Origin: Candidatus Acidiferrales bacterium
GTDB lineage: Bacteria; Acidobacteriota; Terriglobia; Acidiferrales; UBA7541
NCBI GenBank assembly: GCA_035308165.1
Contig: DATGHC010000021.1
Coordinates: forward strand, 769 to 64,768
Reading direction: 5' to 3'
DNA: 64,000 nucleotides
Below, piece after piece: positions 1 through 64,000 of the stretch. The position numbers were made by a program, and so were the translations under genes. The notes below the pieces were generated by a model. The model saw nothing but the letters and a program-made list of their open reading frames with translations. It did no database searches and was not told where the DNA came from. The stretch's first letter is position 1. The number at the start of each line of letters is the position of its first letter.

Positions 1-1906
1 TGCGAATGGCGAAGAAACTTTCCGCTGCGGGGGCTTGCGCGACGGGCCGGTAAATCACCGCTTCCGGAAGCGTGTTGGTCCAATCGTAAAGAACATCGCC
101 GGTGACGCCGACAATTTCCAGCCACGGAGCGGAAGAATCCGGGCGGCCAACTTTTATTCTTTTGCCGATCACGTTTTCGTGCGGCCAATAGCGTTCCGCA
201 AGTCTCTGACTGACGAGTGCCACAGGTTGGGACCCCTGACGGTCGTTGGTAGTGAACGCGCGGCCCGCTGCCATGGGTACGTGCATCGTGTTTGTGAAAT
301 CCGGAGAGATGGCCTGGGTCACGGCCCAGGGAGAATGCTCCAAGTCCGGCGAGGGCTTGCCTTCCATTTGAAAATAATCGAAAACCGTGCCGTTGTTGCT
401 GAGTGGAAATGTGGTGAGCGCGGTGACGGATTGCGCTCCGGGAATCGCCGCGAAACGGTCCAGTGTGTCCCGGTAAAATCGAGCGCGGGCGGGGTCATCG
501 GCGTAGCGCGTTGCCGGAAGATTTACAGCCAGAATCAGGACATGATCCGGATCGAATGGATCGCCCGAGTGCAGCAGTTCACGGAAACCGCCGACGAACA
601 AACTTGCCAGAACCAACAAAACCATGGCCACACAGATTTGCGCGATCACGAAAATACTGCGCAATCGCTGGCGCGATGAGCCGGATGTCGCGCCGCGGCC
701 GCTTTCCTTGAGGGCTTCATTCAAGTCCGGGCGCGAAGTTCCGAGCGCGGGCATCGATCCGGCCAGCACTCCGCTCACCAGCGCGATCGCCAGTGTGAAT
801 GCCAGGGCCTGGCTATCCAATCCGATCCTGTCCCAGCCGGGAATTAGCCGCGTGATATCTGCTGGCATGGACCGCAACAGTAAATTCAGGCAGAACCCGG
901 CGAACAACATGCTGGCCATCCCGCCGCTCAACGCCAGCACAACATTCTCAGCGAGCAACATCCGCACCACTCGCCAGCGGCTTGCTCCCAGCGCGGCGCG
1001 GACAGCAATTTCGCGCTTGCGCACGCTGCCCCGGGCCAGTTGCAAATTGGCGACGTTGGCGCAGACGATCAGGAGGACCACACCGACCATGGCAAGAAGG
1101 ATGACCATTGCACGGATCAGGATTGTGCCTTCAACAAATTCCGCAAGCGGCATTACATGTGTGCGGCGGTCTTTGTTGGTTGCAGGGTAGGCTTGCTCCA
1201 GTTGGCGGCCGATGGTGGACATTTCCGCTTCCGCTTGCGCCAGAGTGACTCCTGGCTTCATCCGTCCGAACACTTTCAAATCCCTTACCGCCCGGTCGGA
1301 TTTCTGTTGTGAAGTCAGCGCCAGTGGAGTCCAGATGTCAGTGGGCGCGGGGAAATTCAAATCGCCGGCCATGACTCCGATGATGGTGAAGGGCCGGCCA
1401 TCAAGATTTACAGACTGGCCGAGAATGTCAGAGGCGGCTCCAAAGCGGCGTTGCCACAAACCGTAGCTGATCAGAGCCACTTGATCGTGGCCCAACTGAT
1501 CTTCGCCTTCAACGAAGGTGCGGCCCAGCGAGGGTTTCACTTCCAATAAATCAAAAAAGTTCGCCGTGACTTGCGCACCGAACACTCGCTCCGGTTCCGC
1601 GGTCCCGGTTAAATTTACGTTGCTTTGTTGATACGCGGCCAGATCATCGAAGGAATGATTTTGTGCTTTCCAATCGAAATAATCGGCGGTGGCCGCGGGG
1701 GCCTTTTGCCCAATGGCCACCGCTGCAAGCCTGTTGAGATTGGAGAATGGCAAAGGCCGAATGAGAAAAGCGTTTGCAACGCTGAAGATGGCGGTGTTGG
1801 CGCCGATACCGAGAGCCAGCGTCAGGACGGCGATGGCCGTGAAACCGGGATTCTTGAACAGCATCCGAACGCCGAATCTCAGGTCTTGGAATACGCCTCG
1901 GAACAT
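1..1906 (-). CDS. ADOP-type (duplicated FtsX/MacB-like) ABC efflux permease, paralog P1, subtype A; 3' end cut by window edge
   Basis: Absent from the ORF track because there is no stop in the window. ATG on the complement at 1906-1904 gives [42 protein letters not shown], the same N-terminus as the six complete paralogs. Hand translation of 1021-1080 gives [18 protein letters not shown], of about 821-880 gives [19 protein letters not shown], and of 2-61 gives [20 protein letters not shown]. An in-frame stop would have produced a listed shorter ORF, and none is listed. Confidence 0.85.
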
Positions 1907-1987
1907 TGATCTTCACCCCCAGCGTCAGGTACGAAGAAACGGCGATTCAAGTTCAAATGGACGGGCCACTCCCCTCGAAAACATACG

Positions 1988-2016
1988 AATAGAAGAGCAA
2001 GTCTTCGGCCTGTCAA
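1988..2016 (-). promoter_or_regulatory. candidate sigma70-like promoter in front of P1
   Basis: Complement strand reads TTGACA (2016-2011), a 17-nt spacer, then TCTATT (1993-1988). It lies about 80 nt upstream of the P1 ATG, inside the 273-nt gap that follows the ATPase gene. This is a consensus match only. Confidence 0.25.
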
Positions 2017-2179
2017 TCTACCTGTATCTGATTGTATTAAAAGGCTTTAACCGTAGCAGAGTGACCGGCAAGTGGCGGTAATGCCCGATTATGGGACGGC
2101 CTGTCGCGAAAATGGATTCGTAGAATTGGCGCACCGAGCCAGCGATCCGCAACGCACTGCAAAGTGGCTCAGTGAAACC

Positions 2180-2881
2180 TCAGGCCGAGGTGGCCACCGG
2201 TCGAGTTTCGTCCACCACCCAACCGTCTTTCAAGTTAATGATTCGCTGGCCGTAGGTGGCGTTTCTCTCCGAGTGGGTAACCTGAATAATCGTGGTGCCG
2301 GCATCGTTCAAGCGCTTGAAGAGCTGCATGATTTCGTCGCCCTGGCCGGAATGGAGATTGCCGGTTGGTTCATCCGCAAGGATGAGTTTGGGGCTCATGA
2401 CCACCGCGCGCGCCACAGCGACAAGCTGTTGCTGGCCGCCGGAAAGTTGATTGGGGTAGAGATCTTTCTTCCCGACGATATTGAAGCGGTCGAGGATGTC
2501 GCAGACCAGGCTGGTGCGCTCGCCGCGCGGAACGTTTTTGTAAGAAAGGGGAATTTCGAGATTCTCGAAGACGGTGAGGTTGTCAATCAAGTGATAGCTC
2601 TGAAATACGAAGCCGATGTAGCGCTTGTGAAGCTCATTGCGTTGCTTGATGCTGAGCTTGTGGACGGGTTGTTCCACGAAGTTGTATTCGCCGGTCCATG
2701 CGCCGTCGAGCATGCCAATAATGCTCAGCAGCGTGGACTTGCCGGCGCCGGAAGGGCCCATGATGGTGACGAACTCGCCCGGATGGATGTCCAGGTTGAT
2801 GCGCCGCAGAACGAAAAATTTCCCCGCGGCAATGTCGTAAGACTTTTCAATATTGCGCAACTGAATGAGCGGCTCCGGCAT
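2180..2881 (-). CDS. ABC transporter ATP-binding protein (MacB/LolD-type, soluble), ATPase-1
   Basis: 233-aa ORF with an ATG start. Walker [10 protein letters not shown], signature LSGGQQQ, Walker [10 protein letters not shown]-loop VTHS. No TM domain. Confidence 0.95.
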
Positions 2882-2991
2882 AAACTCTCTCCTTGAACGT
2901 TCGCACTTTCGCCTGGGATCCCGGCGCTGAGGACGCTTTCACTCGGCCGACTATTCTACTCGTCTATTCTATTTTACTCGCTTCCGTGACT

Positions 2992-5412
2992 TTACTCACT
3001 TCTCAGGGCGATTACCGGGTCCACGCGCATGGCGCGCCGCGCGGGGAGGTAACAGGCAACCAGCGCGACCAAGGTCAGCAGAACCGGCACACTAAGATAC
3101 GTGAGGAGGTCGGTGGACGTCACCTGGAAAAGCAGCGATTGAATGAGTTGGCTCAGTGAATAAGCGCCGGCCAGACCGATGCCGATTCCCAAAAGCAGCA
3201 AGGCCATGCCGGTGCGGAGGACCAGGCGCATGACGTCACGAGGCTGAGCGCCCAAGGCGATCCGAATTCCGATTTCCTGAGTACGCTGGGTCACCATGTA
3301 GGACATAACGCCGTAGATGCCGACTGCGGCCAGCATGAGGGCGAGTCCGGCAAATGCGCTGAGCAGAAAAACAGAAAATCGTCGGGGAGCGACGTTGTCA
3401 TCCACGTAGGAAGATAATTCCCGCGTCTGCGATAGCGGCAGATCCGGGTCAATCGATTTCATGATTTCGCGGACTGCCGGAAAAATTGTGGCCGCGTCGC
3501 CGGGCGCGCGAATCACCAGGGTCCCGCCGGACCTCGGGCGCATGGCGTACGGCACAATCATTTCTTCGCGGGAGGGTTGGTCCACACCGTAATTCTTGAC
3601 GTGGGCGATCACTCCAACGACCGTTGACCATAGCGGTTTTTCCGCGGTTCCATCCACAGCGATACGCTTCCCCAGGGGATTTTCACCGGGCCATGCGATT
3701 TGCGCCATCAAGCTGTCCACGATGCAGACGCGCTCGGATTTTTCGTCATCGTACCTGGTAAAAAATCTTCCCTGCACCAGGTGGGCGCCCATGGCACGCA
3801 ATGCGTCGGGCGTCGCCACGGTAATGTCCACTGAGGGCATCTGTCCGGGATCTGTGATGCGTTTGCCTTCGATGGCGTAAGAAGTCTGGTTTCCGCCAAG
3901 CAGTGGGTTCATGAAACCCGCGGCCTGGACTCCGGGGACGGCGGAAATCTTGTCGACCAATTGTTGGGCGAATTGCCGCTGCTTGGCCAAGTCCTTGTAC
4001 GTCGAATCCGGCAAGGTTATTGCCGCGGTCAGTACGCCACTGGCGTCGAAACCTGTATCGGCAACCAGGACGCGATAGAGGCTCTTGATGGTGAGCCCCG
4101 CGCACACCAGCAGAATCATGGAGAAGGCTACTTCCGCGACGACCAGTGCGGCACGAACGCGCTTCCGCCCGGCACTGGCGCTTCCGCCGCGGCCACCCTC
4201 CTTCATGGACTCATGGACGTCGGTGCGGGAAACTTGCCAAGCAGGAAAGATGCCGAAGAAAAATCCGGTGAACAGCGACAAACCCAAAGTGTAAGCCAAC
4301 ACCAAACCATTTACCGAGACACCATCAATTCGAGGAACGTTGGAGGGGGCGGCCGAAGCGAGAGCGCCGGTCGCAAACCAGGCGATGCCCAAGCCCAACG
4401 TGCCGCCGGCGAGCGCCAGCAAAATACTCTCCGTCAACAATTGACGAACCAGCCGGGGGCGGCCCGCGCCGAGCGCGGTGCGAATGGCCATTTCGCGATG
4501 GCGCTCGGAAGCGCGCGCGAGCGTCAAGTTGGCTACGTTGGCGCAGGCAATCAGCAGGACAATTCCAACGGCGGCAAGCAAAAGCAGCAAGGACGGGCGG
4601 ACATCACCCACGATGGCGTTCAGCAGGGAGTCCACGGTCACGCTGTGCTCAGAGTTTGAGTTGGGGTATTGCTTGGCGAGCCGGGCGGCAATGGTCTTCA
4701 TTTCCGAGTTGGCTTGCGCCAGCGTCACGCCGGGCTTCAATCGTGCAATGGCGTAAATACCGGGATGCTCATCGCGATGACCCGGACCGCCCAGGGTGTC
4801 CTCATGGCGCCAGAGCGAACTGAAAAGGGAATAATCCCTCCAGGAACCGTGAAACTTGGTATTCGGAACAACTCCGATCACCGTGTAAATCTCTCCGTCC
4901 AAAATCAGTTTCTTGCCGAGGACGTTCGGATCCCGTGCAAATTTTCCGGCCCAGTATCCGTCGCTGAGCAATACCACCGGGGCCGCGCCCACTTTGTCGT
5001 CGTCTGGAGTGAGCCCGCGCCCGAGGACAGGCTGGACTCCCAGGGTTGGAAGGAGGTCCGCGGTGATTTGTCGCATGCGCAGACGCTCGGCCTCTCCTTG
5101 GCCGGTCAGAACCACGGGCTGAAAGTTATAAGGCGCCATGCTCTCAAACACAGTGTTCATGGAGCGCCAATCGTTGAAGTTGGCCATGGAGATACTCATG
5201 TCGGGAATCTGCGGGGAAGATTCCGAGAGAAAGACCAGGCGGTCGGGCTGCTTGTAAGGAAGCGGGCGAAGAAGCACGGCATCCACTACGCTGAAAATGG
5301 CGGTGTTGGCGCCGACGCCGAGAGCCAGTGTGAGTACGGCAATGAGGGTAAAGGCCGGCCTCTTCGCCAGGACCCTAAGACCGTATCGAACGTCCTGCAA
5401 AAATGAGTTCAA
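2992..5412 (-). CDS. ADOP-type duplicated FtsX permease, paralog P2, subtype B
   Basis: 806 aa. TTG start preceded by GAGGTG. N-terminus [41 protein letters not shown]. Two FtsX-like blocks ([33 protein letters not shown] and [26 protein letters not shown]), each after a large non-hydrophobic domain. C-terminus [19 protein letters not shown]. Confidence 0.93.
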
Positions 5413-5509
5413 ATGCCACCTCGTTTTACTGCCAGGAATGAGCGACGGGCTCGCTTCGTCGACCTATACAAGTAATAACGCACCCCAAGGGGTTGATGTT
5501 CCAGCATTT

Positions 5510-7957
5510 CTACTCGTGGCGGAGGGCGTTCAGCGGGTCAACACGCATGGCGCGGCGAGCGGGAATCCAGCAGGCGACAAAAGCAACTGCGACGAGGACC
5601 AATGAGACTTCGAGAAGGGTCAGCGGGTCCAGCGGGCCGATGCCAGTGAGGTAACTTCCGAGCAATGGCGCAAGCCAGAAGGACAGGGGAATGCCAATAG
5701 CTATACCGGCGGCAGTTAGGATCATGCCGCGCCCGACGGTGAGCCTCAGCACATTGCCCGGAAGAGCGCCCAGGGCCATACGAATTCCGATTTCGTGAGT
5801 GGATTCCGCGACGGAATAAGACATGACGCCGTAAACTCCCAGCGCGGAAAGCGCCAGTGCCAATACACCGAGTGCCGCCATCATCGCCGCGACATAGGCT
5901 ATGTTGATGGTGGATTCCCGGATGATTTGCTCCATCGGTTTTATGTCCATCAGAGGCTGTTCGGGATCCACGGAAAAGACCGCGGACCTGATCGCCGAAA
6001 CATAGGACTCCGGCCTGCCGGAAGTCCTCACCAGCAAAGACGAATAAGTGCGCGCAAATTGGTGATAAGGGCTGTAAATCATGAATCCCTTTTCAGGGTT
6101 CTGCCAATTCATGGTCACATCCGAAACGACACCAACGATCGTCAGCCAGGGAGGTCTGGTATCTTCCGCGGCGCCAAATTTCACGCGATGGCCAATCGGA
6201 TTGTCATTGGCCCAGTAGGCCCGGGCGAGACTGGCGCTGATCAAGGCGACCCGTTGGGCCCCGGCTGTGTCTTGATCCGTAAACTCACGGCCACGAATCA
6301 GCGGAATGCCCAGGAGTTGGAAATAATTCGCGCTCACACTTTCCGACGTGGCGTTCTGCGCATCCGCCGAATCGGTCCACGGATGGCCTTCAATGCTGAA
6401 AACATGCATTGAGTGGCCCACGGCATAAGGGAGGGAAGTTGTCGCGGCCGCACCTTGAATACCGGGAAGCGCCGAAATCCGGGTCAGTACCTGATCGAAG
6501 AATCCCGAAATCTGGTCGGGTTTGCTGTAGCGCTCGCCCGGAAGGTTAATTACCATGGTCAGCAGCGACTCCGGCCGAAGATTTCGATGAGCATTCGTTA
6601 AGTGATCGAAGGCGCGTACCAACAATCCACCGCCACCAAGAAGAATCACTGCAAGTGCAACTTGAAGGACCACCAGGAGGCTGCGCAGCTTTTGACGTAT
6701 TCGGCCGGCGGAATTCGACCTGCCGCCTTCTTTAAGCGTGTCGGTCAGGCCAAAGCGAGTTGTGACAATCGCGGGCAACAAGCCGGCCAGTAACCCGGCA
6801 ATAGCAGCCGCGCAGATGGCAAATGCCAGCGCCCTGAAATCCACGTGGACCTTGTCCCATCCGGCGATGGTCTTGCCGACGTCGGAAGGCATGTTGAGAA
6901 GGACAAGACGAACCGTCCATTGAGCGAAGATCAAACCGAGTGCCGCCCCGCCGAGGGCAATGAGTCCACTTTCCGTGAGCAATTGACGAATGACACGCCA
7001 GCGGCTGGCGCCCAGAGCTGAACGGATGGCGATTTCCTTCATGCGGCCCGATCCCCGCACAAATTGTAAGTTGGCAATATTCGCGCAGATGAGCAAAAGA
7101 ACGAATCCAACCGCGAGGAGAAGAAGGAGTGTGTAATTGTGCGCGTCGGTGCCGATGGAAAACAATCGCACGGGAGTCACCAACACGTGCCAGCCGCGCA
7201 GTGTAGAGGGATACGCGTCGCCCAGGCGGGATTCAATCCCATTGATTTCCGCGTTCGCGCTTCCCACAGAGACTCCGGAATTCAATTTGCCCATCGCGAA
7301 CATGGCGCGCCAGTCCCTGCGGGCCCAAAGGGGAGGATCGAGAGCCAGGGGCATCCAGAGATCGGCGGCGATGGGAAATCGAAATGATTCCGGCATTACG
7401 CCGATGACGGTAACCGGAGCGCCATCCACATGAATTGTTTGGCCGATTATTTGGGGATCGCCACCGAAGCGGCTGACCCACAGCGCGTGGCTTAAAACAA
7501 TTACCTTGTCTTCGCCGGGCTTATTTTCTTGGGGAAGAATAGTCCGCCCCAGAAGCGGCTGAACGCCGCAAATCGAAAAAAAGTCGGACATCACCCGATA
7601 TCCCTGGGCTTTTTCAGGAGTCCCTTCGCCCGTGAGACTCACCGAATCCCACATCCACAGTGTCATTGCACCCATGGACTTGGATTGCTGCTGCCAGTCG
7701 AGGAAATTGGCGGGTGCTACACCAATGTAATCATCACCCGACTGGCCCGGTGCCTGCTCTCCCAGAATAATCAGGCGCTCCGATTCTGGAATGGGGAGCG
7801 GTTTGAGAAGGAGCGCGTCGGCAACACTGAAGATGGCCGTGTTCGCGCCGATGCCCAAACCCAAAGCGAGCACGGCGATGGCCGTGAATGCCGGGGCTTT
7901 CAGCAAAGAGCGAAAGCCGTAGCGAATGTCGCGGGCCAGGGTTCCCATGGGCGGCAT
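5510..7957 (-). CDS. ADOP-type duplicated FtsX permease, paralog P3, subtype A
   Basis: 815 aa with the same architecture. N-terminus (MPP)[41 protein letters not shown], subtype motif [17 protein letters not shown]-terminus [18 protein letters not shown]. The second ATG at 7948 fits the paralog N-termini better. Confidence 0.93.
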
Positions 7958-8022
7958 ATTACTCTATGTGCCATCCCATAGGTAAGCTTTCGGGAGGTGG
8001 GAGGTTTATGGGCTTGAAAGGA

Positions 8023-10464
8023 CTATTCGTACCGCAGTGCGATCATAGGATCCACACGCGTGGCGCGGCGCGCCGGAAACCAGCACGCCGCAAGTACAAC
8101 GGCGACAATCGTCAGCGTAATACCGCCAAATGTGGCCGGGTCGGTCGCGCCAATGCCGACGATAAGGTTCCTTAACCACCACGCTCCTCCGAGCGCCAAG
8201 ATGATCCCGATGGTGAGCCCGATGGTGGTCAAGAGCAATCCTTTGCCGATGATTAAACGCAGCACGTCGCCCGGCTGCGCGCCAAAAGCCATGCGTACGC
8301 CGATTTCGTAGGTGCGTTCGGTGACAACGAAGGCCATCACGCCAAACACTCCTACGGCCGCAAGCACCAGCGCCATCGCGCCGATGACGCCCATCATCAC
8401 GGCAACATAGGCCAAACCGATCACGTTGTTGTTAATGACTTTGCGCATAGACATGATCTCGAACGCGGGCTCCTCGGGGTCCACAGAGGCGACCGCCGCC
8501 TGTGCGGACTTGCCAAGGGACATGGGATCTCCCAGAGAACGGATAGCAAATGTCCCGTAAGTTTTCTCGAACTGGCGGTAAGACCTGTAAATTCCGTAGG
8601 GAGGTGTTTTCTGAAACGGATCCATTTTCACGTCTCCCACAACTCCCACGATGGTTGTCCAGGGACTATTGTTGGTCGTGTCGGCGGAAGTCCCCAGCTT
8701 TATGCGGTGTCCGATGGAGTCGCCCGCGGGCCAAAACTTCCGATCGATGCTCTGGCTGATGACCACGACCAGTTGCGAGTCCTTGGTGTCTTCATCGGTG
8801 AGTTCGCGGCCGCGAATCAGTGGAATGTGCGCAAGCTTGATGTAGTTGGGGCTGGAGACGATGGCGGTAATGGTTGGTATTTCACTGGCATCGCGCCATG
8901 GCCGACCTTCAATTGAAAATTGCCCAGTGGCTCCTCCATTGCCGTAGGGCAACCAGGTGGTCATCGCGGCGCCCTGCACGCCGGGAAGTGCGGCTAGGCG
9001 CTCGAGCGCCTGATCAAAAAATAAGCGCTGTTGCTCCGGCTTTCCGTACCGAATGTCGGGAAGATTCACGCGCATGCTGAGCAGAGTATCGGGCTGAAAT
9101 TCTTCGTTTACGTTCAACAGAGTGCGGAAGCCGCGAACAAACAATCCGGAACCGGCCAGCAGAATCGCGGCAAGCGCAATCTGCGCAATCACCAGGCAAT
9201 CACGCAAGAGGTGATGTCCGCGGGAACTTGAACTCGAGCGCCCGCCTTCCTTGAGCGTTTCGTTTACATCCAGCCGGGAGCCCTGGAAGGCGGGAAGAAC
9301 TCCGGCAATAATTCCGGCGATCACTCCAGCGAGTAAGGTAAAAACCAATGCGCGGCCGTCGAGCCGAATCTGATCCCAACCCGGAATGTATTTGGCAACT
9401 TCGGGCGGCATGTTGGCCACAATCAGGCTGATGGCCCACTTGGCGAAAGCCAAACTGAAAATCGCACCGGCGATGGCCACCAGCACGCTTTCCGTGAGCA
9501 ACTGGCGCACCAGCCGCCAGCGGCTTCCTCCGAGGGCGACGCGGATGGCCATTTCCTTATTTCGGCTGGCGCCGCGCACAAATTGAAGATTGGCAACGTT
9601 GGCGCATACAATCAGCAGAACCAGGCCAACTGCGCCGAACAACATCAAAGTGTATTGGACTGTTTCGTCGCCCAATTCAAATCTGCGGATGGACACGGCA
9701 CGCGCGCCCCAACCTCGATTGGTGGCCGGATACGCGGCAGCCAGACGCTGCGCAATGGCGCGCATTTCGATGTCCGCGGTTTGCACCGTCACACCGGGCT
9801 TAAGTTTTCCCAGGCCCAGCAAATCATGCGCTTTGCGGTCTTGCCAGGCCTTGGGCTCAAGGGCCAGCGGCATCCAGATTTCCGTGGTCATTGGAAAATC
9901 AAAACTGCTGGGCATGACTCCGATTACGATGTGAGGCTTGCCGTCAACGTGCAGCTCCTGGCCAATGACGCTGGGATCGCCGCCGAATCGCCGCTGCCAA
10001 AGGCGATAGCTCAACACGACGACGCCATCGTGCCCCGGTTGATCTTCTCCAGGAAGAAATGTGCGGCCATAAAGAGGCTGGGCGCTGCAAAGCGTAAAAA
10101 AATTTGCGGTCGGGCGATCGGCCTGAACTTTTTCCGGCAGGCCAATGCCGGTCAGATTCACTTCCTCGTCGTCAAATGCGCCCAAGGGCTCGAAAGATTT
10201 GGCCTGCTCTCTAAAATCGGCGAAGTTAGCCGCGGAAATGCTATTGATGTCCGTGATCTGGCCCGGCGACAATTCCCCAACGATCACCAGATGCTCGGGG
10301 TCGGGAATGTTGAGCGGCTTCAGGAGGAAAGCATCCGCAAGACTGAAAATTGCCGTGTTGGCTCCGATGCCCAGCGCCAGCGCGACGATGGCCAGACCTG
10401 TAAACCACGGTGACTTCAGGAGTGTGCGAAAGCCGAACCGGATGTCCTGCAAGAGAATTCCCAT
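8023..10464 (-). CDS. ADOP-type duplicated FtsX permease, paralog P4, subtype A
   Basis: 813 aa. ATG preceded by [46 protein letters not shown], subtype motif IPGWDQIRLDGRALVF, C-terminus [18 protein letters not shown]. Confidence 0.94.
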   Translation of the reverse strand: MGILLQDIRFGFRTLLKSPWFTGLAIVALALGIGANTAIFSLADAFLLKPLNIPDPEHLVIVGELSPGQITDINSISAANFADFREQAKSFEPLGAFDDEEVNLTGIGLPEKVQADRPTANFFTLCSAQPLYGRTFLPGEDQPGHDGVVVLSYRLWQRRFGGDPSVIGQELHVDGKPHIVIGVMPSSFDFPMTTEIWMPLALEPKAWQDRKAHDLLGLGKLKPGVTVQTADIEMRAIAQRLAAAYPATNRGWGARAVSIRRFELGDETVQYTLMLFGAVGLVLLIVCANVANLQFVRGASRNKEMAIRVALGGSRWRLVRQLLTESVLVAIAGAIFSLAFAKWAISLIVANMPPEVAKYIPGWDQIRLDGRALVFTLLAGVIAGIIAGVLPAFQGSRLDVNETLKEGGRSSSSSRGHHLLRDCLVIAQIALAAILLAGSGLFVRGFRTLLNVNEEFQPDTLLSMRVNLPDIRYGKPEQQRLFFDQALERLAALPGVQGAAMTTWLPYGNGGATGQFSIEGRPWRDASEIPTITAIVSSPNYIKLAHIPLIRGRELTDEDTKDSQLVVVISQSIDRKFWPAGDSIGHRIKLGTSADTTNNSPWTTIVGVVGDVKMDPFQKTPPYGIYRSYRQFEKTYGTFAIRSLGDPMSLGKSAQAAVASVDPEEPAFEIMSMRKVINNNVIGLAYVAVMMGVIGAMALVLAAVGVFGVMAFVVTERTYEIGVRMAFGAQPGDVLRLIIGKGLLLTTIGLTIGIILALGGAWWLRNLIVGIGATDPATFGGITLTIVAVVLAACWFPARRATRVDPMIALRYE

Positions 10465-10733
10465 TATTTCCTCCGGAATGGCCGCGATAACAAGCCGCCG
10501 GCGTCACTACCTGTAGTAACGCACAGTTGGAGGTAAATGTTCATTCGACGAAGCGCTTGATGTCGAGGCGGTAATCGGCGGACAGGTGAATGGATCTCGA
10601 TACTCCAAGAGGGAGGCAAGAGCCTGAATGATGGAATGGCGCAGACGGCGGGCGAAGAGAACCTTCGCTCCCGAAGCCGCCGGCACGACCGCCAAGTGCG
10701 TGCCGGCGAGACGCCAACCGAAACAACAAGGAG

Positions 10734-11456
<723 letters not shown>

Positions 11457-11643
11457 TTGGCGTTGCTCTCCTTGTTGTAATCCATCGAAACTCTTTGGTT
11501 ATCCACCCGTCCCGAGGAGCGTAGCTTATCAAGATATACCCTATATACGCAGGTCGGGAGCGCCCTGTTCCCACTTTTCGTACAATTTCATCTTCTCCCC
11601 CGGATCAAAATAAGCAGATGCCAGCCCTCAATTGGCCGTTGCC

Positions 11644-14052
11644 CTACTCATATCTCAGGGCAACCAGGGGGTCAACGCGCATAGCGCGGCGTGCTGGCAA
11701 GTAGGACGCCGCGAAGGCGACAATGGTTAGCATAAAGGTGACAACAATATAGGACGCAGGATCGGTGGGCGAGACCCCAAAGAGCAGGCCGGTCAATAAG
11801 CGCCCTAAACCCAATGCTGTCAACACGCCGATGGCCGCTCCGGCCAGGGCCAGTCCCATTCCGCGGGCCAAAACCATGCGCCGGATGTCGGCTGGTGCGG
11901 CTCCCAAGGCCATGCGGATGCCGATTTCGTGTGTGCGCTGGGTGACGGTGTAGGCGACCAAACCATATAGCCCTACGGCAGCCAGTACAAGAGCCATTGC
12001 GGCGAAAAGCCCAAGCAATTGGGCGGAGAAACGCGGCTGGGCCACCGAGGCCCCGATTACGTCGTCCATGGAGCGCACGGTGGATATGGCCTCGTCCTTA
12101 TCCGCGGCGCTTACGGCTTCACGTATTGATGCGGCAAGGAGCAAAGGATTGCCCGTCGCGCGGACAACAATGTTCATGTCCGGCGGAGGGTTTTGGGCCA
12201 GAGGTACGTACATCGCTGCGCGAGGATCTTCATCCAGGGTGCCGTGTTTTACGGTGGCGACGATTCCGACGATCTCACGGGTCTTGAAGGGATCGCCATC
12301 GATCTGAAGCAGCTGGCCCATCGGATTTTTTCCACCGAAAATATTGCGCGCGAACTGTTCGTTGACGACCACAACTCCCGGGGCGTGTTCTGAGTCGTTT
12401 TGATTCAGCCACCTGCCGGAGAGCAAGGCCACGCCCAATGCTTTCTGAAGTCCTGGAGTGACCTGGCGAAAATCGGCGTCATCAAATTGATTGGGTGGAT
12501 AGATGCGACCCACGACGTGAAAAGGATTGTCGCCAAACTGTCCGCTGAGCGGAAGCTCTGAGATTGATCCAGCGGCTTCGACTCCCGGCGTGGCGCTCAG
12601 CCGTTGTTCGAGGTCGCGATAGAACGTGAGTTTTTGTTCCCGCGTACGCGATGAGTTGGCTATGTGGAGGGTCGCGGTCAAAACGTGCTCGGACCGGAAT
12701 CCGGGGTTCACGTGGATGAGCCGCCAGAAACTCTTTATCAAAAGACCGCCGCTCAAAAGCAACGCAAGAGAAAGCGCGACTTCACCGATTACAAGAGCGC
12801 TGCCCAGGTAGTTGCGACCACCGCGACCCAAACCGCGCCCACTCTCTCTGAGAGTTTCTTCCATGCGCCGGGAGGCGCGGGAGAAACGGATTGCCGGCCC
12901 GAGCCCGAAGAGGATTCCTGAAAACAGCGACACCCCCGCGGTGAACGCGAGAACACCGAGATTTACCTGGATCTCATCGACGCGGGGCAGGCTGGCGGGC
13001 GCCAAAGCCCGCAAAGCAGCGACGCCCCAAACGGCAAACAAGAAACCGAAAATTCCGCCGGTTAAAGAGAGGACCAAACTCTCCGTCAACATTTGCCGGG
13101 CAATTCTCCAGCGGCCCGCGCCGAGCGCGGTGCGGATGGCGAATTCCTTGCGACGAGCCGTTGCGCGCGCCAAAGAAAGATTGGCAACATTTGAGCAGGC
13201 GATGAGAAGCAGGAAGGTCACGGCGCCGAGCAAGAGCCAGAGCGCCGTGCGAGTGCTCCCGACTACAAACTCGCTGAGAGGCATTACACGCAGCGACCAT
13301 CCCTCATTGGTATTCGGGTTTTGAGCCGCGATCTGCGCCGCGATGTTGTCCAATTCCGAGCGGGCGGCTTCCAGGCTGAGACCCGGCTTCATTCTGGCGA
13401 TGGCCGCGAGGAAATGGGCCTGGCGGATATTCATACCGGAATTGTCCATCGGCAGCGGCTGCCAAACCTCGGCGAGGGAAAGCGAAGGGAGATCCACGGG
13501 CAAGACACCGACAATCGTCACGCGCTTGCCATCCAGATCCATACTCTGGCCAATCACGGCGGGATCGCCGCCGAAATCGCGCTGCCAAATGCCGTGGCCC
13601 AGAATGGCGACCTGTGGGTCAAATTCCTTTTCGTCGGCAGCGACGAAGCTTCTGCCCAATGCTGGAGGGATGGCCAAAGCATCAAAAAAATTCCAGGAGA
13701 CGATTTGCGTGCGGACCTGCTCCGGATTTTCGCGGCCAGTCAGGTTGGAAACCCCATCCAGATAACCGATGGCGGCAAATTGCTGGAAGTTTTTGGCACG
13801 GGCACGGTAATCTTCAAAATCGGGCGGGGAAACGGCGGCCTGGTCGCTCAACGCAAACTTACCGTTGGCATAAATCAATTGCTCTTGAGCGGGAAAAGGG
13901 AGAGGGCGCAGCAACACTGAATTTACGACGCTGAAGATGGCGGTGTTGGCGCCAATGCCGAGAGCGAGCGTCATCACGGCGAGGACGGAGAAGGTAGGCC
14001 GCCTGGCCATGGTGCGCAGAGCGTAGCGAACATCCTGGAACATTGTTCCCAT
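11644..14052 (-). CDS. ADOP-type duplicated FtsX permease, paralog P5, subtype B
   Basis: 802 aa. [41 protein letters not shown]. Shares IRTALGAGR and SLPRVDEIQVNLGVLAFTAG-type motifs with P2. C-terminus [19 protein letters not shown]. Confidence 0.93.
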   Translation of the reverse strand: MGTMFQDVRYALRTMARRPTFSVLAVMTLALGIGANTAIFSVVNSVLLRPLPFPAQEQLIYANGKFALSDQAAVSPPDFEDYRARAKNFQQFAAIGYLDGVSNLTGRENPEQVRTQIVSWNFFDALAIPPALGRSFVAADEKEFDPQVAILGHGIWQRDFGGDPAVIGQSMDLDGKRVTIVGVLPVDLPSLSLAEVWQPLPMDNSGMNIRQAHFLAAIARMKPGLSLEAARSELDNIAAQIAAQNPNTNEGWSLRVMPLSEFVVGSTRTALWLLLGAVTFLLLIACSNVANLSLARATARRKEFAIRTALGAGRWRIARQMLTESLVLSLTGGIFGFLFAVWGVAALRALAPASLPRVDEIQVNLGVLAFTAGVSLFSGILFGLGPAIRFSRASRRMEETLRESGRGLGRGGRNYLGSALVIGEVALSLALLLSGGLLIKSFWRLIHVNPGFRSEHVLTATLHIANSSRTREQKLTFYRDLEQRLSATPGVEAAGSISELPLSGQFGDNPFHVVGRIYPPNQFDDADFRQVTPGLQKALGVALLSGRWLNQNDSEHAPGVVVVNEQFARNIFGGKNPMGQLLQIDGDPFKTREIVGIVATVKHGTLDEDPRAAMYVPLAQNPPPDMNIVVRATGNPLLLAASIREAVSAADKDEAISTVRSMDDVIGASVAQPRFSAQLLGLFAAMALVLAAVGLYGLVAYTVTQRTHEIGIRMALGAAPADIRRMVLARGMGLALAGAAIGVLTALGLGRLLTGLLFGVSPTDPASYIVVTFMLTIVAFAASYLPARRAMRVDPLVALRYE

Positions 14053-14089
14053 TCATGGCCTCAACAAGAAATCCCTAGGAAATTCACGC

Positions 14090-16567
14090 TCATTCGTACC
14101 GCAGCGCAATCATAGGGTCGACGCGCATGGCGCGCAGCGCGGGGAGCCACCAGGCGATGGCCGCGACCGCCAGAAGGATGGCGGCAGTGGCCATGAAACC
14201 GAGGGCATCGAAGCTATCGATCCCATAGAGCAGGCTGCTGACCGTGCGAGTGAGAAAAATGGAAGCCACCAGACCGGCAACTGTACCGGTGAAAACCATA
14301 GCCATGCCATTGCCCATAACTATGCGAAGGATGTTTCCGCGCTGAGCGCCGAGCGCCATGCGGATACCGATCTCCTGCGTCCGCTGGCCAACGGCATAGG
14401 ACATGACGCCGTAAGTTCCGATGGCGGCAAGAAGCAGCGCCAGCAGGGCAAAAGCGGCGAGCAATTCGGCACCGAATCGAGCGCTGGTGAGGACATTGCT
14501 CATCAGGGATGGGAGCGTCCGGACTTGTCCTCCGCGGATGGTCAACCGAGGGTCTACGGCTTGAATGGCACTGAGGATTGTGGAAGCTGCGGAATCCGGA
14601 TCCCCTTTGGTGTGAACAAAGAGCACTGCACCGGGAGCAAACTGCTGCTTGAGCGAAAGGTAGCAAACCGGTTGGGGATCTTCGCCAAGGGTTAGGAATT
14701 TAACAGTGCGCACTTCGCCCACGACCTGCACATTCCAATCCGAGCCATTCGCTGCGTGGAAGAAAAGCGTTTTGCCGATGGGACTCGTGCCCGGCCACAT
14801 TTGATCCGCCAGGGCCTGATTCACGACCACGACTTTTGCGGATTGAGCATCGTCATGGTCGGTGAAATCACGGCCGGCCACCATGGCAATCCCGGCACCC
14901 GAAAAATATCCTGGAAGGACAGCCACTTCAGGAGTCAGCTTGCCGAGCGCGGGGTTGTTCTTGTCCACGCCTTCCGGAAACATGTTGGCACGAATGCTTT
15001 GATTGAACGGCCTGGTGTCAGAAACGCCGGCGGCCACGACCATGGGCAGGGATCGCACACGCTCCGCGGCGTCATGATAAAACTGCTCCGACTGCGGCTG
15101 GGTATAGTGCTGATCCCCGGGATTCAGGAAAACTAGAAGCTCGTTCTTACTTTCAAATCCGGTGTCCATTCTCTGGGCATTCCAAAGACTGTGAACGAAC
15201 AGGCCCGCACCCATCAGCGCAATTAGGGAAAATGCGATTTGCGAGGCCACCAGTATCCCGCGCAAGCCATACCAGCGGCCGCTGGTTGAGGGAGAGTCCG
15301 TGCGGTCCTTGAGAGCGGAGATCTGTTCCACGCGGGAAGTCTGCCACGCCGGTATCAAACCAAAAATCATGGTAGCGAAAACGGAGATCCCCAAGGTGTA
15401 AAGGAGCACGCGGACGTCCGTGGAAGTATCCAGCCCCTGCGGACGGCCTCCGGGTAACAGCGTCCAGATCAGGTCTTTGGTCCAGACAGCGAAGAGAGTT
15501 CCGAGTGCAGCGGAAATCAAGGCCAGGAGCATGCTCTCCGTGAGCAACTGGCGCAGGAGCCGGGCGCGAGAGGCACCCATGGAGAGCCGGATGGCCACTT
15601 CGCGGCGGCGCAGTGCCGCACGGGCAAGAAGCAGGTTGGCGACGTTGCCGCAGGCGATGAGCAACACCAATCCGACAACGAACATCATCAGCGTGCCGGC
15701 CAGAACAAACATTCCATGTTGTGCGGGGGGCACGTTGGTTTGATCGAAAGGCATCAAAGAAACATTACGACCGGAGTTCGTGTCGGGGTAGGCCTGACCG
15801 AGATGATCGCCCAGGGCTTGCACGGAACCCTGGGCCTGTTCGAGCGAGACGCCGGGCTTCAGGCGCGCCACCATAAACAACATCCGATATGCGCGGCGCG
15901 GATACCAGCTCTTAATGGGGCCGTTGACAATCTGGTCATGCATGGCCATGGGAACCCAAAGGTCCATGGTTCCGATGGCTCCAAGTTGGCGGAAATTTTC
16001 CGGTGCAATTCCCACGACCGCGAAATCCTGGTTATTCAGGCGAATGGTTTTCCCCACGATGTTGGGGTCGCCGCCAAATGTTTCGGTCCAGAGAGAGTGG
16101 CTCAGCACGACAACGGGTTTTGCGCCGGCGGTCAGGTCCTCATCGGGAAGGAACCAGCGGCCCATCGCCGGGCGTACGCCGAGAATGTCAAAGAAATCCC
16201 AATTCACGAGTTGCGTGGCGACGCCCACGGTCCGGCCATTGATATCCAACGGGTCGCCGGTGAACTGGAACATGGAAAGGCCGGTGAAGACGTCGTTCTT
16301 TTCGCGATAGTCCAAGGCATTGGGATAAGACGAAGGGAGGTAATTGGCCAGCGTTCCGCTTTTCGGTTGATTGGTGGAGTAAACGATGACCAGCCGCCCG
16401 GGATCTTTCACGGGGAAGGGCTGCAGGAAAACGGCTTTCACCAGAGTGAAGATGGTGGTGTTGGCGCCGATGCCCAGCGTCAAGGAAAGAACGGCGACGG
16501 CCGTGAACCCGGGATTTTTCAGCAGCATGCGAAAGCTGTATTTCAAATCCTGCCAAAGTTTTTCCAT
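14090..16567 (-). CDS. ADOP-type duplicated FtsX permease, paralog P6, subtype C
   Basis: The track ORF 14090-16690 overlaps the 3' end of P7. The internal ATG at 16567 gives [45 protein letters not shown], which aligns with the other N-termini. C-terminus [18 protein letters not shown]. Confidence 0.9.
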
Positions 16568-16626
16568 GGATTTGCCCTGACCTTCCTTTCCATCCGACTC
16601 AGGGGCCCATTGCAAAAAGCGGGAAA

Positions 16627-19089
16627 TTACTCGTAACGCAAAGCGATAATCGGGTCCACGCGCATGGCGCGTCGCGCGGGCAACCAGCAAGCGGCCAGGG
16701 CGACGATCACCAGTATCGCGGAGGTTGCCAGGAAACTCGGAAAATCAATGGCGCCGATGCCGAACAGCAGGCTCTTCATGCTGATGGTGAGCACAGTCGA
16801 AAGTGCGAGACCGGCGGCGATGCCCACAAGAACCATAGTCATGCCGTTGCCCAGAATGAGCCGCAGAACGTCGCCCCGCTGCGCACCCATGGCCAGGCGG
16901 ATGCCAATCTCCTGCGTGCGCTGGTTCACGGAGTAAGACATGACGCCGTAAGTGCCGATGGCGGCGAGGAGCAGCGCCAGCAAACCAAAGGTACCCAGAA
17001 GTTCCGCACCGACGCGCGGCGCCACCAGAGATAAATCGAGCAATTCGGCGACGGTCCTGACATTGCGGATCTTGAGCGAGGGATCGAGAGAATCTACCGT
17101 GGAGCGGATGCTAGTCAGCGCCGCGTGTGGATCGCCGTTGGTGCGGACATAAAAGACAGCATTGGGGCTGTAGTGCTGTTTGAGCGGAAAATAAACGATG
17201 GCTTGCGGAGGCTCACCGAGTGTCAGGTACTTGACGGTCTTGACCACGCCGACGACTTCGACGTCCCAGGTTTGCAGGGCAAAATGCAGGTGCTTGCCAA
17301 GGGGATTCTGGCCAGCCCAGGTGCGGTCCACAAAAGCCTGATTGACGATGGCGACCATGTGGGATTGGGCATCGTCGTGGTAGTCGAAATCGCGCCCACT
17401 CAGCTGAGAAATTCCTGTCGCGCTGAAAAAACCGGGGGAGACTGAAATTGTTGGAGTCAATTTGCCATTGGTAAGATCATTCTGGTCAACGCCCTCAGGA
17501 AACGTAGTGCGCTGGAAGCTGCCGGCGAACGGCGCATTGTCGGAAACGGCCGCGCCGGCGACCATGGGGAGCGCGGATACGCGGTCAATGGCGTCGCGGT
17601 AATACTGCTCCGCCCGGCCCTGGGGATACTGCTGCGAGCCTGGATTGAGGCCCATGATGATCACGTTCTTGGTGTTGAAACCAGGATCCATCTGCTGCGC
17701 GTTCTTCAAACTGTGGATGAACAATCCCGCGCCGACCAAGGCGATCAGAGAAAGTGAAACTTGCGCCATCACCAGGATCCCGCGGAGGCTGTACCAGTGC
17801 GTCGCTCCGCCGGGTACATCGGTGCGGTCGCGGAGAGCGTTCATCTGGCTGGGATTTGAGGCTTGCAGGGCGGGAGCCAAGCCAAATAAGACGGAAGCGA
17901 AGATAGCGACACCGAAGGCAAAGAAGAGCACACGAAGGTCGATCGAGGTATCCAGATTACCAAGGGCCCCTGCCGGGACCAGGCCGATGACCAGATTCTT
18001 CGCCCATTCCGCCGTGAGAACTCCCAATCCACCCGAGACGAGACCCAGAAGGACGCTTTCGGTAAGCAACTGGCGGACGAGGCGGAGGCGAGAGGCCCCC
18101 AATGACAATCGAACGGCCATTTCGCGGCGGCGCTGGGTGGCGCGGGTGAGCATCAAATTGGCCACGTTGGCGCATGCAATCAATAAGACCAATCCCACGA
18201 CGACCATCATCAACAGGCCGGCCAGGGCGAAAACGCCGCGCTGATTGGGAGGAATGTTGGTTTCACTGATGGGGACCAGGTCGTTGTTCCGTCCGGTGTT
18301 GTCTTTCGGATAGATTTTCGCGAGCTGGTCGCCGAGCGAATGCATGGAAGTTTGCGCCGTGGTCAAAGACACATTGGGCTTCAGCCTGGCCACGGCGAAT
18401 GCAATTCTTGCCCCGCGTTCGTTGAACCAATCCTTCACTACTCCAGTGAGGATCTGGTCATGCATCATCATGGGAACCCAAAAATCAGGGCTTCCCAGAA
18501 CACCGACATCATGGAATTCGGGAGGAGCGATACCGATGACCGAGTATTGCTGGTGGTTGAGCAGAATGTTCTGTCCGATAATCTTTGGATCCTTGCCGAG
18601 ATCTGTATTCCATTTGGCGTAACTGACAATGACGACGGGGTGCGCGCCGGGGGTTTGGTCTTCATCGGCGGCAAATGTGCGCCCTTGTGTGATTTTCACT
18701 CCGAGCACATCAAACAGATTGTAATTCACCAGTTCGACGAAGGCGGGAGAGTCCTTGCCGGAGATGGTCAGAGTGGTTCCCGTGGGAATGACCACGGCCA
18801 TTCCGGAAAAGACATCGTTCATGTCGCGATAGTCGCGGCCATTTAGATAGGTTAAGGGAAGGAACTGCTGCAAAGCACTGCCGCGGCTCTGCTGCGTTGA
18901 GTAGACGGAGACGACACGGCTGGGATCTTCCACCGGGACAGATTGCAGGAAGATGGCCTTAACCAGAGTGAAGATGGTGGTGTTGGCGCCGATGCCCAGA
19001 GTGAGCGAAAGAACGGCAACCGCGGTGAAACCCGGCTTCTTGGCGAGGGTTCGCACGGCATAGCGGATGTCTTGCCCAAGTGTGCCCAT
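16627..19089 (-). CDS. ADOP-type duplicated FtsX permease, paralog P7, subtype C
   Basis: The track ORF starts at GTG 19092. The adjacent ATG at 19089 follows AAGGGGG and gives [46 protein letters not shown]7 is the closest relative of P6, about three quarters identical in the N-terminal 60 aa by eye. Confidence 0.93.
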
Positions 19090-19188
19090 CACACCCCCTT
19101 ATGGACTTGGCTTGCCGGCGCCCAAGGCTGAACGGGAGGCAAGGCCTTGAAGTTTTTGACGGCGCGGCCAGCCATCGGTCAACATCAC

Positions 19189-20484
19189 TTACTTGCTTTG
19201 TATCTGGATACGGGGCGAGAACTGGATCCTTTCCGCAGCGTCGAAGTTGGCCATATCGGAAAGGATTACGGCATCGCCTTCCTTCAAACCATCAAGCACT
19301 TCGATGGTGTTGACAGACCCGCGGCCCAGTTTCACCTGGACACGCACACCCTCGGTGCCGTCATTGAAAACCTTGAATAGGCCTACGGTGCTATTGGGTT
19401 CGCCGTGCACGGGCCGGGAGACGTACAACACGTTGGTCATATTCTGGATTTCGATGGTGCCGTCGACGCTTTGGTCGGGGCGCGCGCCGGCGGGAAGAGG
19501 CTCATCAAAACTGATGTCCACTGCGACGGTTCCGTTGATGGCCGCGGCGTCTTCACGGGTAACGTGGCCTTTGACGAGTCCGTTGCGAGTGTCGACGATG
19601 GCCTTCTGCAACATTTGAACATCCTTGGCCTGTGTTTCAGGAACCTGTACGGTGGCTTTCAGCTTGAGTGGGCTTGCTACGCGCGCGAGATTGGTGCCGA
19701 GAGTGACTTGCTGGCCCTCGGCAACGTCGGTGCCTACGGCGGTGCAGACGCATTGGACAACGCCGGCAATTCCGGCACGCACGTGCAGGGCTTCGAGTTG
19801 CTTCTGCTTCAATGCATAAAGGCCTTTCGCGGAATCCACCTGAGCTTTGGAGGCATCGAGCTGGGCCTTGGCGGAATCTCCGGCAATGGCAAGACCGTCC
19901 TGAGCGAACTTGACCTGGACTTCGTAGTGGTCCATCAGAACTTTATCGAGATCGGCATTGGACTTTGGGCCCACTCCAGCCTCGAACTTTGCTGTGTCGA
20001 GCTTATAGTTCATCACGGCCTGCTGATACTGACTATCCACAGCGGCGGCAGCGCTCTTCTGAGTCATGAGATTGCTCTGAACCTGCACAGTCAAGCTGTC
20101 ATAGTTTGCTTGCGCTTGTTTGTAAGCAAATTCTGCGGTCAGGGCATCGTTCTGGAGTTGTGTGTCGCTGAGTTCGATGATGATACTGTCGGGCTTTACG
20201 ATGGCGCCGGAGCGGAGCAGAATTTTTTCGACTTTGGCGCTCGATTGCGCGGGAATCCAGCGAATGTCTTCGGGAACCAGAGTACCCAGCCCGCGGACTT
20301 CGATATCCATGTTGCCGCGAGTGACCACGCCGGCATAGGCGATGGAACCATCCATGGTGGGTGCCGCGGGGCGCAAACGGGACAAGCCCAGCGTTACGCC
20401 GCCGAGAACTATGATGACTAAGACTCCATAGAGAATCCGGCGAATGCGCCGCTTACGAGATTGATCGGGCCTGGCTATGTCCAT
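19189..20484 (-). CDS. HlyD/MacA-type periplasmic adaptor (membrane fusion protein)
   Basis: 431 aa. N-terminal anchor ILYGVLVIIVLGGVTLGL, a long Ala/Gln-rich coiled-coil segment, and a beta-rich C-terminal half. It is the first gene of the permease array. Confidence 0.85.
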   Translation of the reverse strand: MDIARPDQSRKRRIRRILYGVLVIIVLGGVTLGLSRLRPAAPTMDGSIAYAGVVTRGNMDIEVRGLGTLVPEDIRWIPAQSSAKVEKILLRSGAIVKPDSIIIELSDTQLQNDALTAEFAYKQAQANYDSLTVQVQSNLMTQKSAAAAVDSQYQQAVMNYKLDTAKFEAGVGPKSNADLDKVLMDHYEVQVKFAQDGLAIAGDSAKAQLDASKAQVDSAKGLYALKQKQLEALHVRAGIAGVVQCVCTAVGTDVAEGQQVTLGTNLARVASPLKLKATVQVPETQAKDVQMLQKAIVDTRNGLVKGHVTREDAAAINGTVAVDISFDEPLPAGARPDQSVDGTIEIQNMTNVLYVSRPVHGEPNSTVGLFKVFNDGTEGVRVQVKLGRGSVNTIEVLDGLKEGDAVILSDMANFDAAERIQFSPRIQIQSK

Positions 20485-20768
20485 TGGGAATATCCTTTAA
20501 CAAATGTGATTTCTGTCCCCATAGAGCGCAAGTGTCGGGCCTTCCGAGGGGAATCTAACGTGCTGAATATACTACGGTTAGAGGCGGTGCGCACCCGATT
20601 TGTGGGGTGCGCTGGCCGCTTGTGGGAATGCCCGTCGCAAAACCGGACACACCCAAAATGGCCGAGATGGACGCCGAAAATGGACGTGCGACAAATTGAC
20701 TTCGATTGGAGCGGCGAATAGCATGGACAATTCAGCAGAGCGGGTGGAAATGGTCCGTGCGGGCTTCG

Positions 20769-21590
20769 ATGGGGGCGGGAGTGCAGTCCGAAAAAGAAGC
20801 GGGAGCGGGGTCGGTGCTGGACCGGATTGTGGAGGCGCGGCGGGCGTCAATTGCGCACCGTAAGCGCGTGTTGCCCGAGGCGGTGCTGCGCATGGCGGTG
20901 AAAAAAGCGCTGCCGGTGCGTGATTTTGGCGCGGCGATTTCGCGGCCGGGCATAAATATTATCGCGGAATTGAAGAAAGCGTCGCCGTCGCGGGGCGTGC
21001 TGCGGGAGGACTTCCGTCCCGTGGAGCTTGCGGCGTCGTTTGAAGAAGCTGGGGCCGCGGCGTTAAGTGTTTTGACGGAGGAGGAATTTTTTCAGGGCTC
21101 GGCCAAGGATCTGCGCGAGGTGCGCAAGGCGGCTGGAATTCCGGTATTGAGAAAAGATTTCATTGTAGATGTCTGGCAGGTGTGGGAAACCAGGGCGCTG
21201 GATGCGGACACGTTTTTGCTGATTGTGGCGGCGCTCACGGATGAGGCGCTGGCGGAGTTGCTCGAGCTTGGGAAGGAGTTGGGGATGGAGCCGCTGGTGG
21301 AAGTGCACTCACGCACGGAATTGGATCGGGCGCGCTCGATAGGAGCCCGGATTATTGGCGTGAACAACCGCGACCTGCGCACGCTGGAAATTCGGATGGA
21401 GAATTCATTCGATCTGGTGGAATTGATGCCGGAGGAATCCATTGCGGTATGCGAATCCGGCATTCGCGATGCGGGGCAAATCGAGCGGCTGCGCATAGCA
21501 GGATTTGATGCGTTTCTAATTGGGGAGCATCTGATGTCGCAAGCGGACCCGGCGGATGAGTTGGCGACACTGCTGGCCTCAGGGGAATGA
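20769..21590 (+). CDS. trpC: indole-3-glycerol phosphate synthase
   Basis: Motifs IIAELKKASPSRG, LRKDFI, LVEVH, IGVNNRDL. The track ORF begins at TTG 20706. ATG 20769 or GTG near 20814 are the more plausible starts. Confidence 0.9.
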   Translation: MGAGVQSEKEAGAGSVLDRIVEARRASIAHRKRVLPEAVLRMAVKKALPVRDFGAAISRPGINIIAELKKASPSRGVLREDFRPVELAASFEEAGAAALSVLTEEEFFQGSAKDLREVRKAAGIPVLRKDFIVDVWQVWETRALDADTFLLIVAALTDEALAELLELGKELGMEPLVEVHSRTELDRARSIGARIIGVNNRDLRTLEIRMENSFDLVELMPEESIAVCESGIRDAGQIERLRIAGFDAFLIGEHLMSQADPADELATLLASGE

Positions 21591-21597
21591 AAATCAG

Positions 21598-22221
21598 ATG
21601 GTGCGGGTGAAAATTTGCGGCATCACGAGCTGGGCGGACGCGAAAATGTGCGTGGATGCGGGCGCTTACGCACTGGGATTTAATTTTTTTCCGCCCAGCC
21701 CGAGGTCGGTGACGCCGTCGGAAGCGTGGGAGATGATTCGGAAATTGCCCCCGTATGTCGCAGCGATAGGAGTCTTTGTGGATTGGGAGCCGGCGGCAGT
21801 TTCGGCGCTGGCGCGCTCGCTGCATTTGAGCGGAGTGCAACTCCACGGCAACGAGCCGCCGAGCGCGGTCGCGGCGCTGGCGGCGCAAGGGCCGGTGGTG
21901 AAGGCGATGGCAGTGAAGCGCGGATTTAAGCTGGAAGCGCTAAAGCGATATCGCGGCGCGAGCGCCATGCTGTTGGAAGGGTTTCGCCGCGGATTTCATG
22001 GCGGAGCGAGCGCCAAATTGGATTGGGGTGTGGCGCGCCAGGCCACGAAATATGCGCGGATCGTGCTGGCTGGAGGATTGACTCCCGAAAATGTTGTCGA
22101 GGCGATTGAAACCGCGCGGCCCTATGCGGTGGACGTGGCCACCGGACTGGAAGTGAAGCTGGCGAAGAAGGACGAGGGCCTCGTGCGCGCGTTCATGAGC
22201 GCGGTGGAATCAGTGAGATGA
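21598..22221 (+). CDS. trpF: phosphoribosylanthranilate isomerase
   Basis: [31 protein letters not shown]. The ATG at 21598 lies 8 nt after the trpC stop. The 3' end overlaps trpB as ATGA. Confidence 0.9.
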
Positions 22222-23432
22222 GCGCAGCTACGCAAACCTGGCCGGACGCAAAGGGCCGCTATGGGCCCTACGGGGGAAGCTATGTCCCCGAGACGCTGAT
22301 GGCGCCGGTGGAAGAATTATCCAAGGCGTATGAAACTGCACGGCGCGACCCCAAATTTGTCGCCGAGCTGGAGGATCTGCTGCGAAATTTTGCGGGGCGC
22401 CCGACTCCGTTGCAGTTTGCATCGCGGCTTACCGAACATTTGGGCGGCCCGCGCATATACCTGAAGCGCGAAGATCTGCTGCACACCGGAGCGCACAAAA
22501 TAAATAATTGCATCGGGCAAGGATTGCTGACGGCGCGCATGGGGAAGAAACGGATCGTCGCGGAAACCGGGGCGGGACAGCACGGTGTGGCGACGGCCAC
22601 GGTTGCGGCGCGGATGGGGCTCGAGTGCGTGGTTTATATGGGCACCGAGGACATGGAGCGCCAGCGACTGAACGTTTCGCGGATGAGGATGCTTAACGCG
22701 CAAGTGGTCGGCGTGGATTCGGGGAGCCGGACGCTGAAGGACGCAATCAATGAGGCCATGCGCGATTGGGTCACGAATGTTCGCACGACACATTATTTGC
22801 TGGGGTCGGTGCTGGGGCCGCATCCTTATCCGCAGATGGTGAGGGATTTCCATTCGGTGATCGGCCGGGAAGCGCAGGAACAGATTCTGGCCGCAGAAAA
22901 ACGCCTCCCGGACGCGCTCTTTGCATGCGTGGGCGGCGGATCAAATTCGATTGGACTGTTCAGCGCCTTCCTTCCCGAGGCCTCGGTGAAAATGATTGGA
23001 GTGGAAGCCGGCGGCTGCGGGCACGGCTTGGGCGAACATGCGGCGCGATTGTCGGCAGCGGAAGGATTTGCAGGAGCGAAGCCCGGCGTGCTGCACGGAA
23101 CTTATACGTACGTTTTGCAGAACGCCGACGGGCAAATTTCTCAAACCCATTCCATTTCGGCCGGGCTCGATTATCCGGCAGTGGGCCCGGAACATGCGTG
23201 GCTCGCGGAGCAGGGCCGCGCGGAATATACGGCGGTCAGTGATGATGCGGCTCTGGATGCGGCACGCACGCTGGCGCAACTTGAGGGCATCATCCCGGCG
23301 CTGGAAAGCGCGCACGCGATTGCGGAGTTGATCGCGCGCGCGCCAAAGATGAAGCGCGACTCTCTGGTGATCGTCAACATTTCCGGGCGCGGCGACAAAG
23401 ACATGGAAACCTACGCCAAACATTCCCAGTAG
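22218..23432 (+). CDS. trpB: tryptophan synthase beta chain
   Basis: 404 aa. PLP-lysine motif HTGAHKINN, and GGGSNSIG. Confidence 0.97.
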
Positions 23433-23437
23433 CCGCG

Positions 23438-24283
23438 ATGACGGAAACCCTCCCATCCCCGACACGAATTTCGCGGCGATTTGCGGAGCTTGCGCGCGCG
23501 GGAGAGATGGGCCTGGTGGCCTACATCACCGCGGGGGATCCATCGCTGGAGGCGACGCGGCAAATCGTGATCGCGGCGGCGCAGGCTGGAGCGGATGTGA
23601 TCGAATTGGGCGTGCCGTTCAGCGATCCCCTGGCCGATGGGCCCACGATTCAGCGCGCCAGCGAACGCGCATTGCGTGCGGGAACAACGCTTGGGGGTGT
23701 GCTCGATCTGGTTGCCGCGATCCGGCGGGAGAGCCAAGTGCCGCTGGTGCTGTTCAGCTATTTCAATCCGGTGCTGCAGATGGGACTCACCGCATTTGCG
23801 GATCGCGCGGCGGCCGCGGGCGCGGATGGGGCGCTGATTACGGATCTTTCTCCAGAAGAGGCGGGAGACTATCGCGCGGCGATGCAGGCGCGAGGGCTGG
23901 ATACCATTTTTCTGGGCGCACCGACGACCAGCGAAGAGCGATTTGCGCGGATTGCACGCGCGTCCACGGGATTTCTTTATCTGATTTCGCGCACGGGGGT
24001 GACCGGGGCCCGCGACAGCATGCCTGAAGATTTGCCTGCATTGGTCCGTCGCGCGCGCATGGCCTCCCGATTGCCGCTAGCTGTGGGATTCGGCATTTCG
24101 CTTCCGGGGCACGTTTCGATTCTGGGCGGAATGGCCGACGCGGCAGTGGTCGGCTCGGCCCTGATGGAAGAGATTGAGCGCGCGCCGAATCCCGCCGCCG
24201 CGGCGTCGGCTGTTGCGGCGCGAATTCGCACGCTCAAATCCGCCGCGGGGCATGGCATGAGCAAGCGGGAAGCGCGAGGCTGA
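23438..24283 (+). CDS. trpA: tryptophan synthase alpha chain
   Basis: 281 aa. ELGVPFSDPLADGPTIQ motif. Confidence 0.95.
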   Translation: MTETLPSPTRISRRFAELARAGEMGLVAYITAGDPSLEATRQIVIAAAQAGADVIELGVPFSDPLADGPTIQRASERALRAGTTLGGVLDLVAAIRRESQVPLVLFSYFNPVLQMGLTAFADRAAAAGADGALITDLSPEEAGDYRAAMQARGLDTIFLGAPTTSEERFARIARASTGFLYLISRTGVTGARDSMPEDLPALVRRARMASRLPLAVGFGISLPGHVSILGGMADAAVVGSALMEEIERAPNPAAAASAVAARIRTLKSAAGHGMSKREARG

Positions 24284-24298
24284 GCGCCGGGTGGTGTT

Positions 24299-24598
24299 AT
24301 GGAATTAAAGGACATCGAGGTCTGGCGTCGCCGCATCGATGAGATTGACCGGCAACTTGTGGAACTGCTGAACGAGCGCTCGCTGTGTGCCATGGAAATT
24401 GGACACATCAAGCAGGAAGCGAAGTTGCCGCTTTACCAGCCGGAGCGGGAGAAGGAAGTTTTAGCGAAAGCCGAAAGCAATAACCGGGGCCCGCTGCCCG
24501 ACAAGGCGATTCGGCGGCTCTTCGAGCGAATTCTGGATGAAGCGCGGTCGGCGGAGCGGTATGCGATGAAGTCAGATGAATCGCCGAAGCAAGAATGA
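24299..24598 (+). CDS. chorismate mutase, stand-alone AroQ type
   Basis: 99 aa, all-helical. RRRIDEIDRQLVELLNER ... REKEVL ... IRRLFERILDE pattern, typical of AroQ. Confidence 0.85.
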   Translation: MELKDIEVWRRRIDEIDRQLVELLNERSLCAMEIGHIKQEAKLPLYQPEREKEVLAKAESNNRGPLPDKAIRRLFERILDEARSAERYAMKSDESPKQE

Positions 24599-24654
24599 AC
24601 CGCCGCACGGCGCGGCAATGCCGCCGAAAAAAATAATTTTCCTGGGGGAACACA

Positions 24655-25674
24655 ATGGTTGTGGTGATGCAGCAGGGCGCGACGGACGAGCAGATCCAAC
24701 ACGTAATAGACCGGCTCGTGTCGCTGGGATTCGATGTTCATCGATCGACGGGCGCGGCGCAGACGGTGCTGGGCGCGGTGGGGGTGCGACCCGATTATGA
24801 TCCGCGCGAAGTGGAATTGTTGGAGGGGGTGCGCGAAGTGGTGCGCATCACCCAGCCCTACAAACTTGCCAGCCGGGCGTTCCGCCCCGAAGGAACGGTG
24901 GTCAAGCTGGGAAACGGCGTGAGTATCGGCGGGCCGGAGGTGGTGGTGGCGGCGGGGCCGTGCTCGGTGGAATCGCCGGAACAACTGGAAGCGGTGGCCA
25001 AGAGCGTGGCGCGCAGCGGAGCGAAAATTCTTCGAGGGGGAGCATACAAGCCACGCACATCGCCGTACAGTTTTCAGGGCATGGGGGAATCGGCGCTGAA
25101 CCTGCTGCGGGAGGCCGCCGACCGTCACGGACTTCTGGTGATCAGCGAGGTGATGGACGCGTCGCAAATTCCGGCGATGCTGCCGCTGGTGGACGTTCTG
25201 CAAGTGGGCGCGCGCAATATGCAGAATTATTATTTGTTGCGTGCGCTGGGCGAGGTGAAGAAACCTGTGCTGCTGAAGCGCGGAATGTCCGCCACAATTG
25301 AAGAGCTGCTGCTCAGTGCTGAATATCTTATGGCCGGCGGGAATCACAACGTGATTCTATGCGAGCGGGGGATCCGCACGTTTGAAACGTACATGCGGAA
25401 CACTTTGGATATTGCGGCCATTCCAACGATTCAGAAATTATCGCATTTGCCGATTGTCGCGGATCCATCGCACGGCACGGGCCGCCGCGACAAAGTCGCG
25501 CCGATGGCGCGCGCTGCCGTGGCGGCGGGCGCCGATGGACTGTTGATCGAAGTTCACAACGATCCGGAGCACGCGCTTTCCGATGGCGCGCAATCTTTGT
25601 ACCCCGAGCAGTTCACGCAGCTCATGGCCGAGCTGCGAATCATTGCGCCCGCAGTCGGCCGCCGAGTTGCGTAG
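24655..25674 (+). CDS. aroF: 3-deoxy-7-phosphoheptulonate (DAHP) synthase, type I-beta with N-terminal ferredoxin-like regulatory domain
   Basis: GPCSVES, LRGGAYKPRTSPYSFQG and DPSH motifs. The N-terminal ~65 aa (MVVVMQQGATDEQIQHVIDRLVSLGFDVH...) resemble the Thermotoga-type regulatory domain. Confidence 0.93.
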   Translation: MVVVMQQGATDEQIQHVIDRLVSLGFDVHRSTGAAQTVLGAVGVRPDYDPREVELLEGVREVVRITQPYKLASRAFRPEGTVVKLGNGVSIGGPEVVVAAGPCSVESPEQLEAVAKSVARSGAKILRGGAYKPRTSPYSFQGMGESALNLLREAADRHGLLVISEVMDASQIPAMLPLVDVLQVGARNMQNYYLLRALGEVKKPVLLKRGMSATIEELLLSAEYLMAGGNHNVILCERGIRTFETYMRNTLDIAAIPTIQKLSHLPIVADPSHGTGRRDKVAPMARAAVAAGADGLLIEVHNDPEHALSDGAQSLYPEQFTQLMAELRIIAPAVGRRVA

Positions 25675-25677
25675 CCC

Positions 25678-26550
25678 ATGTCCGACTCCCCGCCTGTTTC
25701 GTTCCGCCGCATCGCCATTCTGGGCACGGGATTGATTGGAGGATCCTTCGGTGTGGCGGTGCGACGCTGCATTACGGATGCACGCATCGTGGGGTTCGAC
25801 CGCGGTCCAGCGCTGGAACGAGCGCAGGCCCGCGGAGCGATTGATGAAGGCGCAAGAGATTTGGCGGGCGCTGTGCGTGGGGCCGATCTGGTTTACATCG
25901 CTTTACCTATTTCCTCCGCCATCGAGATGCTTCCCGAAATCGCGCGCCACGCCGAAGCGCAGGCGCTGGTCACCGACGCGTGCAGTACGAAATGCGTGGT
26001 GTGCCGCGTCGCAGGACAGCATTTCCAAGGTAGCGCGAAATTTCTTGGGGGGCATCCCATGGCTGGCAAAGAGACTGAGGGTATTGCCGCTGCGGATGGC
26101 GAACTTTTTCGAGGAGCAAATTACGCGCTTATTGGTGACGAAGAGGCACAAGAGGAGCCGCGCGTGGCGGCGTTCGTCTCTCTAATCAGGAAAATGGGGG
26201 CACACCCAATCTGGATGGACGCGGAAACGCACGACTGGGCCGCAGCGATTATTTCCCATCTGCCGCAAATGGCCGCGATCGCCCTTGCCGAAGTCATCGC
26301 CGCGGAAACGGATGAATCCGGCTTGCCCGTTTCACTCGCGGGCAGTGGTGTGCGGGATGCTCTCCGTCTCGCGGGTAGTCCCTACGCTATGTGGCGCGAT
26401 ATTGCCGTCACCAACTCCGACAATCTTTCCCGTGCGTTGGATCGCCTCTCGCAAGCCATTGATCAGATCCGGACTCACCTCAGATCGCGTGAGCTGGAAG
26501 AGTCATTCGCTGAAGCAAATCGTGTTTGCAAATCCCTGCGGCCTAAATAA
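25678..26550 (+). CDS. tyrA: prephenate dehydrogenase
   Basis: Rossmann motif IAILGTGLIGGS and catalytic GGHPMAGKE. Confidence 0.9.
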   Translation: MSDSPPVSFRRIAILGTGLIGGSFGVAVRRCITDARIVGFDRGPALERAQARGAIDEGARDLAGAVRGADLVYIALPISSAIEMLPEIARHAEAQALVTDACSTKCVVCRVAGQHFQGSAKFLGGHPMAGKETEGIAAADGELFRGANYALIGDEEAQEEPRVAAFVSLIRKMGAHPIWMDAETHDWAAAIISHLPQMAAIALAEVIAAETDESGLPVSLAGSGVRDALRLAGSPYAMWRDIAVTNSDNLSRALDRLSQAIDQIRTHLRSRELEESFAEANRVCKSLRPK

Positions 26551-26551
26551 T

Positions 26552-26582
26552 CAAATGGCCCCGCGTGTTGCGAGGCCATTTG
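26552..26582. terminator. hairpin between convergent tyrA and the Gly-tail protein gene (possible bidirectional terminator)
   Basis: 9-bp stem CAAATGGCC / GGCCATTTG (26552-26560 with 26574-26582) around a 13-nt loop that can pair further. A/T-rich flanks, but no clean U-tract. Confidence 0.45.
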
Positions 26583-26616
26583 AAATCCGCATTTTGAAAA
26601 AACTTGGCGCAGGGTT

Positions 26617-28554
26617 TTAGTGGCCTCGACCGCCGCCACCGCCACCACCGCCTCCAACTCCTCCACCGCCGCCGCCGCCTCCAACTCCTCCTCCGCCGCC
26701 ACCGCCACCACTGTGACCGCCGCCACCGACACTGCCACCACCAGAGCTGCCAGCGCTGTGGCCGCCGCTGGAACCTCCTCCACTGCTCGAGCCGCTACCG
26801 CGCGAGCCGCCACCGGAATTTCCTGCCGACGAATGGCCGCCCGAGTAACCCCCGCCGGAACCGGACACACCGCTATACCCGCTTCTTACGGTGCCATGGG
26901 TGCTGACGCTGCCCACCACTTCGGTCTTGGGAGACCCAACAACCGGACCCCCGTGATTCCCATGATTCATGCTTCCAACTAAAGTGGTGGTACCCGGTTT
27001 TGTCCCGGAGCCGGGGTTTACTGTCCTGACGAAATTATGGGAGCTGTAGTCGTATTTGATCACGGGCGCGGGAGTATTCCTGGCGGTTAGCGTGACGCCG
27101 CCTACCGAGATTACCGGCTTCACGCTGGGCATTAATTCTGACCGCAACTGTGCGGTAATCACCGGCCGACCCACGGGAGGAAGATGCGGCGATTTATCGC
27201 CGTTGAGTCCCGCGGGTTGTTTATTGAGGACGGTGTATTTTTGCCCCGGATTGAAGGGCACCCGCTGCACGGGCATGCCGGGCTTGTGCATCCAGATTCC
27301 GTACTTCAAATTGATGGGCGTCTTACCCTTCTGATCGAGAGGATGTCTGGGAACCCAGCAGTTGCCGGTGCCACATTTCACCGGAATGACCGGAGGGTGA
27401 TGGTGCTTTCTTCCAACCACAAAGGTGCAGCGCGCATTCTGGGGATATGGGTAAATCCAATACCCTGAATTACACAAACCCCAGTCCCAGGGAGAGGATT
27501 CAACTGTTTCCTGGACAACCGTCTCTTTGCCGGTGAGGGGGTCTATTACGGTTTCGGTTCGCAGAGACGACCCGAAGCAATCGCCAAGAGGTTCGTAACT
27601 CACTCGAGGATTCAGATAGGTGCGCTTTCGAGGAGGAGCGATTTGAACCTGTTGGGCACTCGTTTGAGTCTGCTGCAAACCCGCGGGATTCGATTGTTGC
27701 GACACAGGAATGGATTGGACGGAACGGGACAAGCCGTTGGGCTCCCAGCACTTCCCGTAAGGCGAGCAATCGAAGAATGTCCCAGTTCGATAAAGATCCG
27801 TAATTCCGGGGACAAATGAGGTGAGCCCGGAGGCTTTGAGAGCCGCAGCCGTATCCATCTCTCTGGTTTGGACGCGCTGACTTACCCAAGTATCCCAGTC
27901 GGCAGGCCCTGTGGAGGGCTGAGGGCCTCCCAATTGAATGATCTCCCCTTGATCGGTGGAGATAGTCTTGCCTTTGTCGAGGTGAATCGTCTTCAACGCG
28001 CCCCGTAGGACATCGTCACCTTTGTCGTTTTGAGGAGTGACAGAGGTCGCGTCCATGTAACTGTCCACCCTGAGGAAGGATTTCTTCGGGAAGGTCAGTT
28101 CGTCGGTGGTGGTTTCCACGGTGAACTTTTCTTTTGGCGCGGGATCCACGGAAAAAGTCGCCGTGCCGGTGATCAGCCTTACCTGAGTGGTGGGCACATA
28201 GTTCTTGGAGGACAGCTTCTCAAAAAGGAGGACAGAATTTTCGGCGAGATAGGCTGTTGAGCCATTTTCAAATTCGATTTCCGCGCGTCCATCGCCGGTG
28301 GCCAAGCTATAGTCCTGCAGGATGGGAGTGTTTGTCACCGCCTGCTCCCATCCACCGCTGAGGTCGGGGTGCTTGTCACGACCGGGCGCTATGCGGACAT
28401 CGCCCTGCACATAGCTCAAGCGAACAATTTGAGGCTGCGATCGTGACTCATCGTCCTGGGCGGACGCCGGGTGAGCATTGAACACGGTGAACAACAAGAT
28501 GCAAGACCCGGGTATAAGAAGCGAGCTAAGGAACCTGCTAGAAGACTGAATCAT
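26617..28554 (-). CDS. secreted FecR-domain protein with extreme Gly/Ser-rich C-terminal tail
   Basis: 645 aa. Signal-like N-terminus ending ASAQ. FecR-like block VRLSYVQGDVRI...TGDGRAEIEFENGSTAYLAENSVLLF. The last ~90 aa are almost only G/S/H/V and end GGGGGGGGVGGGGGGGGVGGGGGGGGGRGH. Confidence 0.8.
   Translation of the reverse strand: MIQSSSRFLSSLLIPGSCILLFTVFNAHPASAQDDESRSQPQIVRLSYVQGDVRIAPGRDKHPDLSGGWEQAVTNTPILQDYSLATGDGRAEIEFENGSTAYLAENSVLLFEKLSSKNYVPTTQVRLITGTATFSVDPAPKEKFTVETTTDELTFPKKSFLRVDSYMDATSVTPQNDKGDDVLRGALKTIHLDKGKTISTDQGEIIQLGGPQPSTGPADWDTWVSQRVQTREMDTAAALKASGLTSFVPGITDLYRTGTFFDCSPYGKCWEPNGLSRSVQSIPVSQQSNPAGLQQTQTSAQQVQIAPPRKRTYLNPRVSYEPLGDCFGSSLRTETVIDPLTGKETVVQETVESSPWDWGLCNSGYWIYPYPQNARCTFVVGRKHHHPPVIPVKCGTGNCWVPRHPLDQKGKTPINLKYGIWMHKPGMPVQRVPFNPGQKYTVLNKQPAGLNGDKSPHLPPVGRPVITAQLRSELMPSVKPVISVGGVTLTARNTPAPVIKYDYSSHNFVRTVNPGSGTKPGTTTLVGSMNHGNHGGPVVGSPKTEVVGSVSTHGTVRSGYSGVSGSGGGYSGGHSSAGNSGGGSRGSGSSSGGGSSGGHSAGSSGGGSVGGGGHSGGGGGGGGVGGGGGGGGVGGGGGGGGGRGH
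26620..26890 (-). repeat. coding low-complexity GGN-codon tract (poly-Gly tail), with imperfect ~27-nt tandem units
   Basis: The plus strand reads as runs of GCC/ACC/TCC triplets. The unit CCGCCTCCAACTCCTCC(A/T)CCGCCGCC occurs twice near 26650-26700. Confidence 0.7.
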
Positions 28555-28714
28555 GGCTGCCCTCCCACTGGGAAGTAGGGGCCCTAATTGTAGGATGCGT
28601 ACGGTGAAGTTACGTTACATTTAGTTTATGAGTCAAGGCGTTTCTGACACGGGACCCGGCCGGCCAATTTCAGTTTGCGGTGCAATCGCACTTTCGGAGT
28701 AAACTACCGTTCCC

Positions 28715-29338
28715 ATGCATTGGATTGAAGCGCATCCGGCAGTGTTGCAGGCGTTGAGCAGCCTGGTTATCGCCTTCATGACCGTTGTGCTGATCGCGGT
28801 TACGTGTGTGTACGCGCGGGCGAATTGGAAGACCATGCGGCTGATGGAAGCGGACATCCGTTTTCGCACCGAGCCGATTCCGAGAGTGACGCTTCGACCG
28901 GCTCCTGCGGATTCGGCGATGCAAACTGCGATGGGGAAGGCGATGTCGCTTAAAGTTTGCATTACCACGTCGAATGCGCCACTGGTCATCAAGGAATGTC
29001 TGCTGTCCGTGTCTTTCCAATCCGGAGCGCACAAGGATTTTCATTCGCCGATGGGCGGGATGGTTCGCATTCCCGTGGGGGAAGAATACGAATTGGATAC
29101 GGAAATTGTGGCCCAGGAGCCGATTGACCATTGGAGCGTGAACCTCGATTACTGGGACCTGACCGGAAGAATCGAGTACCGAGTCTGGTTCGGGCCGAAT
29201 GGAGCGACTTTTTCGTACGGGCCCAAGGGATACAGTTCGCTGCGCAACGCGTTTCTGTATCGCTGGCACCGGTTCCGAGGGCGGGATCCAATCGTTGTTG
29301 GACATGGAGAAGTACACGCAACGGCGCGACACCAGTAA
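28715..29338 (+). CDS. hypothetical membrane-anchored protein (no recognisable domain)
   Basis: 207 aa with one N-terminal TM helix (LSSLVIAFMTVVLIAVTCVY) and normal-looking composition. The competing minus-strand ORF 28670-29332 is Arg-rich and looks like a shadow ORF. Confidence 0.55.
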   Translation: MHWIEAHPAVLQALSSLVIAFMTVVLIAVTCVYARANWKTMRLMEADIRFRTEPIPRVTLRPAPADSAMQTAMGKAMSLKVCITTSNAPLVIKECLLSVSFQSGAHKDFHSPMGGMVRIPVGEEYELDTEIVAQEPIDHWSVNLDYWDLTGRIEYRVWFGPNGATFSYGPKGYSSLRNAFLYRWHRFRGRDPIVVGHGEVHATARHQ

Positions 29339-29362
29339 ACTCCGGGAAACTTTTGATCGATC

Positions 29363-30448
29363 ATGTCACCCGCTCCAGTTCATTTGTTCTCGCCTTTGAC
29401 GATACGCGAAATAACTTTTCGCAACCGCATTGTGGTTTCGCCCATGTGCCAATATTCCTGCGAGGACGGACTGGCCACGGATTGGCACCTAGTGCACCTG
29501 GGCTCTCGCGCGGTGGGAGGCGCCGCACTGGTTTTTGCCGAAGCGACGGCAGTGACCGCCGATGGACGGATCAGCCCGGCGGATCTGGGGATTTGGAAGG
29601 ATGAACACGTTGCGCCGCTGGCACGCGCGGCGCGGTTCATAAAATCGCAAGGAGCGGTTGCCGGGATTCAGCTGGCGCATGCGGGAAGGAAGGCCAGCAC
29701 GGCTGCGCCGTGGCTGGGCGGCAAACCGCTGGGCGTGGAGCAGGGCGGATGGAGTCCGATTTATGCGCCGAGCGAAATTGCGTTCAATGAAGGTTACCAA
29801 ACGCCGGCCGGGCTCTCCATCGCTGAGATTGGCGGGATCGTTGAGGCGTATGTGCAGGCCGCGAAACGCGCGCTGACGGCGGGCTTTGAGGTGATCGAAA
29901 TTCACAGCGCGCACGGATATTTGGGGAATGAATTTCTTTCGCCGCTCTCGAACCGGCGCACCGATGAGTATGGCCGCAGCTTTGAGAATCGCACGCGGTT
30001 CACACGCGAAGTGGCGGAGGCGGTTCGCCGCGTTTGGCCGGTGCGGTTGCCATTGTTCCTGCGAATTTCGGCAAGCGACTGGGCGGAGGGGGGCTGGACC
30101 ATCGAGGATTCGGTGGCGCTGGCGAAAATGGTGCGTCCGCTGGGTGTGGACTTGATAGATTGCTCCGGCGGCGGGCTGGTGCCCTACGCGAAAATCCCTG
30201 TAGGGCCGGGATACCAGGTGCCGTTTGCCGAAGCGGTAAGGCGGCAAGCGAACATTGCGTCTGGAGCCGTGGGGATGATCACCGATCCGATGCAGGCGGA
30301 CCAGATTATTCGGAACGGGCAGGCCGATTTTGTAATTATGGCCAGGGAATTTCTGCGCGACCCGTACTGGCCGCTGCACGCGGCCGCAGCGGTGCATCAG
30401 GAAATCGCCTGGCCGAAACAATACGAGCGGGCCAAGCCCACGAAGTAG
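29363..30448 (+). CDS. namA: NADPH dehydrogenase / NADH:flavin oxidoreductase, YqjM-class Old Yellow Enzyme
   Basis: 361 aa. FRNRIVVSPMCQYS, QLAHAGRKAS, IEIHSAHGYL. Confidence 0.88.
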   Translation: MSPAPVHLFSPLTIREITFRNRIVVSPMCQYSCEDGLATDWHLVHLGSRAVGGAALVFAEATAVTADGRISPADLGIWKDEHVAPLARAARFIKSQGAVAGIQLAHAGRKASTAAPWLGGKPLGVEQGGWSPIYAPSEIAFNEGYQTPAGLSIAEIGGIVEAYVQAAKRALTAGFEVIEIHSAHGYLGNEFLSPLSNRRTDEYGRSFENRTRFTREVAEAVRRVWPVRLPLFLRISASDWAEGGWTIEDSVALAKMVRPLGVDLIDCSGGGLVPYAKIPVGPGYQVPFAEAVRRQANIASGAVGMITDPMQADQIIRNGQADFVIMAREFLRDPYWPLHAAAAVHQEIAWPKQYERAKPTK

Positions 30449-30662
30449 TTCATTCAAACGAAGGCGGTGCGGGTTTGCGAAGACTCAGCGGGATTTACGC
30501 AGGGTTTCGGGAGTTGATTGCGGACTGCGAGTGGATACCAGGTCAAGGCGAGGTCTACTGACACTTCTTCTCCACTTATAAACATAACATCAGAGTACAA
30601 TCCGCGTCAATACAATTTTTTTCCTGCCCGCCTAAATCCAATTCCAAAGATGCAGGAAGAGT

Positions 30663-32186
30663 ATGGCCCCTTCCAATAACTTCGAGCGGGCATTACACTC
30701 ACGCCCTATGCGAAAACCGGCTTTGATTGTGATTGCAGTGTTGAACGGCATGTTGGGCGGCGCGTGCGCGGCGCAAACCCCCGCTCCGGATTTGGATGCC
30801 ATCGCGAAAAAAGTCATCGCGCAGGAACATGTTGTTGGAGCCTCAGTGCTGGTGGTGCGCGGCGACCGGGTCCTTCTGCACAAAGGATACGGCTATGCAG
30901 ACCTGGGCCTGGAAGCTCCCACGAAAGACGAGACGGTTTATCACATCGTTGGGCCCATGCTGCCCTTCACCGGAATTGCGGTGATGCAGCTTGTGGAGCG
31001 CGGAAAACTTTCGCTGGACGACGATATATCCAAATACGTCCCGGAATTCCCCATGCAAGGGCATCGTGTGAGCATCCGGCAATTGCTGAATCACACTTCG
31101 GGAATTGTGGACTATCACTACCTGGGTGACCCCATTGAGGCCACCAGCCGGCAACCCAAGGCGCTCGACGAAGTGATGGCGCTCTACGCGGGGAAGGATT
31201 GGGTGAATGAACCGGGCAAGAAATGGGATTGGTCTATCTCGGGATTCAACCTGCTGGCGATTGTTGTGGAGCGGATTTCCGGACAAAGTTTTCGTGAATA
31301 CATGCAGGAGAATATTTTCGCGCCCGCGGGAGTGAAATCCACCAGCTACTGCGATGATTTTTCGCTGGTCAAGGGTTTGTCACATGCCTATCGAAGATTC
31401 GGCGACAGCTTTGTCATGGCGAATGAAAATGACATGGCCTACAACTACGATCTGCGTTTTTGCAGCACTGTGGGCGATTTGAATCTGTTGTGGCGCGCCA
31501 TCCTGGAAAAAAAACTCATTCGCCCGGAAACTTTTAAGCAGATGACCACTGCGGAGGGCGCCGGCATGCAGATGAGTCCCCAGGATCCCAGGGCGCAGTA
31601 CGGCTTCGCGGTCACGATCAATCATGAGGAGGAGCACCGGCGCATCGGGCAGCACGGCTCGCTCTACGGCTATAGCGGCAGCCTTTACGATTTCCCCAAT
31701 GACCAACTGACGATCGCGGTGCTCACCAACACGGAAGGGCAAAATGCATATGCCATCACGCGTGCGTTGGCGCGCGCGGTTTTGGGATTGCAGGAGCTTC
31801 CCGCGCCTGCGCCAAATCCTGAAAAAATTATTTCTGACTTATCTACATCCGCGGAAGAGCGCGCCCACCTTGCGGGGACTTTTCTTTTGAAGCTGGACCG
31901 CTTGTCGCCCAACCTGCACGATTCCTTCGCGCAGTATCGCCGCACTTATCGAGTGTTCGATGAAAACGGGCGCTTGATGATCGAAGCGCTGGGGGGAGAT
32001 CCTGAGCGGCTCCTTAAACAGCATGATGGAAGCTTTGCGATGCGGTCGACGCCCGGCAATCACATCACCTTTGTGATGCAAGACGGGCGCGCCACTGGAA
32101 TCAAGATGCAGGGATTCGGCGTGCCCCTTTCAGGCGACCGGGTGGGTGATGGCGACCCGAATACTTTTCACCGCCACCTCAATTAA
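30663..32186 (+). CDS. beta-lactamase/serine-hydrolase-fold protein, probably catalytically dead
   Basis: 507 aa with a signal-like N-terminus. Family blocks LVERGKLSLDDDISKYVPEF, LLNHTSGI, LLAIVVERISGQSF. Where SxxK is expected the sequence reads IVGPMLPFTG, and where YxN is expected it reads WDWSISGF. Confidence 0.8.
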   Translation: MAPSNNFERALHSRPMRKPALIVIAVLNGMLGGACAAQTPAPDLDAIAKKVIAQEHVVGASVLVVRGDRVLLHKGYGYADLGLEAPTKDETVYHIVGPMLPFTGIAVMQLVERGKLSLDDDISKYVPEFPMQGHRVSIRQLLNHTSGIVDYHYLGDPIEATSRQPKALDEVMALYAGKDWVNEPGKKWDWSISGFNLLAIVVERISGQSFREYMQENIFAPAGVKSTSYCDDFSLVKGLSHAYRRFGDSFVMANENDMAYNYDLRFCSTVGDLNLLWRAILEKKLIRPETFKQMTTAEGAGMQMSPQDPRAQYGFAVTINHEEEHRRIGQHGSLYGYSGSLYDFPNDQLTIAVLTNTEGQNAYAITRALARAVLGLQELPAPAPNPEKIISDLSTSAEERAHLAGTFLLKLDRLSPNLHDSFAQYRRTYRVFDENGRLMIEALGGDPERLLKQHDGSFAMRSTPGNHITFVMQDGRATGIKMQGFGVPLSGDRVGDGDPNTFHRHLN

Positions 32187-32233
32187 CCGTAACCATCCTT
32201 TGGAAGAACGAGAAGCACGCCGTCCGCAAAAGG

Positions 32234-32288
32234 GAAGCGCGTTCCCCGAACTCCGAAAACTTTCATCGGAATACAGAGAACGCGCTTC
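32234..32288. repeat. 11-bp perfect inverted repeat between convergent genes
   Basis: GAAGCGCGTTC (32234-32244) and GAACGCGCTTC (32278-32288), separated by 33 nt. Confidence 0.6.
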
Positions 32289-32322
32289 GCATTGCGTTGA
32301 TGCCGGTTAAGCAGCGATCCGC

Positions 32323-33429
32323 TCAGCCTCTTCCTTCGCCTTTACCTTTGGGCGGTGGATTGCCCTTGCCTTTGTTCGATGGAGGTGGAGGTGGCGGCGT
32401 GTTCTTGTGTTGAACCGCAGGCTGATTACGTGGCCTTGGCGGCGGAGCGCTGTTCCCTGTATTGTGGGTAGGCGGAGTCTTGCTGGTGTTCCCATTATTT
32501 CCGCCACCTAATGATTTCCCATTCGCTGGGACATTGGAATTGCGCGCGTTGGGCGGCCGAGTACCGCCATTTCCTCCTCCCGCGCCTTTGTTAGTGTTTG
32601 CCACGCCATTAGTGGAGGTGGAGCCGCCTTTGTTTCCTCCGGCGCCGTTTGCGCCACCTTTATTGGCGATCGCAGCGTTATTCGCCGGGGCGTTCCTTGA
32701 TTTCACCACGCCATTTCCGGACATGACTCCGGGCCGCGGGCTCGCCGCAACTGTGGGCTGGCCATGATTGGCGGAATAATACTGCGCCTTGTTGGTGCTG
32801 GCCGTTTGCTGATGCTGCGTTTGTTCGCTGGTGGCCGCCACGTGATTCTCATGCTCGGCGTTACGCTCCTCGGAGGTGGGCTGAGCATTCGTCCCACCCG
32901 TGCCGCCGTTGAAGCTGGTGCGGTTCACGGTGGTGTTATTGTTGATGACGGTCTTGTTGTAGGTGTTGTGAATCACGGTAACATTTACGTTGTTGACCGA
33001 GCGGTTGTAGGCGAATACACCGCCGCGCCATTCCCCACCGAAGTATCCAGTTCCAACGTACCCAAAGCCGTAGTTAATCCCGCCGTAGAATCCAATGTGT
33101 GGGCCCCAATAACCCGCGTGCCACAAGTAAAGTCCTCCACCCCAGCCCCAATAGCCTGGCGTCCAGAGGACTCCAACCATCGGCGGACGAACCCAAGTGC
33201 CCGGAACCCAATAGTAGCCGTCATCACCGTAAGCCCAGTAGCCGGGCGTCCAGAGGTATCCATCGCCCGGGCAAATGGGCTGAGCATAAACCGGCAAAGC
33301 GGGCGGGCCGATGCGAACAGATACACCGACACCGACGGCAATTTGCGCGGGGGAAGCGGGTGGAATTGCTATCACCGCAACCGCAAGGACCAGGAACAGA
33401 ATGTAACGAATGCTTCTCATTTTCATCAC
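32323..33429 (-). CDS. secreted WXXGXW-repeat protein with disordered Asn/Gly/Pro/Lys-rich tail
   Basis: 368 aa with a signal peptide ending PASPAQ. Four WXXGXW units (WTPGYW, WVPGTW, WTPGYW, WHAGYW). The C-terminal ~170 aa are low complexity and end PPPPPPSNKGKGNPPPKGKGEGRG. Confidence 0.85.
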   Translation of the reverse strand: MMKMRSIRYILFLVLAVAVIAIPPASPAQIAVGVGVSVRIGPPALPVYAQPICPGDGYLWTPGYWAYGDDGYYWVPGTWVRPPMVGVLWTPGYWGWGGGLYLWHAGYWGPHIGFYGGINYGFGYVGTGYFGGEWRGGVFAYNRSVNNVNVTVIHNTYNKTVINNNTTVNRTSFNGGTGGTNAQPTSEERNAEHENHVAATSEQTQHQQTASTNKAQYYSANHGQPTVAASPRPGVMSGNGVVKSRNAPANNAAIANKGGANGAGGNKGGSTSTNGVANTNKGAGGGNGGTRPPNARNSNVPANGKSLGGGNNGNTSKTPPTHNTGNSAPPPRPRNQPAVQHKNTPPPPPPSNKGKGNPPPKGKGEGRG

Positions 33430-33559
33430 CTCTCCGAAATGTCAGGTGCCTGAGCCGGGGTGAAATTCGTCTGCAAGAATACTCCTTTTAGCAAACCCTT
33501 TTCACAAGAGAAAGTCGCGCGGCTTGAATTGATAAACGGCAGGAACGGCAACCTGTGTC

Positions 33560-34270
33560 CTAAAGAATAATCAGGCCCTGGCGGATGCCGATGGCCACGG
33601 CCTCGGCGCGCGTGGAGGCATTCAGCTTGTTGAAGATTGAGGTGATGTGGAATTTTACGGTGTGCTCGGAGATCTTCAGGCGCCAGGCGATTTCTTTGTT
33701 GGCCAGGCCTTGGGCCAGCAGGTTCAGAATTTCACCTTCGCGCGGCGACAAGGACTGAAAGGGTTGCTGGCCCGAAGCTCCTGAACCGGAATTGGACGCT
33801 CCCGCCATTTTCCCGCGGTTATTTTCCAAAATGTAGTCGAGCACATCCGGATGAAACACTTGCAGGCCCGCGGCCGCGGATTCAATTGCGGATTGAATTT
33901 CACCGTCTGTGGCGTAATCAGGGAGGATCCCGCGAACTACGGATTCCGCGGCTTGCATGGCCTCCAAGGCCTCTGAAAATTCTGATTCCCGAATGATCAG
34001 AACTCTCGGGGCGGATTCATTTTCAAATTCCATCGGCGTGGTTCCTGCGGGGTCATCGAATGCCCCAGATTCGAGCAAAACATCCGGAGCAAATTCCAAG
34101 ATTTGCCCTGCTAGGCCGGCACTGTTGAGTGAAGCTCCCACCCATCGCAGCGTAGGTGCCGACTTTACAAGCTCGATGAGCCGGGCGAGATCGGAGGGGG
34201 AATTGGCGCGAACAAATACGTTGATCAATTTGTTTCCCCCGCGGCGCGATCCGCCCGGCACCGAGCGCAT
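33560..34270 (-). CDS. LuxR/NarL-family transcription regulator with degenerate (pseudo-)receiver domain
   Basis: C-terminal HTH LSPREGEILNLLAQGLANKEIAWRLKISEHTVKFHITSIFNKL. The N-terminal receiver-like fold lacks acidic residues in the beta1 loop (VFVRANSPS). It reads PDVLLESG where the phospho-Asp is expected. Confidence 0.85.
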   Translation of the reverse strand: MRSVPGGSRRGGNKLINVFVRANSPSDLARLIELVKSAPTLRWVGASLNSAGLAGQILEFAPDVLLESGAFDDPAGTTPMEFENESAPRVLIIRESEFSEALEAMQAAESVVRGILPDYATDGEIQSAIESAAAGLQVFHPDVLDYILENNRGKMAGASNSGSGASGQQPFQSLSPREGEILNLLAQGLANKEIAWRLKISEHTVKFHITSIFNKLNASTRAEAVAIGIRQGLIIL

Positions 34271-34312
34271 GCCGGATCACATGCTCAGCACACAGTATCT
34301 CAGCATGTTAAA

Positions 34313-35239
34313 TCAAGCGGGGCGTTCACCGATGGTGATGGTGGCTTCGACCAACTTTCCGTTGCGCAGGATTGACGCTCGGGACGGCTTGCCGATGCGA
34401 TCGCCTGAGAGGAAAGTCTGGACGTCGCCGACATCATGAAGAGTGGCTGTTTCCAGGGAAAGGAGCACATCGCCGAGCATGATTCCGGCTTTTTCGGCGG
34501 GGCTTCCGGGCTCGACTCCCATGACCATAATGCCGGTTTCGCTGGAGAGCTTTAGCGAATCCCGAAGATTGCCCGGCAATCGCACGGTTTGCATCCCAAC
34601 GCCCAGATAGGCGCGGCCGATATGGCCTTTCTTCACCAACTCCGCAACAACCCGCTCGACGGTTGATGGGGGAATCACAACAGCGGCGAGCCGCGAGAGT
34701 CCTGAAGTGTTTACGCCCATAACGCGGCCTTGATCATTCACTGCTGGGCCGCCCGAAAGATTGGGGTGGAGCCTGCGGTCCAGGCGGACAGTCTGGTCAA
34801 GTAAGCCGCCGCGCCAGGTTCGCAAAGCGGGCCCGGTTACGCCCACAATTGTTAGCGCTGCCCTGGACGCGCCTTCCGCGGTGCGTCCCATGGCCAGGAG
34901 CCAATTTCCCGTCTTCAGGGTTGAGGCATCGCCTATTTCAGCCACGGGCAGATTCCCGCCCTCAAATTTGAGGATGGCCAGGTCGGTGCTTGGGTCGCGG
35001 CCAGCCAGGGTTGCCGCGGCGGTGCGGCCATCGGGTAAAGTGACGGTGATTTCGTCGTCGCGTTCGATGGTGTGCTCAGCGGTGACGATGATTCCCGGTT
35101 TCCAATGTATGCCACTTGAGGGGATACGCCGTCGCGCATGGACCGCGACGACGGACTGCCCGGCCTTTTCGACCGAGCTTGCAAATTCGCCTGATAATGT
35201 TCGCCAAGTGGCTGAAATTGCGGATATTTCGCTGCTCAT
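34313..35239 (-). CDS. S1C (HtrA/DegP-like) serine protease with PDZ domain, no signal peptide
   Basis: Triad contexts TAEHTI, STDLAILKF, NLSGGPAV. PDZ-like GIMVMGVEPGSPAEKAGIMLGDVLL. The ATG at 35239 follows GGGAGGG. The track ORF extends to ATG 35329. Neither N-terminus is hydrophobic. Confidence 0.85.
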   Translation of the reverse strand: MSSEISAISATWRTLSGEFASSVEKAGQSVVAVHARRRIPSSGIHWKPGIIVTAEHTIERDDEITVTLPDGRTAAATLAGRDPSTDLAILKFEGGNLPVAEIGDASTLKTGNWLLAMGRTAEGASRAALTIVGVTGPALRTWRGGLLDQTVRLDRRLHPNLSGGPAVNDQGRVMGVNTSGLSRLAAVVIPPSTVERVVAELVKKGHIGRAYLGVGMQTVRLPGNLRDSLKLSSETGIMVMGVEPGSPAEKAGIMLGDVLLSLETATLHDVGDVQTFLSGDRIGKPSRASILRNGKLVEATITIGERPA

Positions 35240-35459
35240 GGGCCCTCCCAGGGTCAATTCAAGAATGCCGTCCGGCTTGATCAGCCAGCCGGACAAAACA
35301 AGCTTAGCGCGTTCAAATTGTATGGACATCGCCCGAATGGCTAGGTGGCTCTGCGATTGCGCGGGTGGTTCACAGGTGCGAATGCCTTACGACTAATTGG
35401 AGTCCTTGACCTAACCGCTCCTGACGGTCGTCGTCTAATCCACGAAAGGGGGTGGGAAT

Positions 35460-36413
35460 ATGTTCGACCAATTCAAACTGTACAAGATCGCGGGGGCTTG
35501 CGGAGCAGCGCTGTTGCTGGCCGCTGCGGGGATCCAGGCAAGCCAGCCGCAATTAAACGTACGCATGAAGAATGTATCCGGCACCACAAGTTCGCATGGT
35601 TCGATCCGGCAGTGCAGCGATCTGGAGGTCTCATTTGAACGCGGAGCGCGCGTTGCGCATTCCGAGCAGACAATCACAATCCCTCACGCCTCTGCGCCTG
35701 TGTTGCGCGCTCATCTCAGTGGAGCTTCCGGCATGACCATTTTCACGGGCACCGGCGCCGATTATTCCGTTACCGCGTGCAAATTTGCCGCGGCGACTTA
35801 CGCCTCCTCAAGCAACGAGAACCTGGACGCTATCCACGTGACCGTACAAAACGGGGAGCTGCAAACAAAAATCCCCGAAGACGACAATTGGCTGCTCTAT
35901 CTGATCATTCAAGCGCCCAGCGGCGCGGATCTGGATGTATCCACAAGGAATGGACCGATGGAATTGCGCGATCTATCCGGCAAGATAACAGCGCATGTGG
36001 AAAATGGACCGCTCAGTCTTACCCATTGCACCGGCGAAGTGGATGGCAGCGCCATCAACGGCCCGCTCAGCGTGAACGGGAGCAGTGGAAGGATGCATGT
36101 GCGTACGGAAAATGGGCCGCTCAGCGTCAGGCTCGAAGGAAACAGGTGGGAAAATGGAGGGATTGAAGGAAGCACGCAGAACGGCCCATTGGACCTGGGC
36201 GTGGCCGCGGGATATCTTTCGGGAGTGCTGGTGAAATCCGATGGCTATTCACCGATGAGCTGCCGGGCCGCGGCATGCAGCGAAGCGCAACGCACCTGGG
36301 ACGACAATTCGCGGCGAATTGAAATCGGCAAACAGCCCGTGGTCATTCACCTCTCCACGCACAATGGCCCGGTAAGCGTTAATTCACGCACTTCGTCTGA
36401 CGACGACATTTAG
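35460..36413 (+). CDS. secreted Toastrack/DUF4097-like beta-helix repeat protein
   Basis: 317 aa. Strong RBS GGGGGTGGG and signal-like AGACGAALLLAAAGIQA. Seven spaced NGP(L/M/V)-x-(L/V) repeats (TRNGPMEL, VENGPLSL, AINGPLSV, TENGPLSV, WENGGIEG, TQNGPLDL, THNGPVSV). Confidence 0.8.
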   Translation: MFDQFKLYKIAGACGAALLLAAAGIQASQPQLNVRMKNVSGTTSSHGSIRQCSDLEVSFERGARVAHSEQTITIPHASAPVLRAHLSGASGMTIFTGTGADYSVTACKFAAATYASSSNENLDAIHVTVQNGELQTKIPEDDNWLLYLIIQAPSGADLDVSTRNGPMELRDLSGKITAHVENGPLSLTHCTGEVDGSAINGPLSVNGSSGRMHVRTENGPLSVRLEGNRWENGGIEGSTQNGPLDLGVAAGYLSGVLVKSDGYSPMSCRAAACSEAQRTWDDNSRRIEIGKQPVVIHLSTHNGPVSVNSRTSSDDDI

Positions 36414-36439
36414 CAGCAAACTTGATTTTCATTGGGAGG

Positions 36440-36468
36440 CGCCGGGAGAGATTTTCTCCCGGCGTTTT
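36440..36468. terminator. Rho-independent terminator between convergent genes
   Basis: 10-bp perfect GC-rich stem CGCCGGGAGA / TCTCCCGGCG (36440-36449 with 36455-36464), 5-nt loop, followed by TTTTCATTTT. Confidence 0.8.
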
Positions 36469-36493
36469 CATTTTGTGGAAACAAAATCCGGAA

Positions 36494-36853
36494 CTATTTC
36501 TTCGCGCGGCGCCAAACCGCGAAGGACATGCCCTGCGGGTCCAGCAACACAGCCATTTCATCGCCCTCCGGTAAGACCGTGGGAGGAATCAGCAGCTTCG
36601 CTCCCAACCCTTCGGCTTTCTGGACGGAAGCTCTCACGTCGTCCACGCCCATAAAAAGCTGAACGAAATTGGGAGACTGCGGCGGAGCAGGCCAGATGCC
36701 GCCCTGAATTCCTTCCTTCGAGCCGGTGTCAATCTTGCGAAAACCCATGGGATTGTTCGCGTCCACGCTCCACCCGAAGAGTGAGGAGTAGAACTTAGCC
36801 GTTTCGTCCGGCGTCTTCGACAATATTTGAAATTGCAAAACTGGATTGGTCAT
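36494..36853 (-). CDS. VOC (glyoxalase/bleomycin-resistance) family protein
   Basis: 119 aa, single VOC-like module (FYSSLFGWSV...GGIWPA...FMGVDDV...GAKLLIPP...AVLLDPQG). The start overlaps the upstream stop as ATGA. Confidence 0.8.
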   Translation of the reverse strand: MTNPVLQFQILSKTPDETAKFYSSLFGWSVDANNPMGFRKIDTGSKEGIQGGIWPAPPQSPNFVQLFMGVDDVRASVQKAEGLGAKLLIPPTVLPEGDEMAVLLDPQGMSFAVWRRAKK

Positions 36854-37449
36854 CTTGCCTCCGGGCTGGCTTTCGCGCAGGGACTTGTCTGCTTCTCAGT
36901 TGCACTTTCTCTGACTCTCGCGAGCGCCAGGGTCCGGAAGTCGCGTTCCGTCAAAGGCTGCAAGCCGGTCGTATCGGCCCATTGGTTGGACGCTTTCATT
37001 TCCAGCAGACGGAGCCGCAGAAGACGGCTCAGCGCAAGATTCACTTCGTCCACGGGTGCATCTATCTGCTTTGCGATCCAACGGCAATCCGCCCGAAATT
37101 CAGGAGTTTGAGAGAGCCGCAGAATTTGCCAATGGACGGCCTGCGTTGCGATTCCCGCGCCCTCGGCGGCCCACTCCTGGAGCGCTTCCTGCTTTAGAGC
37201 CGCCGCGCGATTGGGTACGGATTCGGCGGCAACGAACCAAGCGATTTCCTCCTGTCCCATTCCCAACTTTTTTCCCCAACTCCGAATCCGGTTCAGCGGG
37301 ACTCGGCGCCTGCCGCGAAGAATCTGCGAAAGCGTGGAATGATCCGATTCCAGGAACGCTGCAAATGCGCGGAGCGAGTAGCGCCGGTTCTTCCTTTGGC
37401 GCGCCGCAAGCTCCCCGTTCAAATATTCGCGAAACGATGTTCCGTCCAT
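36850..37449 (-). CDS. TIGR02147/DUF4423-like helix-turn-helix protein
   Basis: FREYLNGELAARQRKNRRYSLRAFAAFLESDHSTLSQILRGRRRV matches the N-terminal pattern of that family. ATG 37449 is preferred over the track start at 37524. Confidence 0.6.
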   Translation of the reverse strand: MDGTSFREYLNGELAARQRKNRRYSLRAFAAFLESDHSTLSQILRGRRRVPLNRIRSWGKKLGMGQEEIAWFVAAESVPNRAAALKQEALQEWAAEGAGIATQAVHWQILRLSQTPEFRADCRWIAKQIDAPVDEVNLALSRLLRLRLLEMKASNQWADTTGLQPLTERDFRTLALARVRESATEKQTSPCAKASPEAR

Positions 37450-37581
37450 GCGCCCGATCGTACGGGAAGAAATCCGCATCCGCAATGGGCGTGAACGACA
37501 AAGCGGGGCAAGCCATTGCCCCACCTGCCTGAAGGATGCGCCTGCCTGTTCCGAAATTGACGCTCTGCTATACTCGCGCGG

Positions 37582-40215
37582 ATGGCTGCTTCCAAACCTG
37601 CCAAGAAACTTTTCCTGGTGGACGCGATGGGCTTCATTTTTCGCGCGTTTTTTGCGCCAATGGAGCGGCTGCGCAGCCCCTCGGGCATGCCCACTAAGGT
37701 CCCCTATTTATTTGTGCAAATGTTGCGGCGCCTGATGCGTGACTACCAGCCGGATTATCTGGCGGTGGCGTTTGACCTGCCCGAGCCGACCTTCCGGGAC
37801 AAGCTTTTCGCGGAATACAAAGCGCAGCGGCCGCCCATGCCCGACGATCTCGCGGTGCAATTGCCGTATGTGAAGCGACTGTGCGAAGCGTTGCGGCTGC
37901 CGATTCTGGCCGAGCCGGGTTATGAGGCGGACGACATTATCGGAACGCTTGCAGCGCAGGGGATCAAGCGCAAACTGGACATTTACGTGGTGACCAGCGA
38001 CAAGGATTTTTTGCAACTGGTTGGCGGTTCGGTGCGTGTCCTGATTCCCACCAAGCAGGATTTGCTGGTGGACGAGGCGAAGGTCGTCGAGCTTTTGGGC
38101 GTGACGCCGGATAGGGTGGCGGACGTGATGGCGCTGATGGGCGACTCGATTGACAACATACCCGGCGCAAAAGGAATCGGAGAAAAGGGCGCGCGGGAGC
38201 TCATCCAACGGTTCGGGTCAGTGGAAAAGGCGCTGGACAACGCGGACAAGGTCGAGGGCAAGCGGTATCGCGAGGCTCTGCAGACGCAGCGCGAACAAGT
38301 GATGATGTCCAAAAAGCTGGCTACGATTTCCAGGGATGCGCCCATCCAACTGGAGTTGGAAAAACTTACCGCGCGGGAACCGGATACCCAAGCGCTGCGC
38401 GAGCTATACGCCGAGCTTGGATTTACATCCCTGCTGAAAGAACTTGGGCCGGCGGCGCCATCGGCGGAAACTTTGGGTGAGCGCGATTACGCAGAACTGG
38501 ATTCGCCCGAAGCGGTGCGCAAATTTCTGGCCGCGGTGGACCACGAGCAGGAAATCGCCGCCTGGCTGGAGATTGCGGCGCGCGGGGCCGACGACGAACA
38601 GGAAGAAGAAGGATTCGGCAGCAGCATCGCCGCGATCGAGCTATCTCCAAAAGCGAGTGTTGCGCGCACTTTCCACCTTCCGGCCGATGATAAAAAGCGC
38701 GGCGAGTGGATCGCGGCTTTGCAATCCTGGCTGGCGGATGTGAAACGGCCCAAAATTGTCCACGACCCCAAGCTTTTCGCACTGTTGCTCGGACCGGTAT
38801 CGGGAATTCGTCACGCCACCATGCTTTATTCCTATTTATTGCGGCCCACCACGGCGAACCACGAATTCGGGGACGTTGCGCTCCGCTATTTGAATATTTC
38901 CGTGGGCGCTTCGGCGGGCGGGCGCGCGGATTCGCTTCAGCGGCTCGCGCCGGTGCTTCGACAGCAAGTGGAAGCGCAAAAACTGGAGCGCCTTTACGAA
39001 ACGATTGATCTCCCACTCGCGCCGGTGCTGGCCGAAATGGAAACATACGGAGTCCGCGTGGACCCGGAAGCGCTGGCGGCCATGTCCGCGTCCATGGAAG
39101 GTGAGATTCGCACGCTCGAATCGCGCATCTGGGAATTGGCGGGTGTGGAGTTCAACATCAATTCGCCGCAACAACTCGCGGAAATACTGTTCGACAAGAT
39201 GAATTTGCAACCGCCTGCGCGGCGCGGGAAGGCGCGCTCGACGGCGGCGGAAGTGCTCGAAGTGCTGGCTCTGACTCACGAACTGCCCAAGAAAGTGCTG
39301 GAATACCGGGAACTCACGAAATTGAAATCCACATACGTGGACGCGCTGCCGCGACTGATTCACGGGGATACCGGCCGACTGCACACGCGCTTCAGCCAGA
39401 CGGGGACGGCGACGGGGCGGCTCAGTTCGTACGAACCAAATCTGCAAAACATTCCAGTGCGTACGGAGCTGGGCCGGCAGATCCGCGCGGCATTTGCGGC
39501 GGCTCCGGGGATGACCTTGCTGTCCGCCGATTATTCGCAGATCGAATTGCGCATCCTGGCTCATCTCTCCGGAGATACCGTTCTCACCGACGCGTTCCGC
39601 CACGGAGAAGACATCCACGCGCGCACCGCGCAGGAAGTTTTCGGGGTGGGGCCGCTGGCGCAGACCGCCGAGCACCGTCGCGTGGCGAAGGTCATCAACT
39701 TTGGAATTATTTACGGGCTTTCGGCGTTTGGACTGGCGCAGCAACTGGGGACGGATACGAGTGAAGCGGCGAAATTCATCGCGGCATATTTCGCAAAGTA
39801 CAAGGGAGTGAAAGCGTTTCTGGAGGGCACGGTCGAGGAAGTGCGCAAGAAAGGATATACGACAACTCTGTTTGGCCGGACCCGGCCCATCCCGGAAATC
39901 AATTCGCCGCAAATCAATCTGCGCAATTTCGCCGAGCGGACCGCCCTGAACACGCCCATTCAGGGGACAGCGGCGGACTTGATCAAGCTGGCCATGATTG
40001 AAATTGCGAAGCGGTTTCCGAAAGAAAAATTCCAGGCGAAAATGATTTTGCAGGTACACGACGAACTTCTGTTTGAAGCGCCGCCAGGCGAAATGTCCCG
40101 GCTCAATGCGCTGGTGAAAGAGTGCATGGAAGAAGTGCACAAGCTTAGTGTGCCCATTAAGGTGGATTTGAAGGCCGGGCCGAATTGGCGGGACATGAAA
40201 GAAATTAGAAACTGA
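37582..40215 (+). CDS. polA: DNA polymerase I
   Basis: 877 aa. 5' nuclease N-terminus LFLVDAMGFIFRAFFA. Polymerase motif A LLSADYSQIELRILAHLS, motif B RRVAKVINFGIIYG, motif C LQVHDELLFE. Confidence 0.97.
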   Translation: MAASKPAKKLFLVDAMGFIFRAFFAPMERLRSPSGMPTKVPYLFVQMLRRLMRDYQPDYLAVAFDLPEPTFRDKLFAEYKAQRPPMPDDLAVQLPYVKRLCEALRLPILAEPGYEADDIIGTLAAQGIKRKLDIYVVTSDKDFLQLVGGSVRVLIPTKQDLLVDEAKVVELLGVTPDRVADVMALMGDSIDNIPGAKGIGEKGARELIQRFGSVEKALDNADKVEGKRYREALQTQREQVMMSKKLATISRDAPIQLELEKLTAREPDTQALRELYAELGFTSLLKELGPAAPSAETLGERDYAELDSPEAVRKFLAAVDHEQEIAAWLEIAARGADDEQEEEGFGSSIAAIELSPKASVARTFHLPADDKKRGEWIAALQSWLADVKRPKIVHDPKLFALLLGPVSGIRHATMLYSYLLRPTTANHEFGDVALRYLNISVGASAGGRADSLQRLAPVLRQQVEAQKLERLYETIDLPLAPVLAEMETYGVRVDPEALAAMSASMEGEIRTLESRIWELAGVEFNINSPQQLAEILFDKMNLQPPARRGKARSTAAEVLEVLALTHELPKKVLEYRELTKLKSTYVDALPRLIHGDTGRLHTRFSQTGTATGRLSSYEPNLQNIPVRTELGRQIRAAFAAAPGMTLLSADYSQIELRILAHLSGDTVLTDAFRHGEDIHARTAQEVFGVGPLAQTAEHRRVAKVINFGIIYGLSAFGLAQQLGTDTSEAAKFIAAYFAKYKGVKAFLEGTVEEVRKKGYTTTLFGRTRPIPEINSPQINLRNFAERTALNTPIQGTAADLIKLAMIEIAKRFPKEKFQAKMILQVHDELLFEAPPGEMSRLNALVKECMEEVHKLSVPIKVDLKAGPNWRDMKEIRN

Positions 40216-40329
40216 AGAGCGAACTCCTTCCGGTGAAGAGACACGGAGTTCGCAGAGAAAGTCTAAGAAAGAAAAAACCGATTCTCCGGAAGGACTCCCT
40301 CGCAGAATTTGGCTGGGCTTTCCTCGATC

Positions 40330-40884
40330 TTAGTGGGGGACCGAATTCACATAAACGCCATACCAGTCCGTGGCAATTTTTTGCTGGGCATCCTGCAACG
40401 TGAGGCGGCCCGCACAAACCTGGTCGTGCAGATAATTTTCCACTTTGTCTTTGTAATGCGCGCCACCATCGGCGATTGACGTTTGGTAGGGCTCGGGCCA
40501 GAGATTATGGGGATCAGTGGGATTCCCGCCGATTTCCAGCGGGATCAGATGATCCTCCTCATAATCCCGCAAGTCCGCATCGGCATAGCCGTATTCGCGG
40601 ATTTGGCGCACTTTCAATTCGTGCGTATAGCTTTCCGGCGGGCGAATGGATTTCGTGCTCCAGTGGGGATTGCAGATCGTGTCTTGAATATTCTCCTGCG
40701 TGATATCTGGATTCGCCGCGCCTGGAGTGCGTACAGGATCGGGATAAATCTCAGGAGGACCAACGCGCGAATTGGTGGAAGAAAACTGCCCGGGGTGCGG
40801 TGAAGGCTGGCGCACGATGCGGTAAACGATAAATATCAGAAGGACAACCAAAAGGATTAGGAGCCGGGATCTGGAACGGGACAT
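40330..40884 (-). CDS. membrane-anchored HNH-like nuclease-fold protein
   Basis: The internal ATG at 40884 gives MSRSRSRLLILLVVLLIFIVYRIV (TM anchor). C-terminal YEEDHLIPLEIGGNPTDPHNLWPE is an HNH-type motif. The track ORF extends to 41037. Confidence 0.6.
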   Translation of the reverse strand: MSRSRSRLLILLVVLLIFIVYRIVRQPSPHPGQFSSTNSRVGPPEIYPDPVRTPGAANPDITQENIQDTICNPHWSTKSIRPPESYTHELKVRQIREYGYADADLRDYEEDHLIPLEIGGNPTDPHNLWPEPYQTSIADGGAHYKDKVENYLHDQVCAGRLTLQDAQQKIATDWYGVYVNSVPH

Positions 40885-41052
40885 CGAGATCAGTTTATCG
40901 CAAGCGTTGTGTTTCCCGGCTGAACGAAATGGAGCGATTGACTGCGCGTCATGGGTCCATAGCCGCATGACGTAGTACCCGGAGCGTATAGCGGCACGCC
41001 GAAAAACTGTGCTAGGCTCTGGCGCTGTGATCGGCATTCATAAGGCGGCGAG

Positions 41053-41424
41053 ATGAAACACTCCGAGGGTTTCCTAAGGCTGGTGAACGAAGCGCGCTCG
41101 CGCATCCGCGAAACCAATGTGGCGGAAGTCCGGCGGCGCAAGGATGCGGGCGAAAAATTCACGCTGGTTGACGTGCGCGAGGAGAGCGAGTGGGCGCGCG
41201 GCCATCTTCCCGATGCCGTGTATTTGGGAAGAGGCATCCTGGAACGCGACGTGGAGCTGCGCTTCCCAGACAAGAGTACGGAGCTGATCCTCTATTGCGG
41301 CGGAGGTTTCCGGTCGGCGCTCTCCGCGGACAATCTGCAGAAGATGGGATACACGAATGTTGCTTCGATGGACGGCGGCTGGCGTGGATGGCTGGAAGCC
41401 GGATTGCCCACGGTGAAGGATTAG
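41053..41424 (+). CDS. rhodanese-domain sulfurtransferase
   Basis: 123 aa with active-site loop LYCGGGFRS. Confidence 0.85.
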   Translation: MKHSEGFLRLVNEARSRIRETNVAEVRRRKDAGEKFTLVDVREESEWARGHLPDAVYLGRGILERDVELRFPDKSTELILYCGGGFRSALSADNLQKMGYTNVASMDGGWRGWLEAGLPTVKD

Positions 41425-41452
41425 AGTCATCCCAAAAGCCACAGAGGAAAAT

Positions 41453-41528
41453 TGGCTGGGGCGAGAGGATTCGAACCTCTACCGTCTGCATTAACAGTGC
41501 AGCGTCCTGCCGATTGGACCACGCCCCA
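41453..41528 (-). tRNA. tRNA-Asn (anticodon GTT), CCA encoded
   Basis: The complement reads TGGGGCG...CTGCA-CTGTTAA-TGCAG...GGTTCGAATCC...CGCCCCA-G-CCA. Acceptor stem of 7 bp, anticodon loop CUGUUAA, T-loop GGTTCGAATCC, total 76 nt. Confidence 0.9.
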
Positions 41529-41595
41529 ATCTTCAAGAATCCACTTTAATATATATAGGACGCAGTGTGTGAAAAGCAGTGTCCTGCCACTCCCG

Positions 41596-41934
41596 CTATT
41601 TTTCGCGCGGCGCGGGTGCGGATATGGACGGGCCCCAATCGGAGGGGCTGGGCGTCCAGTGGCGCGTGAATACGTCGGTGAGTGTGAAAGTGAGCAGCAA
41701 CCCCAGCCAGAAAAACGCCGCGACAATAACAATCTTGGTCAGCCGCGAGCTGTACTTCACATGCATGAATATCAGAATCACCAGCAGCATCTTGGTCACG
41801 GCGATGACCAGGGCTACGACTGTGTTCATCGCGCCCAAATTGATGAAGGCCACGCCCGCTGTGAGCGCCGTCAGACACAGCAGCGCCAAAAATACGGCCA
41901 CGTAGGTTTTCACCGGCACGATATGCTGCGACAT
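41596..41934 (-). CDS. cytochrome c oxidase subunit IV (small caa3-type subunit)
   Basis: 112 aa starting [21 protein letters not shown], with three hydrophobic helices. The ATG overlaps the subunit III stop (TGATG). The 212-aa track ORF is an upstream extension running through subunit III. Confidence 0.75.
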   Translation of the reverse strand: MSQHIVPVKTYVAVFLALLCLTALTAGVAFINLGAMNTVVALVIAVTKMLLVILIFMHVKYSSRLTKIVIVAAFFWLGLLLTFTLTDVFTRHWTPSPSDWGPSISAPAPREK

Positions 41935-42641
41935 CAGTACCGCCCTCCGATCAAGTAAAGCAACGGGAACAGGAAAATCCAAACGATATCCACGAAGTGC
42001 CAGTAAAGCCCGCTGATTTCGATGGGCGCGTAGTAATCGGCGGAAAACCGGCCGCGCCTGGCTTGGATTACGAGCACGGTCATGATTCCCAGGCCAATAA
42101 TCATGTGCAGAGCGTGCAGCGCGGTCATGAAGAAATAAAAACAGAAAAACAGCTGGAGGTTGGGAAGCGTCACTCCAGCCGGGAGGGCCTCCGTGGGAGC
42201 GAAGCGCAGACCGGGCACCAGAAAGTCGTCCCACTTGTGGACGTATTCATGGGCTTTGATTCCGAGAAACGTCGCGCCGAACACCATGGTGAGCAGCAGG
42301 AAGGCGATCAACGCTTTCCGCTTGCCCGTCTGCGCGGAATGGACAGCGAGCGCCATGGTGAGACTGCTGGCGATCAAAACTGCCGTGTTCGTGGTGCCCA
42401 GCCTGATGTCCAGCAGGCGGCTGCCGAATTCAAACGCCGGAAGGTAGAGCCCGCGATAAATCGCATACGCAGCGAATAGCCCGCCGAAAAACATGATCTC
42501 GGTGACTAGAAAAATCCACATGCCCAGGGTCCCAGCTTCATGCTGCTGGTCGGCATCCACAAATTGATGCGCAACGTGTTGCGCAGCATGCTGCGACGAC
42601 CCTTGTCCGTGCGTGACTGCGGTAACTTCAGCCACCGGCAT
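41934..42641 (-). CDS. cytochrome c oxidase subunit III
   Basis: [18 protein letters not shown] and [21 protein letters not shown] 42641 gives a 14-nt overlap with subunit I. The track start at 42680 is also possible. Confidence 0.9.
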
Positions 42642-44280
42642 TCCCTCCGGCAACCGCGGCGGGCGGGGCCATCTGGGCATAGGCGTAGGCTTCCTCGGTG
42701 ACTACCGGCGTCTCCTCAAAATTCTCCGTCGGCGGCGGTGAAGGGGTTTGCCACTCCAGCCCCGTCGCGCGCCAGGGATTCGGCCCCGCAATTGGTCCGT
42801 AGCGCATCGAATAAATGAAATACACCAGCGGAATCAGGTAGCCGATGCCCAGGATCGAAGCTCCAGCCGAAGACATCACGTTGAGCACCTGAAACTCTGC
42901 CGGATAAGTTGCATACCGCCGCGGCATTCCCAAATAGCCGAGCATGAATTGCGGGAAGAAGGTGAGGTTAAACCCCACGAAAATCAGCAGCGCCGCGAAT
43001 CGCGCCCAGGCGTCGCTATACATCCTTCCCGTGATTTTCGGCCACCAGAAATGAAGTCCGCCCATGTAGGCCATCACTGTGCCGCCAACCATGATGTAGT
43101 GAAAATGCGCGACGATAAAATAAGTCCCGTTTAAATGAACGTCCGTCGCCAAAGACGCCAGGAAAAGTCCGGTCAGCCCGCCCATGGTGAAAAGCCCGAT
43201 GAATCCCAGTGCGTAGAGCATCGGCGCTTGATACGAGATGGAGCCTTTGTAAAGCGTCGCCGTCCAATTAAAAACCTTTATGGCCGAAGGAATCGCCACC
43301 AGAAAACTCAGCAGCGAGAAAATCAGACCTGCGTAAATCGACTGGCCGGTGACGAACATATGATGGCCCCACACCAGGAAACTGATCACGGCGATGGCCA
43401 GGCTCGAGAAGGCGACGAAGCTGTATCCGAAAATACGCTTGCGCGAAAAACAGGCGATCAGCTCGCTGACCACTCCCATTCCGGGGAGAACCATGATGTA
43501 CACGGCGGGGTGCGAATAAAACCAGAACAGGTGCTGGAAGAGCAGCGGATCGCCGCCAAGCTTCGGATCAAAGATGCCTACGTGGAGCAACCGCTCAAGC
43601 GCCACCAACACAATCGTGATGGCCACCACGGGTGTGCCCAGGACCATGATGATGCTGGTGGCATAGATGGCCCACAAGAAAAGCGGCATGCGGAACCAGG
43701 TGAGCCCCGGTGCGCGCATCTTGTGAATCGTCACGATGAAATTCAAGCCGGTCAGAATGGAACTGAATCCGGAGACGAACACCCCCAGCGCGGCCGCAAT
43801 CACGTGCGAGTTCGCGTACGTGCTGCTGTAGGGCGTGTAAAAGGTCCAGCCTGTATCCACGCCGCCGGCAAGGATAGCGTAAAGGGTGAAGAGCGCTCCA
43901 ACGACATAGATGTACCAGCTCAACAGATTTATCCGCGGGAATGCCAGGTCCTTTGCGCCAACCATCATGGGCACCAGGAAATTCCCCAGCACCGCGGGAA
44001 TTGAAGGGATCATGAAAAAGAAAACCATAACGATGCCGTGGATGCTGAAAAGCTTGTTGTAAGTTTCAGGCTGGACAAGGGCGCCGCCGGGAGTGATCAG
44101 ATGCATGCGCATCAATGTGGCTGCCGCGCCACCGATGAAAAACATGAAGGTGATGGAGACCAGATAGAGCAACGCGATGCGCTTGTGATCCGTGGTGAGC
44201 AGCCACGACCGGATCCCGTATTTCGCATTCAAATAATTTACGGGCGTGGCCACGGGCACTTCCGCTACGGCGGTGCTCAT
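42628..44280 (-). CDS. ctaD: cytochrome c oxidase subunit I
   Basis: 550 aa. [34 protein letters not shown]. Confidence 0.97.
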
Positions 44281-45263
44281 TGCGCTTTCCTTTCCTGTGC
44301 GCCCAAGGACTTCACATAGGCCATCAACTGCAAGATTTGCTCCTCATTTAATTGCCCCTGAAAGGTGGGCATCACCGGAGCGAACTCCGCAAGGGGCATG
44401 GAATTTGGATTGGTGATGGCCTGCCGGATGAAAGATTCGTCCACCAAAAGCGTGCGGCCATCCTTCAGCGGTTGTTGAGTGCCGAATTTGCCGGTCAGCG
44501 ATGGCCCTTTCCCGCTGTTGTCATTCTTGTGGCAGGTGTTGCATCCGTATTGCGCAAAGAGCCGCTCGCCCGCCTGGGCCATGGACTCGCCCTTGGAGCC
44601 GCCCGCAATCCAGATGGCGTAGTCCGCCGGAGTCATTACGTAAACCCAGCCAATCATTCCGGAATGCTGTGCGCCGCAATACTGGGCGCAGAAAAAGTGG
44701 AATTTGCCCGTTTCCGTGGCCTGAAACCAGATACTCGTATACCGCCCTGGCAAAACATCCTTTTTCACGCGGAAGGCCGGAACGTAAAAATCGTGGATGA
44801 CGTCTTCGGAGGTCATAGTGAGCTTCACCGGCACGCCGATGGGAACATGCAGCTCATTGATCTCCCGCGGACCCTCGGGATGCTGGAGATGCCACATCCA
44901 CTGTTTCCCGACCACGAAAATCTCCATGGAGGCGTTGGGCGGGCGTGAATTCGCAAAATACAAACTTGAACTCCACACAAAGATGATTGCGCATAGTCCC
45001 GTGGGAACCAGGGTCCAGGTCAATTCGAGTGAGAGGTGCGTTTTCGTTTCAGCGGGCTGCTCGTTTTCGGAACGCCGGCGGTACTTGATTGCAAAATAAA
45101 GAATCGCCGAAAAAATGATGAAGGTAAAAAAGAGTGTGATGCCGGTAAGAAAAAAATGGAGCTTGTCCACACCTTCGGCGATGGTCGAGCCGGGCTCGGG
45201 GCGGATGGGAATCCCCAGCCAGGTCTGCATGGCCAACACGGAAATTATGCCTATGTTGAACAT
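44277..45263 (-). CDS. cytochrome c oxidase subunit II with fused C-terminal cytochrome c (caa3 type)
   Basis: CuA site HDFYVP...[13 protein letters not shown]-terminal heme c site CNTCH. Confidence 0.95.
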
Positions 45264-45304
45264 CTTTCCTTTCAGCTGACGCGCAACTTTCGTTCAGCTT
45301 TGAA

Positions 45305-46177
45305 TCAAAGCGCCCGGCGATGCGCGCTGGCCGGCGCCACGGAATATTTCTCGCGCCGCAAGAAGAACATAATGGTCAGCGCGATCAGCAAAACCGTGAG
45401 CACACCGGCCGCGCGGACGAAATTCGTTATGAACACGCTGTATTTCCCCGTTTGAGGGTCGTAGTGGAAGCAGAACAACAAAATCGCATCCACGGCCGAG
45501 CCAATTCGGCCTTCGCTGGCCTCCACCAATCCCAGCCGGACATCGCGCGGCGAGTAAGAAATTCCGTAGAAGTATCGCGAGACGCGTCCCTCCGGCGTGA
45601 GCACCATGATTCCGCTGGCGTGCGCAAATTGGGAGGAGTCCTTGTCATACACAAAACGGAATCCCACTGCGGCGGCCAGCTCGCGAATTTGCGGCTCGTC
45701 GCCGGTCAAAAAATGCCAGCCGTGCACAGCGCCCGGCCGGCCATAGAGGCCCGTGTACATAATCTGTTTGGCCTCGGCCAGCATCGGCTTTTCACTCGGA
45801 TCAATGCTCACCGTGATTACGTTGAAATCCTTTCCAATTTCCAGCGGCACTTCTTTCAGAGAATTCAGCGTCGCGTTCAGCACTTCGGTGCAAAGCATCG
45901 GGCACTTGTAATAAACCAGCGTCAGGATGGCGGGCTTGTTCTGCAAAAGTTGGCGGAAGGTGACGCTGCCGCCATGTTCGTCACGAAAATTAATGTCCAG
46001 CGGAACCTGGGAATTCAGTTTCTGGTCCAGCCCGACATTTTTTAGGACTTCGGGCTTGCCGCCGGGATTCTGCACGAAAAGATCCTGCGCCCGAAGCATT
46101 CCCGCGCTGAATACGATGCCGGCGAGCAATGCACAAAAAACTGCACATCTCATTTTTATCTGCACGCTTGGTCTCAT
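45305..46177 (-). CDS. SCO1/SenC-family copper chaperone
   Basis: 290 aa. Thioredoxin-like YYKCPMLC (CxxxC), a conserved His in FAHASGIM, and a C-terminal TM helix. Confidence 0.88.
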   Translation of the reverse strand: MRPSVQIKMRCAVFCALLAGIVFSAGMLRAQDLFVQNPGGKPEVLKNVGLDQKLNSQVPLDINFRDEHGGSVTFRQLLQNKPAILTLVYYKCPMLCTEVLNATLNSLKEVPLEIGKDFNVITVSIDPSEKPMLAEAKQIMYTGLYGRPGAVHGWHFLTGDEPQIRELAAAVGFRFVYDKDSSQFAHASGIMVLTPEGRVSRYFYGISYSPRDVRLGLVEASEGRIGSAVDAILLFCFHYDPQTGKYSVFITNFVRAAGVLTVLLIALTIMFFLRREKYSVAPASAHRRAL

Positions 46178-46611
46178 TTCGTGGATTCCTTGGTCGCGTC
46201 TCCTGCGCCTGCCGCAGGAGGCGCCGCCGGTCGCGTTGGCAACTTGCGTTCGACAATCAAATCCATCGCGCGCTCAATTGGAATGCGAACTTTTCCATTG
46301 GCTCGATCCACCCATCCATAGGAATGCAGCAACTCTTCCTGGCTTTGGCGCACCTGGTTGAGATCCACGGTCGGCTGCACCTGCAGCCGTGGCTCGGGCG
46401 GCAGCGTCCGCGAATTGCTGAATGGGGAAGCCGCCGGGCCAAGTGGTTGTGTGGTTGAAAAATATCCGAATAGCCAGCGCATGCTGACGAATGAAAAAAC
46501 CAGCACCAAAAAAAGTGCGATTCCAAAATAAATTATCCCGCGCGCGCTGACGTCACGCGTTTCGTATCCGGGTGTGGCAATCAATGGTTTAGGATCAGTG
46601 TCCTTCTGCAT
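46174..46611 (-). CDS. single-TM protein between actF and sco (possible ActG-like accessory subunit)
   Basis: The internal ATG at 46611 gives MQKDTDPKPL...GIIYFGIALFLVLVFSFVSM (one TM helix). It overlaps the actF 3' end by 17 nt and the sco start by ATGA. No recognisable motif. Confidence 0.55.
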   Translation of the reverse strand: MQKDTDPKPLIATPGYETRDVSARGIIYFGIALFLVLVFSFVSMRWLFGYFSTTQPLGPAASPFSNSRTLPPEPRLQVQPTVDLNQVRQSQEELLHSYGWVDRANGKVRIPIERAMDLIVERKLPTRPAAPPAAGAGDATKESTK

Positions 46612-47809
46612 GTTCCACCAAAAACTCCGCCAGCCCCGGATCCGCCATCGGCAACAGCGGCCGAGCCTGAAGCTGGCTGAAAAACGCCCAGATCCACAAT
46701 CCGCCAAGCCCGGTGACAAGGGTAAGATTCGTCCAGTGCACACGCGGCCCAGCAACATCAAATGCCGGTGCAACCAGCCAGAAAACATCCACCAGCGTCA
46801 AGGCTACAAGCAATCCCGCAACCCAGGAAAGCGCGCCGGGGACTCGCTTAACATCGCGCGACAGCAGCAAAAAGAACGGAACCGCGAAATGCAAAATAAT
46901 TAAAATGACCGCAAGCGCCGCCCAACTTCCCCGCGCGCGGCTCATGTACCAGCTGGTTTCTTCCGGCATGTTGCCCGACCAGATGATCAGGAACTGCGAA
47001 AACGACAGGTAGGCCCAGAGCATCACGAAAGTCAGCAACAGGTTGCCCAAGTCGTTGAAGCGCTGCTTGGTGGCGATTCGCGCCAGCGGCTCGCGGTCCG
47101 CCAGCCTTCGCGTCACCAGAACCACAAACGCCATCGCCGACAGCGCTTGCACCACCATGATCAGCATTCCGTAAATGCTTGAAAACCAGGTCGGCTCAAG
47201 CGACATGACCCAATCTATCGAAGAGAATGTGACCATCATTCCCCACAGGATAAGCCCCGGCCCACTCAACCCTTCCAAACGTTTGGCGCTTGCAGCCGCC
47301 TGCACGCCGGTTTGCGCGGCATCACCATCTTGTTCAGACGACCATCGATTGAGCAGCAGCGCCAACCCGACCCACACGACGAAATAAATCATGCTGCGGG
47401 TAAGAAAAAATGGCGTGTTCAAATAGAAATGTTTCTGCACATAAGCAGGATCCGCCGCTGCATCCGGCCTCGCCCAGCCATACAGGTAAGTCATCCCAAA
47501 AATCAGCGGCAGATAAAGGATGGCCATCAGCCACAGAGTTCGCGTCCCGGATTCCAGTGCTCGGCGAATCAAATATCCCCAGCCGCCTCCAGTAAGGTGA
47601 TGCATCATCAATAGGGCCAGGCAACCCAGTGGAATTCCCATCCAAAAAACAAATGCCACCAAGTAGGATCGGAAAAATTGTTGCGGGTTGCTGAAAAGCC
47701 CGGGAATGGAAACCACCATTCCCATTATTCCGGCGAACAGCGTCCCCCGGCGCAACTTTTCAAATTGCGGCAGCCGACTCGCGCCCGAGTTTACGGTTGT
47801 CGCGCTCAC
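46595..47809 (-). CDS. actF: alternative complex III subunit ActF (polytopic membrane protein)
   Basis: 404 aa and highly hydrophobic. It follows actE with a GTGA overlap. Confidence 0.8.
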   Translation of the reverse strand: MSATTVNSGASRLPQFEKLRRGTLFAGIMGMVVSIPGLFSNPQQFFRSYLVAFVFWMGIPLGCLALLMMHHLTGGGWGYLIRRALESGTRTLWLMAILYLPLIFGMTYLYGWARPDAAADPAYVQKHFYLNTPFFLTRSMIYFVVWVGLALLLNRWSSEQDGDAAQTGVQAAASAKRLEGLSGPGLILWGMMVTFSSIDWVMSLEPTWFSSIYGMLIMVVQALSAMAFVVLVTRRLADREPLARIATKQRFNDLGNLLLTFVMLWAYLSFSQFLIIWSGNMPEETSWYMSRARGSWAALAVILIILHFAVPFFLLLSRDVKRVPGALSWVAGLLVALTLVDVFWLVAPAFDVAGPRVHWTNLTLVTGLGGLWIWAFFSQLQARPLLPMADPGLAEFLVEHAEGH

Positions 47810-48414
47810 TGGGGCGTCTCCGTCTGAAGTTTCTTCTGCTCCGCGGGCGGCAAATCCGCGACGGTGGCCTGCTGGCTCAGTTGCAACGCGCGGATATACG
47901 CCGCGATCCGCCAGCGATCTTCCGGACTCACGCGCGATGAGTAGCTGTACATGACTCCCAGCCCGTTGGTCATCACGTCAAAAAAATGTCCCGGAGGCGC
48001 CTGTCGCAAACGGTCAATGTGGAACGATGGCGGCTGCGGAAATCCGCGCAGCACGATCATGCCGCGGCCGCTTCCGGTAACGTCGTGGCAGGGCGAACAA
48101 TAGATATTGAAACGCTCGCGTCCGCGCTCGAGGTCTGCGCGTGTGATCGTGAATGGAAAAAGTTCGGCGTCTTTGCCATCCACTTTGCCGGTGTAAAGCA
48201 ACGTATCCAGATGCAGCTGCCCGCGCGCGATTGTCCCCGGAACCGGTAGCCTCGCCGACCGCCCATCATCGAACGCCGTGGCCGCGTCGTACGGGTTGTA
48301 GCGCGGCTGCACATGCATGTCCTGGCGGCAGCCCACCGCGAGCAGAACGAACGTAGCCGCAGCCAGCAATACCTTCGGATCGGCAATCCACCGGCGATGC
48401 GAATCAGGCTTCAA
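47806..48414 (-). CDS. actE: alternative complex III subunit ActE (monoheme cytochrome c lipoprotein)
   Basis: Lipobox LLAVGC and a single CSPCH heme site. TTG start. Confidence 0.8.
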   Translation of the reverse strand: MKPDSHRRWIADPKVLLAAATFVLLAVGCRQDMHVQPRYNPYDAATAFDDGRSARLPVPGTIARGQLHLDTLLYTGKVDGKDAELFPFTITRADLERGRERFNIYCSPCHDVTGSGRGMIVLRGFPQPPSFHIDRLRQAPPGHFFDVMTNGLGVMYSYSSRVSPEDRWRIAAYIRALQLSQQATVADLPPAEQKKLQTETPQ

Positions 48415-48940
48415 CTTCGGAAACCTCCCTCGCCCGCAGGCTGGTCAAGAACTGTTTCGTCTTGGCCGCATCGAACTGCCGGTCGCGCGCCTTGATCAGA
48501 AGGAAAAATCTGTCGCGCGTCGCCAGGGCAAACCGCTCCGCATTGAACACGGGATGATAAGGAGCCGGCAGCCCGTTCATGGCCAACATTCCAAAAACGC
48601 AAAATATGGAGGCGCCAAGAATCGTCAGCTCAAATGTAATAGGGATGAACGCAGGCCATGAATTGTACGGTTTCCCCGCAACATTCAAGGGATAACTGAA
48701 AACATTGGCGTAATACTGCATGAGAAATCCCGCCAGGCCGCCAAGAATTCCGCCAATCAGCACCACCAGCGGCAAGTTGGTGTGATGGAATCCCACTGCT
48801 TCCGCCAATCCTTCCACTGGCATCGGTGTGAACGCGTCAATCCGCTTGTATCCGGCGGCGCTGGTTTTGCGCGCGGCGTCTAAAAGCGCTTCCGGCGATT
48901 CAAATTCCGCCATCAGTCCGTAAAGTGGGTGGCGTCTCAT
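48404..48940 (-). CDS. actD: alternative complex III subunit ActD (DUF3341-like)
   Basis: 178 aa. LYGLMAEFESPEALLDAARK N-terminus and two TM helices. ATGA overlap with actB. Confidence 0.8.
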   Translation of the reverse strand: MRRHPLYGLMAEFESPEALLDAARKTSAAGYKRIDAFTPMPVEGLAEAVGFHHTNLPLVVLIGGILGGLAGFLMQYYANVFSYPLNVAGKPYNSWPAFIPITFELTILGASIFCVFGMLAMNGLPAPYHPVFNAERFALATRDRFFLLIKARDRQFDAAKTKQFLTSLRAREVSEVEA

Positions 48941-51900
48941 ACTTTTCCAAAGCTCGGCATTTCGGGATTCGGATTGCGCAGCCGCGCCTGGTAACTTGTC
49001 CTCGGACGCGTATTCAGCTCGGCCAGCAGCGTGTAATCGCGCGGACCGGCCTTTAGCTTTGCCACACGGCTGTTCTTGTCATTGATGTTCCCGAACACAA
49101 TTGCCTGCGCCGGGCATACCGCTTCACACGCAGTCACGATTTCGCCGTCCCGCACGCTGCGATCCTGCTTTTCCGTTTCGATTTTCGCCGCCTGAATCCG
49201 CTGTACGCAATAAGTGCACTTCTCCATCACGCCGCGGCTCCGCACGGTCACGTTCGGATTCCGCAGCGCCTTCATCGAATCCGTGGTGTAATCGGAGAAA
49301 AGTCCAAAATTGAATCGCCGGACTTTGTAGGGGCAATTGTTGGAGCAGTACCGCGTGCCCACGCAGCGGTTGTATACCATCTCATTCAATCCCTCGGGAC
49401 TGTGAACCGTAGCGCCGACGGGACAGACGCCTTCGCACGGCGCGTTTTCGCACTGCATGCACGGCACTGGCTCAAAATAAGTTTCCGGCCGGTCGATGTC
49501 TCCACGGAAATAAGTGTCCACGCGCAGCCAGTGCATTTCGCGCCCGCGGATCACTTCCTCCTTGCCCACCACAGGAATATTGTTTTCCGCCTGGCAAGCC
49601 ACCACGCACGCGCCGCAGCCCACGCACTTGTTCAAATCAATCGCCATCCCCCAGGCATAGCCGTTGTATTCAAATCCCGGATAGAGAGACAGCTCTTTCG
49701 GCGGAGTTGGCTCCGCCATTTCCTGCGCGAATTTCGGATTCTTCTTGAACTCGTCGAGCGTGCCGATGCGCACCAGATCGCGCGCGAAGGCGTTCTGGCT
49801 TTCCATGTCTACTTGGCCGACCGGCATGCCGTTGCCTGTCTCAATAATGTTGTGGTGCTGAGTCGCCGCGAGAGGATATGTCTTACCGGTCTTCCTAATC
49901 TCTGGGTCGAACTCCATTCGGAGCCTGGACCAGGTTTGGATCTGGTATGCGTTGAAGCCAACCCCCGTGCCGAGCCGACCGGCCCGCCGTCGGCCGTAGC
50001 CTAGATGGAGAGTTACCGAATTATTTGCGTGTCCCGGAACGATCCAAACAGGAGCTTCAATGGCCCGCTGATGAAATGCGATTTCGATGACCTCACCGTT
50101 TTTGACTCCCAAGCTCTGAGCTGTTGCAGGGCTTAATTGAGCCGAGTTGTCCCAAGTGAGTTTGGTGATTGGCTTCGGCGCCTCCTGCAACCATCCGTTG
50201 TTCGCCGACCTACCATCACCAATGGTAGGGTCAGGGCGATAAACAATTTCAATCTTCTCCGGTGGAATTGAAACCAATCCTTCGCCCGCGCCAGCATCTC
50301 CACAATCAAATGAACAAAGCGTCGCCCCTGGCTTGACTGTTCGCGGTTCGTAAGCTGTTCCAACCACTACCCCGTCGTGGAGTGATGTCTGCCAAAACTC
50401 GTCGAAATCTATTTCGCTGCGCTGTTTCTTCCAATAGTCACGAACCAAATCGTAGTCAGTTTTGTCCGATTGTCCTTGAAAGGCGGCAAGAATTCCGCGA
50501 GAGGTCTTGCCATCGTAGATTGGAGCGATGAGCGGCTGGATGAAACTCAGCGTCCCATCATAGGCTCGCGCATCACCCCACGATTCGAGGACATGCGCCG
50601 CAGGAATATGCCAATGGCACAATTCGGCGGTTTCGTCTTCATAAAGACCTAAATGGGCGCGAAATGGAATCTTGAGAATCTTTCGAGAAAAATCCAGAAA
50701 ATCAGGTGCAGAGTAAGCGGGATTTGCGCCGAAGATGAACAGTGCCTGAACGTGGCCGGCGTCCATGTCGCTCGTCAACCGCATAAGACCTTCATCTATA
50801 TCGGGCACAGCCTCTAACGGATCCGTATAAATCAACGTGTTTCCGACGCTTCCGAGAGCGGAATTAATCTCGTGGGCAATCGCGTGAACCGCGGGCGGCT
50901 GACTTTCACCGACTAACAGGACGCACTTTCCCCTGTTTTTGAGTAAGTCTCCCGCCAATGCAGAGATCCACTTATGTTGCATGCTCTTCCGGCCCTCAAA
51001 GCCTTTGGCTTGAGGAACCTGCAATTCCGCAGCAAGCGCGCTCGCGAAAGTTCCTATGTCCGCAAACCTCATCGCAAGTCGATGGTCGGCCATCGCCCCA
51101 GTCGTCGTCACCCCTTGCTCGACGACATAGAGCCTGTTCATTTTTGAAGGCGCGCCTTCGGCATTTCGGCGCGCTGCGAAATCACGTGCGTAGCGCATTG
51201 CACCCGGCCCCGAGTATAGAAAATCGGAATCGAGGGAGAGGATCACGTCGGCCTTGTCAATTCGGTAGACAGTATTCATGCGTTGGCCGAACGCCATTAA
51301 AGCGCCCTCCAACACATTCGCCCTCGAACAGGGCTCCCACTGATGCCACTGCGCTAGTGGAAACTCCTTTAGCAGCGCCTGAATCTGCGCCCCAAGCGAC
51401 GGCGACGTAATCGTCTCCGTAAGAATCCGCAGACCCGCGCCCTTGGTGGCCAGAAAATTCGTCCGCAAATCGGCCACCTGCGAAAGAAACGCAGTCCAAC
51501 TGCTGATGCGCCCCTCGTGAATCACCGATTGCGACCGGTCGGGATCGTACAAATCCAGAATCGAAGCCTGTGCAAAAATATCCGTCGCGCCCAGGCTTCC
51601 CGGATGCAGCGGATTCCCTTCAATCTTCGTCGGCCGCCCCATGTGGCTTTCAACCAGAATCCCCGTCGCCACTCCTTGCTGCACAAATGAAGTCGCGTAA
51701 AACAGCGGCTTCCCCGGAATAATTTCCTCGGGCGCCCGCACATAGGGAACAATTTTCTGGTCGGGCATTTTCGTGCAGCCCGAAAGCCCAGCGAGCGCCG
51801 CCGAGGCCGCCATCCATTTCAGAACATCGCGCCGCGGCACCCCATCCGATTCCTGCGCGGGGTCGTGCGGAAATTCATGCTCCAGAAACGCGCGATGCTC

Positions 51901-52017
51901 CGGCGTCTCCGCCAATTCTTCCAGCCCGCGCCACAATCGGTTCGCGCCGAACGCTTCTTGCTTCGCACGGATCGCTTCCAGATCCATCCGCGTATTCGAG
52001 TTGGGCTTCATGGTCAT
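48937..52017 (-). CDS. actB: alternative complex III subunit ActB (molybdopterin-oxidoreductase-like plus 4Fe-4S domains)
   Basis: 1026 aa. Tat-like RRDVLKWMAASAALAGLSGC. C-terminal ferredoxin clusters CVGCGACVVACQAENN, CMQCENAPCEGVCP, CVGTRYCSNNCP, CTYC...C. Confidence 0.92.
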   Translation of the reverse strand: MTMKPNSNTRMDLEAIRAKQEAFGANRLWRGLEELAETPEHRAFLEHEFPHDPAQESDGVPRRDVLKWMAASAALAGLSGCTKMPDQKIVPYVRAPEEIIPGKPLFYATSFVQQGVATGILVESHMGRPTKIEGNPLHPGSLGATDIFAQASILDLYDPDRSQSVIHEGRISSWTAFLSQVADLRTNFLATKGAGLRILTETITSPSLGAQIQALLKEFPLAQWHQWEPCSRANVLEGALMAFGQRMNTVYRIDKADVILSLDSDFLYSGPGAMRYARDFAARRNAEGAPSKMNRLYVVEQGVTTTGAMADHRLAMRFADIGTFASALAAELQVPQAKGFEGRKSMQHKWISALAGDLLKNRGKCVLLVGESQPPAVHAIAHEINSALGSVGNTLIYTDPLEAVPDIDEGLMRLTSDMDAGHVQALFIFGANPAYSAPDFLDFSRKILKIPFRAHLGLYEDETAELCHWHIPAAHVLESWGDARAYDGTLSFIQPLIAPIYDGKTSRGILAAFQGQSDKTDYDLVRDYWKKQRSEIDFDEFWQTSLHDGVVVGTAYEPRTVKPGATLCSFDCGDAGAGEGLVSIPPEKIEIVYRPDPTIGDGRSANNGWLQEAPKPITKLTWDNSAQLSPATAQSLGVKNGEVIEIAFHQRAIEAPVWIVPGHANNSVTLHLGYGRRRAGRLGTGVGFNAYQIQTWSRLRMEFDPEIRKTGKTYPLAATQHHNIIETGNGMPVGQVDMESQNAFARDLVRIGTLDEFKKNPKFAQEMAEPTPPKELSLYPGFEYNGYAWGMAIDLNKCVGCGACVVACQAENNIPVVGKEEVIRGREMHWLRVDTYFRGDIDRPETYFEPVPCMQCENAPCEGVCPVGATVHSPEGLNEMVYNRCVGTRYCSNNCPYKVRRFNFGLFSDYTTDSMKALRNPNVTVRSRGVMEKCTYCVQRIQAAKIETEKQDRSVRDGEIVTACEAVCPAQAIVFGNINDKNSRVAKLKAGPRDYTLLAELNTRPRTSYQARLRNPNPEMPSFGKV

Positions 52018-52018
52018 T

Positions 52019-52669
52019 TCATCTATGGCACGTCGAGCAGTTTGTGAGCGACTGAATCTTGTATTCCTTCACCAGCTTCTTCCCCAGCTCCTCCTGGTTT
52101 TCCGGCGCCTGGTAGCGAATGTTGAAGACCTGATCCCGCGGCCGCACATATTTCTCGGGAGCCCGATGGCAATCCAGGCACCAGCCCATCTGCAGCGTGT
52201 TCGCGCGCCAGGTGAGCGGCATGTCACCCACCGGCCCGTGGCAGGTCACGCATCCAATTCCTTTGTTCACGTGGATGCTGTGATTGAAATAGACAAAGTC
52301 CGGGACGGCGTTCACCCGAATCCACTCAATGGATTTGTCGTCGCGGTAGCTCGCGCGCACCGGCTCCAGCATCGGACTGTTCACCCAGATCTGCGAATGG
52401 CAGGTCATGCACGTTTGCGTGGGAGGCATCCCCGCCGCCGAAGAATTCTCCACCGCAGTGTGGCAGTACCGGCAATCCAGCCCCAGCTCACCAACGTGAT
52501 GCTTGTGGCTGAAAGGAATCGGCTGGTCTTTCGCGACGTTCACTTCCGTCACATACGGCGACGCCGAAAGTTCGTAAACCGCCCATCCCAGCAGAGCGAT
52601 AATAAATGCCGCACCATAAATGCTCAGCCGGGCAATGGTGTTGGTGCTCCGATGGAAGACTTGGGCCAT
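52019..52669 (-). CDS. actA: alternative complex III subunit ActA (pentaheme cytochrome c)
   Basis: 216 aa with an N-terminal anchor and five CxxCH sites (CRYCH, CMTCH, CVTCH, CLDCH, CSTCH). Confidence 0.92.
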   Translation of the reverse strand: MAQVFHRSTNTIARLSIYGAAFIIALLGWAVYELSASPYVTEVNVAKDQPIPFSHKHHVGELGLDCRYCHTAVENSSAAGMPPTQTCMTCHSQIWVNSPMLEPVRASYRDDKSIEWIRVNAVPDFVYFNHSIHVNKGIGCVTCHGPVGDMPLTWRANTLQMGWCLDCHRAPEKYVRPRDQVFNIRYQAPENQEELGKKLVKEYKIQSLTNCSTCHR

Positions 52670-52700
52670 AAAATCAATTTACGCCGCGCTTTCCGGCGCG

Positions 52701-54062
52701 CTAATTCGTTTTCTTCTCCTCCGTGGTTTCATCCACCAGCACACGCATCTCCGAAATGGAAATAATCGGAAGGAACCGGATAAACAGGAACAACAACGTC
52801 AGAAATAGCCCCACGGTCCCGGCAAACGTCGCCCAATCCCACCGGGTCGGAATATACATTCCCCACGCGGACGGCAGAAAATCGCGATGCAAGCTGGTGA
52901 CCACGATAATGAAACGCTCCAGCCACATGCCCACATTCACAATCAGAGAAATCACAAACAGCTTGGCCACATTTGTCCGCACGCGCTTAATCCACAACAA
53001 CTGAGGAATGGCAATATTGCACGAAATCAGCAACCAATAAAAAGGCGCGTACGGCCCGCCAAAGCGGTTCAGCATCATGAAATGGTCGTATTTGTTTCCG
53101 CTGTAAAACGCGCCGAAGGTTTCCATCATGTAGCCGTAAGCCACAATCAATCCCGTGGCCAGCATCACCTTGGCCATGTTCTCGAGATGCCTCATGGTGA
53201 TGAAATCTTCCAGCCCGTAAAACTTCCGAATGGGAATCGCAAGCGTCATGACCATCGCAAATCCGGAATAAATCGCTCCGGCCACAAAGTAAGGAGGAAA
53301 AATCGTGGTATGCCACCCGGGCACAATGGCGACGGCAAAGTCGAAGCTCACCACCGTATGCACGGACACCACCAGCGGAGTCGCCAGTCCCGCAAGCAAT
53401 AGAGACGCAGTCTCGTAGCGATGCCAGTGGACCGCCGACCCGCGCCAGCCCATCGCGAAAATTCCGTAAAACACTTTCGCCCAGCGCTTGCGAGCCTTGT
53501 CGCGCAGAGTAGCCAGGTCCGGGATCAATCCCACAAACCAGAACATCAGCGACACAGTCGCGTACGTGGACACTGCGAACACATCCCAAACCAGCGGGCT
53601 GCGAAATTGCGGCCACAAATACATGGTGTTGGGATAGGGCGCCATCCAATAGAACAGCCACGGCCTCCCCATATGCAGCAGGGGAAACAACCCCGCGCAC
53701 GAAACCGCGAAGAGCGTCATCGCTTCTGCGAACCGGTTGATGGAGGTGCGCCATTTCTGCCGCAGCAGTAACAGGATTGCCGAAATCAGAGTACCGGCAT
53801 GGCCGATCCCGATCCACCACACGAAATTGACGATGGCGAATCCCCAGCCAATCGGAATGTTGATGCCCCAGATTCTCGTGCCGGCAATCAGCAGGTAAGC
53901 CACCGCGTAATTCAGCAGCATCAACAGTGCGAAGGCGATCGCAAAGCCGAAATACCACCCTCGGGGGGTGTGCCTCCTCAGAACAATGGAGCTGATTTTG
54001 TCAGTGACCGAGGCGTATGTGTGCCCCGGTTCAATTACTGGCGGATTTTGCGCGGATTCCAT
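52701..54062 (-). CDS. actC: alternative complex III subunit ActC (NrfD/PsrC-like quinol-interacting membrane subunit)
   Basis: 453 aa, about 10 TM helices. NrfD-like WGINIPIGWGFAIVNFVWWIGIGHAGTLISAILLL. Confidence 0.88.
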   Translation of the reverse strand: MESAQNPPVIEPGHTYASVTDKISSIVLRRHTPRGWYFGFAIAFALLMLLNYAVAYLLIAGTRIWGINIPIGWGFAIVNFVWWIGIGHAGTLISAILLLLRQKWRTSINRFAEAMTLFAVSCAGLFPLLHMGRPWLFYWMAPYPNTMYLWPQFRSPLVWDVFAVSTYATVSLMFWFVGLIPDLATLRDKARKRWAKVFYGIFAMGWRGSAVHWHRYETASLLLAGLATPLVVSVHTVVSFDFAVAIVPGWHTTIFPPYFVAGAIYSGFAMVMTLAIPIRKFYGLEDFITMRHLENMAKVMLATGLIVAYGYMMETFGAFYSGNKYDHFMMLNRFGGPYAPFYWLLISCNIAIPQLLWIKRVRTNVAKLFVISLIVNVGMWLERFIIVVTSLHRDFLPSAWGMYIPTRWDWATFAGTVGLFLTLLFLFIRFLPIISISEMRVLVDETTEEKKTN

Positions 54063-54318
54063 CTACCGGAAAATGGATTCAAGGACGAAATGGAAAAACG
54101 AGAATAGCTCCGAACCTGAGATGATGCAACCTCTGGGGAGTGCAATTCCCAGGATTTGCTTTCAGTGCGAAGGCTGGTTGCGTGGGGACAATCAAAACTT
54201 CAAACCTGTTATGACTTGAAACATGAGTCAAACTTTCCGGTGGACATATATCCGGCCCGCACGTGAAATGGATCTTGCGCGCAACCTTACTGGAAGCGCG
54301 AGGGTTCGCTCCTGAAAA

Positions 54319-56043
54319 ATGTTCTCCTCTTTACATGAAATTTGGTCATTGAATTCAGATTGGGTGATCTTGGCCGCGGCCTTGATCCTGGCTTCGTGCT
54401 GGCCCCTGCTGGGCAATTCATTGTTGGCTCCTCTTGAAAGGGCTTGCGAACATTTTGCGGCGCACAAGAAACTCGCCGTGGTGACTGCCTTCTTCGTCCC
54501 CATCTTGATTCGATTGAGCCTGTTACCGATTTTTCCCATCCGGCCGCCTGGCGTTCACGATGAATTCAGTTATCTGCTGGCTGCGGATACCTTTGCGCAC
54601 GGGCGATTGGCAAATCCTCCGCATCCGTTGTGGATATTCTTCGATACGTTCCATGTCTTACAGCATCCCACATACTCTTCAATGTATCCTCCCGCGCAGG
54701 GGGCGGTGATCGCGCTCGGTCAGTTGCTGGGCAATCCATGGATTGGAGTTTTGCTCAGCATGGGCGCGATGTTTGCCGCATTACTGTGGATGCTGCAAGG
54801 CTGGTTCCCTCCGAAGTGGGCTTTGTTGGGGGCAGCTTTGCCACTTTTTCAATTCGGAATTTTTAGCTACTGGATGAACAGCTATTGGGGCGGTGCGGTC
54901 GCAACGCTGGGTGCCGCTTTGGTAATCGGTGCTTATCCCCGAATACTGCGAAAACACCGTTTCCGCGACGCCGTGCTGCTGGGATTGGGAACATGTATCC
55001 TGGCAAACAGCCGTCCTTTTGAGGGGCTGATCTTTTTTCTTCCCGTGGCCATTGCACTGACGTACTGGCTTTTCAGTCGCAAAAGTCCCGGCTGGCGGAT
55101 ATCTGCGCGGGACATAGTGATCCCCTTGGGCACCGTGCTGGCGCTTGGGTTGGTTTTTGTCCTTTATTACAACTGGAGAGTTACGCTTAGCCCGTTTTCC
55201 TTTCCCCATACTCTGGATGACCAGCAACATTTGACCGTGTCAAATTTTGTCTGGGGATCCAGCCAAAAACCAATGCAATACTTGAATCATCAGTTTGACG
55301 TCTTCTACAACCACTACGCGCGCAACCAATTCCTGCACACCTGGGAAGACTTTGGGCGCATCTCCTGGAAGAAAGTGACCGATTTTCAGGATTTCTATTT
55401 GGGAATTCCCCTGGTGACCCCGTTGTTGGCGCTTCCCCGCGTATTCTTTGACCGTCGCGTCCAGCTGCTTGCCCTGCAATTCATGCTCTGTGCCGCCATG
55501 ATGCTGACCGTCATTTATTTCAATCCTCACTACGCGGCGCCTGCATTCGCCGCGTTTCTTTGCCTGCTGGTTCAGATGTTCCGTCATATCCGACGGTGGA
55601 AATTCCGCGGCGCTGTGGTGGGCATTGGGATAACGCGGGCGATCTTCTTGCTAACCGCGGCGGCGGTCCCTATTTGCATTTATCATTCAGCGATTGACCC
55701 AAAAACGAATTACGGCCTCGGTGCGGGCGAGCCGAACTGGCAGCGAGCTGAATTGGCAGGGCAGCTCGACGCGATGGACGGACAGCACCTGGTGATCGTC
55801 AGGTATTCACAGACCCACCACAATGTCCATCACGAATGGGTCTACAACGCGGCGGACATCGACCATGCCAAAATTGTTTGGGCCAGGGAAATCCCCGGCG
55901 TCGACCTGAATGCGCTCTTAGATTATTTCAAAGGACGAAAGACGTGGATCGTTGAACCTGATACTTCCCATCCCTTGCTCTCTCCCTATAATCCAGGAAT
56001 AGCGGTCCCGCCAAATACGGAAAACAGGTTGCCGGCGCCATGA
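54319..56043 (+). CDS. large polytopic membrane protein, putative GT-C-fold glycosyltransferase
   Basis: 574 aa with many TM helices. Acidic motif HDEFSY after the first helices. No cytoplasmic catalytic domain. Confidence 0.6.
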   Translation: MFSSLHEIWSLNSDWVILAAALILASCWPLLGNSLLAPLERACEHFAAHKKLAVVTAFFVPILIRLSLLPIFPIRPPGVHDEFSYLLAADTFAHGRLANPPHPLWIFFDTFHVLQHPTYSSMYPPAQGAVIALGQLLGNPWIGVLLSMGAMFAALLWMLQGWFPPKWALLGAALPLFQFGIFSYWMNSYWGGAVATLGAALVIGAYPRILRKHRFRDAVLLGLGTCILANSRPFEGLIFFLPVAIALTYWLFSRKSPGWRISARDIVIPLGTVLALGLVFVLYYNWRVTLSPFSFPHTLDDQQHLTVSNFVWGSSQKPMQYLNHQFDVFYNHYARNQFLHTWEDFGRISWKKVTDFQDFYLGIPLVTPLLALPRVFFDRRVQLLALQFMLCAAMMLTVIYFNPHYAAPAFAAFLCLLVQMFRHIRRWKFRGAVVGIGITRAIFLLTAAAVPICIYHSAIDPKTNYGLGAGEPNWQRAELAGQLDAMDGQHLVIVRYSQTHHNVHHEWVYNAADIDHAKIVWAREIPGVDLNALLDYFKGRKTWIVEPDTSHPLLSPYNPGIAVPPNTENRLPAP

Positions 56044-57608
56044 GGAATGCCTCCAGTATCCAGAGCGAAAACGGGATGGCTCACTCCTCTCCTTCATTTT
56101 CCAGTTTCGACTTCGAGAAGCTTTCGTCATGGGCACTGGCCGCTCTCATTGGTTACGCTGCGGTCAGAAACGTATTTGAAGCCCTGACCAAGCCATTCTG
56201 GTATGACGAGATTTGTACCTGGGTCATCGTTCATCAGCCAGGGGTTTCCCGGATGTGGGAGGCACTGGCACACGCGGTAGACGGTCAGCCCCTCGGTTAT
56301 TATCTTCTGGAGCGGCTTGCATCCGTCTTCGTGGTCAATGAACAGATTTCCTTTCGCATCCCTTCGATTCTCGGACTCGCCGTGGTGACTTTGTGCCTGT
56401 TCCTGTTTGTAAAATTGCGCAGTAACAGTTTGACTGCGTTCATTTGTGCCGCGATTCCGTTGTTTACAGTGCTCTTCGATCCCTACGCGGTGGAAGCCCG
56501 GCCCTACAGCGTGGTCGTGGCCTGCATTGCCTTCGCCTTAGTGTGCTATCAACGGGCGCCGGCAATTCCATGGTTGATTCTCATGGGCGCGAGTTTCGCT
56601 CTCGCGCAGGCATTCCACTACTATGCGATTGTTTCCTTCTTTCCCTTCATCGTGTCTGAATCTGTCCTTTTGGTCAGGCGTCGGAAACTGCGTTGGACCG
56701 TTTGGCTGGCATTCTCTAGCGGGTTGCTTCCGCTGGCGGGCTTCTGGAGTTTGTTGTCGAAGTTCAGGGCTTACTACGGATCGCACTACTGGGCGGTGCC
56801 AAGCCTGGATGGCGCAAAATCCAGTTATGGATGGTTCTTCAATCTGTCACCCGCTTGGGGCCTAAACATCGCAGGTCTCGCCGTAATCATGGTATTGGTC
56901 AAATTGCTGTTTGATATGCGCCGCCACACCGGCGCGGAATACGCGGGAGTGGATTTAGTCCACGAACGTACGCTCGCGTTGGGATTCCTGGCGCTGCCCT
57001 TCGTGGGTTTCATAGTCTCAGATCTTGCTCATGGCGGCATGACGGTGCGGTACGTTATGCCGACAATACTGGGTTTCCCCCTGGCTGCCGGTTACGTTCT
57101 TCCGCCGATCAAGCGCAAAAGCGTCGCCCTTATCGGAATTCTCGCCCTTCTTCTCGCTTTCACGCTCCAGGAAAGGCGATTTTGGGTTTCTTACCCGCGC
57201 ATTTTCGTTTCTCCAGCTGATTCAGTTCAGGAATTGGTGGCTTCGGCCGGTCATCCGGATCTCCCTGTCGTTGTTTCTCACCCTCATGATTTCTTGCAAC
57301 TCGCACATTATGCCTCTCCGGATTGGCGCGGGCGATTCGTTTCGGTCGTGGATCCGGTCGAAGCAGTCATTTACACAGGTAGCGATACGGCCGACAGGGA
57401 ACTGCAAGTCATGAGGGATTACACACCGCTCCAGGTTTACGACTTCGACGAATTCGCAAGAGTGCATCCTGCTTTTCTGTTGTATTCGAGCAATGCCGGA
57501 ATGGGCCTCGATTGGTGGGGCATCAAGCTGTTTCGGAGCGGATACAAGCTGAAATTGGTGGCTATGAAAGACTTCTACCACAGAGTCTTCCTGGTCACTC
57601 AGAAATAA
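56040..57608 (+). CDS. GT-C-fold glycosyltransferase, ArnT/PMT (family 39)-like
   Basis: 522 aa and polytopic. PFWYDEICTW ... DGQPLGYYLLERL ... SFRIPSILGLAVV resembles PMT_2/ArnT N-terminal blocks. ATGA overlap with the upstream gene. Confidence 0.65.
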   Translation: MRNASSIQSENGMAHSSPSFSSFDFEKLSSWALAALIGYAAVRNVFEALTKPFWYDEICTWVIVHQPGVSRMWEALAHAVDGQPLGYYLLERLASVFVVNEQISFRIPSILGLAVVTLCLFLFVKLRSNSLTAFICAAIPLFTVLFDPYAVEARPYSVVVACIAFALVCYQRAPAIPWLILMGASFALAQAFHYYAIVSFFPFIVSESVLLVRRRKLRWTVWLAFSSGLLPLAGFWSLLSKFRAYYGSHYWAVPSLDGAKSSYGWFFNLSPAWGLNIAGLAVIMVLVKLLFDMRRHTGAEYAGVDLVHERTLALGFLALPFVGFIVSDLAHGGMTVRYVMPTILGFPLAAGYVLPPIKRKSVALIGILALLLAFTLQERRFWVSYPRIFVSPADSVQELVASAGHPDLPVVVSHPHDFLQLAHYASPDWRGRFVSVVDPVEAVIYTGSDTADRELQVMRDYTPLQVYDFDEFARVHPAFLLYSSNAGMGLDWWGIKLFRSGYKLKLVAMKDFYHRVFLVTQK

Positions 57609-57917
57609 AGGCTTCTGTGAAAACCCGCGGCCAGACGTGAATTGTGTCTGTATTGAATCGCAGGCGAGACGATGCCCGTTCTCTGAATTAACAATTCAAA
57701 GATGTCAACATCCAATTGTACCAATCAGGAACAAACGAATCCGGAGAGCGTAGACGCACTTGCTCCGCCATGCCAGAATTCTTAACGGCTGCTTGGTCCG
57801 ACCATTGGGCGAGCAGCCACTAGGAGTCTTGTCTTCAGGCGCTGGAAGGATTCTTCTTCGGACGTGTACGCGTCGAAGAATAATGGCGAAGCGGTCCCGA
57901 TCCCTTGGTAATCGAGA

Positions 57918-59147
57918 ATGAGACCCAATACAAACATCGCAATTGTCGGTGGAGGCGGACACGTCGGACTTCCACTTGGGATCATGCTGGCTGATCGCGG
58001 GATGCGGGTCACTCTGCTGGATCTGGATCAGCAAAGAGTTGATCAAATAAACTCCGGGCAGATGCCCTTCATGGAAGAAGGGGCCGGAGTGCTGCTGCGC
58101 CGCCACATTGGCAAGTCCCTTGTAGCTACTCTTGATAGCAATTGCCTTCAGCACGCTGACGTGGTGATCACCGTTGTCGGCACTCCCGTGGATAGGCACC
58201 TGAGTCCAAATCTGAATGAAGTGTACCGGATCATGGATGACGTGATCTGCCGGATGAAGGAAGACGCGATGTTAATTTTGCGAAGCACCGTCTATCCGGG
58301 AATGACGAAACTGATTTATGATCGTATTCACGCGCTCGGCCGGAAAATCCAGCTTGCTTTTTGTCCCGAGAGAATAGCTGAGGGGCACGCCATCGAGGAG
58401 TTGGCAACCCTCCCGCAGCTCATTTCGGCTTTTGATCCCGGGGCAATGAAGGTTGCGCGCGATTTATTCCTGACTTTAGCGCCCAGCGTAATCGAACTGC
58501 AACCCATTGAAGCCGAGCTCGCAAAATTGTTCTCAAACAGTTGGCGGTATTTGAATTTTGCAATTTCAAATCAATTCTATACGCTGGCGCAAAGCTATGA
58601 CCTGGACTTTTACCGCATTCATGACGCTGTTACGCGCGACTATCCCCGCATGAAAAGTTTTGCCCGTCCGGGCTTCGCCGCGGGACCCTGTTTGTTAAAG
58701 GACACGCTCCATCTGGGGGCCTTTGCGAAGAACAATTTCTTTCTGGGCCACGCGGCCATGCTGATCAACGAGGGCCTTCCGAATTTCATCGTAGAACAGC
58801 TCCGGCGCTCCGGTTTATCCTCGCGGCGCATTTCCATCCTGGGGATGGCATTCAAAGCCGACTCCGACGATTATCGCGAGAGCCTTTCCTACAAACTCCG
58901 AAACCTGTTGAAACTGGAGGCCAGCGAAGTTCTTTGCACCGACCCTTACGTGCCCGACCCGACGCTGGTGCCGCTGGATCAAGCCATCCAGAACTCCGAT
59001 GTGGTCATTTTGGGTGCGCCCCACACCGTGTACCGTGACCTGGAGATCTCGCCGGACAAGGTCGTGATGGACATCTGGAACTTTTGGAAAACCGAAAGCG
59101 CCCGCAAAGTGGAATCGTTATATGCCACACCGGCCCCGGTCGCATAA
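57918..59147 (+). CDS. nucleotide-sugar (UDP-glucose/GDP-mannose family) dehydrogenase
   Basis: 409 aa. Rossmann motif IAIVGGGGHVGLPLG, catalytic Cys context AAGPCLLKDT, C-terminal ILGMAFKADSDD. Confidence 0.88.
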   Translation: MRPNTNIAIVGGGGHVGLPLGIMLADRGMRVTLLDLDQQRVDQINSGQMPFMEEGAGVLLRRHIGKSLVATLDSNCLQHADVVITVVGTPVDRHLSPNLNEVYRIMDDVICRMKEDAMLILRSTVYPGMTKLIYDRIHALGRKIQLAFCPERIAEGHAIEELATLPQLISAFDPGAMKVARDLFLTLAPSVIELQPIEAELAKLFSNSWRYLNFAISNQFYTLAQSYDLDFYRIHDAVTRDYPRMKSFARPGFAAGPCLLKDTLHLGAFAKNNFFLGHAAMLINEGLPNFIVEQLRRSGLSSRRISILGMAFKADSDDYRESLSYKLRNLLKLEASEVLCTDPYVPDPTLVPLDQAIQNSDVVILGAPHTVYRDLEISPDKVVMDIWNFWKTESARKVESLYATPAPVA

Positions 59148-59154
59148 CTAATCC

Positions 59155-60177
59155 ATGAAAATACTGGTGACAGGCGCCGCCGGCTTTATCGCTGGCTACT
59201 TGATTTCCGAGTTGCTGGGTTCCGGATATGAAGTCACCGGTCTGGACAATTTCAGCAAGTACGGAAGGGTTGAAAAATCTTACGACTCCAATCCGCGATA
59301 CCGGCTTGTGGAAGGTGATGCAAAAGACGTCGAATTATTGAAGGCGCTTCTAAAAGATTGCGATCATTTCGTGGCTGGGGCGGCCATGATCGGCGGCATC
59401 TCCTATTTTCACGCATTCGCTTACGACCTCCTGGCCGAAAATGAACGCATCACGGCAGCCGCCTTCGACGCCGCCATTCATGCCCATCGGCATTCCCGTC
59501 TAATGAAAATTACAGTCCTTTCTTCAAGCATGGTGTTTGAGAGCGCCACCGAATTCCCAACCCCCGAGGAGGCAGTCCGCCGCTCTCCGCCTCCTCTCTC
59601 CACTTACGGGTTTCAAAAACTTGCGACGGAGTATTTTGCCAAGGGCGCGCTCGAACAATATGGCCTGCCTTACACCATTGCGCGCCCATTTAACTGCGTG
59701 GGGATTGGCGAGCGCAGGGCCATTCGAGACTCAAACATCTCCAGCGGCAATTTGCGTTTGGCGATGTCACATGTGGTGCCCGATCTGGTGCAAAAAATCC
59801 TGAGGGGCCAGGACCCTCTTCATATTCTTGGTTCGGGGTCGCAGATCCGCCATTACACCTACGGCGGCGATTTGGCCCGTGGCATTCGCCTGTGTATCGA
59901 GCACCCTTCAGCACTGAATGAGGATTTCAACCTCTCCACCCCCGTCGCTACATCCGTGATCGAGCTAAGCCGCGTAATCTGGGAAAAGATTCACAAGGGC
60001 GGCAAACCGTTCCGCTACGTCTCGGACTCTCCGTATGAATACGACGTTCAAATGCGGTCACCCAATGTCTCCAAAGCCGAGAGAGTGCTCGGGTTTCACG
60101 CGAATACTCAGTTGGCGGAAATCCTGGATGAAGTCATCCCATGGATTGCGGAACAGATTCGCACCGAGCAGATCTAA
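59155..60177 (+). CDS. NAD-dependent sugar-nucleotide epimerase/dehydratase (extended SDR)
   Basis: MKILVTGAAGFIAGYL, and catalytic YGFQK (YxxxK). Confidence 0.88.
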   Translation: MKILVTGAAGFIAGYLISELLGSGYEVTGLDNFSKYGRVEKSYDSNPRYRLVEGDAKDVELLKALLKDCDHFVAGAAMIGGISYFHAFAYDLLAENERITAAAFDAAIHAHRHSRLMKITVLSSSMVFESATEFPTPEEAVRRSPPPLSTYGFQKLATEYFAKGALEQYGLPYTIARPFNCVGIGERRAIRDSNISSGNLRLAMSHVVPDLVQKILRGQDPLHILGSGSQIRHYTYGGDLARGIRLCIEHPSALNEDFNLSTPVATSVIELSRVIWEKIHKGGKPFRYVSDSPYEYDVQMRSPNVSKAERVLGFHANTQLAEILDEVIPWIAEQIRTEQI

Positions 60178-60917
60178 TGACGCCCCCCCTCCACATCGTG
60201 ATCCCTGTGTACAATGAGGGCGCGAATTTCCCCCAGCTTCGATCCGCTCTCATTAGTGCAATTCACTCTCCCTTCGAGGTTTTCGTCATCTATGACTTCG
60301 ACGAGGACAATACGATTCCTGTAGTCCAAAGAGTGATCAGCGAGGGCGACCGCCGATTCCATTTGGTCAAGAATTCCGTCCGGCGCGGCGTTGTCGGCGC
60401 GATCCTGACCGGATTCCGGGCCGTGGAACGCGGGCCGGTTCTCGTAGTTATGGGGGATCTTTCCGACGATCTTAATATTGTCGATCAAATGGCCGACTTA
60501 TACCGCCAGGGGTTTCATCTGGTGTCGCCCAGCCGGTACATGCCGGGCGGACGGATGGTGGGAGGCCCGTTCCTGAAGCGAAATCTTTCCAGATGGGCCG
60601 GCATCACTTTGCATTGGCTCAGGCGACTGCCGACAAGCGACGCAACCAACGCATTCAAACTTTACGATGCTGAAATGCTCCGTTCCATGAGTATTGAGAG
60701 TCGCGGAGGATTTGAAATCAGCCTCGAAATCACCGTCAAGGCTTTCCTCGAGGGCTACCGGATTGTGGAGCTGCCCACTACTTGGCAAGACCGCTCCCAG
60801 GGGGAATCCCGCTTCCGTCTGTGGCACTGGCTGCCGCTTTATCTGCGATGGTACTTTCATGCCTTTCGTCCACGTTCACACCAGCCAAGGCCCTTGGTGA
60901 ATCCTCAGCAGAGTTAG
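60177..60917 (+). CDS. GT2 glycosyltransferase, polyprenyl-phosphate sugar synthase (DPM1/ArnC)-like
   Basis: The ATG overlaps the upstream TAA (TAATG). IVIPVYNEGANF, VIYDFDEDNT, VMGDLSDD. Confidence 0.8.
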   Translation: MTPPLHIVIPVYNEGANFPQLRSALISAIHSPFEVFVIYDFDEDNTIPVVQRVISEGDRRFHLVKNSVRRGVVGAILTGFRAVERGPVLVVMGDLSDDLNIVDQMADLYRQGFHLVSPSRYMPGGRMVGGPFLKRNLSRWAGITLHWLRRLPTSDATNAFKLYDAEMLRSMSIESRGGFEISLEITVKAFLEGYRIVELPTTWQDRSQGESRFRLWHWLPLYLRWYFHAFRPRSHQPRPLVNPQQS

Positions 60918-60968
60918 CTTTCAGTGCCCGGGCTCCTGAGTCTTTTCGACTTGGGAAATTATCATGGT

Positions 60969-61586
60969 TCAGTTTTTCAGAAGAGAAATGAAGTGCAGTT
61001 TTCGCCCAAAGATCATCGAGAACGGTGGTGGATAAATCGGTAAATCCTTTTGTGTGGAAACCTGCTTCAGGCCGGCGTTGCTGAATAGGTCCCGCCAGCC
61101 GGCGCTCGACAGATAATTGTAGGGGAGCAGCACACCGTGCGGCTTGTTTCCCACCCAGTCCATGAACCGCAATGTCGCGTGATCAAATGCGTCTTCCGAC
61201 AGGTGGTCCTTTATGATCACGAACTCCCGGCTGACCCGGCATGCGTCCTGAATCACGGCCAGCGGGTCAGTGGTGTGGTGCAGGACGTCCACGAATAAAC
61301 ATGCATCGAAAGAATTCTCGGGAAACGGCAGGTGGACTCCGTCGTACGCGGTGCATGGGATCGCGCAGTCCTCACGCGGTTGCACCTCCACTCCGCTTAC
61401 TTCCAGTCCGTTCACACGGGATCGCAAGATCGCATCCAGTTTTCCGTCGCCGCAACCAACATCCAACAGCCGCCAGCCGGGACGAATTAAGGCTGCAATC
61501 CGCTCCCCAAGAACTTCGATTCGCCGCCCGTGGACCAGCCGGCCGTGCGCCTTGCCAAGAAGTTTTAATCTGGGTTTAGTGGTCAT
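60969..61586 (-). CDS. class I SAM-dependent methyltransferase
   Basis: 205 aa. SAM motif LLDVGCGDGKL. Overlaps the upstream GT2 3' end by 11 nt. Confidence 0.85.
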   Translation of the reverse strand: MTTKPRLKLLGKAHGRLVHGRRIEVLGERIAALIRPGWRLLDVGCGDGKLDAILRSRVNGLEVSGVEVQPREDCAIPCTAYDGVHLPFPENSFDACLFVDVLHHTTDPLAVIQDACRVSREFVIIKDHLSEDAFDHATLRFMDWVGNKPHGVLLPYNYLSSAGWRDLFSNAGLKQVSTQKDLPIYPPPFSMIFGRKLHFISLLKN

Positions 61587-63111
61587 GCGGCAACTCGGTG
61601 TCGCCGATATATGTGCTTCGGCTGATGCCGAGCATGCTCAGGAAAAAAGAAGCAAAAATCACCTGCACCCCTAGGAACATCCACATGGACCAGAACAGGA
61701 CCTCGCGCACGTCATACAACGGCCCAAATCCGCTCTTCGCCCATTGCAGTGTGACCCAGGCATCTCCACCCAGGCCTGCGAATAGTGCGATGGCCCCTAT
61801 CAATAAACCATCCTCGAGTTGGACACGATGCAGCCACCGGCGAAGCGACACCGACCTCCGGTCAAACCGCTCCGCATAGCTGAACACTTTCGCAAAGAAC
61901 CCGACCGAAATAATCTGTGCCCCCATCAATGTAAAGAACACCCCGAAAATCATAGTGTGCAAATCCAGTATGACGTGCGGGCTAATCTGCCGTGGGCCGG
62001 GCAGGAGCCAGAAGACCAGCACCAGCCCCACAAGAAACAGAAATCCGCCCGGCAACAAAAAAAGCCAGTTCGGAGCGTAAAGAAGCATGAACCTCAGATG
62101 TCTCCAGCCATCCCGGAAACTTCGCAGGTGAGGTGGTCGTCCGCGCTTGTCGGGCCATAACGCGACGGGTATCTCTGTGATTCGCGCGCCCAATTGGCCC
62201 GCCTTGATCACAAACTCCGATGCGAATTCCATTCCCGAGCTTCGCAGATCCATCCGGTCGAACACTTCACGGGAGAAGCCGCGCATCCCGCAATGGCTGT
62301 CCCCCACCCCCGTGCGAAACAACACGTTCAGAAGGCCGGTTAGCCCGGGATTGCCAATGTACTTGTGGTGCCAGGGCATCGCGCCGCTGTGAATGCCTCC
62401 AAGAAAACGATTTCCCATCACGACATCGTTTCCTTCCCTCCACGCCCGGACAAAATCAGGTACTGCCGAGAAATCATAGCTGTCGTCCGCGTCGCCCATC
62501 ACCACAAAACGCCCACGGGATGCGCGAATCCCGGCTTTCAACGCCGCGCCGTATCCGCGCTCAAATACACGCACAACCACCGCTCCACACGATTCGGCAA
62601 TTTCGACAGAGCCATCCGTCGAGCCGTTGTCTGCAACAATCACCTCTCCACTCAGGCCGGCATTGCGAAATGCTTCAAGCGCTTTCCCAATACAAATTGC
62701 CAGGGAATTCGCCTCGTTCAAGCAAGGAATTACAACAGACACTTCCGGGCCTGCTGGCGTGGTGGTTAAGGAAGTCTCGAGAGGCTGGAGCGAATTCTCG
62801 ACTTGCGTGGCCAATTCGTGATCACCAATCGTGATTCCAACACACTGCGCCTCTGATGGAAAGAGACCGATTGGTCCAGTGTGCTCTGCAAGTGAATCTA
62901 TGCGAACCAGCGACCTTACATACGATTGCGGATGGAATAACCTTCGATAGGCGTACTTCCGCCGTAATTTGATTCGGTCGTTTGGGTGTGGTGCAAGGTA
63001 GGCGGCGGAAGGTGAAGGGGAAAGACGGACCGGCCCAGCCCTCAATCCCCTAAAGGGATCCTCGGCTCGTCTTTCCCCATCGGACCTCTTAGAAGGCACG
63101 CGGCGCTCCAT
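61576..63111 (-). CDS. GT2 glycosyltransferase with C-terminal TM domain (GtrB/ArnC-like); start uncertain
   Basis: Catalytic domain VSVVIPCLNEANS, VADNGSTDGS, MGDADDSYD, followed by four TM helices. The track ORF runs to TTG 63210. Everything upstream of about 62814 is Arg-rich with rare codons and may be non-coding. Candidate starts are ATG 63111, ATG 63138, TTG 62814 and GTG 62739. Confidence 0.8.
   Translation of the reverse strand: MERRVPSKRSDGERRAEDPFRGLRAGPVRLSPSPSAAYLAPHPNDRIKLRRKYAYRRLFHPQSYVRSLVRIDSLAEHTGPIGLFPSEAQCVGITIGDHELATQVENSLQPLETSLTTTPAGPEVSVVIPCLNEANSLAICIGKALEAFRNAGLSGEVIVADNGSTDGSVEIAESCGAVVVRVFERGYGAALKAGIRASRGRFVVMGDADDSYDFSAVPDFVRAWREGNDVVMGNRFLGGIHSGAMPWHHKYIGNPGLTGLLNVLFRTGVGDSHCGMRGFSREVFDRMDLRSSGMEFASEFVIKAGQLGARITEIPVALWPDKRGRPPHLRSFRDGWRHLRFMLLYAPNWLFLLPGGFLFLVGLVLVFWLLPGPRQISPHVILDLHTMIFGVFFTLMGAQIISVGFFAKVFSYAERFDRRSVSLRRWLHRVQLEDGLLIGAIALFAGLGGDAWVTLQWAKSGFGPLYDVREVLFWSMWMFLGVQVIFASFFLSMLGISRSTYIGDTELPHDH
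63017..63078. repeat. long nested hairpin / inverted repeat
   Basis: 11-bp perfect arms GGGGAAAGACG (63017-63027) and CGTCTTTCCCC (63068-63078). Inner pairs AGCC/GGCT and ATCCC/GGGAT lie within the 40-nt spacer. Confidence 0.6.
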
Positions 63112-63219
63112 TCTTAAGCTATTGAAAATACTGGGCATTTGGCTGGCGGGGGCGGGTAAAAACGTCCGGTCAATGCAAAATTTGCTTTCCCCAATATCGG
63201 GTGAACGCAATCTCCACGG

Positions 63220-63642
63220 CTAAAACCAAGTTCTACTTTTGTAGTTTCTGTAAGCATTGCCAAACGCGGCTTCAAGGACTTCGGATTCCTTGCGCGCCCG
63301 CACGATTTGCAGTGGAATGATCAGCAAAAACACCAGCAAGAAGAGGGGTTTCAAGTAGAACAGACAGAGCCCGCAAATCAGGACGCTTCCGAACACATAA
63401 ATTGGGTTGCGGATTCGCGAATAGAGCCCATGCGTGACCAGGGTCTTGGCCTTCGCGCTCACCGAAAACGATGCGCCCAGTTGAATTCGCGCCATCATCC
63501 AGAGGAGCGCGCCGCAGACAATCATGCCCGCTCCAACCAGGCGCATCGGCGGCCAAGGCGCATTTCGGGCGCTCCAGAACATATATCCCATCACTCCCAT
63601 GACTATGGGAATTGCTACCCAAGTATCGCGGCTTTGTGGCAT
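63220..63642 (-). CDS. ICMT/PEMT-family membrane methyltransferase
   Basis: 140 aa with four hydrophobic segments. Family motif THGLYSRIRNPIYVFG. Confidence 0.8.
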   Translation of the reverse strand: MPQSRDTWVAIPIVMGVMGYMFWSARNAPWPPMRLVGAGMIVCGALLWMMARIQLGASFSVSAKAKTLVTHGLYSRIRNPIYVFGSVLICGLCLFYLKPLFLLVFLLIIPLQIVRARKESEVLEAAFGNAYRNYKSRTWF

Positions 63643-63882
63643 GGCGTGAGTTCAGAAATTCAGCCTTATTCTCCTCTCAAATCCATCGTCTCTGATTTGT
63701 GATATGGACTACTTATACTACGCTTCTGCATGATGGGAGATGTCATGCTGCACACGTAATTTCAAGCAATTCCACCACATTCTTGACCGGCTCTCAATCC
63801 TTGTCTAAGCTGGAAGATTACTCTGGCCGTATTTTGCCCACAGGGCGTCGGCCTTCACTGGGAGAGGGCTCTCCATCACCAC

Positions 63883-64000
63883 ATGGCTCTGAAAAGCATC
63901 ATCGTCCGCGGCGCCCGCCAGCACAATTTGAAGAACATCAACGTCGAAATCCCGCGCAACACGCTGGCGGTGATCACCGGCCTTTCGGGTTCTGGCAAAT
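63883..64000 (+). CDS. uvrA: excinuclease ABC subunit A, 5' fragment (continues beyond window)
   Basis: Absent from the ORF track. Hand translation from ATG 63883 gives [39 protein letters not shown], the canonical UvrA N-terminus with Walker A. Confidence 0.9.

Follow-up and report, generated by a model that had tools for sequence, protein, structure and literature searches.

The window, a 64-kb stretch of DNA from a soil acidobacterium, begins with an array of seven ADOP permease genes, one adaptor gene and two ATPase genes (positions 1-20484). All ten genes lie on the minus strand in the order adaptor-P7-P6-P5-ATPase-2-P4-P3-P2-ATPase-1-P1, and P1 runs past the window edge. The recomputed coordinates and strands reproduce the arrangement given in an earlier sequence-only reading of this DNA. 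Within the window, the array is flanked by trpCFBA-aroF-tyrA. In the NCBI record (Candidatus Acidoferrales MAG), ATPase-1, P2, ATPase-2 and the adaptor are HLW98034, HLW98035, HLW98038 and HLW98042, respectively, and the numbering from HLW98034 to HLW98042 is what nine genes in a row, with ATPase-1 at one end and the adaptor at the other, would give.

The whole-protein HMM scores of all seven permeases against TIGR03434 (ADOP) range from 706 to 968 bits, which is above the curated cut-off of 622.3 bits even for the truncated P1, and the family assignment made earlier is thus borne out. The permease genes, all on the minus strand, are P1 (1..1906, off the window edge; the N-terminal 635 aa are visible; 705.7 bits), P2 (2992..5412; 806 aa; 967.6 bits), P3 (5510..7957; an open frame of 815 aa, or 812 aa in the relatives' gene call; 911.4 bits), P4 (8023..10464; 813 aa; 51% identical to P3), P5 (11644..14052; 802 aa; 951 bits), P6 (14090..16567; 825 aa from the Met start, with the open frame extending to 16690; 881.7 bits) and P7 (16627..19092; 821 aa; 890.7 bits; 56% identical to P6). 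The terminal motifs described previously, an N-terminal QD(I/V/L)RY and a shared C-terminus, are present with small deviations in P3 (RDIRY), P4 (PARRAT) and P6 (QDLKY and PALRAM). As the paralogues are only 32-56% identical to each other, the array is neither a recent repeat nor an assembly artefact.

Every full-length copy contains two MacB_PCD and two FtsX (PF02687) stretches according to Pfam, and a BLAST comparison of the N- and C-terminal halves gives E-values down to 6e-10, indicative of an internal duplication. Hydropathy and an AF2 model of P2 show eight TM helices along with a pair of extracytoplasmic domains, each about 230 aa long; the repeating element is an FtsX-fold 4-TM unit with a Porter/Sabre-type extracytoplasmic domain between TM1 and TM2. 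The model, computed from 7 input sequences, is only moderate (pLDDT 74, pTM 0.59), and its residues 393-413 form a low-confidence cytoplasmic linker. Pfam, hydropathy and the model nevertheless agree on the two FtsX-type bundles with large extracytoplasmic domains that had been proposed for each permease. By fold, P2 matches YbbP best and over the full length, followed by MacB, Spr0695, LolC/E and BceB, with HrtB also among the matches; at the sequence level the permeases match MacB, Spr0695 and YtrF. A YbbAP-type identity was rejected because the permeases have 8 hydrophobic segments and 8 long helices and not the 10-TM topology. Across 295 ADOPs, conservation is 0.61-0.71 in the TM and coupling segments versus 0.43-0.44 in the extracytoplasmic domains. 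The TM2-TM3 loops carry a conserved R.rE.A.R.AlGA in the N-half and a motif starting with qRT in the C-half. These loops are candidate coupling helices, and their motifs form a single class in all 295 proteins.

The first gene of the operon (19189..20484, minus strand) encodes a periplasmic adaptor of 431 aa with HlyD_3 and RND_mfp matches, although the RND_mfp score of 82.6 bits is slightly below the cut-off of 94.9. Its AF2 model (pLDDT 86.8) places an N-terminal TM helix at residues 8-36, and its helices 108-168 and 174-231 pair up as an alpha-hairpin. The protein conforms to the MacA type of periplasmic adaptor (an N-terminal TM anchor, a long alpha-hairpin and lipoyl, beta-barrel and membrane-proximal domains), and the top fold matches are MacA chains of MacAB-TolC (9QGY_G, 1.4e-21; 5NIK_D, 5.8e-19). 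The description of this protein as MacA-like is therefore upheld by both family matches and fold.

ATPase-1 (2180..2881, minus strand; 233 aa) and the canonical ATPase-2 (10734..11456, minus strand; 240 aa) both match PF00005, and their best NCBIfam models are DarD, the MacB nucleotide-binding domain and LolD, which confirms that they are two ABC ATPases of the MacB/LolD/DarD type. Their nearest solved relatives are the type VII nucleotide-binding domains of Spr0694, MJ0796, MacB, YbbA and LolD. The two proteins belong to separate orthologue groups. ATPase-1 has 47 orthologues (63-84% identity) located in ADOP arrays, and ATPase-2 has 98 (64-84% identity), which almost always stand between the adaptor and ADOP genes. 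The groups are separated by 22 fixed differences, 8 of which fall within the Q-loop/coupling-groove segment (p = 0.004). The ATPase-1 group has an LSGGQQQ-L signature and an NL-H-S D-loop, that is, fixed changes of Arg to Leu after LSGGQQQ and of Asp to His in the D-loop, at hallmark positions of the dimer interface where MacB, MJ0796 and Spr0694 retain Arg and Asp.

ATPase-2 is upstream of ATPase-1 in all 46 loci that have both, directly adjacent to it in 16, and the pair is present, always in this order, in 15 of 16 complete operons. Because the interface hallmarks of ATPase-1 are altered, these sequences hint at an ATPase-1:ATPase-2 heterodimer. The Walker A motif, Q-loop, signature motif, Walker B Glu and H-loop His are present in both proteins, so either could also function as a homodimer, and the remaining complete operon, L140, has ATPase-2 only, so ATPase-1 is not strictly required in cis. 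Two copies of one ATPase per permease, as suggested earlier, may hence not be right in detail, as two orthologue groups co-occur in nearly all complete operons.

The same genes recur far beyond this locus. We sampled 166 loci, taken as the best-scoring 80 per scan and not as a random census. ATPase-1/2 orthologues (63-80% identity) are found in 22 of the best-scoring 80 ADOP-centred loci, and the adaptor in 15. When only ADOP loci with full 10-kb flanks are considered, 9 out of 24 carry these ATPases, and all 9 are arrays of at least four ADOPs. In the reverse direction, among the best-scoring 80 ATPase-2-centred loci from metagenomes, ADOPs are present in 26/30 with at least 8 kb of downstream sequence and the adaptor in 39/53 with upstream sequence. 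The adaptor and both ATPases recur jointly in more than 60 independent loci, in agreement with the proposal that the permeases work with this pair of ATPases and a MacA-like adaptor. The taxa include Terriglobia, Blastocatellia, Solibacter and Opitutaceae.

To our knowledge, "orphan" in the ADOP family name refers, in the TIGRFAM text, to the lack of an adjacent ABC ATPase gene. The original naming reportedly rested on a sample of three genomes, and the orphan status is a property of that sample and not of the HMM-defined family. The counts above contradict the premise that ADOP genes essentially never adjoin ABC ATPases. Nor is the present locus exceptional: linked arrays are common in the sampled loci, where 98 of 209 full-length ADOP genes reside in ATPase-carrying loci.

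The genes conserved at the core of these loci follow a -24/-12 promoter and encode the adaptor, the two ATPases, a sigma-54 response regulator and a histidine kinase of the intramembrane-sensing kind. A GG-N10-GC motif (score of at least 7/10) precedes the adaptor in 47 of 55 related loci, mostly 13-31 nt upstream of the start, compared to 17% of random 130-nt windows (p ~3e-28). The window's own sigma-54-type promoter-like motif aGGCcCgacacTTGC (20528..20542, minus strand) has two mismatches and is located 43 nt upstream of the adaptor ATG, farther than in most relatives. In the 16 operons that are visible end to end, the adaptor, the regulator and ATPase-2 are constant, whereas the number of ADOP genes in cis varies from 0 to 4, with none in six operons; over all loci it varies between 0 and 9. 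No other gene occupies the first position as constantly as the adaptor, which is retained even where there is no permease in cis. Syntenic relatives, with the genes at this trp-adjacent site, differ in having one versus three ADOPs between the adaptor and ATPase-2. Furthermore, the ATPases are 65-84% conserved versus 35-50% for the permeases. A changing set of permeases next to fixed adaptor, ATPase and regulator genes fits the idea, also put forward earlier, that the permeases are interchangeable modules of one common engine.

We consider it probable that these genes form a type VII ABC system resembling MacAB, with one motor and one adaptor shared by many fused 8-TM ADOPs. The links between permeases, ATPases and adaptor are genomic throughout, and they clearly suggest that the three belong together. 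Since this combination of adaptor, two ATPases and regulators is found repeatedly across the phylum, the ADOP permeases most likely plug into a shared conserved motor rather than lacking one.

The array could also be read as several pumps placed end to end (adaptor-P7-P6-P5-ATPase-2, P4-P3-P2-ATPase-1, and P1 onwards), in which a homodimer of each ATPase would serve only the permeases co-transcribed with it. The two widest intergenic gaps of the array, 269 and 273 bp, do come after the ATPase genes, and a strong hairpin (CGCCGGCACG, an 11-nt loop, CGTGCCGGCG; 10678..10708, minus strand) begins 26 nt past the stop codon of ATPase-2. It lacks a U-tract and is followed by a second small hairpin (z = -2.2 for the region); a similar GGCACGCGCAC element is found just after ATPase-2 in L069, L128, L133, L142 and L150. 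Ahead of P1, 90 nt upstream of its start, there is a candidate -24/-12 (GG-N10-GC) motif aGGCCgaagacTTGC (1997..2011, minus strand), which is closely similar to that preceding the adaptor. The complete catalytic motifs of both ATPases and the existence of L140 are also compatible with such units. However, the motif ahead of P1 is a lead only, as in other loci the region downstream of ATPase-1 shows no enrichment of -24/-12 motifs (3/17 versus 31% in controls). Across loci, the permeases occupy every combination of positions ahead of, between and behind the ATPases, 16 loci have the two ATPases directly side by side, and the six complete operons without a permease have both ATPases. The coupling-helix motifs form one class, not two, and the nine paralogues in the full locus of a relative do not cluster by triplet position. 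We regard separate pumps as unlikely.

The shared-motor reading includes a regulatory part that would lie outside the window. Neither a TolC-like outer-membrane factor nor a regulator gene is found in the 64 kb, as had been noted. The first of these absences stands, but the second is an artefact of where the window ends. In the 94%-identical contig L161, which continues with P1 (806 aa), there follow two further ADOPs, a Toastrack protein and a response regulator of the sigma-54 type, so that the full locus of this close relative has nine ADOPs versus seven in the window; the continuation of P1 is also visible in L163 and L164. The NtrC-type response regulator (61-82% identity) is present in about 30 loci and the histidine kinase in 22, both linked to the transporter genes. 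All 20 kinase orthologues compared have two TM helices joined by a loop of 8-10 residues and no periplasmic sensor domain.

Such a kinase raises the question of whether the ADOPs are mainly co-receptors for ligands or damage, with export being secondary, in which case ATP hydrolysis would report the substrate load to the kinase and the many paralogues would represent many inputs. In Bce-type modules (BceAB-BceRS), a type VII ABC transporter is joined to an intramembrane-sensing kinase that lacks an extracytoplasmic sensor domain. The place of the kinase and regulator in the invariant core and the Toastrack/LiaG-like protein found between array and regulator in L161 and about 10 other loci are in line with a BceB-BceS style of sensing. 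On the other hand, the invariant MacA-type adaptor, whose hairpin helices of about 60 residues form a duct-docking element, argues for real export. The regulator is of the NtrC and not the OmpR type, and the ADOPs, with two extracytoplasmic domains and 8 TM helices, are unlike BceB. Sensing and export are compatible with each other. A mainly sensory role appears quite improbable.

A TolC-like gene is not among the recurrent neighbors in the 166 loci. Tripartite export thus needs an unlinked duct, or else the adaptor has another role. A gene for the duct is not required in cis, since E. coli tolC is also unlinked to macAB. Alternatively, the ADOP-ATPase complexes might act without the adaptor in the manner of LolCDE or YbbAP, extracting lipids, lipoproteins or hydrophobic compounds from the inner membrane and handing them to periplasmic partners, whereas the adaptor would serve a single permease or some other function. 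The fold match of P2 to YbbP, the lack of an outer-membrane factor among the recurrent neighbors in the 166 loci and the single adaptor gene for up to nine permeases all point in this direction. The retention of the adaptor as the most constant gene, even in loci without a permease, speaks against it, and no periplasmic hydrolase or chaperone gene is among the recurrent neighbors. We find this explanation very unlikely.

In the shared-motor system, then, the role would be envelope export or extraction with an unusual division of labor. One MacA-type adaptor and the soluble ATPase-2 and ATPase-1 would constitute the conserved motor, and the variable, fused pseudo-dimeric 8-TM ADOPs would be alternative membrane modules. 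With two candidate coupling helices, one in each half, an ADOP should dock two nucleotide-binding domains, probably one ATPase-1 and one ATPase-2. The two divergent extracytoplasmic domains would select the substrate in the periplasm or the outer leaflet, and ATP-driven mechanotransmission would move it into the adaptor channel and out via an outer-membrane duct encoded elsewhere. Transcription presumably starts at the sigma-54 promoter preceding the adaptor and would be controlled by the NtrC-type regulator and the intramembrane-sensing kinase from the far end of the operon. By analogy to Bce and Lia modules, the kinase probably senses transporter activity or envelope stress and not a free ligand. 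ADOPs encoded elsewhere in such genomes, which are often PadR-linked and equipped with an N-terminal prefix domain, may use the motor in trans.

We found no paper describing such a system. The only published trace of ATPase-linked ADOP arrays that we found is a figure-level mention in Psychroflexus torquis, where genomic island 43 has a cluster of about 10 highly translated ADOP paralogues together with other transporter genes, some of them ATP-binding (PMC3914696). That cluster belongs to Bacteroidota and a genomic island, and the ATPase/adaptor partnership, ATPase classes and regulators were outside the scope of its analysis.

Several characterized systems share parts of the design. DarBCD (NF038007/NF038008/NF038010) is likewise built from three parts, with the ATPase as a protein of its own, a double-FtsX permease (about 780 aa) and an adaptor in the periplasm, and DarD is the best NCBIfam match of both ATPases. 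Identity with DarBCD was rejected, as the scores are far below the equivalog cut-offs (250 and 264 versus 375 for the ATPases, 33-36 versus 700 for the permeases and 27.8 versus 450 for the adaptor); moreover, the ADOP array has many permeases and no biosynthetic cluster. Related ADOP loci resemble the Bce and LiaFSR modules of Firmicutes in the intramembrane-sensing kinase and, sometimes, a Toastrack (LiaF/LiaG-like) protein. They differ in the diderm host, the adaptor, the sigma-54 dependence of the regulator and the many permeases per kinase, and the Bce permease has 10 TM helices and one extracytoplasmic domain.

In E. coli YbbAP (PDB 9GE6-9GE8), one fused double-FtsX permease binds two copies of the ATPase via two coupling helices (PMC12646458). 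YbbP is similar to an ADOP in being a pseudo-symmetric fusion with two periplasmic domains and a separately encoded ATPase, but two of its 10 TM helices are linkers, compared to 8 helices and a cytoplasmic linker in the ADOP. The array further differs from YbbAP, which has one ATPase gene, one permease, no adaptor and a TesA hydrolase partner. In LolCDE, LolC and LolE are distinct 4-TM units that come together with two nucleotide-binding domains, as is proposed for the ADOP halves, and judging by its model an ADOP would correspond to a LolC-LolE-like pair fused covalently. Both nucleotide-binding domains of LolCDE come from one gene, LolD; the system lacks an adaptor, is dedicated to lipoproteins as substrate and occurs once per genome. 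LolCDE and YbbAP thus show that asymmetric permeases are able to use one ATPase twice.

MacAB-TolC of E. coli and A. actinomycetemcomitans is built on the same FtsX-fold unit of four TM helices, in which TM1 and TM2 are separated by a large periplasmic domain. Its nucleotide-binding domain is of the same clade as ATPase-1 and ATPase-2, and its adaptor likewise combines an N-terminal TM helix with a long hairpin. In contrast to MacAB-TolC, the ATPases of the ADOP array are separate polypeptides from two distinct orthologue groups, each ADOP is a single-chain fusion of two units with 8 TM helices and two different periplasmic domains, and up to nine alternative ADOPs accompany one adaptor under sigma-54 and two-component regulation.

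ORF listing, translation and profile scores confirmed the gene order proposed in the sequence-only reading. The array consists of ten minus-strand genes in the same direction, which encode, from the upstream end, the MacA-like adaptor (19189-20484), the permeases P7 (16627-19092), P6 (14090-16567, with a Met start) and P5 (11644-14052), ATPase-2 (10734-11456), P4 (8023-10464), P3 (5510-7957), P2 (2992-5412), ATPase-1 (2180-2881) and P1 (<1-1906), which is cut by the window edge and has 635 aa in view. The intergenic gaps measure 37-273 bp, and the largest two (273 and 269 bp) lie directly after the ATPase genes. All seven permeases belong to the ADOP family, as they score 706-968 bits against TIGR03434 (curated cut-off 622.3), and every full-length copy contains two MacB_PCD and two FtsX stretches. 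Pairwise identity is 32-56% among the permease paralogues and 44% between the two ATPases. An exact-sequence look-up identified ATPase-1, P2, ATPase-2 and the adaptor as NCBI entries HLW98034, HLW98035, HLW98038 and HLW98042, respectively, labelled simply as ABC transporter permease, ATP-binding protein or HlyD family adaptor. Their numbers are spaced as for a run of nine genes, which makes an additional gene in between unlikely. A substrate or peptide gene in the gaps was rejected, since these hold just TTG- or GTG-initiated frames of 22-62 aa that are unsupported, and the array contains no PadR regulator.

Upstream of the adaptor lies a divergent trpC-trpF-trpB-trpA-aroF-tyrA block, and the remainder of the window is housekeeping in character (polA, a cytochrome oxidase cluster and alternative complex III-like genes). 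The respiratory cluster (41934-54062, minus strand) joins genes for an SCO1 homologue and for subunits I, II and III of cytochrome oxidase to the alternative complex III-like genes, whose products are a multihaem cytochrome c, a membrane protein of the NrfD type and an Fe-S protein of 1026 aa. A 645-aa protein (26617-28554, minus strand) has a FecR domain as its sole match, and the syntenic relative L165 has a 695-aa protein with a weak FecR-domain match at a comparable place past the trp/aro/tyr genes. Neither a TolC-like gene nor a second ADOP locus was found within the 64-kb window.

The TIGRFAM text on ADOPs, to our knowledge, describes their genes as "essentially never adjacent" to ABC ATPase genes, and the linkage in the window had been taken for an exception. 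An ADOP-centred scan with one genome per species, in which ORFs were called in the best-scoring 80 loci (38-51% identical to P2) and compared with the window proteins, does not bear this out. An ATPase 63-80% identical to ATPase-1 or ATPase-2 was present inside a co-directional ADOP array in 22 of the 80 loci, and 15 had an adaptor 40-48% identical to that of the window. Where the full 10-kb flanks were available (24 loci), ATPases occurred in nine, all of them arrays of at least four ADOPs, and in none of the 13 loci with one to three ADOPs. Full-length ADOP genes numbered 209, of which 98 were in ATPase-bearing loci, and 5 of 24 central ADOPs had an ATPase or adaptor within about two genes. 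We also scanned metagenomes with ATPase-2 at the center. Nearly all of the best-scoring 80 loci (74-84% identity) were ordered adaptor, ADOP(s), ATPase-2, ADOP(s), ATPase-1, ADOP(s); ADOPs were found in 26/30 loci with at least 8 kb downstream, and the adaptor in 39/53 loci with upstream sequence. Chance adjacency is rejected, as the synteny is conserved in more than 60 loci. The earlier interpretation, of interchangeable permeases on a common engine at an unusual locus, is partly supported: the array, its family membership and the association of its permeases with the ATPases and adaptor stand, and its exceptional status does not.

Linkage was seen in loci from Terriglobia, Blastocatellia/Pyrinomonadales, Chloracidobacterium, Solibacter and Opitutaceae, and the ADOP family itself extends to Verrucomicrobiota and Bacteroidota. 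For the adaptor, at least 8000 homologues have E <= 1e-20. Identical ATPases have been deposited under Candidatus Acidoferrales (Acidobacteriota) and Candidatus Limnocylindrales (Chloroflexota) MAGs alike, and near-identical permease and adaptor fragments of the same 90% cluster appear under both labels. Such sharing suggests cross-contamination during binning, and the non-acidobacterial labels of some ADOP loci (L020, L076) need to be treated with care.

Two assemblies identical to the window (L163 and L164) extend about 730-750 nt past position 1 and stop shortly after P1, in the initial ~200 nt of the gene that follows in the paralogue array. As two independent identical assemblies are broken at the same place, the break appears to be repeat-induced, and array lengths in MAGs are probably underestimated. 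The continuation was therefore taken from L161, a 119.8-kb contig 94% identical to the window. There, P1 is complete (806 aa) and is followed by two further ADOPs (809 and 820 aa), a 340-aa Toastrack/DUF4097 protein and a sigma-54-dependent response regulator. The full locus of this relative thus holds nine ADOPs arranged 3 x 3, with ATPase-2 and ATPase-1 as separators. Duplication of a triplet module, 3 x [P, P, P, ATPase], was nevertheless rejected: the tree groups the nine paralogues as (P7,P6), (P4,P3,P1) and a loose (P5,P2,P-1), irrespective of their position in the triplets, which rules out simple module triplication.

Clustering of all other ORFs in the loci produced just three recurrent partners: an NtrC-type response regulator (34 loci, 61-82% identical), a histidine kinase (22 loci, 44-60% identical) and, less frequently, Toastrack-like proteins. 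An outer-membrane factor was not among the recurrent neighbours, nor was one found in the window. Sixteen operons could be followed from the adaptor through to the regulator; 15 of them contain both ATPases, and the number of ADOPs in cis varies from zero to four, with six operons having none. ATPase-2 lies upstream of ATPase-1 in all 46 loci that have both, and the two are direct neighbours in 16. Two relatives of the window (adaptor identity 65% and 70%) occupy the same trp-adjacent position and have one versus three ADOPs between adaptor and ATPase-2. One of this pair, L165 (15033-17468) and L166 (14183-15295), has an ADOP broken into pieces of 571 and 200 aa, likely a pseudogene; in the other, a T2SSE-type ATPase gene is inserted between ADOPs. 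The set of permeases at an orthologous site is therefore subject to turnover. In six loci (L036, L046, L048, L052, L091, L106), ORFs within or next to the arrays align with just 125-145 or so residues of the sigma-54 regulator at 51-65% identity, and these may be truncated or rearranged copies of its gene.

Four loci with long flanks hold the adaptor and one or both ATPases and zero permeases. Such motor-only loci (L129, L140, L153 and L126; also L094, L097, L136 and L138) contain the adaptor, ATPase-2, in some cases also ATPase-1, the regulator and the kinase, and up to 10 kb of surrounding sequence lacks a permease gene; they are the mirror image of orphan permeases. It is against these loci, and the variable number of permeases in cis, that an unlikely rival explanation has to be weighed, namely that each array encodes cis-specific homodimeric pumps.

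A second class of ADOPs is found in solo loci. An in-frame N-terminal perm_prefix_1 (NF038403) is present in 12 of 46 solo or first-in-line ADOPs (26%) versus 12 of 271 array-internal ones (4%), and the ADOPs bearing it sit behind a gene for a TIGR03433 PadR regulator. This PadR gene was seen upstream of solo ADOPs in L027, L042, L053, L060, L072, L073, L076 and other loci. The seven ADOPs of the window have neither feature. The PadR-linked solo ADOPs are the true "orphans", and they may use the motor in trans.

Of 55 loci, 47 have a GG-N10-GC motif ahead of the adaptor, mostly 13-31 nt from its start, that resembles TGGCAC-N5-TTGC, the -24/-12 pattern, and scores at least 7 of 10; the background is 17% of random 130-nt windows (p about 3e-28). 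The copy in the window is aGGCcCgacacTTGC at 20528-20542, 43 nt before the adaptor ATG. A candidate motif, aGGCCgaagacTTGC (1997-2011, minus strand), located 90 nt upstream of P1, closely resembles it and has no support from other loci. In the Opitutaceae loci L026 (1-1275) and L039 (1-2268), the regulator and kinase are upstream of the adaptor and not downstream of the array; both keep the motif with a score of 9 of 10. Internal sigma-54 promoters after each ATPase were rejected as a general feature, as the motifs showed no enrichment there (15/61 downstream of ATPase-2 and 3/17 downstream of ATPase-1; controls 31%). The window match at 10691-10705 belongs to a hairpin (10678-10708, minus strand) that has a 10-bp perfect stem without a U-tract and begins 26 nt past the ATPase-2 stop codon. 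A related GGCACGCGCAC element directly follows ATPase-2 in five loci (L069, L128, L133, L142, L150). A role for the hairpin in setting expression ratios is conceivable, through attenuation or through mRNA processing or stabilisation. A generic scan returned promoter-like sites at chance level and terminator-like matches that were mostly intragenic.

In each of the 20 full-length kinase orthologues, two TM helices with a connector of just 8-10 residues form the N-terminus, and HAMP/PAS, HisKA and HATPase domains follow. The layout is that of an intramembrane-sensing kinase similar to BceS and LiaS, and Bce-like sensing may operate here. The Toastrack protein has a weak LiaG match, and its place next to the regulator recalls LiaF/LiaG beside LiaSR. 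Toastrack (DUF4097) genes with an N-terminal hydrophobic segment were seen in L161 (18430-19452), L082 (7156-8166) and L097 (5931-6980), where they separate the last ADOP, or ATPase-1, from the sigma-54 regulator. A second unlikely rival is that the ADOPs form a sensor array.

Eight hydrophobic segments were counted in P2, along with two extracytoplasmic domains of ~230 aa. Its AF2 model (pLDDT 74, pTM 0.59) also contains eight long helices, and residues 393-413 form a disordered linker on the cytoplasmic side. Over the full length, the fold is closest to YbbP (9GE6/9GE7), followed by Spr0695, MacB, LolC/E and BceB. Across 295 ADOP sequences, conservation is 0.61-0.71 in the TM and coupling segments and 0.43-0.44 in the extracytoplasmic domains. 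The coupling-helix motif is distinct for each ADOP half, and the motifs form a single class throughout the 295 sequences. For the adaptor, modelling (pLDDT 86.8) gave a TM helix at the N-terminus and a hairpin whose helices are ~60 residues long, with MacA of MacAB-TolC as the best fold match. A further rival, also improbable, is that ADOPs act as adaptor-independent extractors.

The solved structures nearest to the ATPases are type VII nucleotide-binding domains. The ATPase-1 (47) and ATPase-2 (98) orthologue groups have 66 invariant positions in common and 22 fixed differences, eight of which fall within the Q-loop/coupling-groove stretch (p = 0.004). The ATPase-1 group has Leu for Arg after LSGGQQQ and His for the D-loop Asp, whereas MacB, MJ0796 and Spr0694 retain the Arg and the Asp. 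A joint reading, which we regard as possible rather than probable, is that the adaptor, ATPase-2, ATPase-1, regulator and kinase would constitute a single universal motor and sensor for every ADOP of a genome, including cis copies and dozens of scattered PadR-linked "orphans". ATPase-1 and ATPase-2 would then pair as an obligate heterodimer in which one ATP site is non-canonical, and each would dock on one half of the fused permease. We know of no heteromeric pair of nucleotide-binding domains in the type VII ABC superfamily, and such a heterodimer would be the first. If this reading is true, the system is a plug-in transporter whose substrate range evolves by permease swaps on a fixed engine.

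The locus is an ordinary member of a widespread and apparently undescribed system. The analysis establishes its family membership, folds, synteny statistics, two ATPase classes, promoter motif and kinase topology; joint assembly at a proposed 1:1:1 stoichiometry, service of the motor in trans, Bce-like sensing and the substrates, probably envelope-active or amphipathic compounds, are inferred. That a cassette of adaptor, ATPase pair and regulators travels with ADOP arrays, and sometimes alone, gives a concrete and testable answer to what powers these permeases, and the ATPase linkage puts right a family description on which annotation still draws. A further outcome is a model of how envelope export or defence in abundant soil bacteria may diversify by multiplication of the substrate-facing module while the motor stays fixed. 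ADOPs are among the largest paralogous families in Acidobacteriota, with reportedly 102 copies in one MAG (PMC10564751). In the literature on ADOPs and this architecture, we found passing mentions of ADOPs alone and no paper on their combination with ATPase, adaptor and a sigma-54 two-component system.

Among known systems, the YbbAP structure is available (PMC12646458), and a review of type VII topologies gives 4-TM and 10-TM forms, the 8-TM direct fusion being absent (PMC5985334). The best-supported reading of the array is a MacAB-like type VII ABC system, in which one adaptor and one ATPase pair would be shared by many fused permeases, under sigma-54/two-component control.
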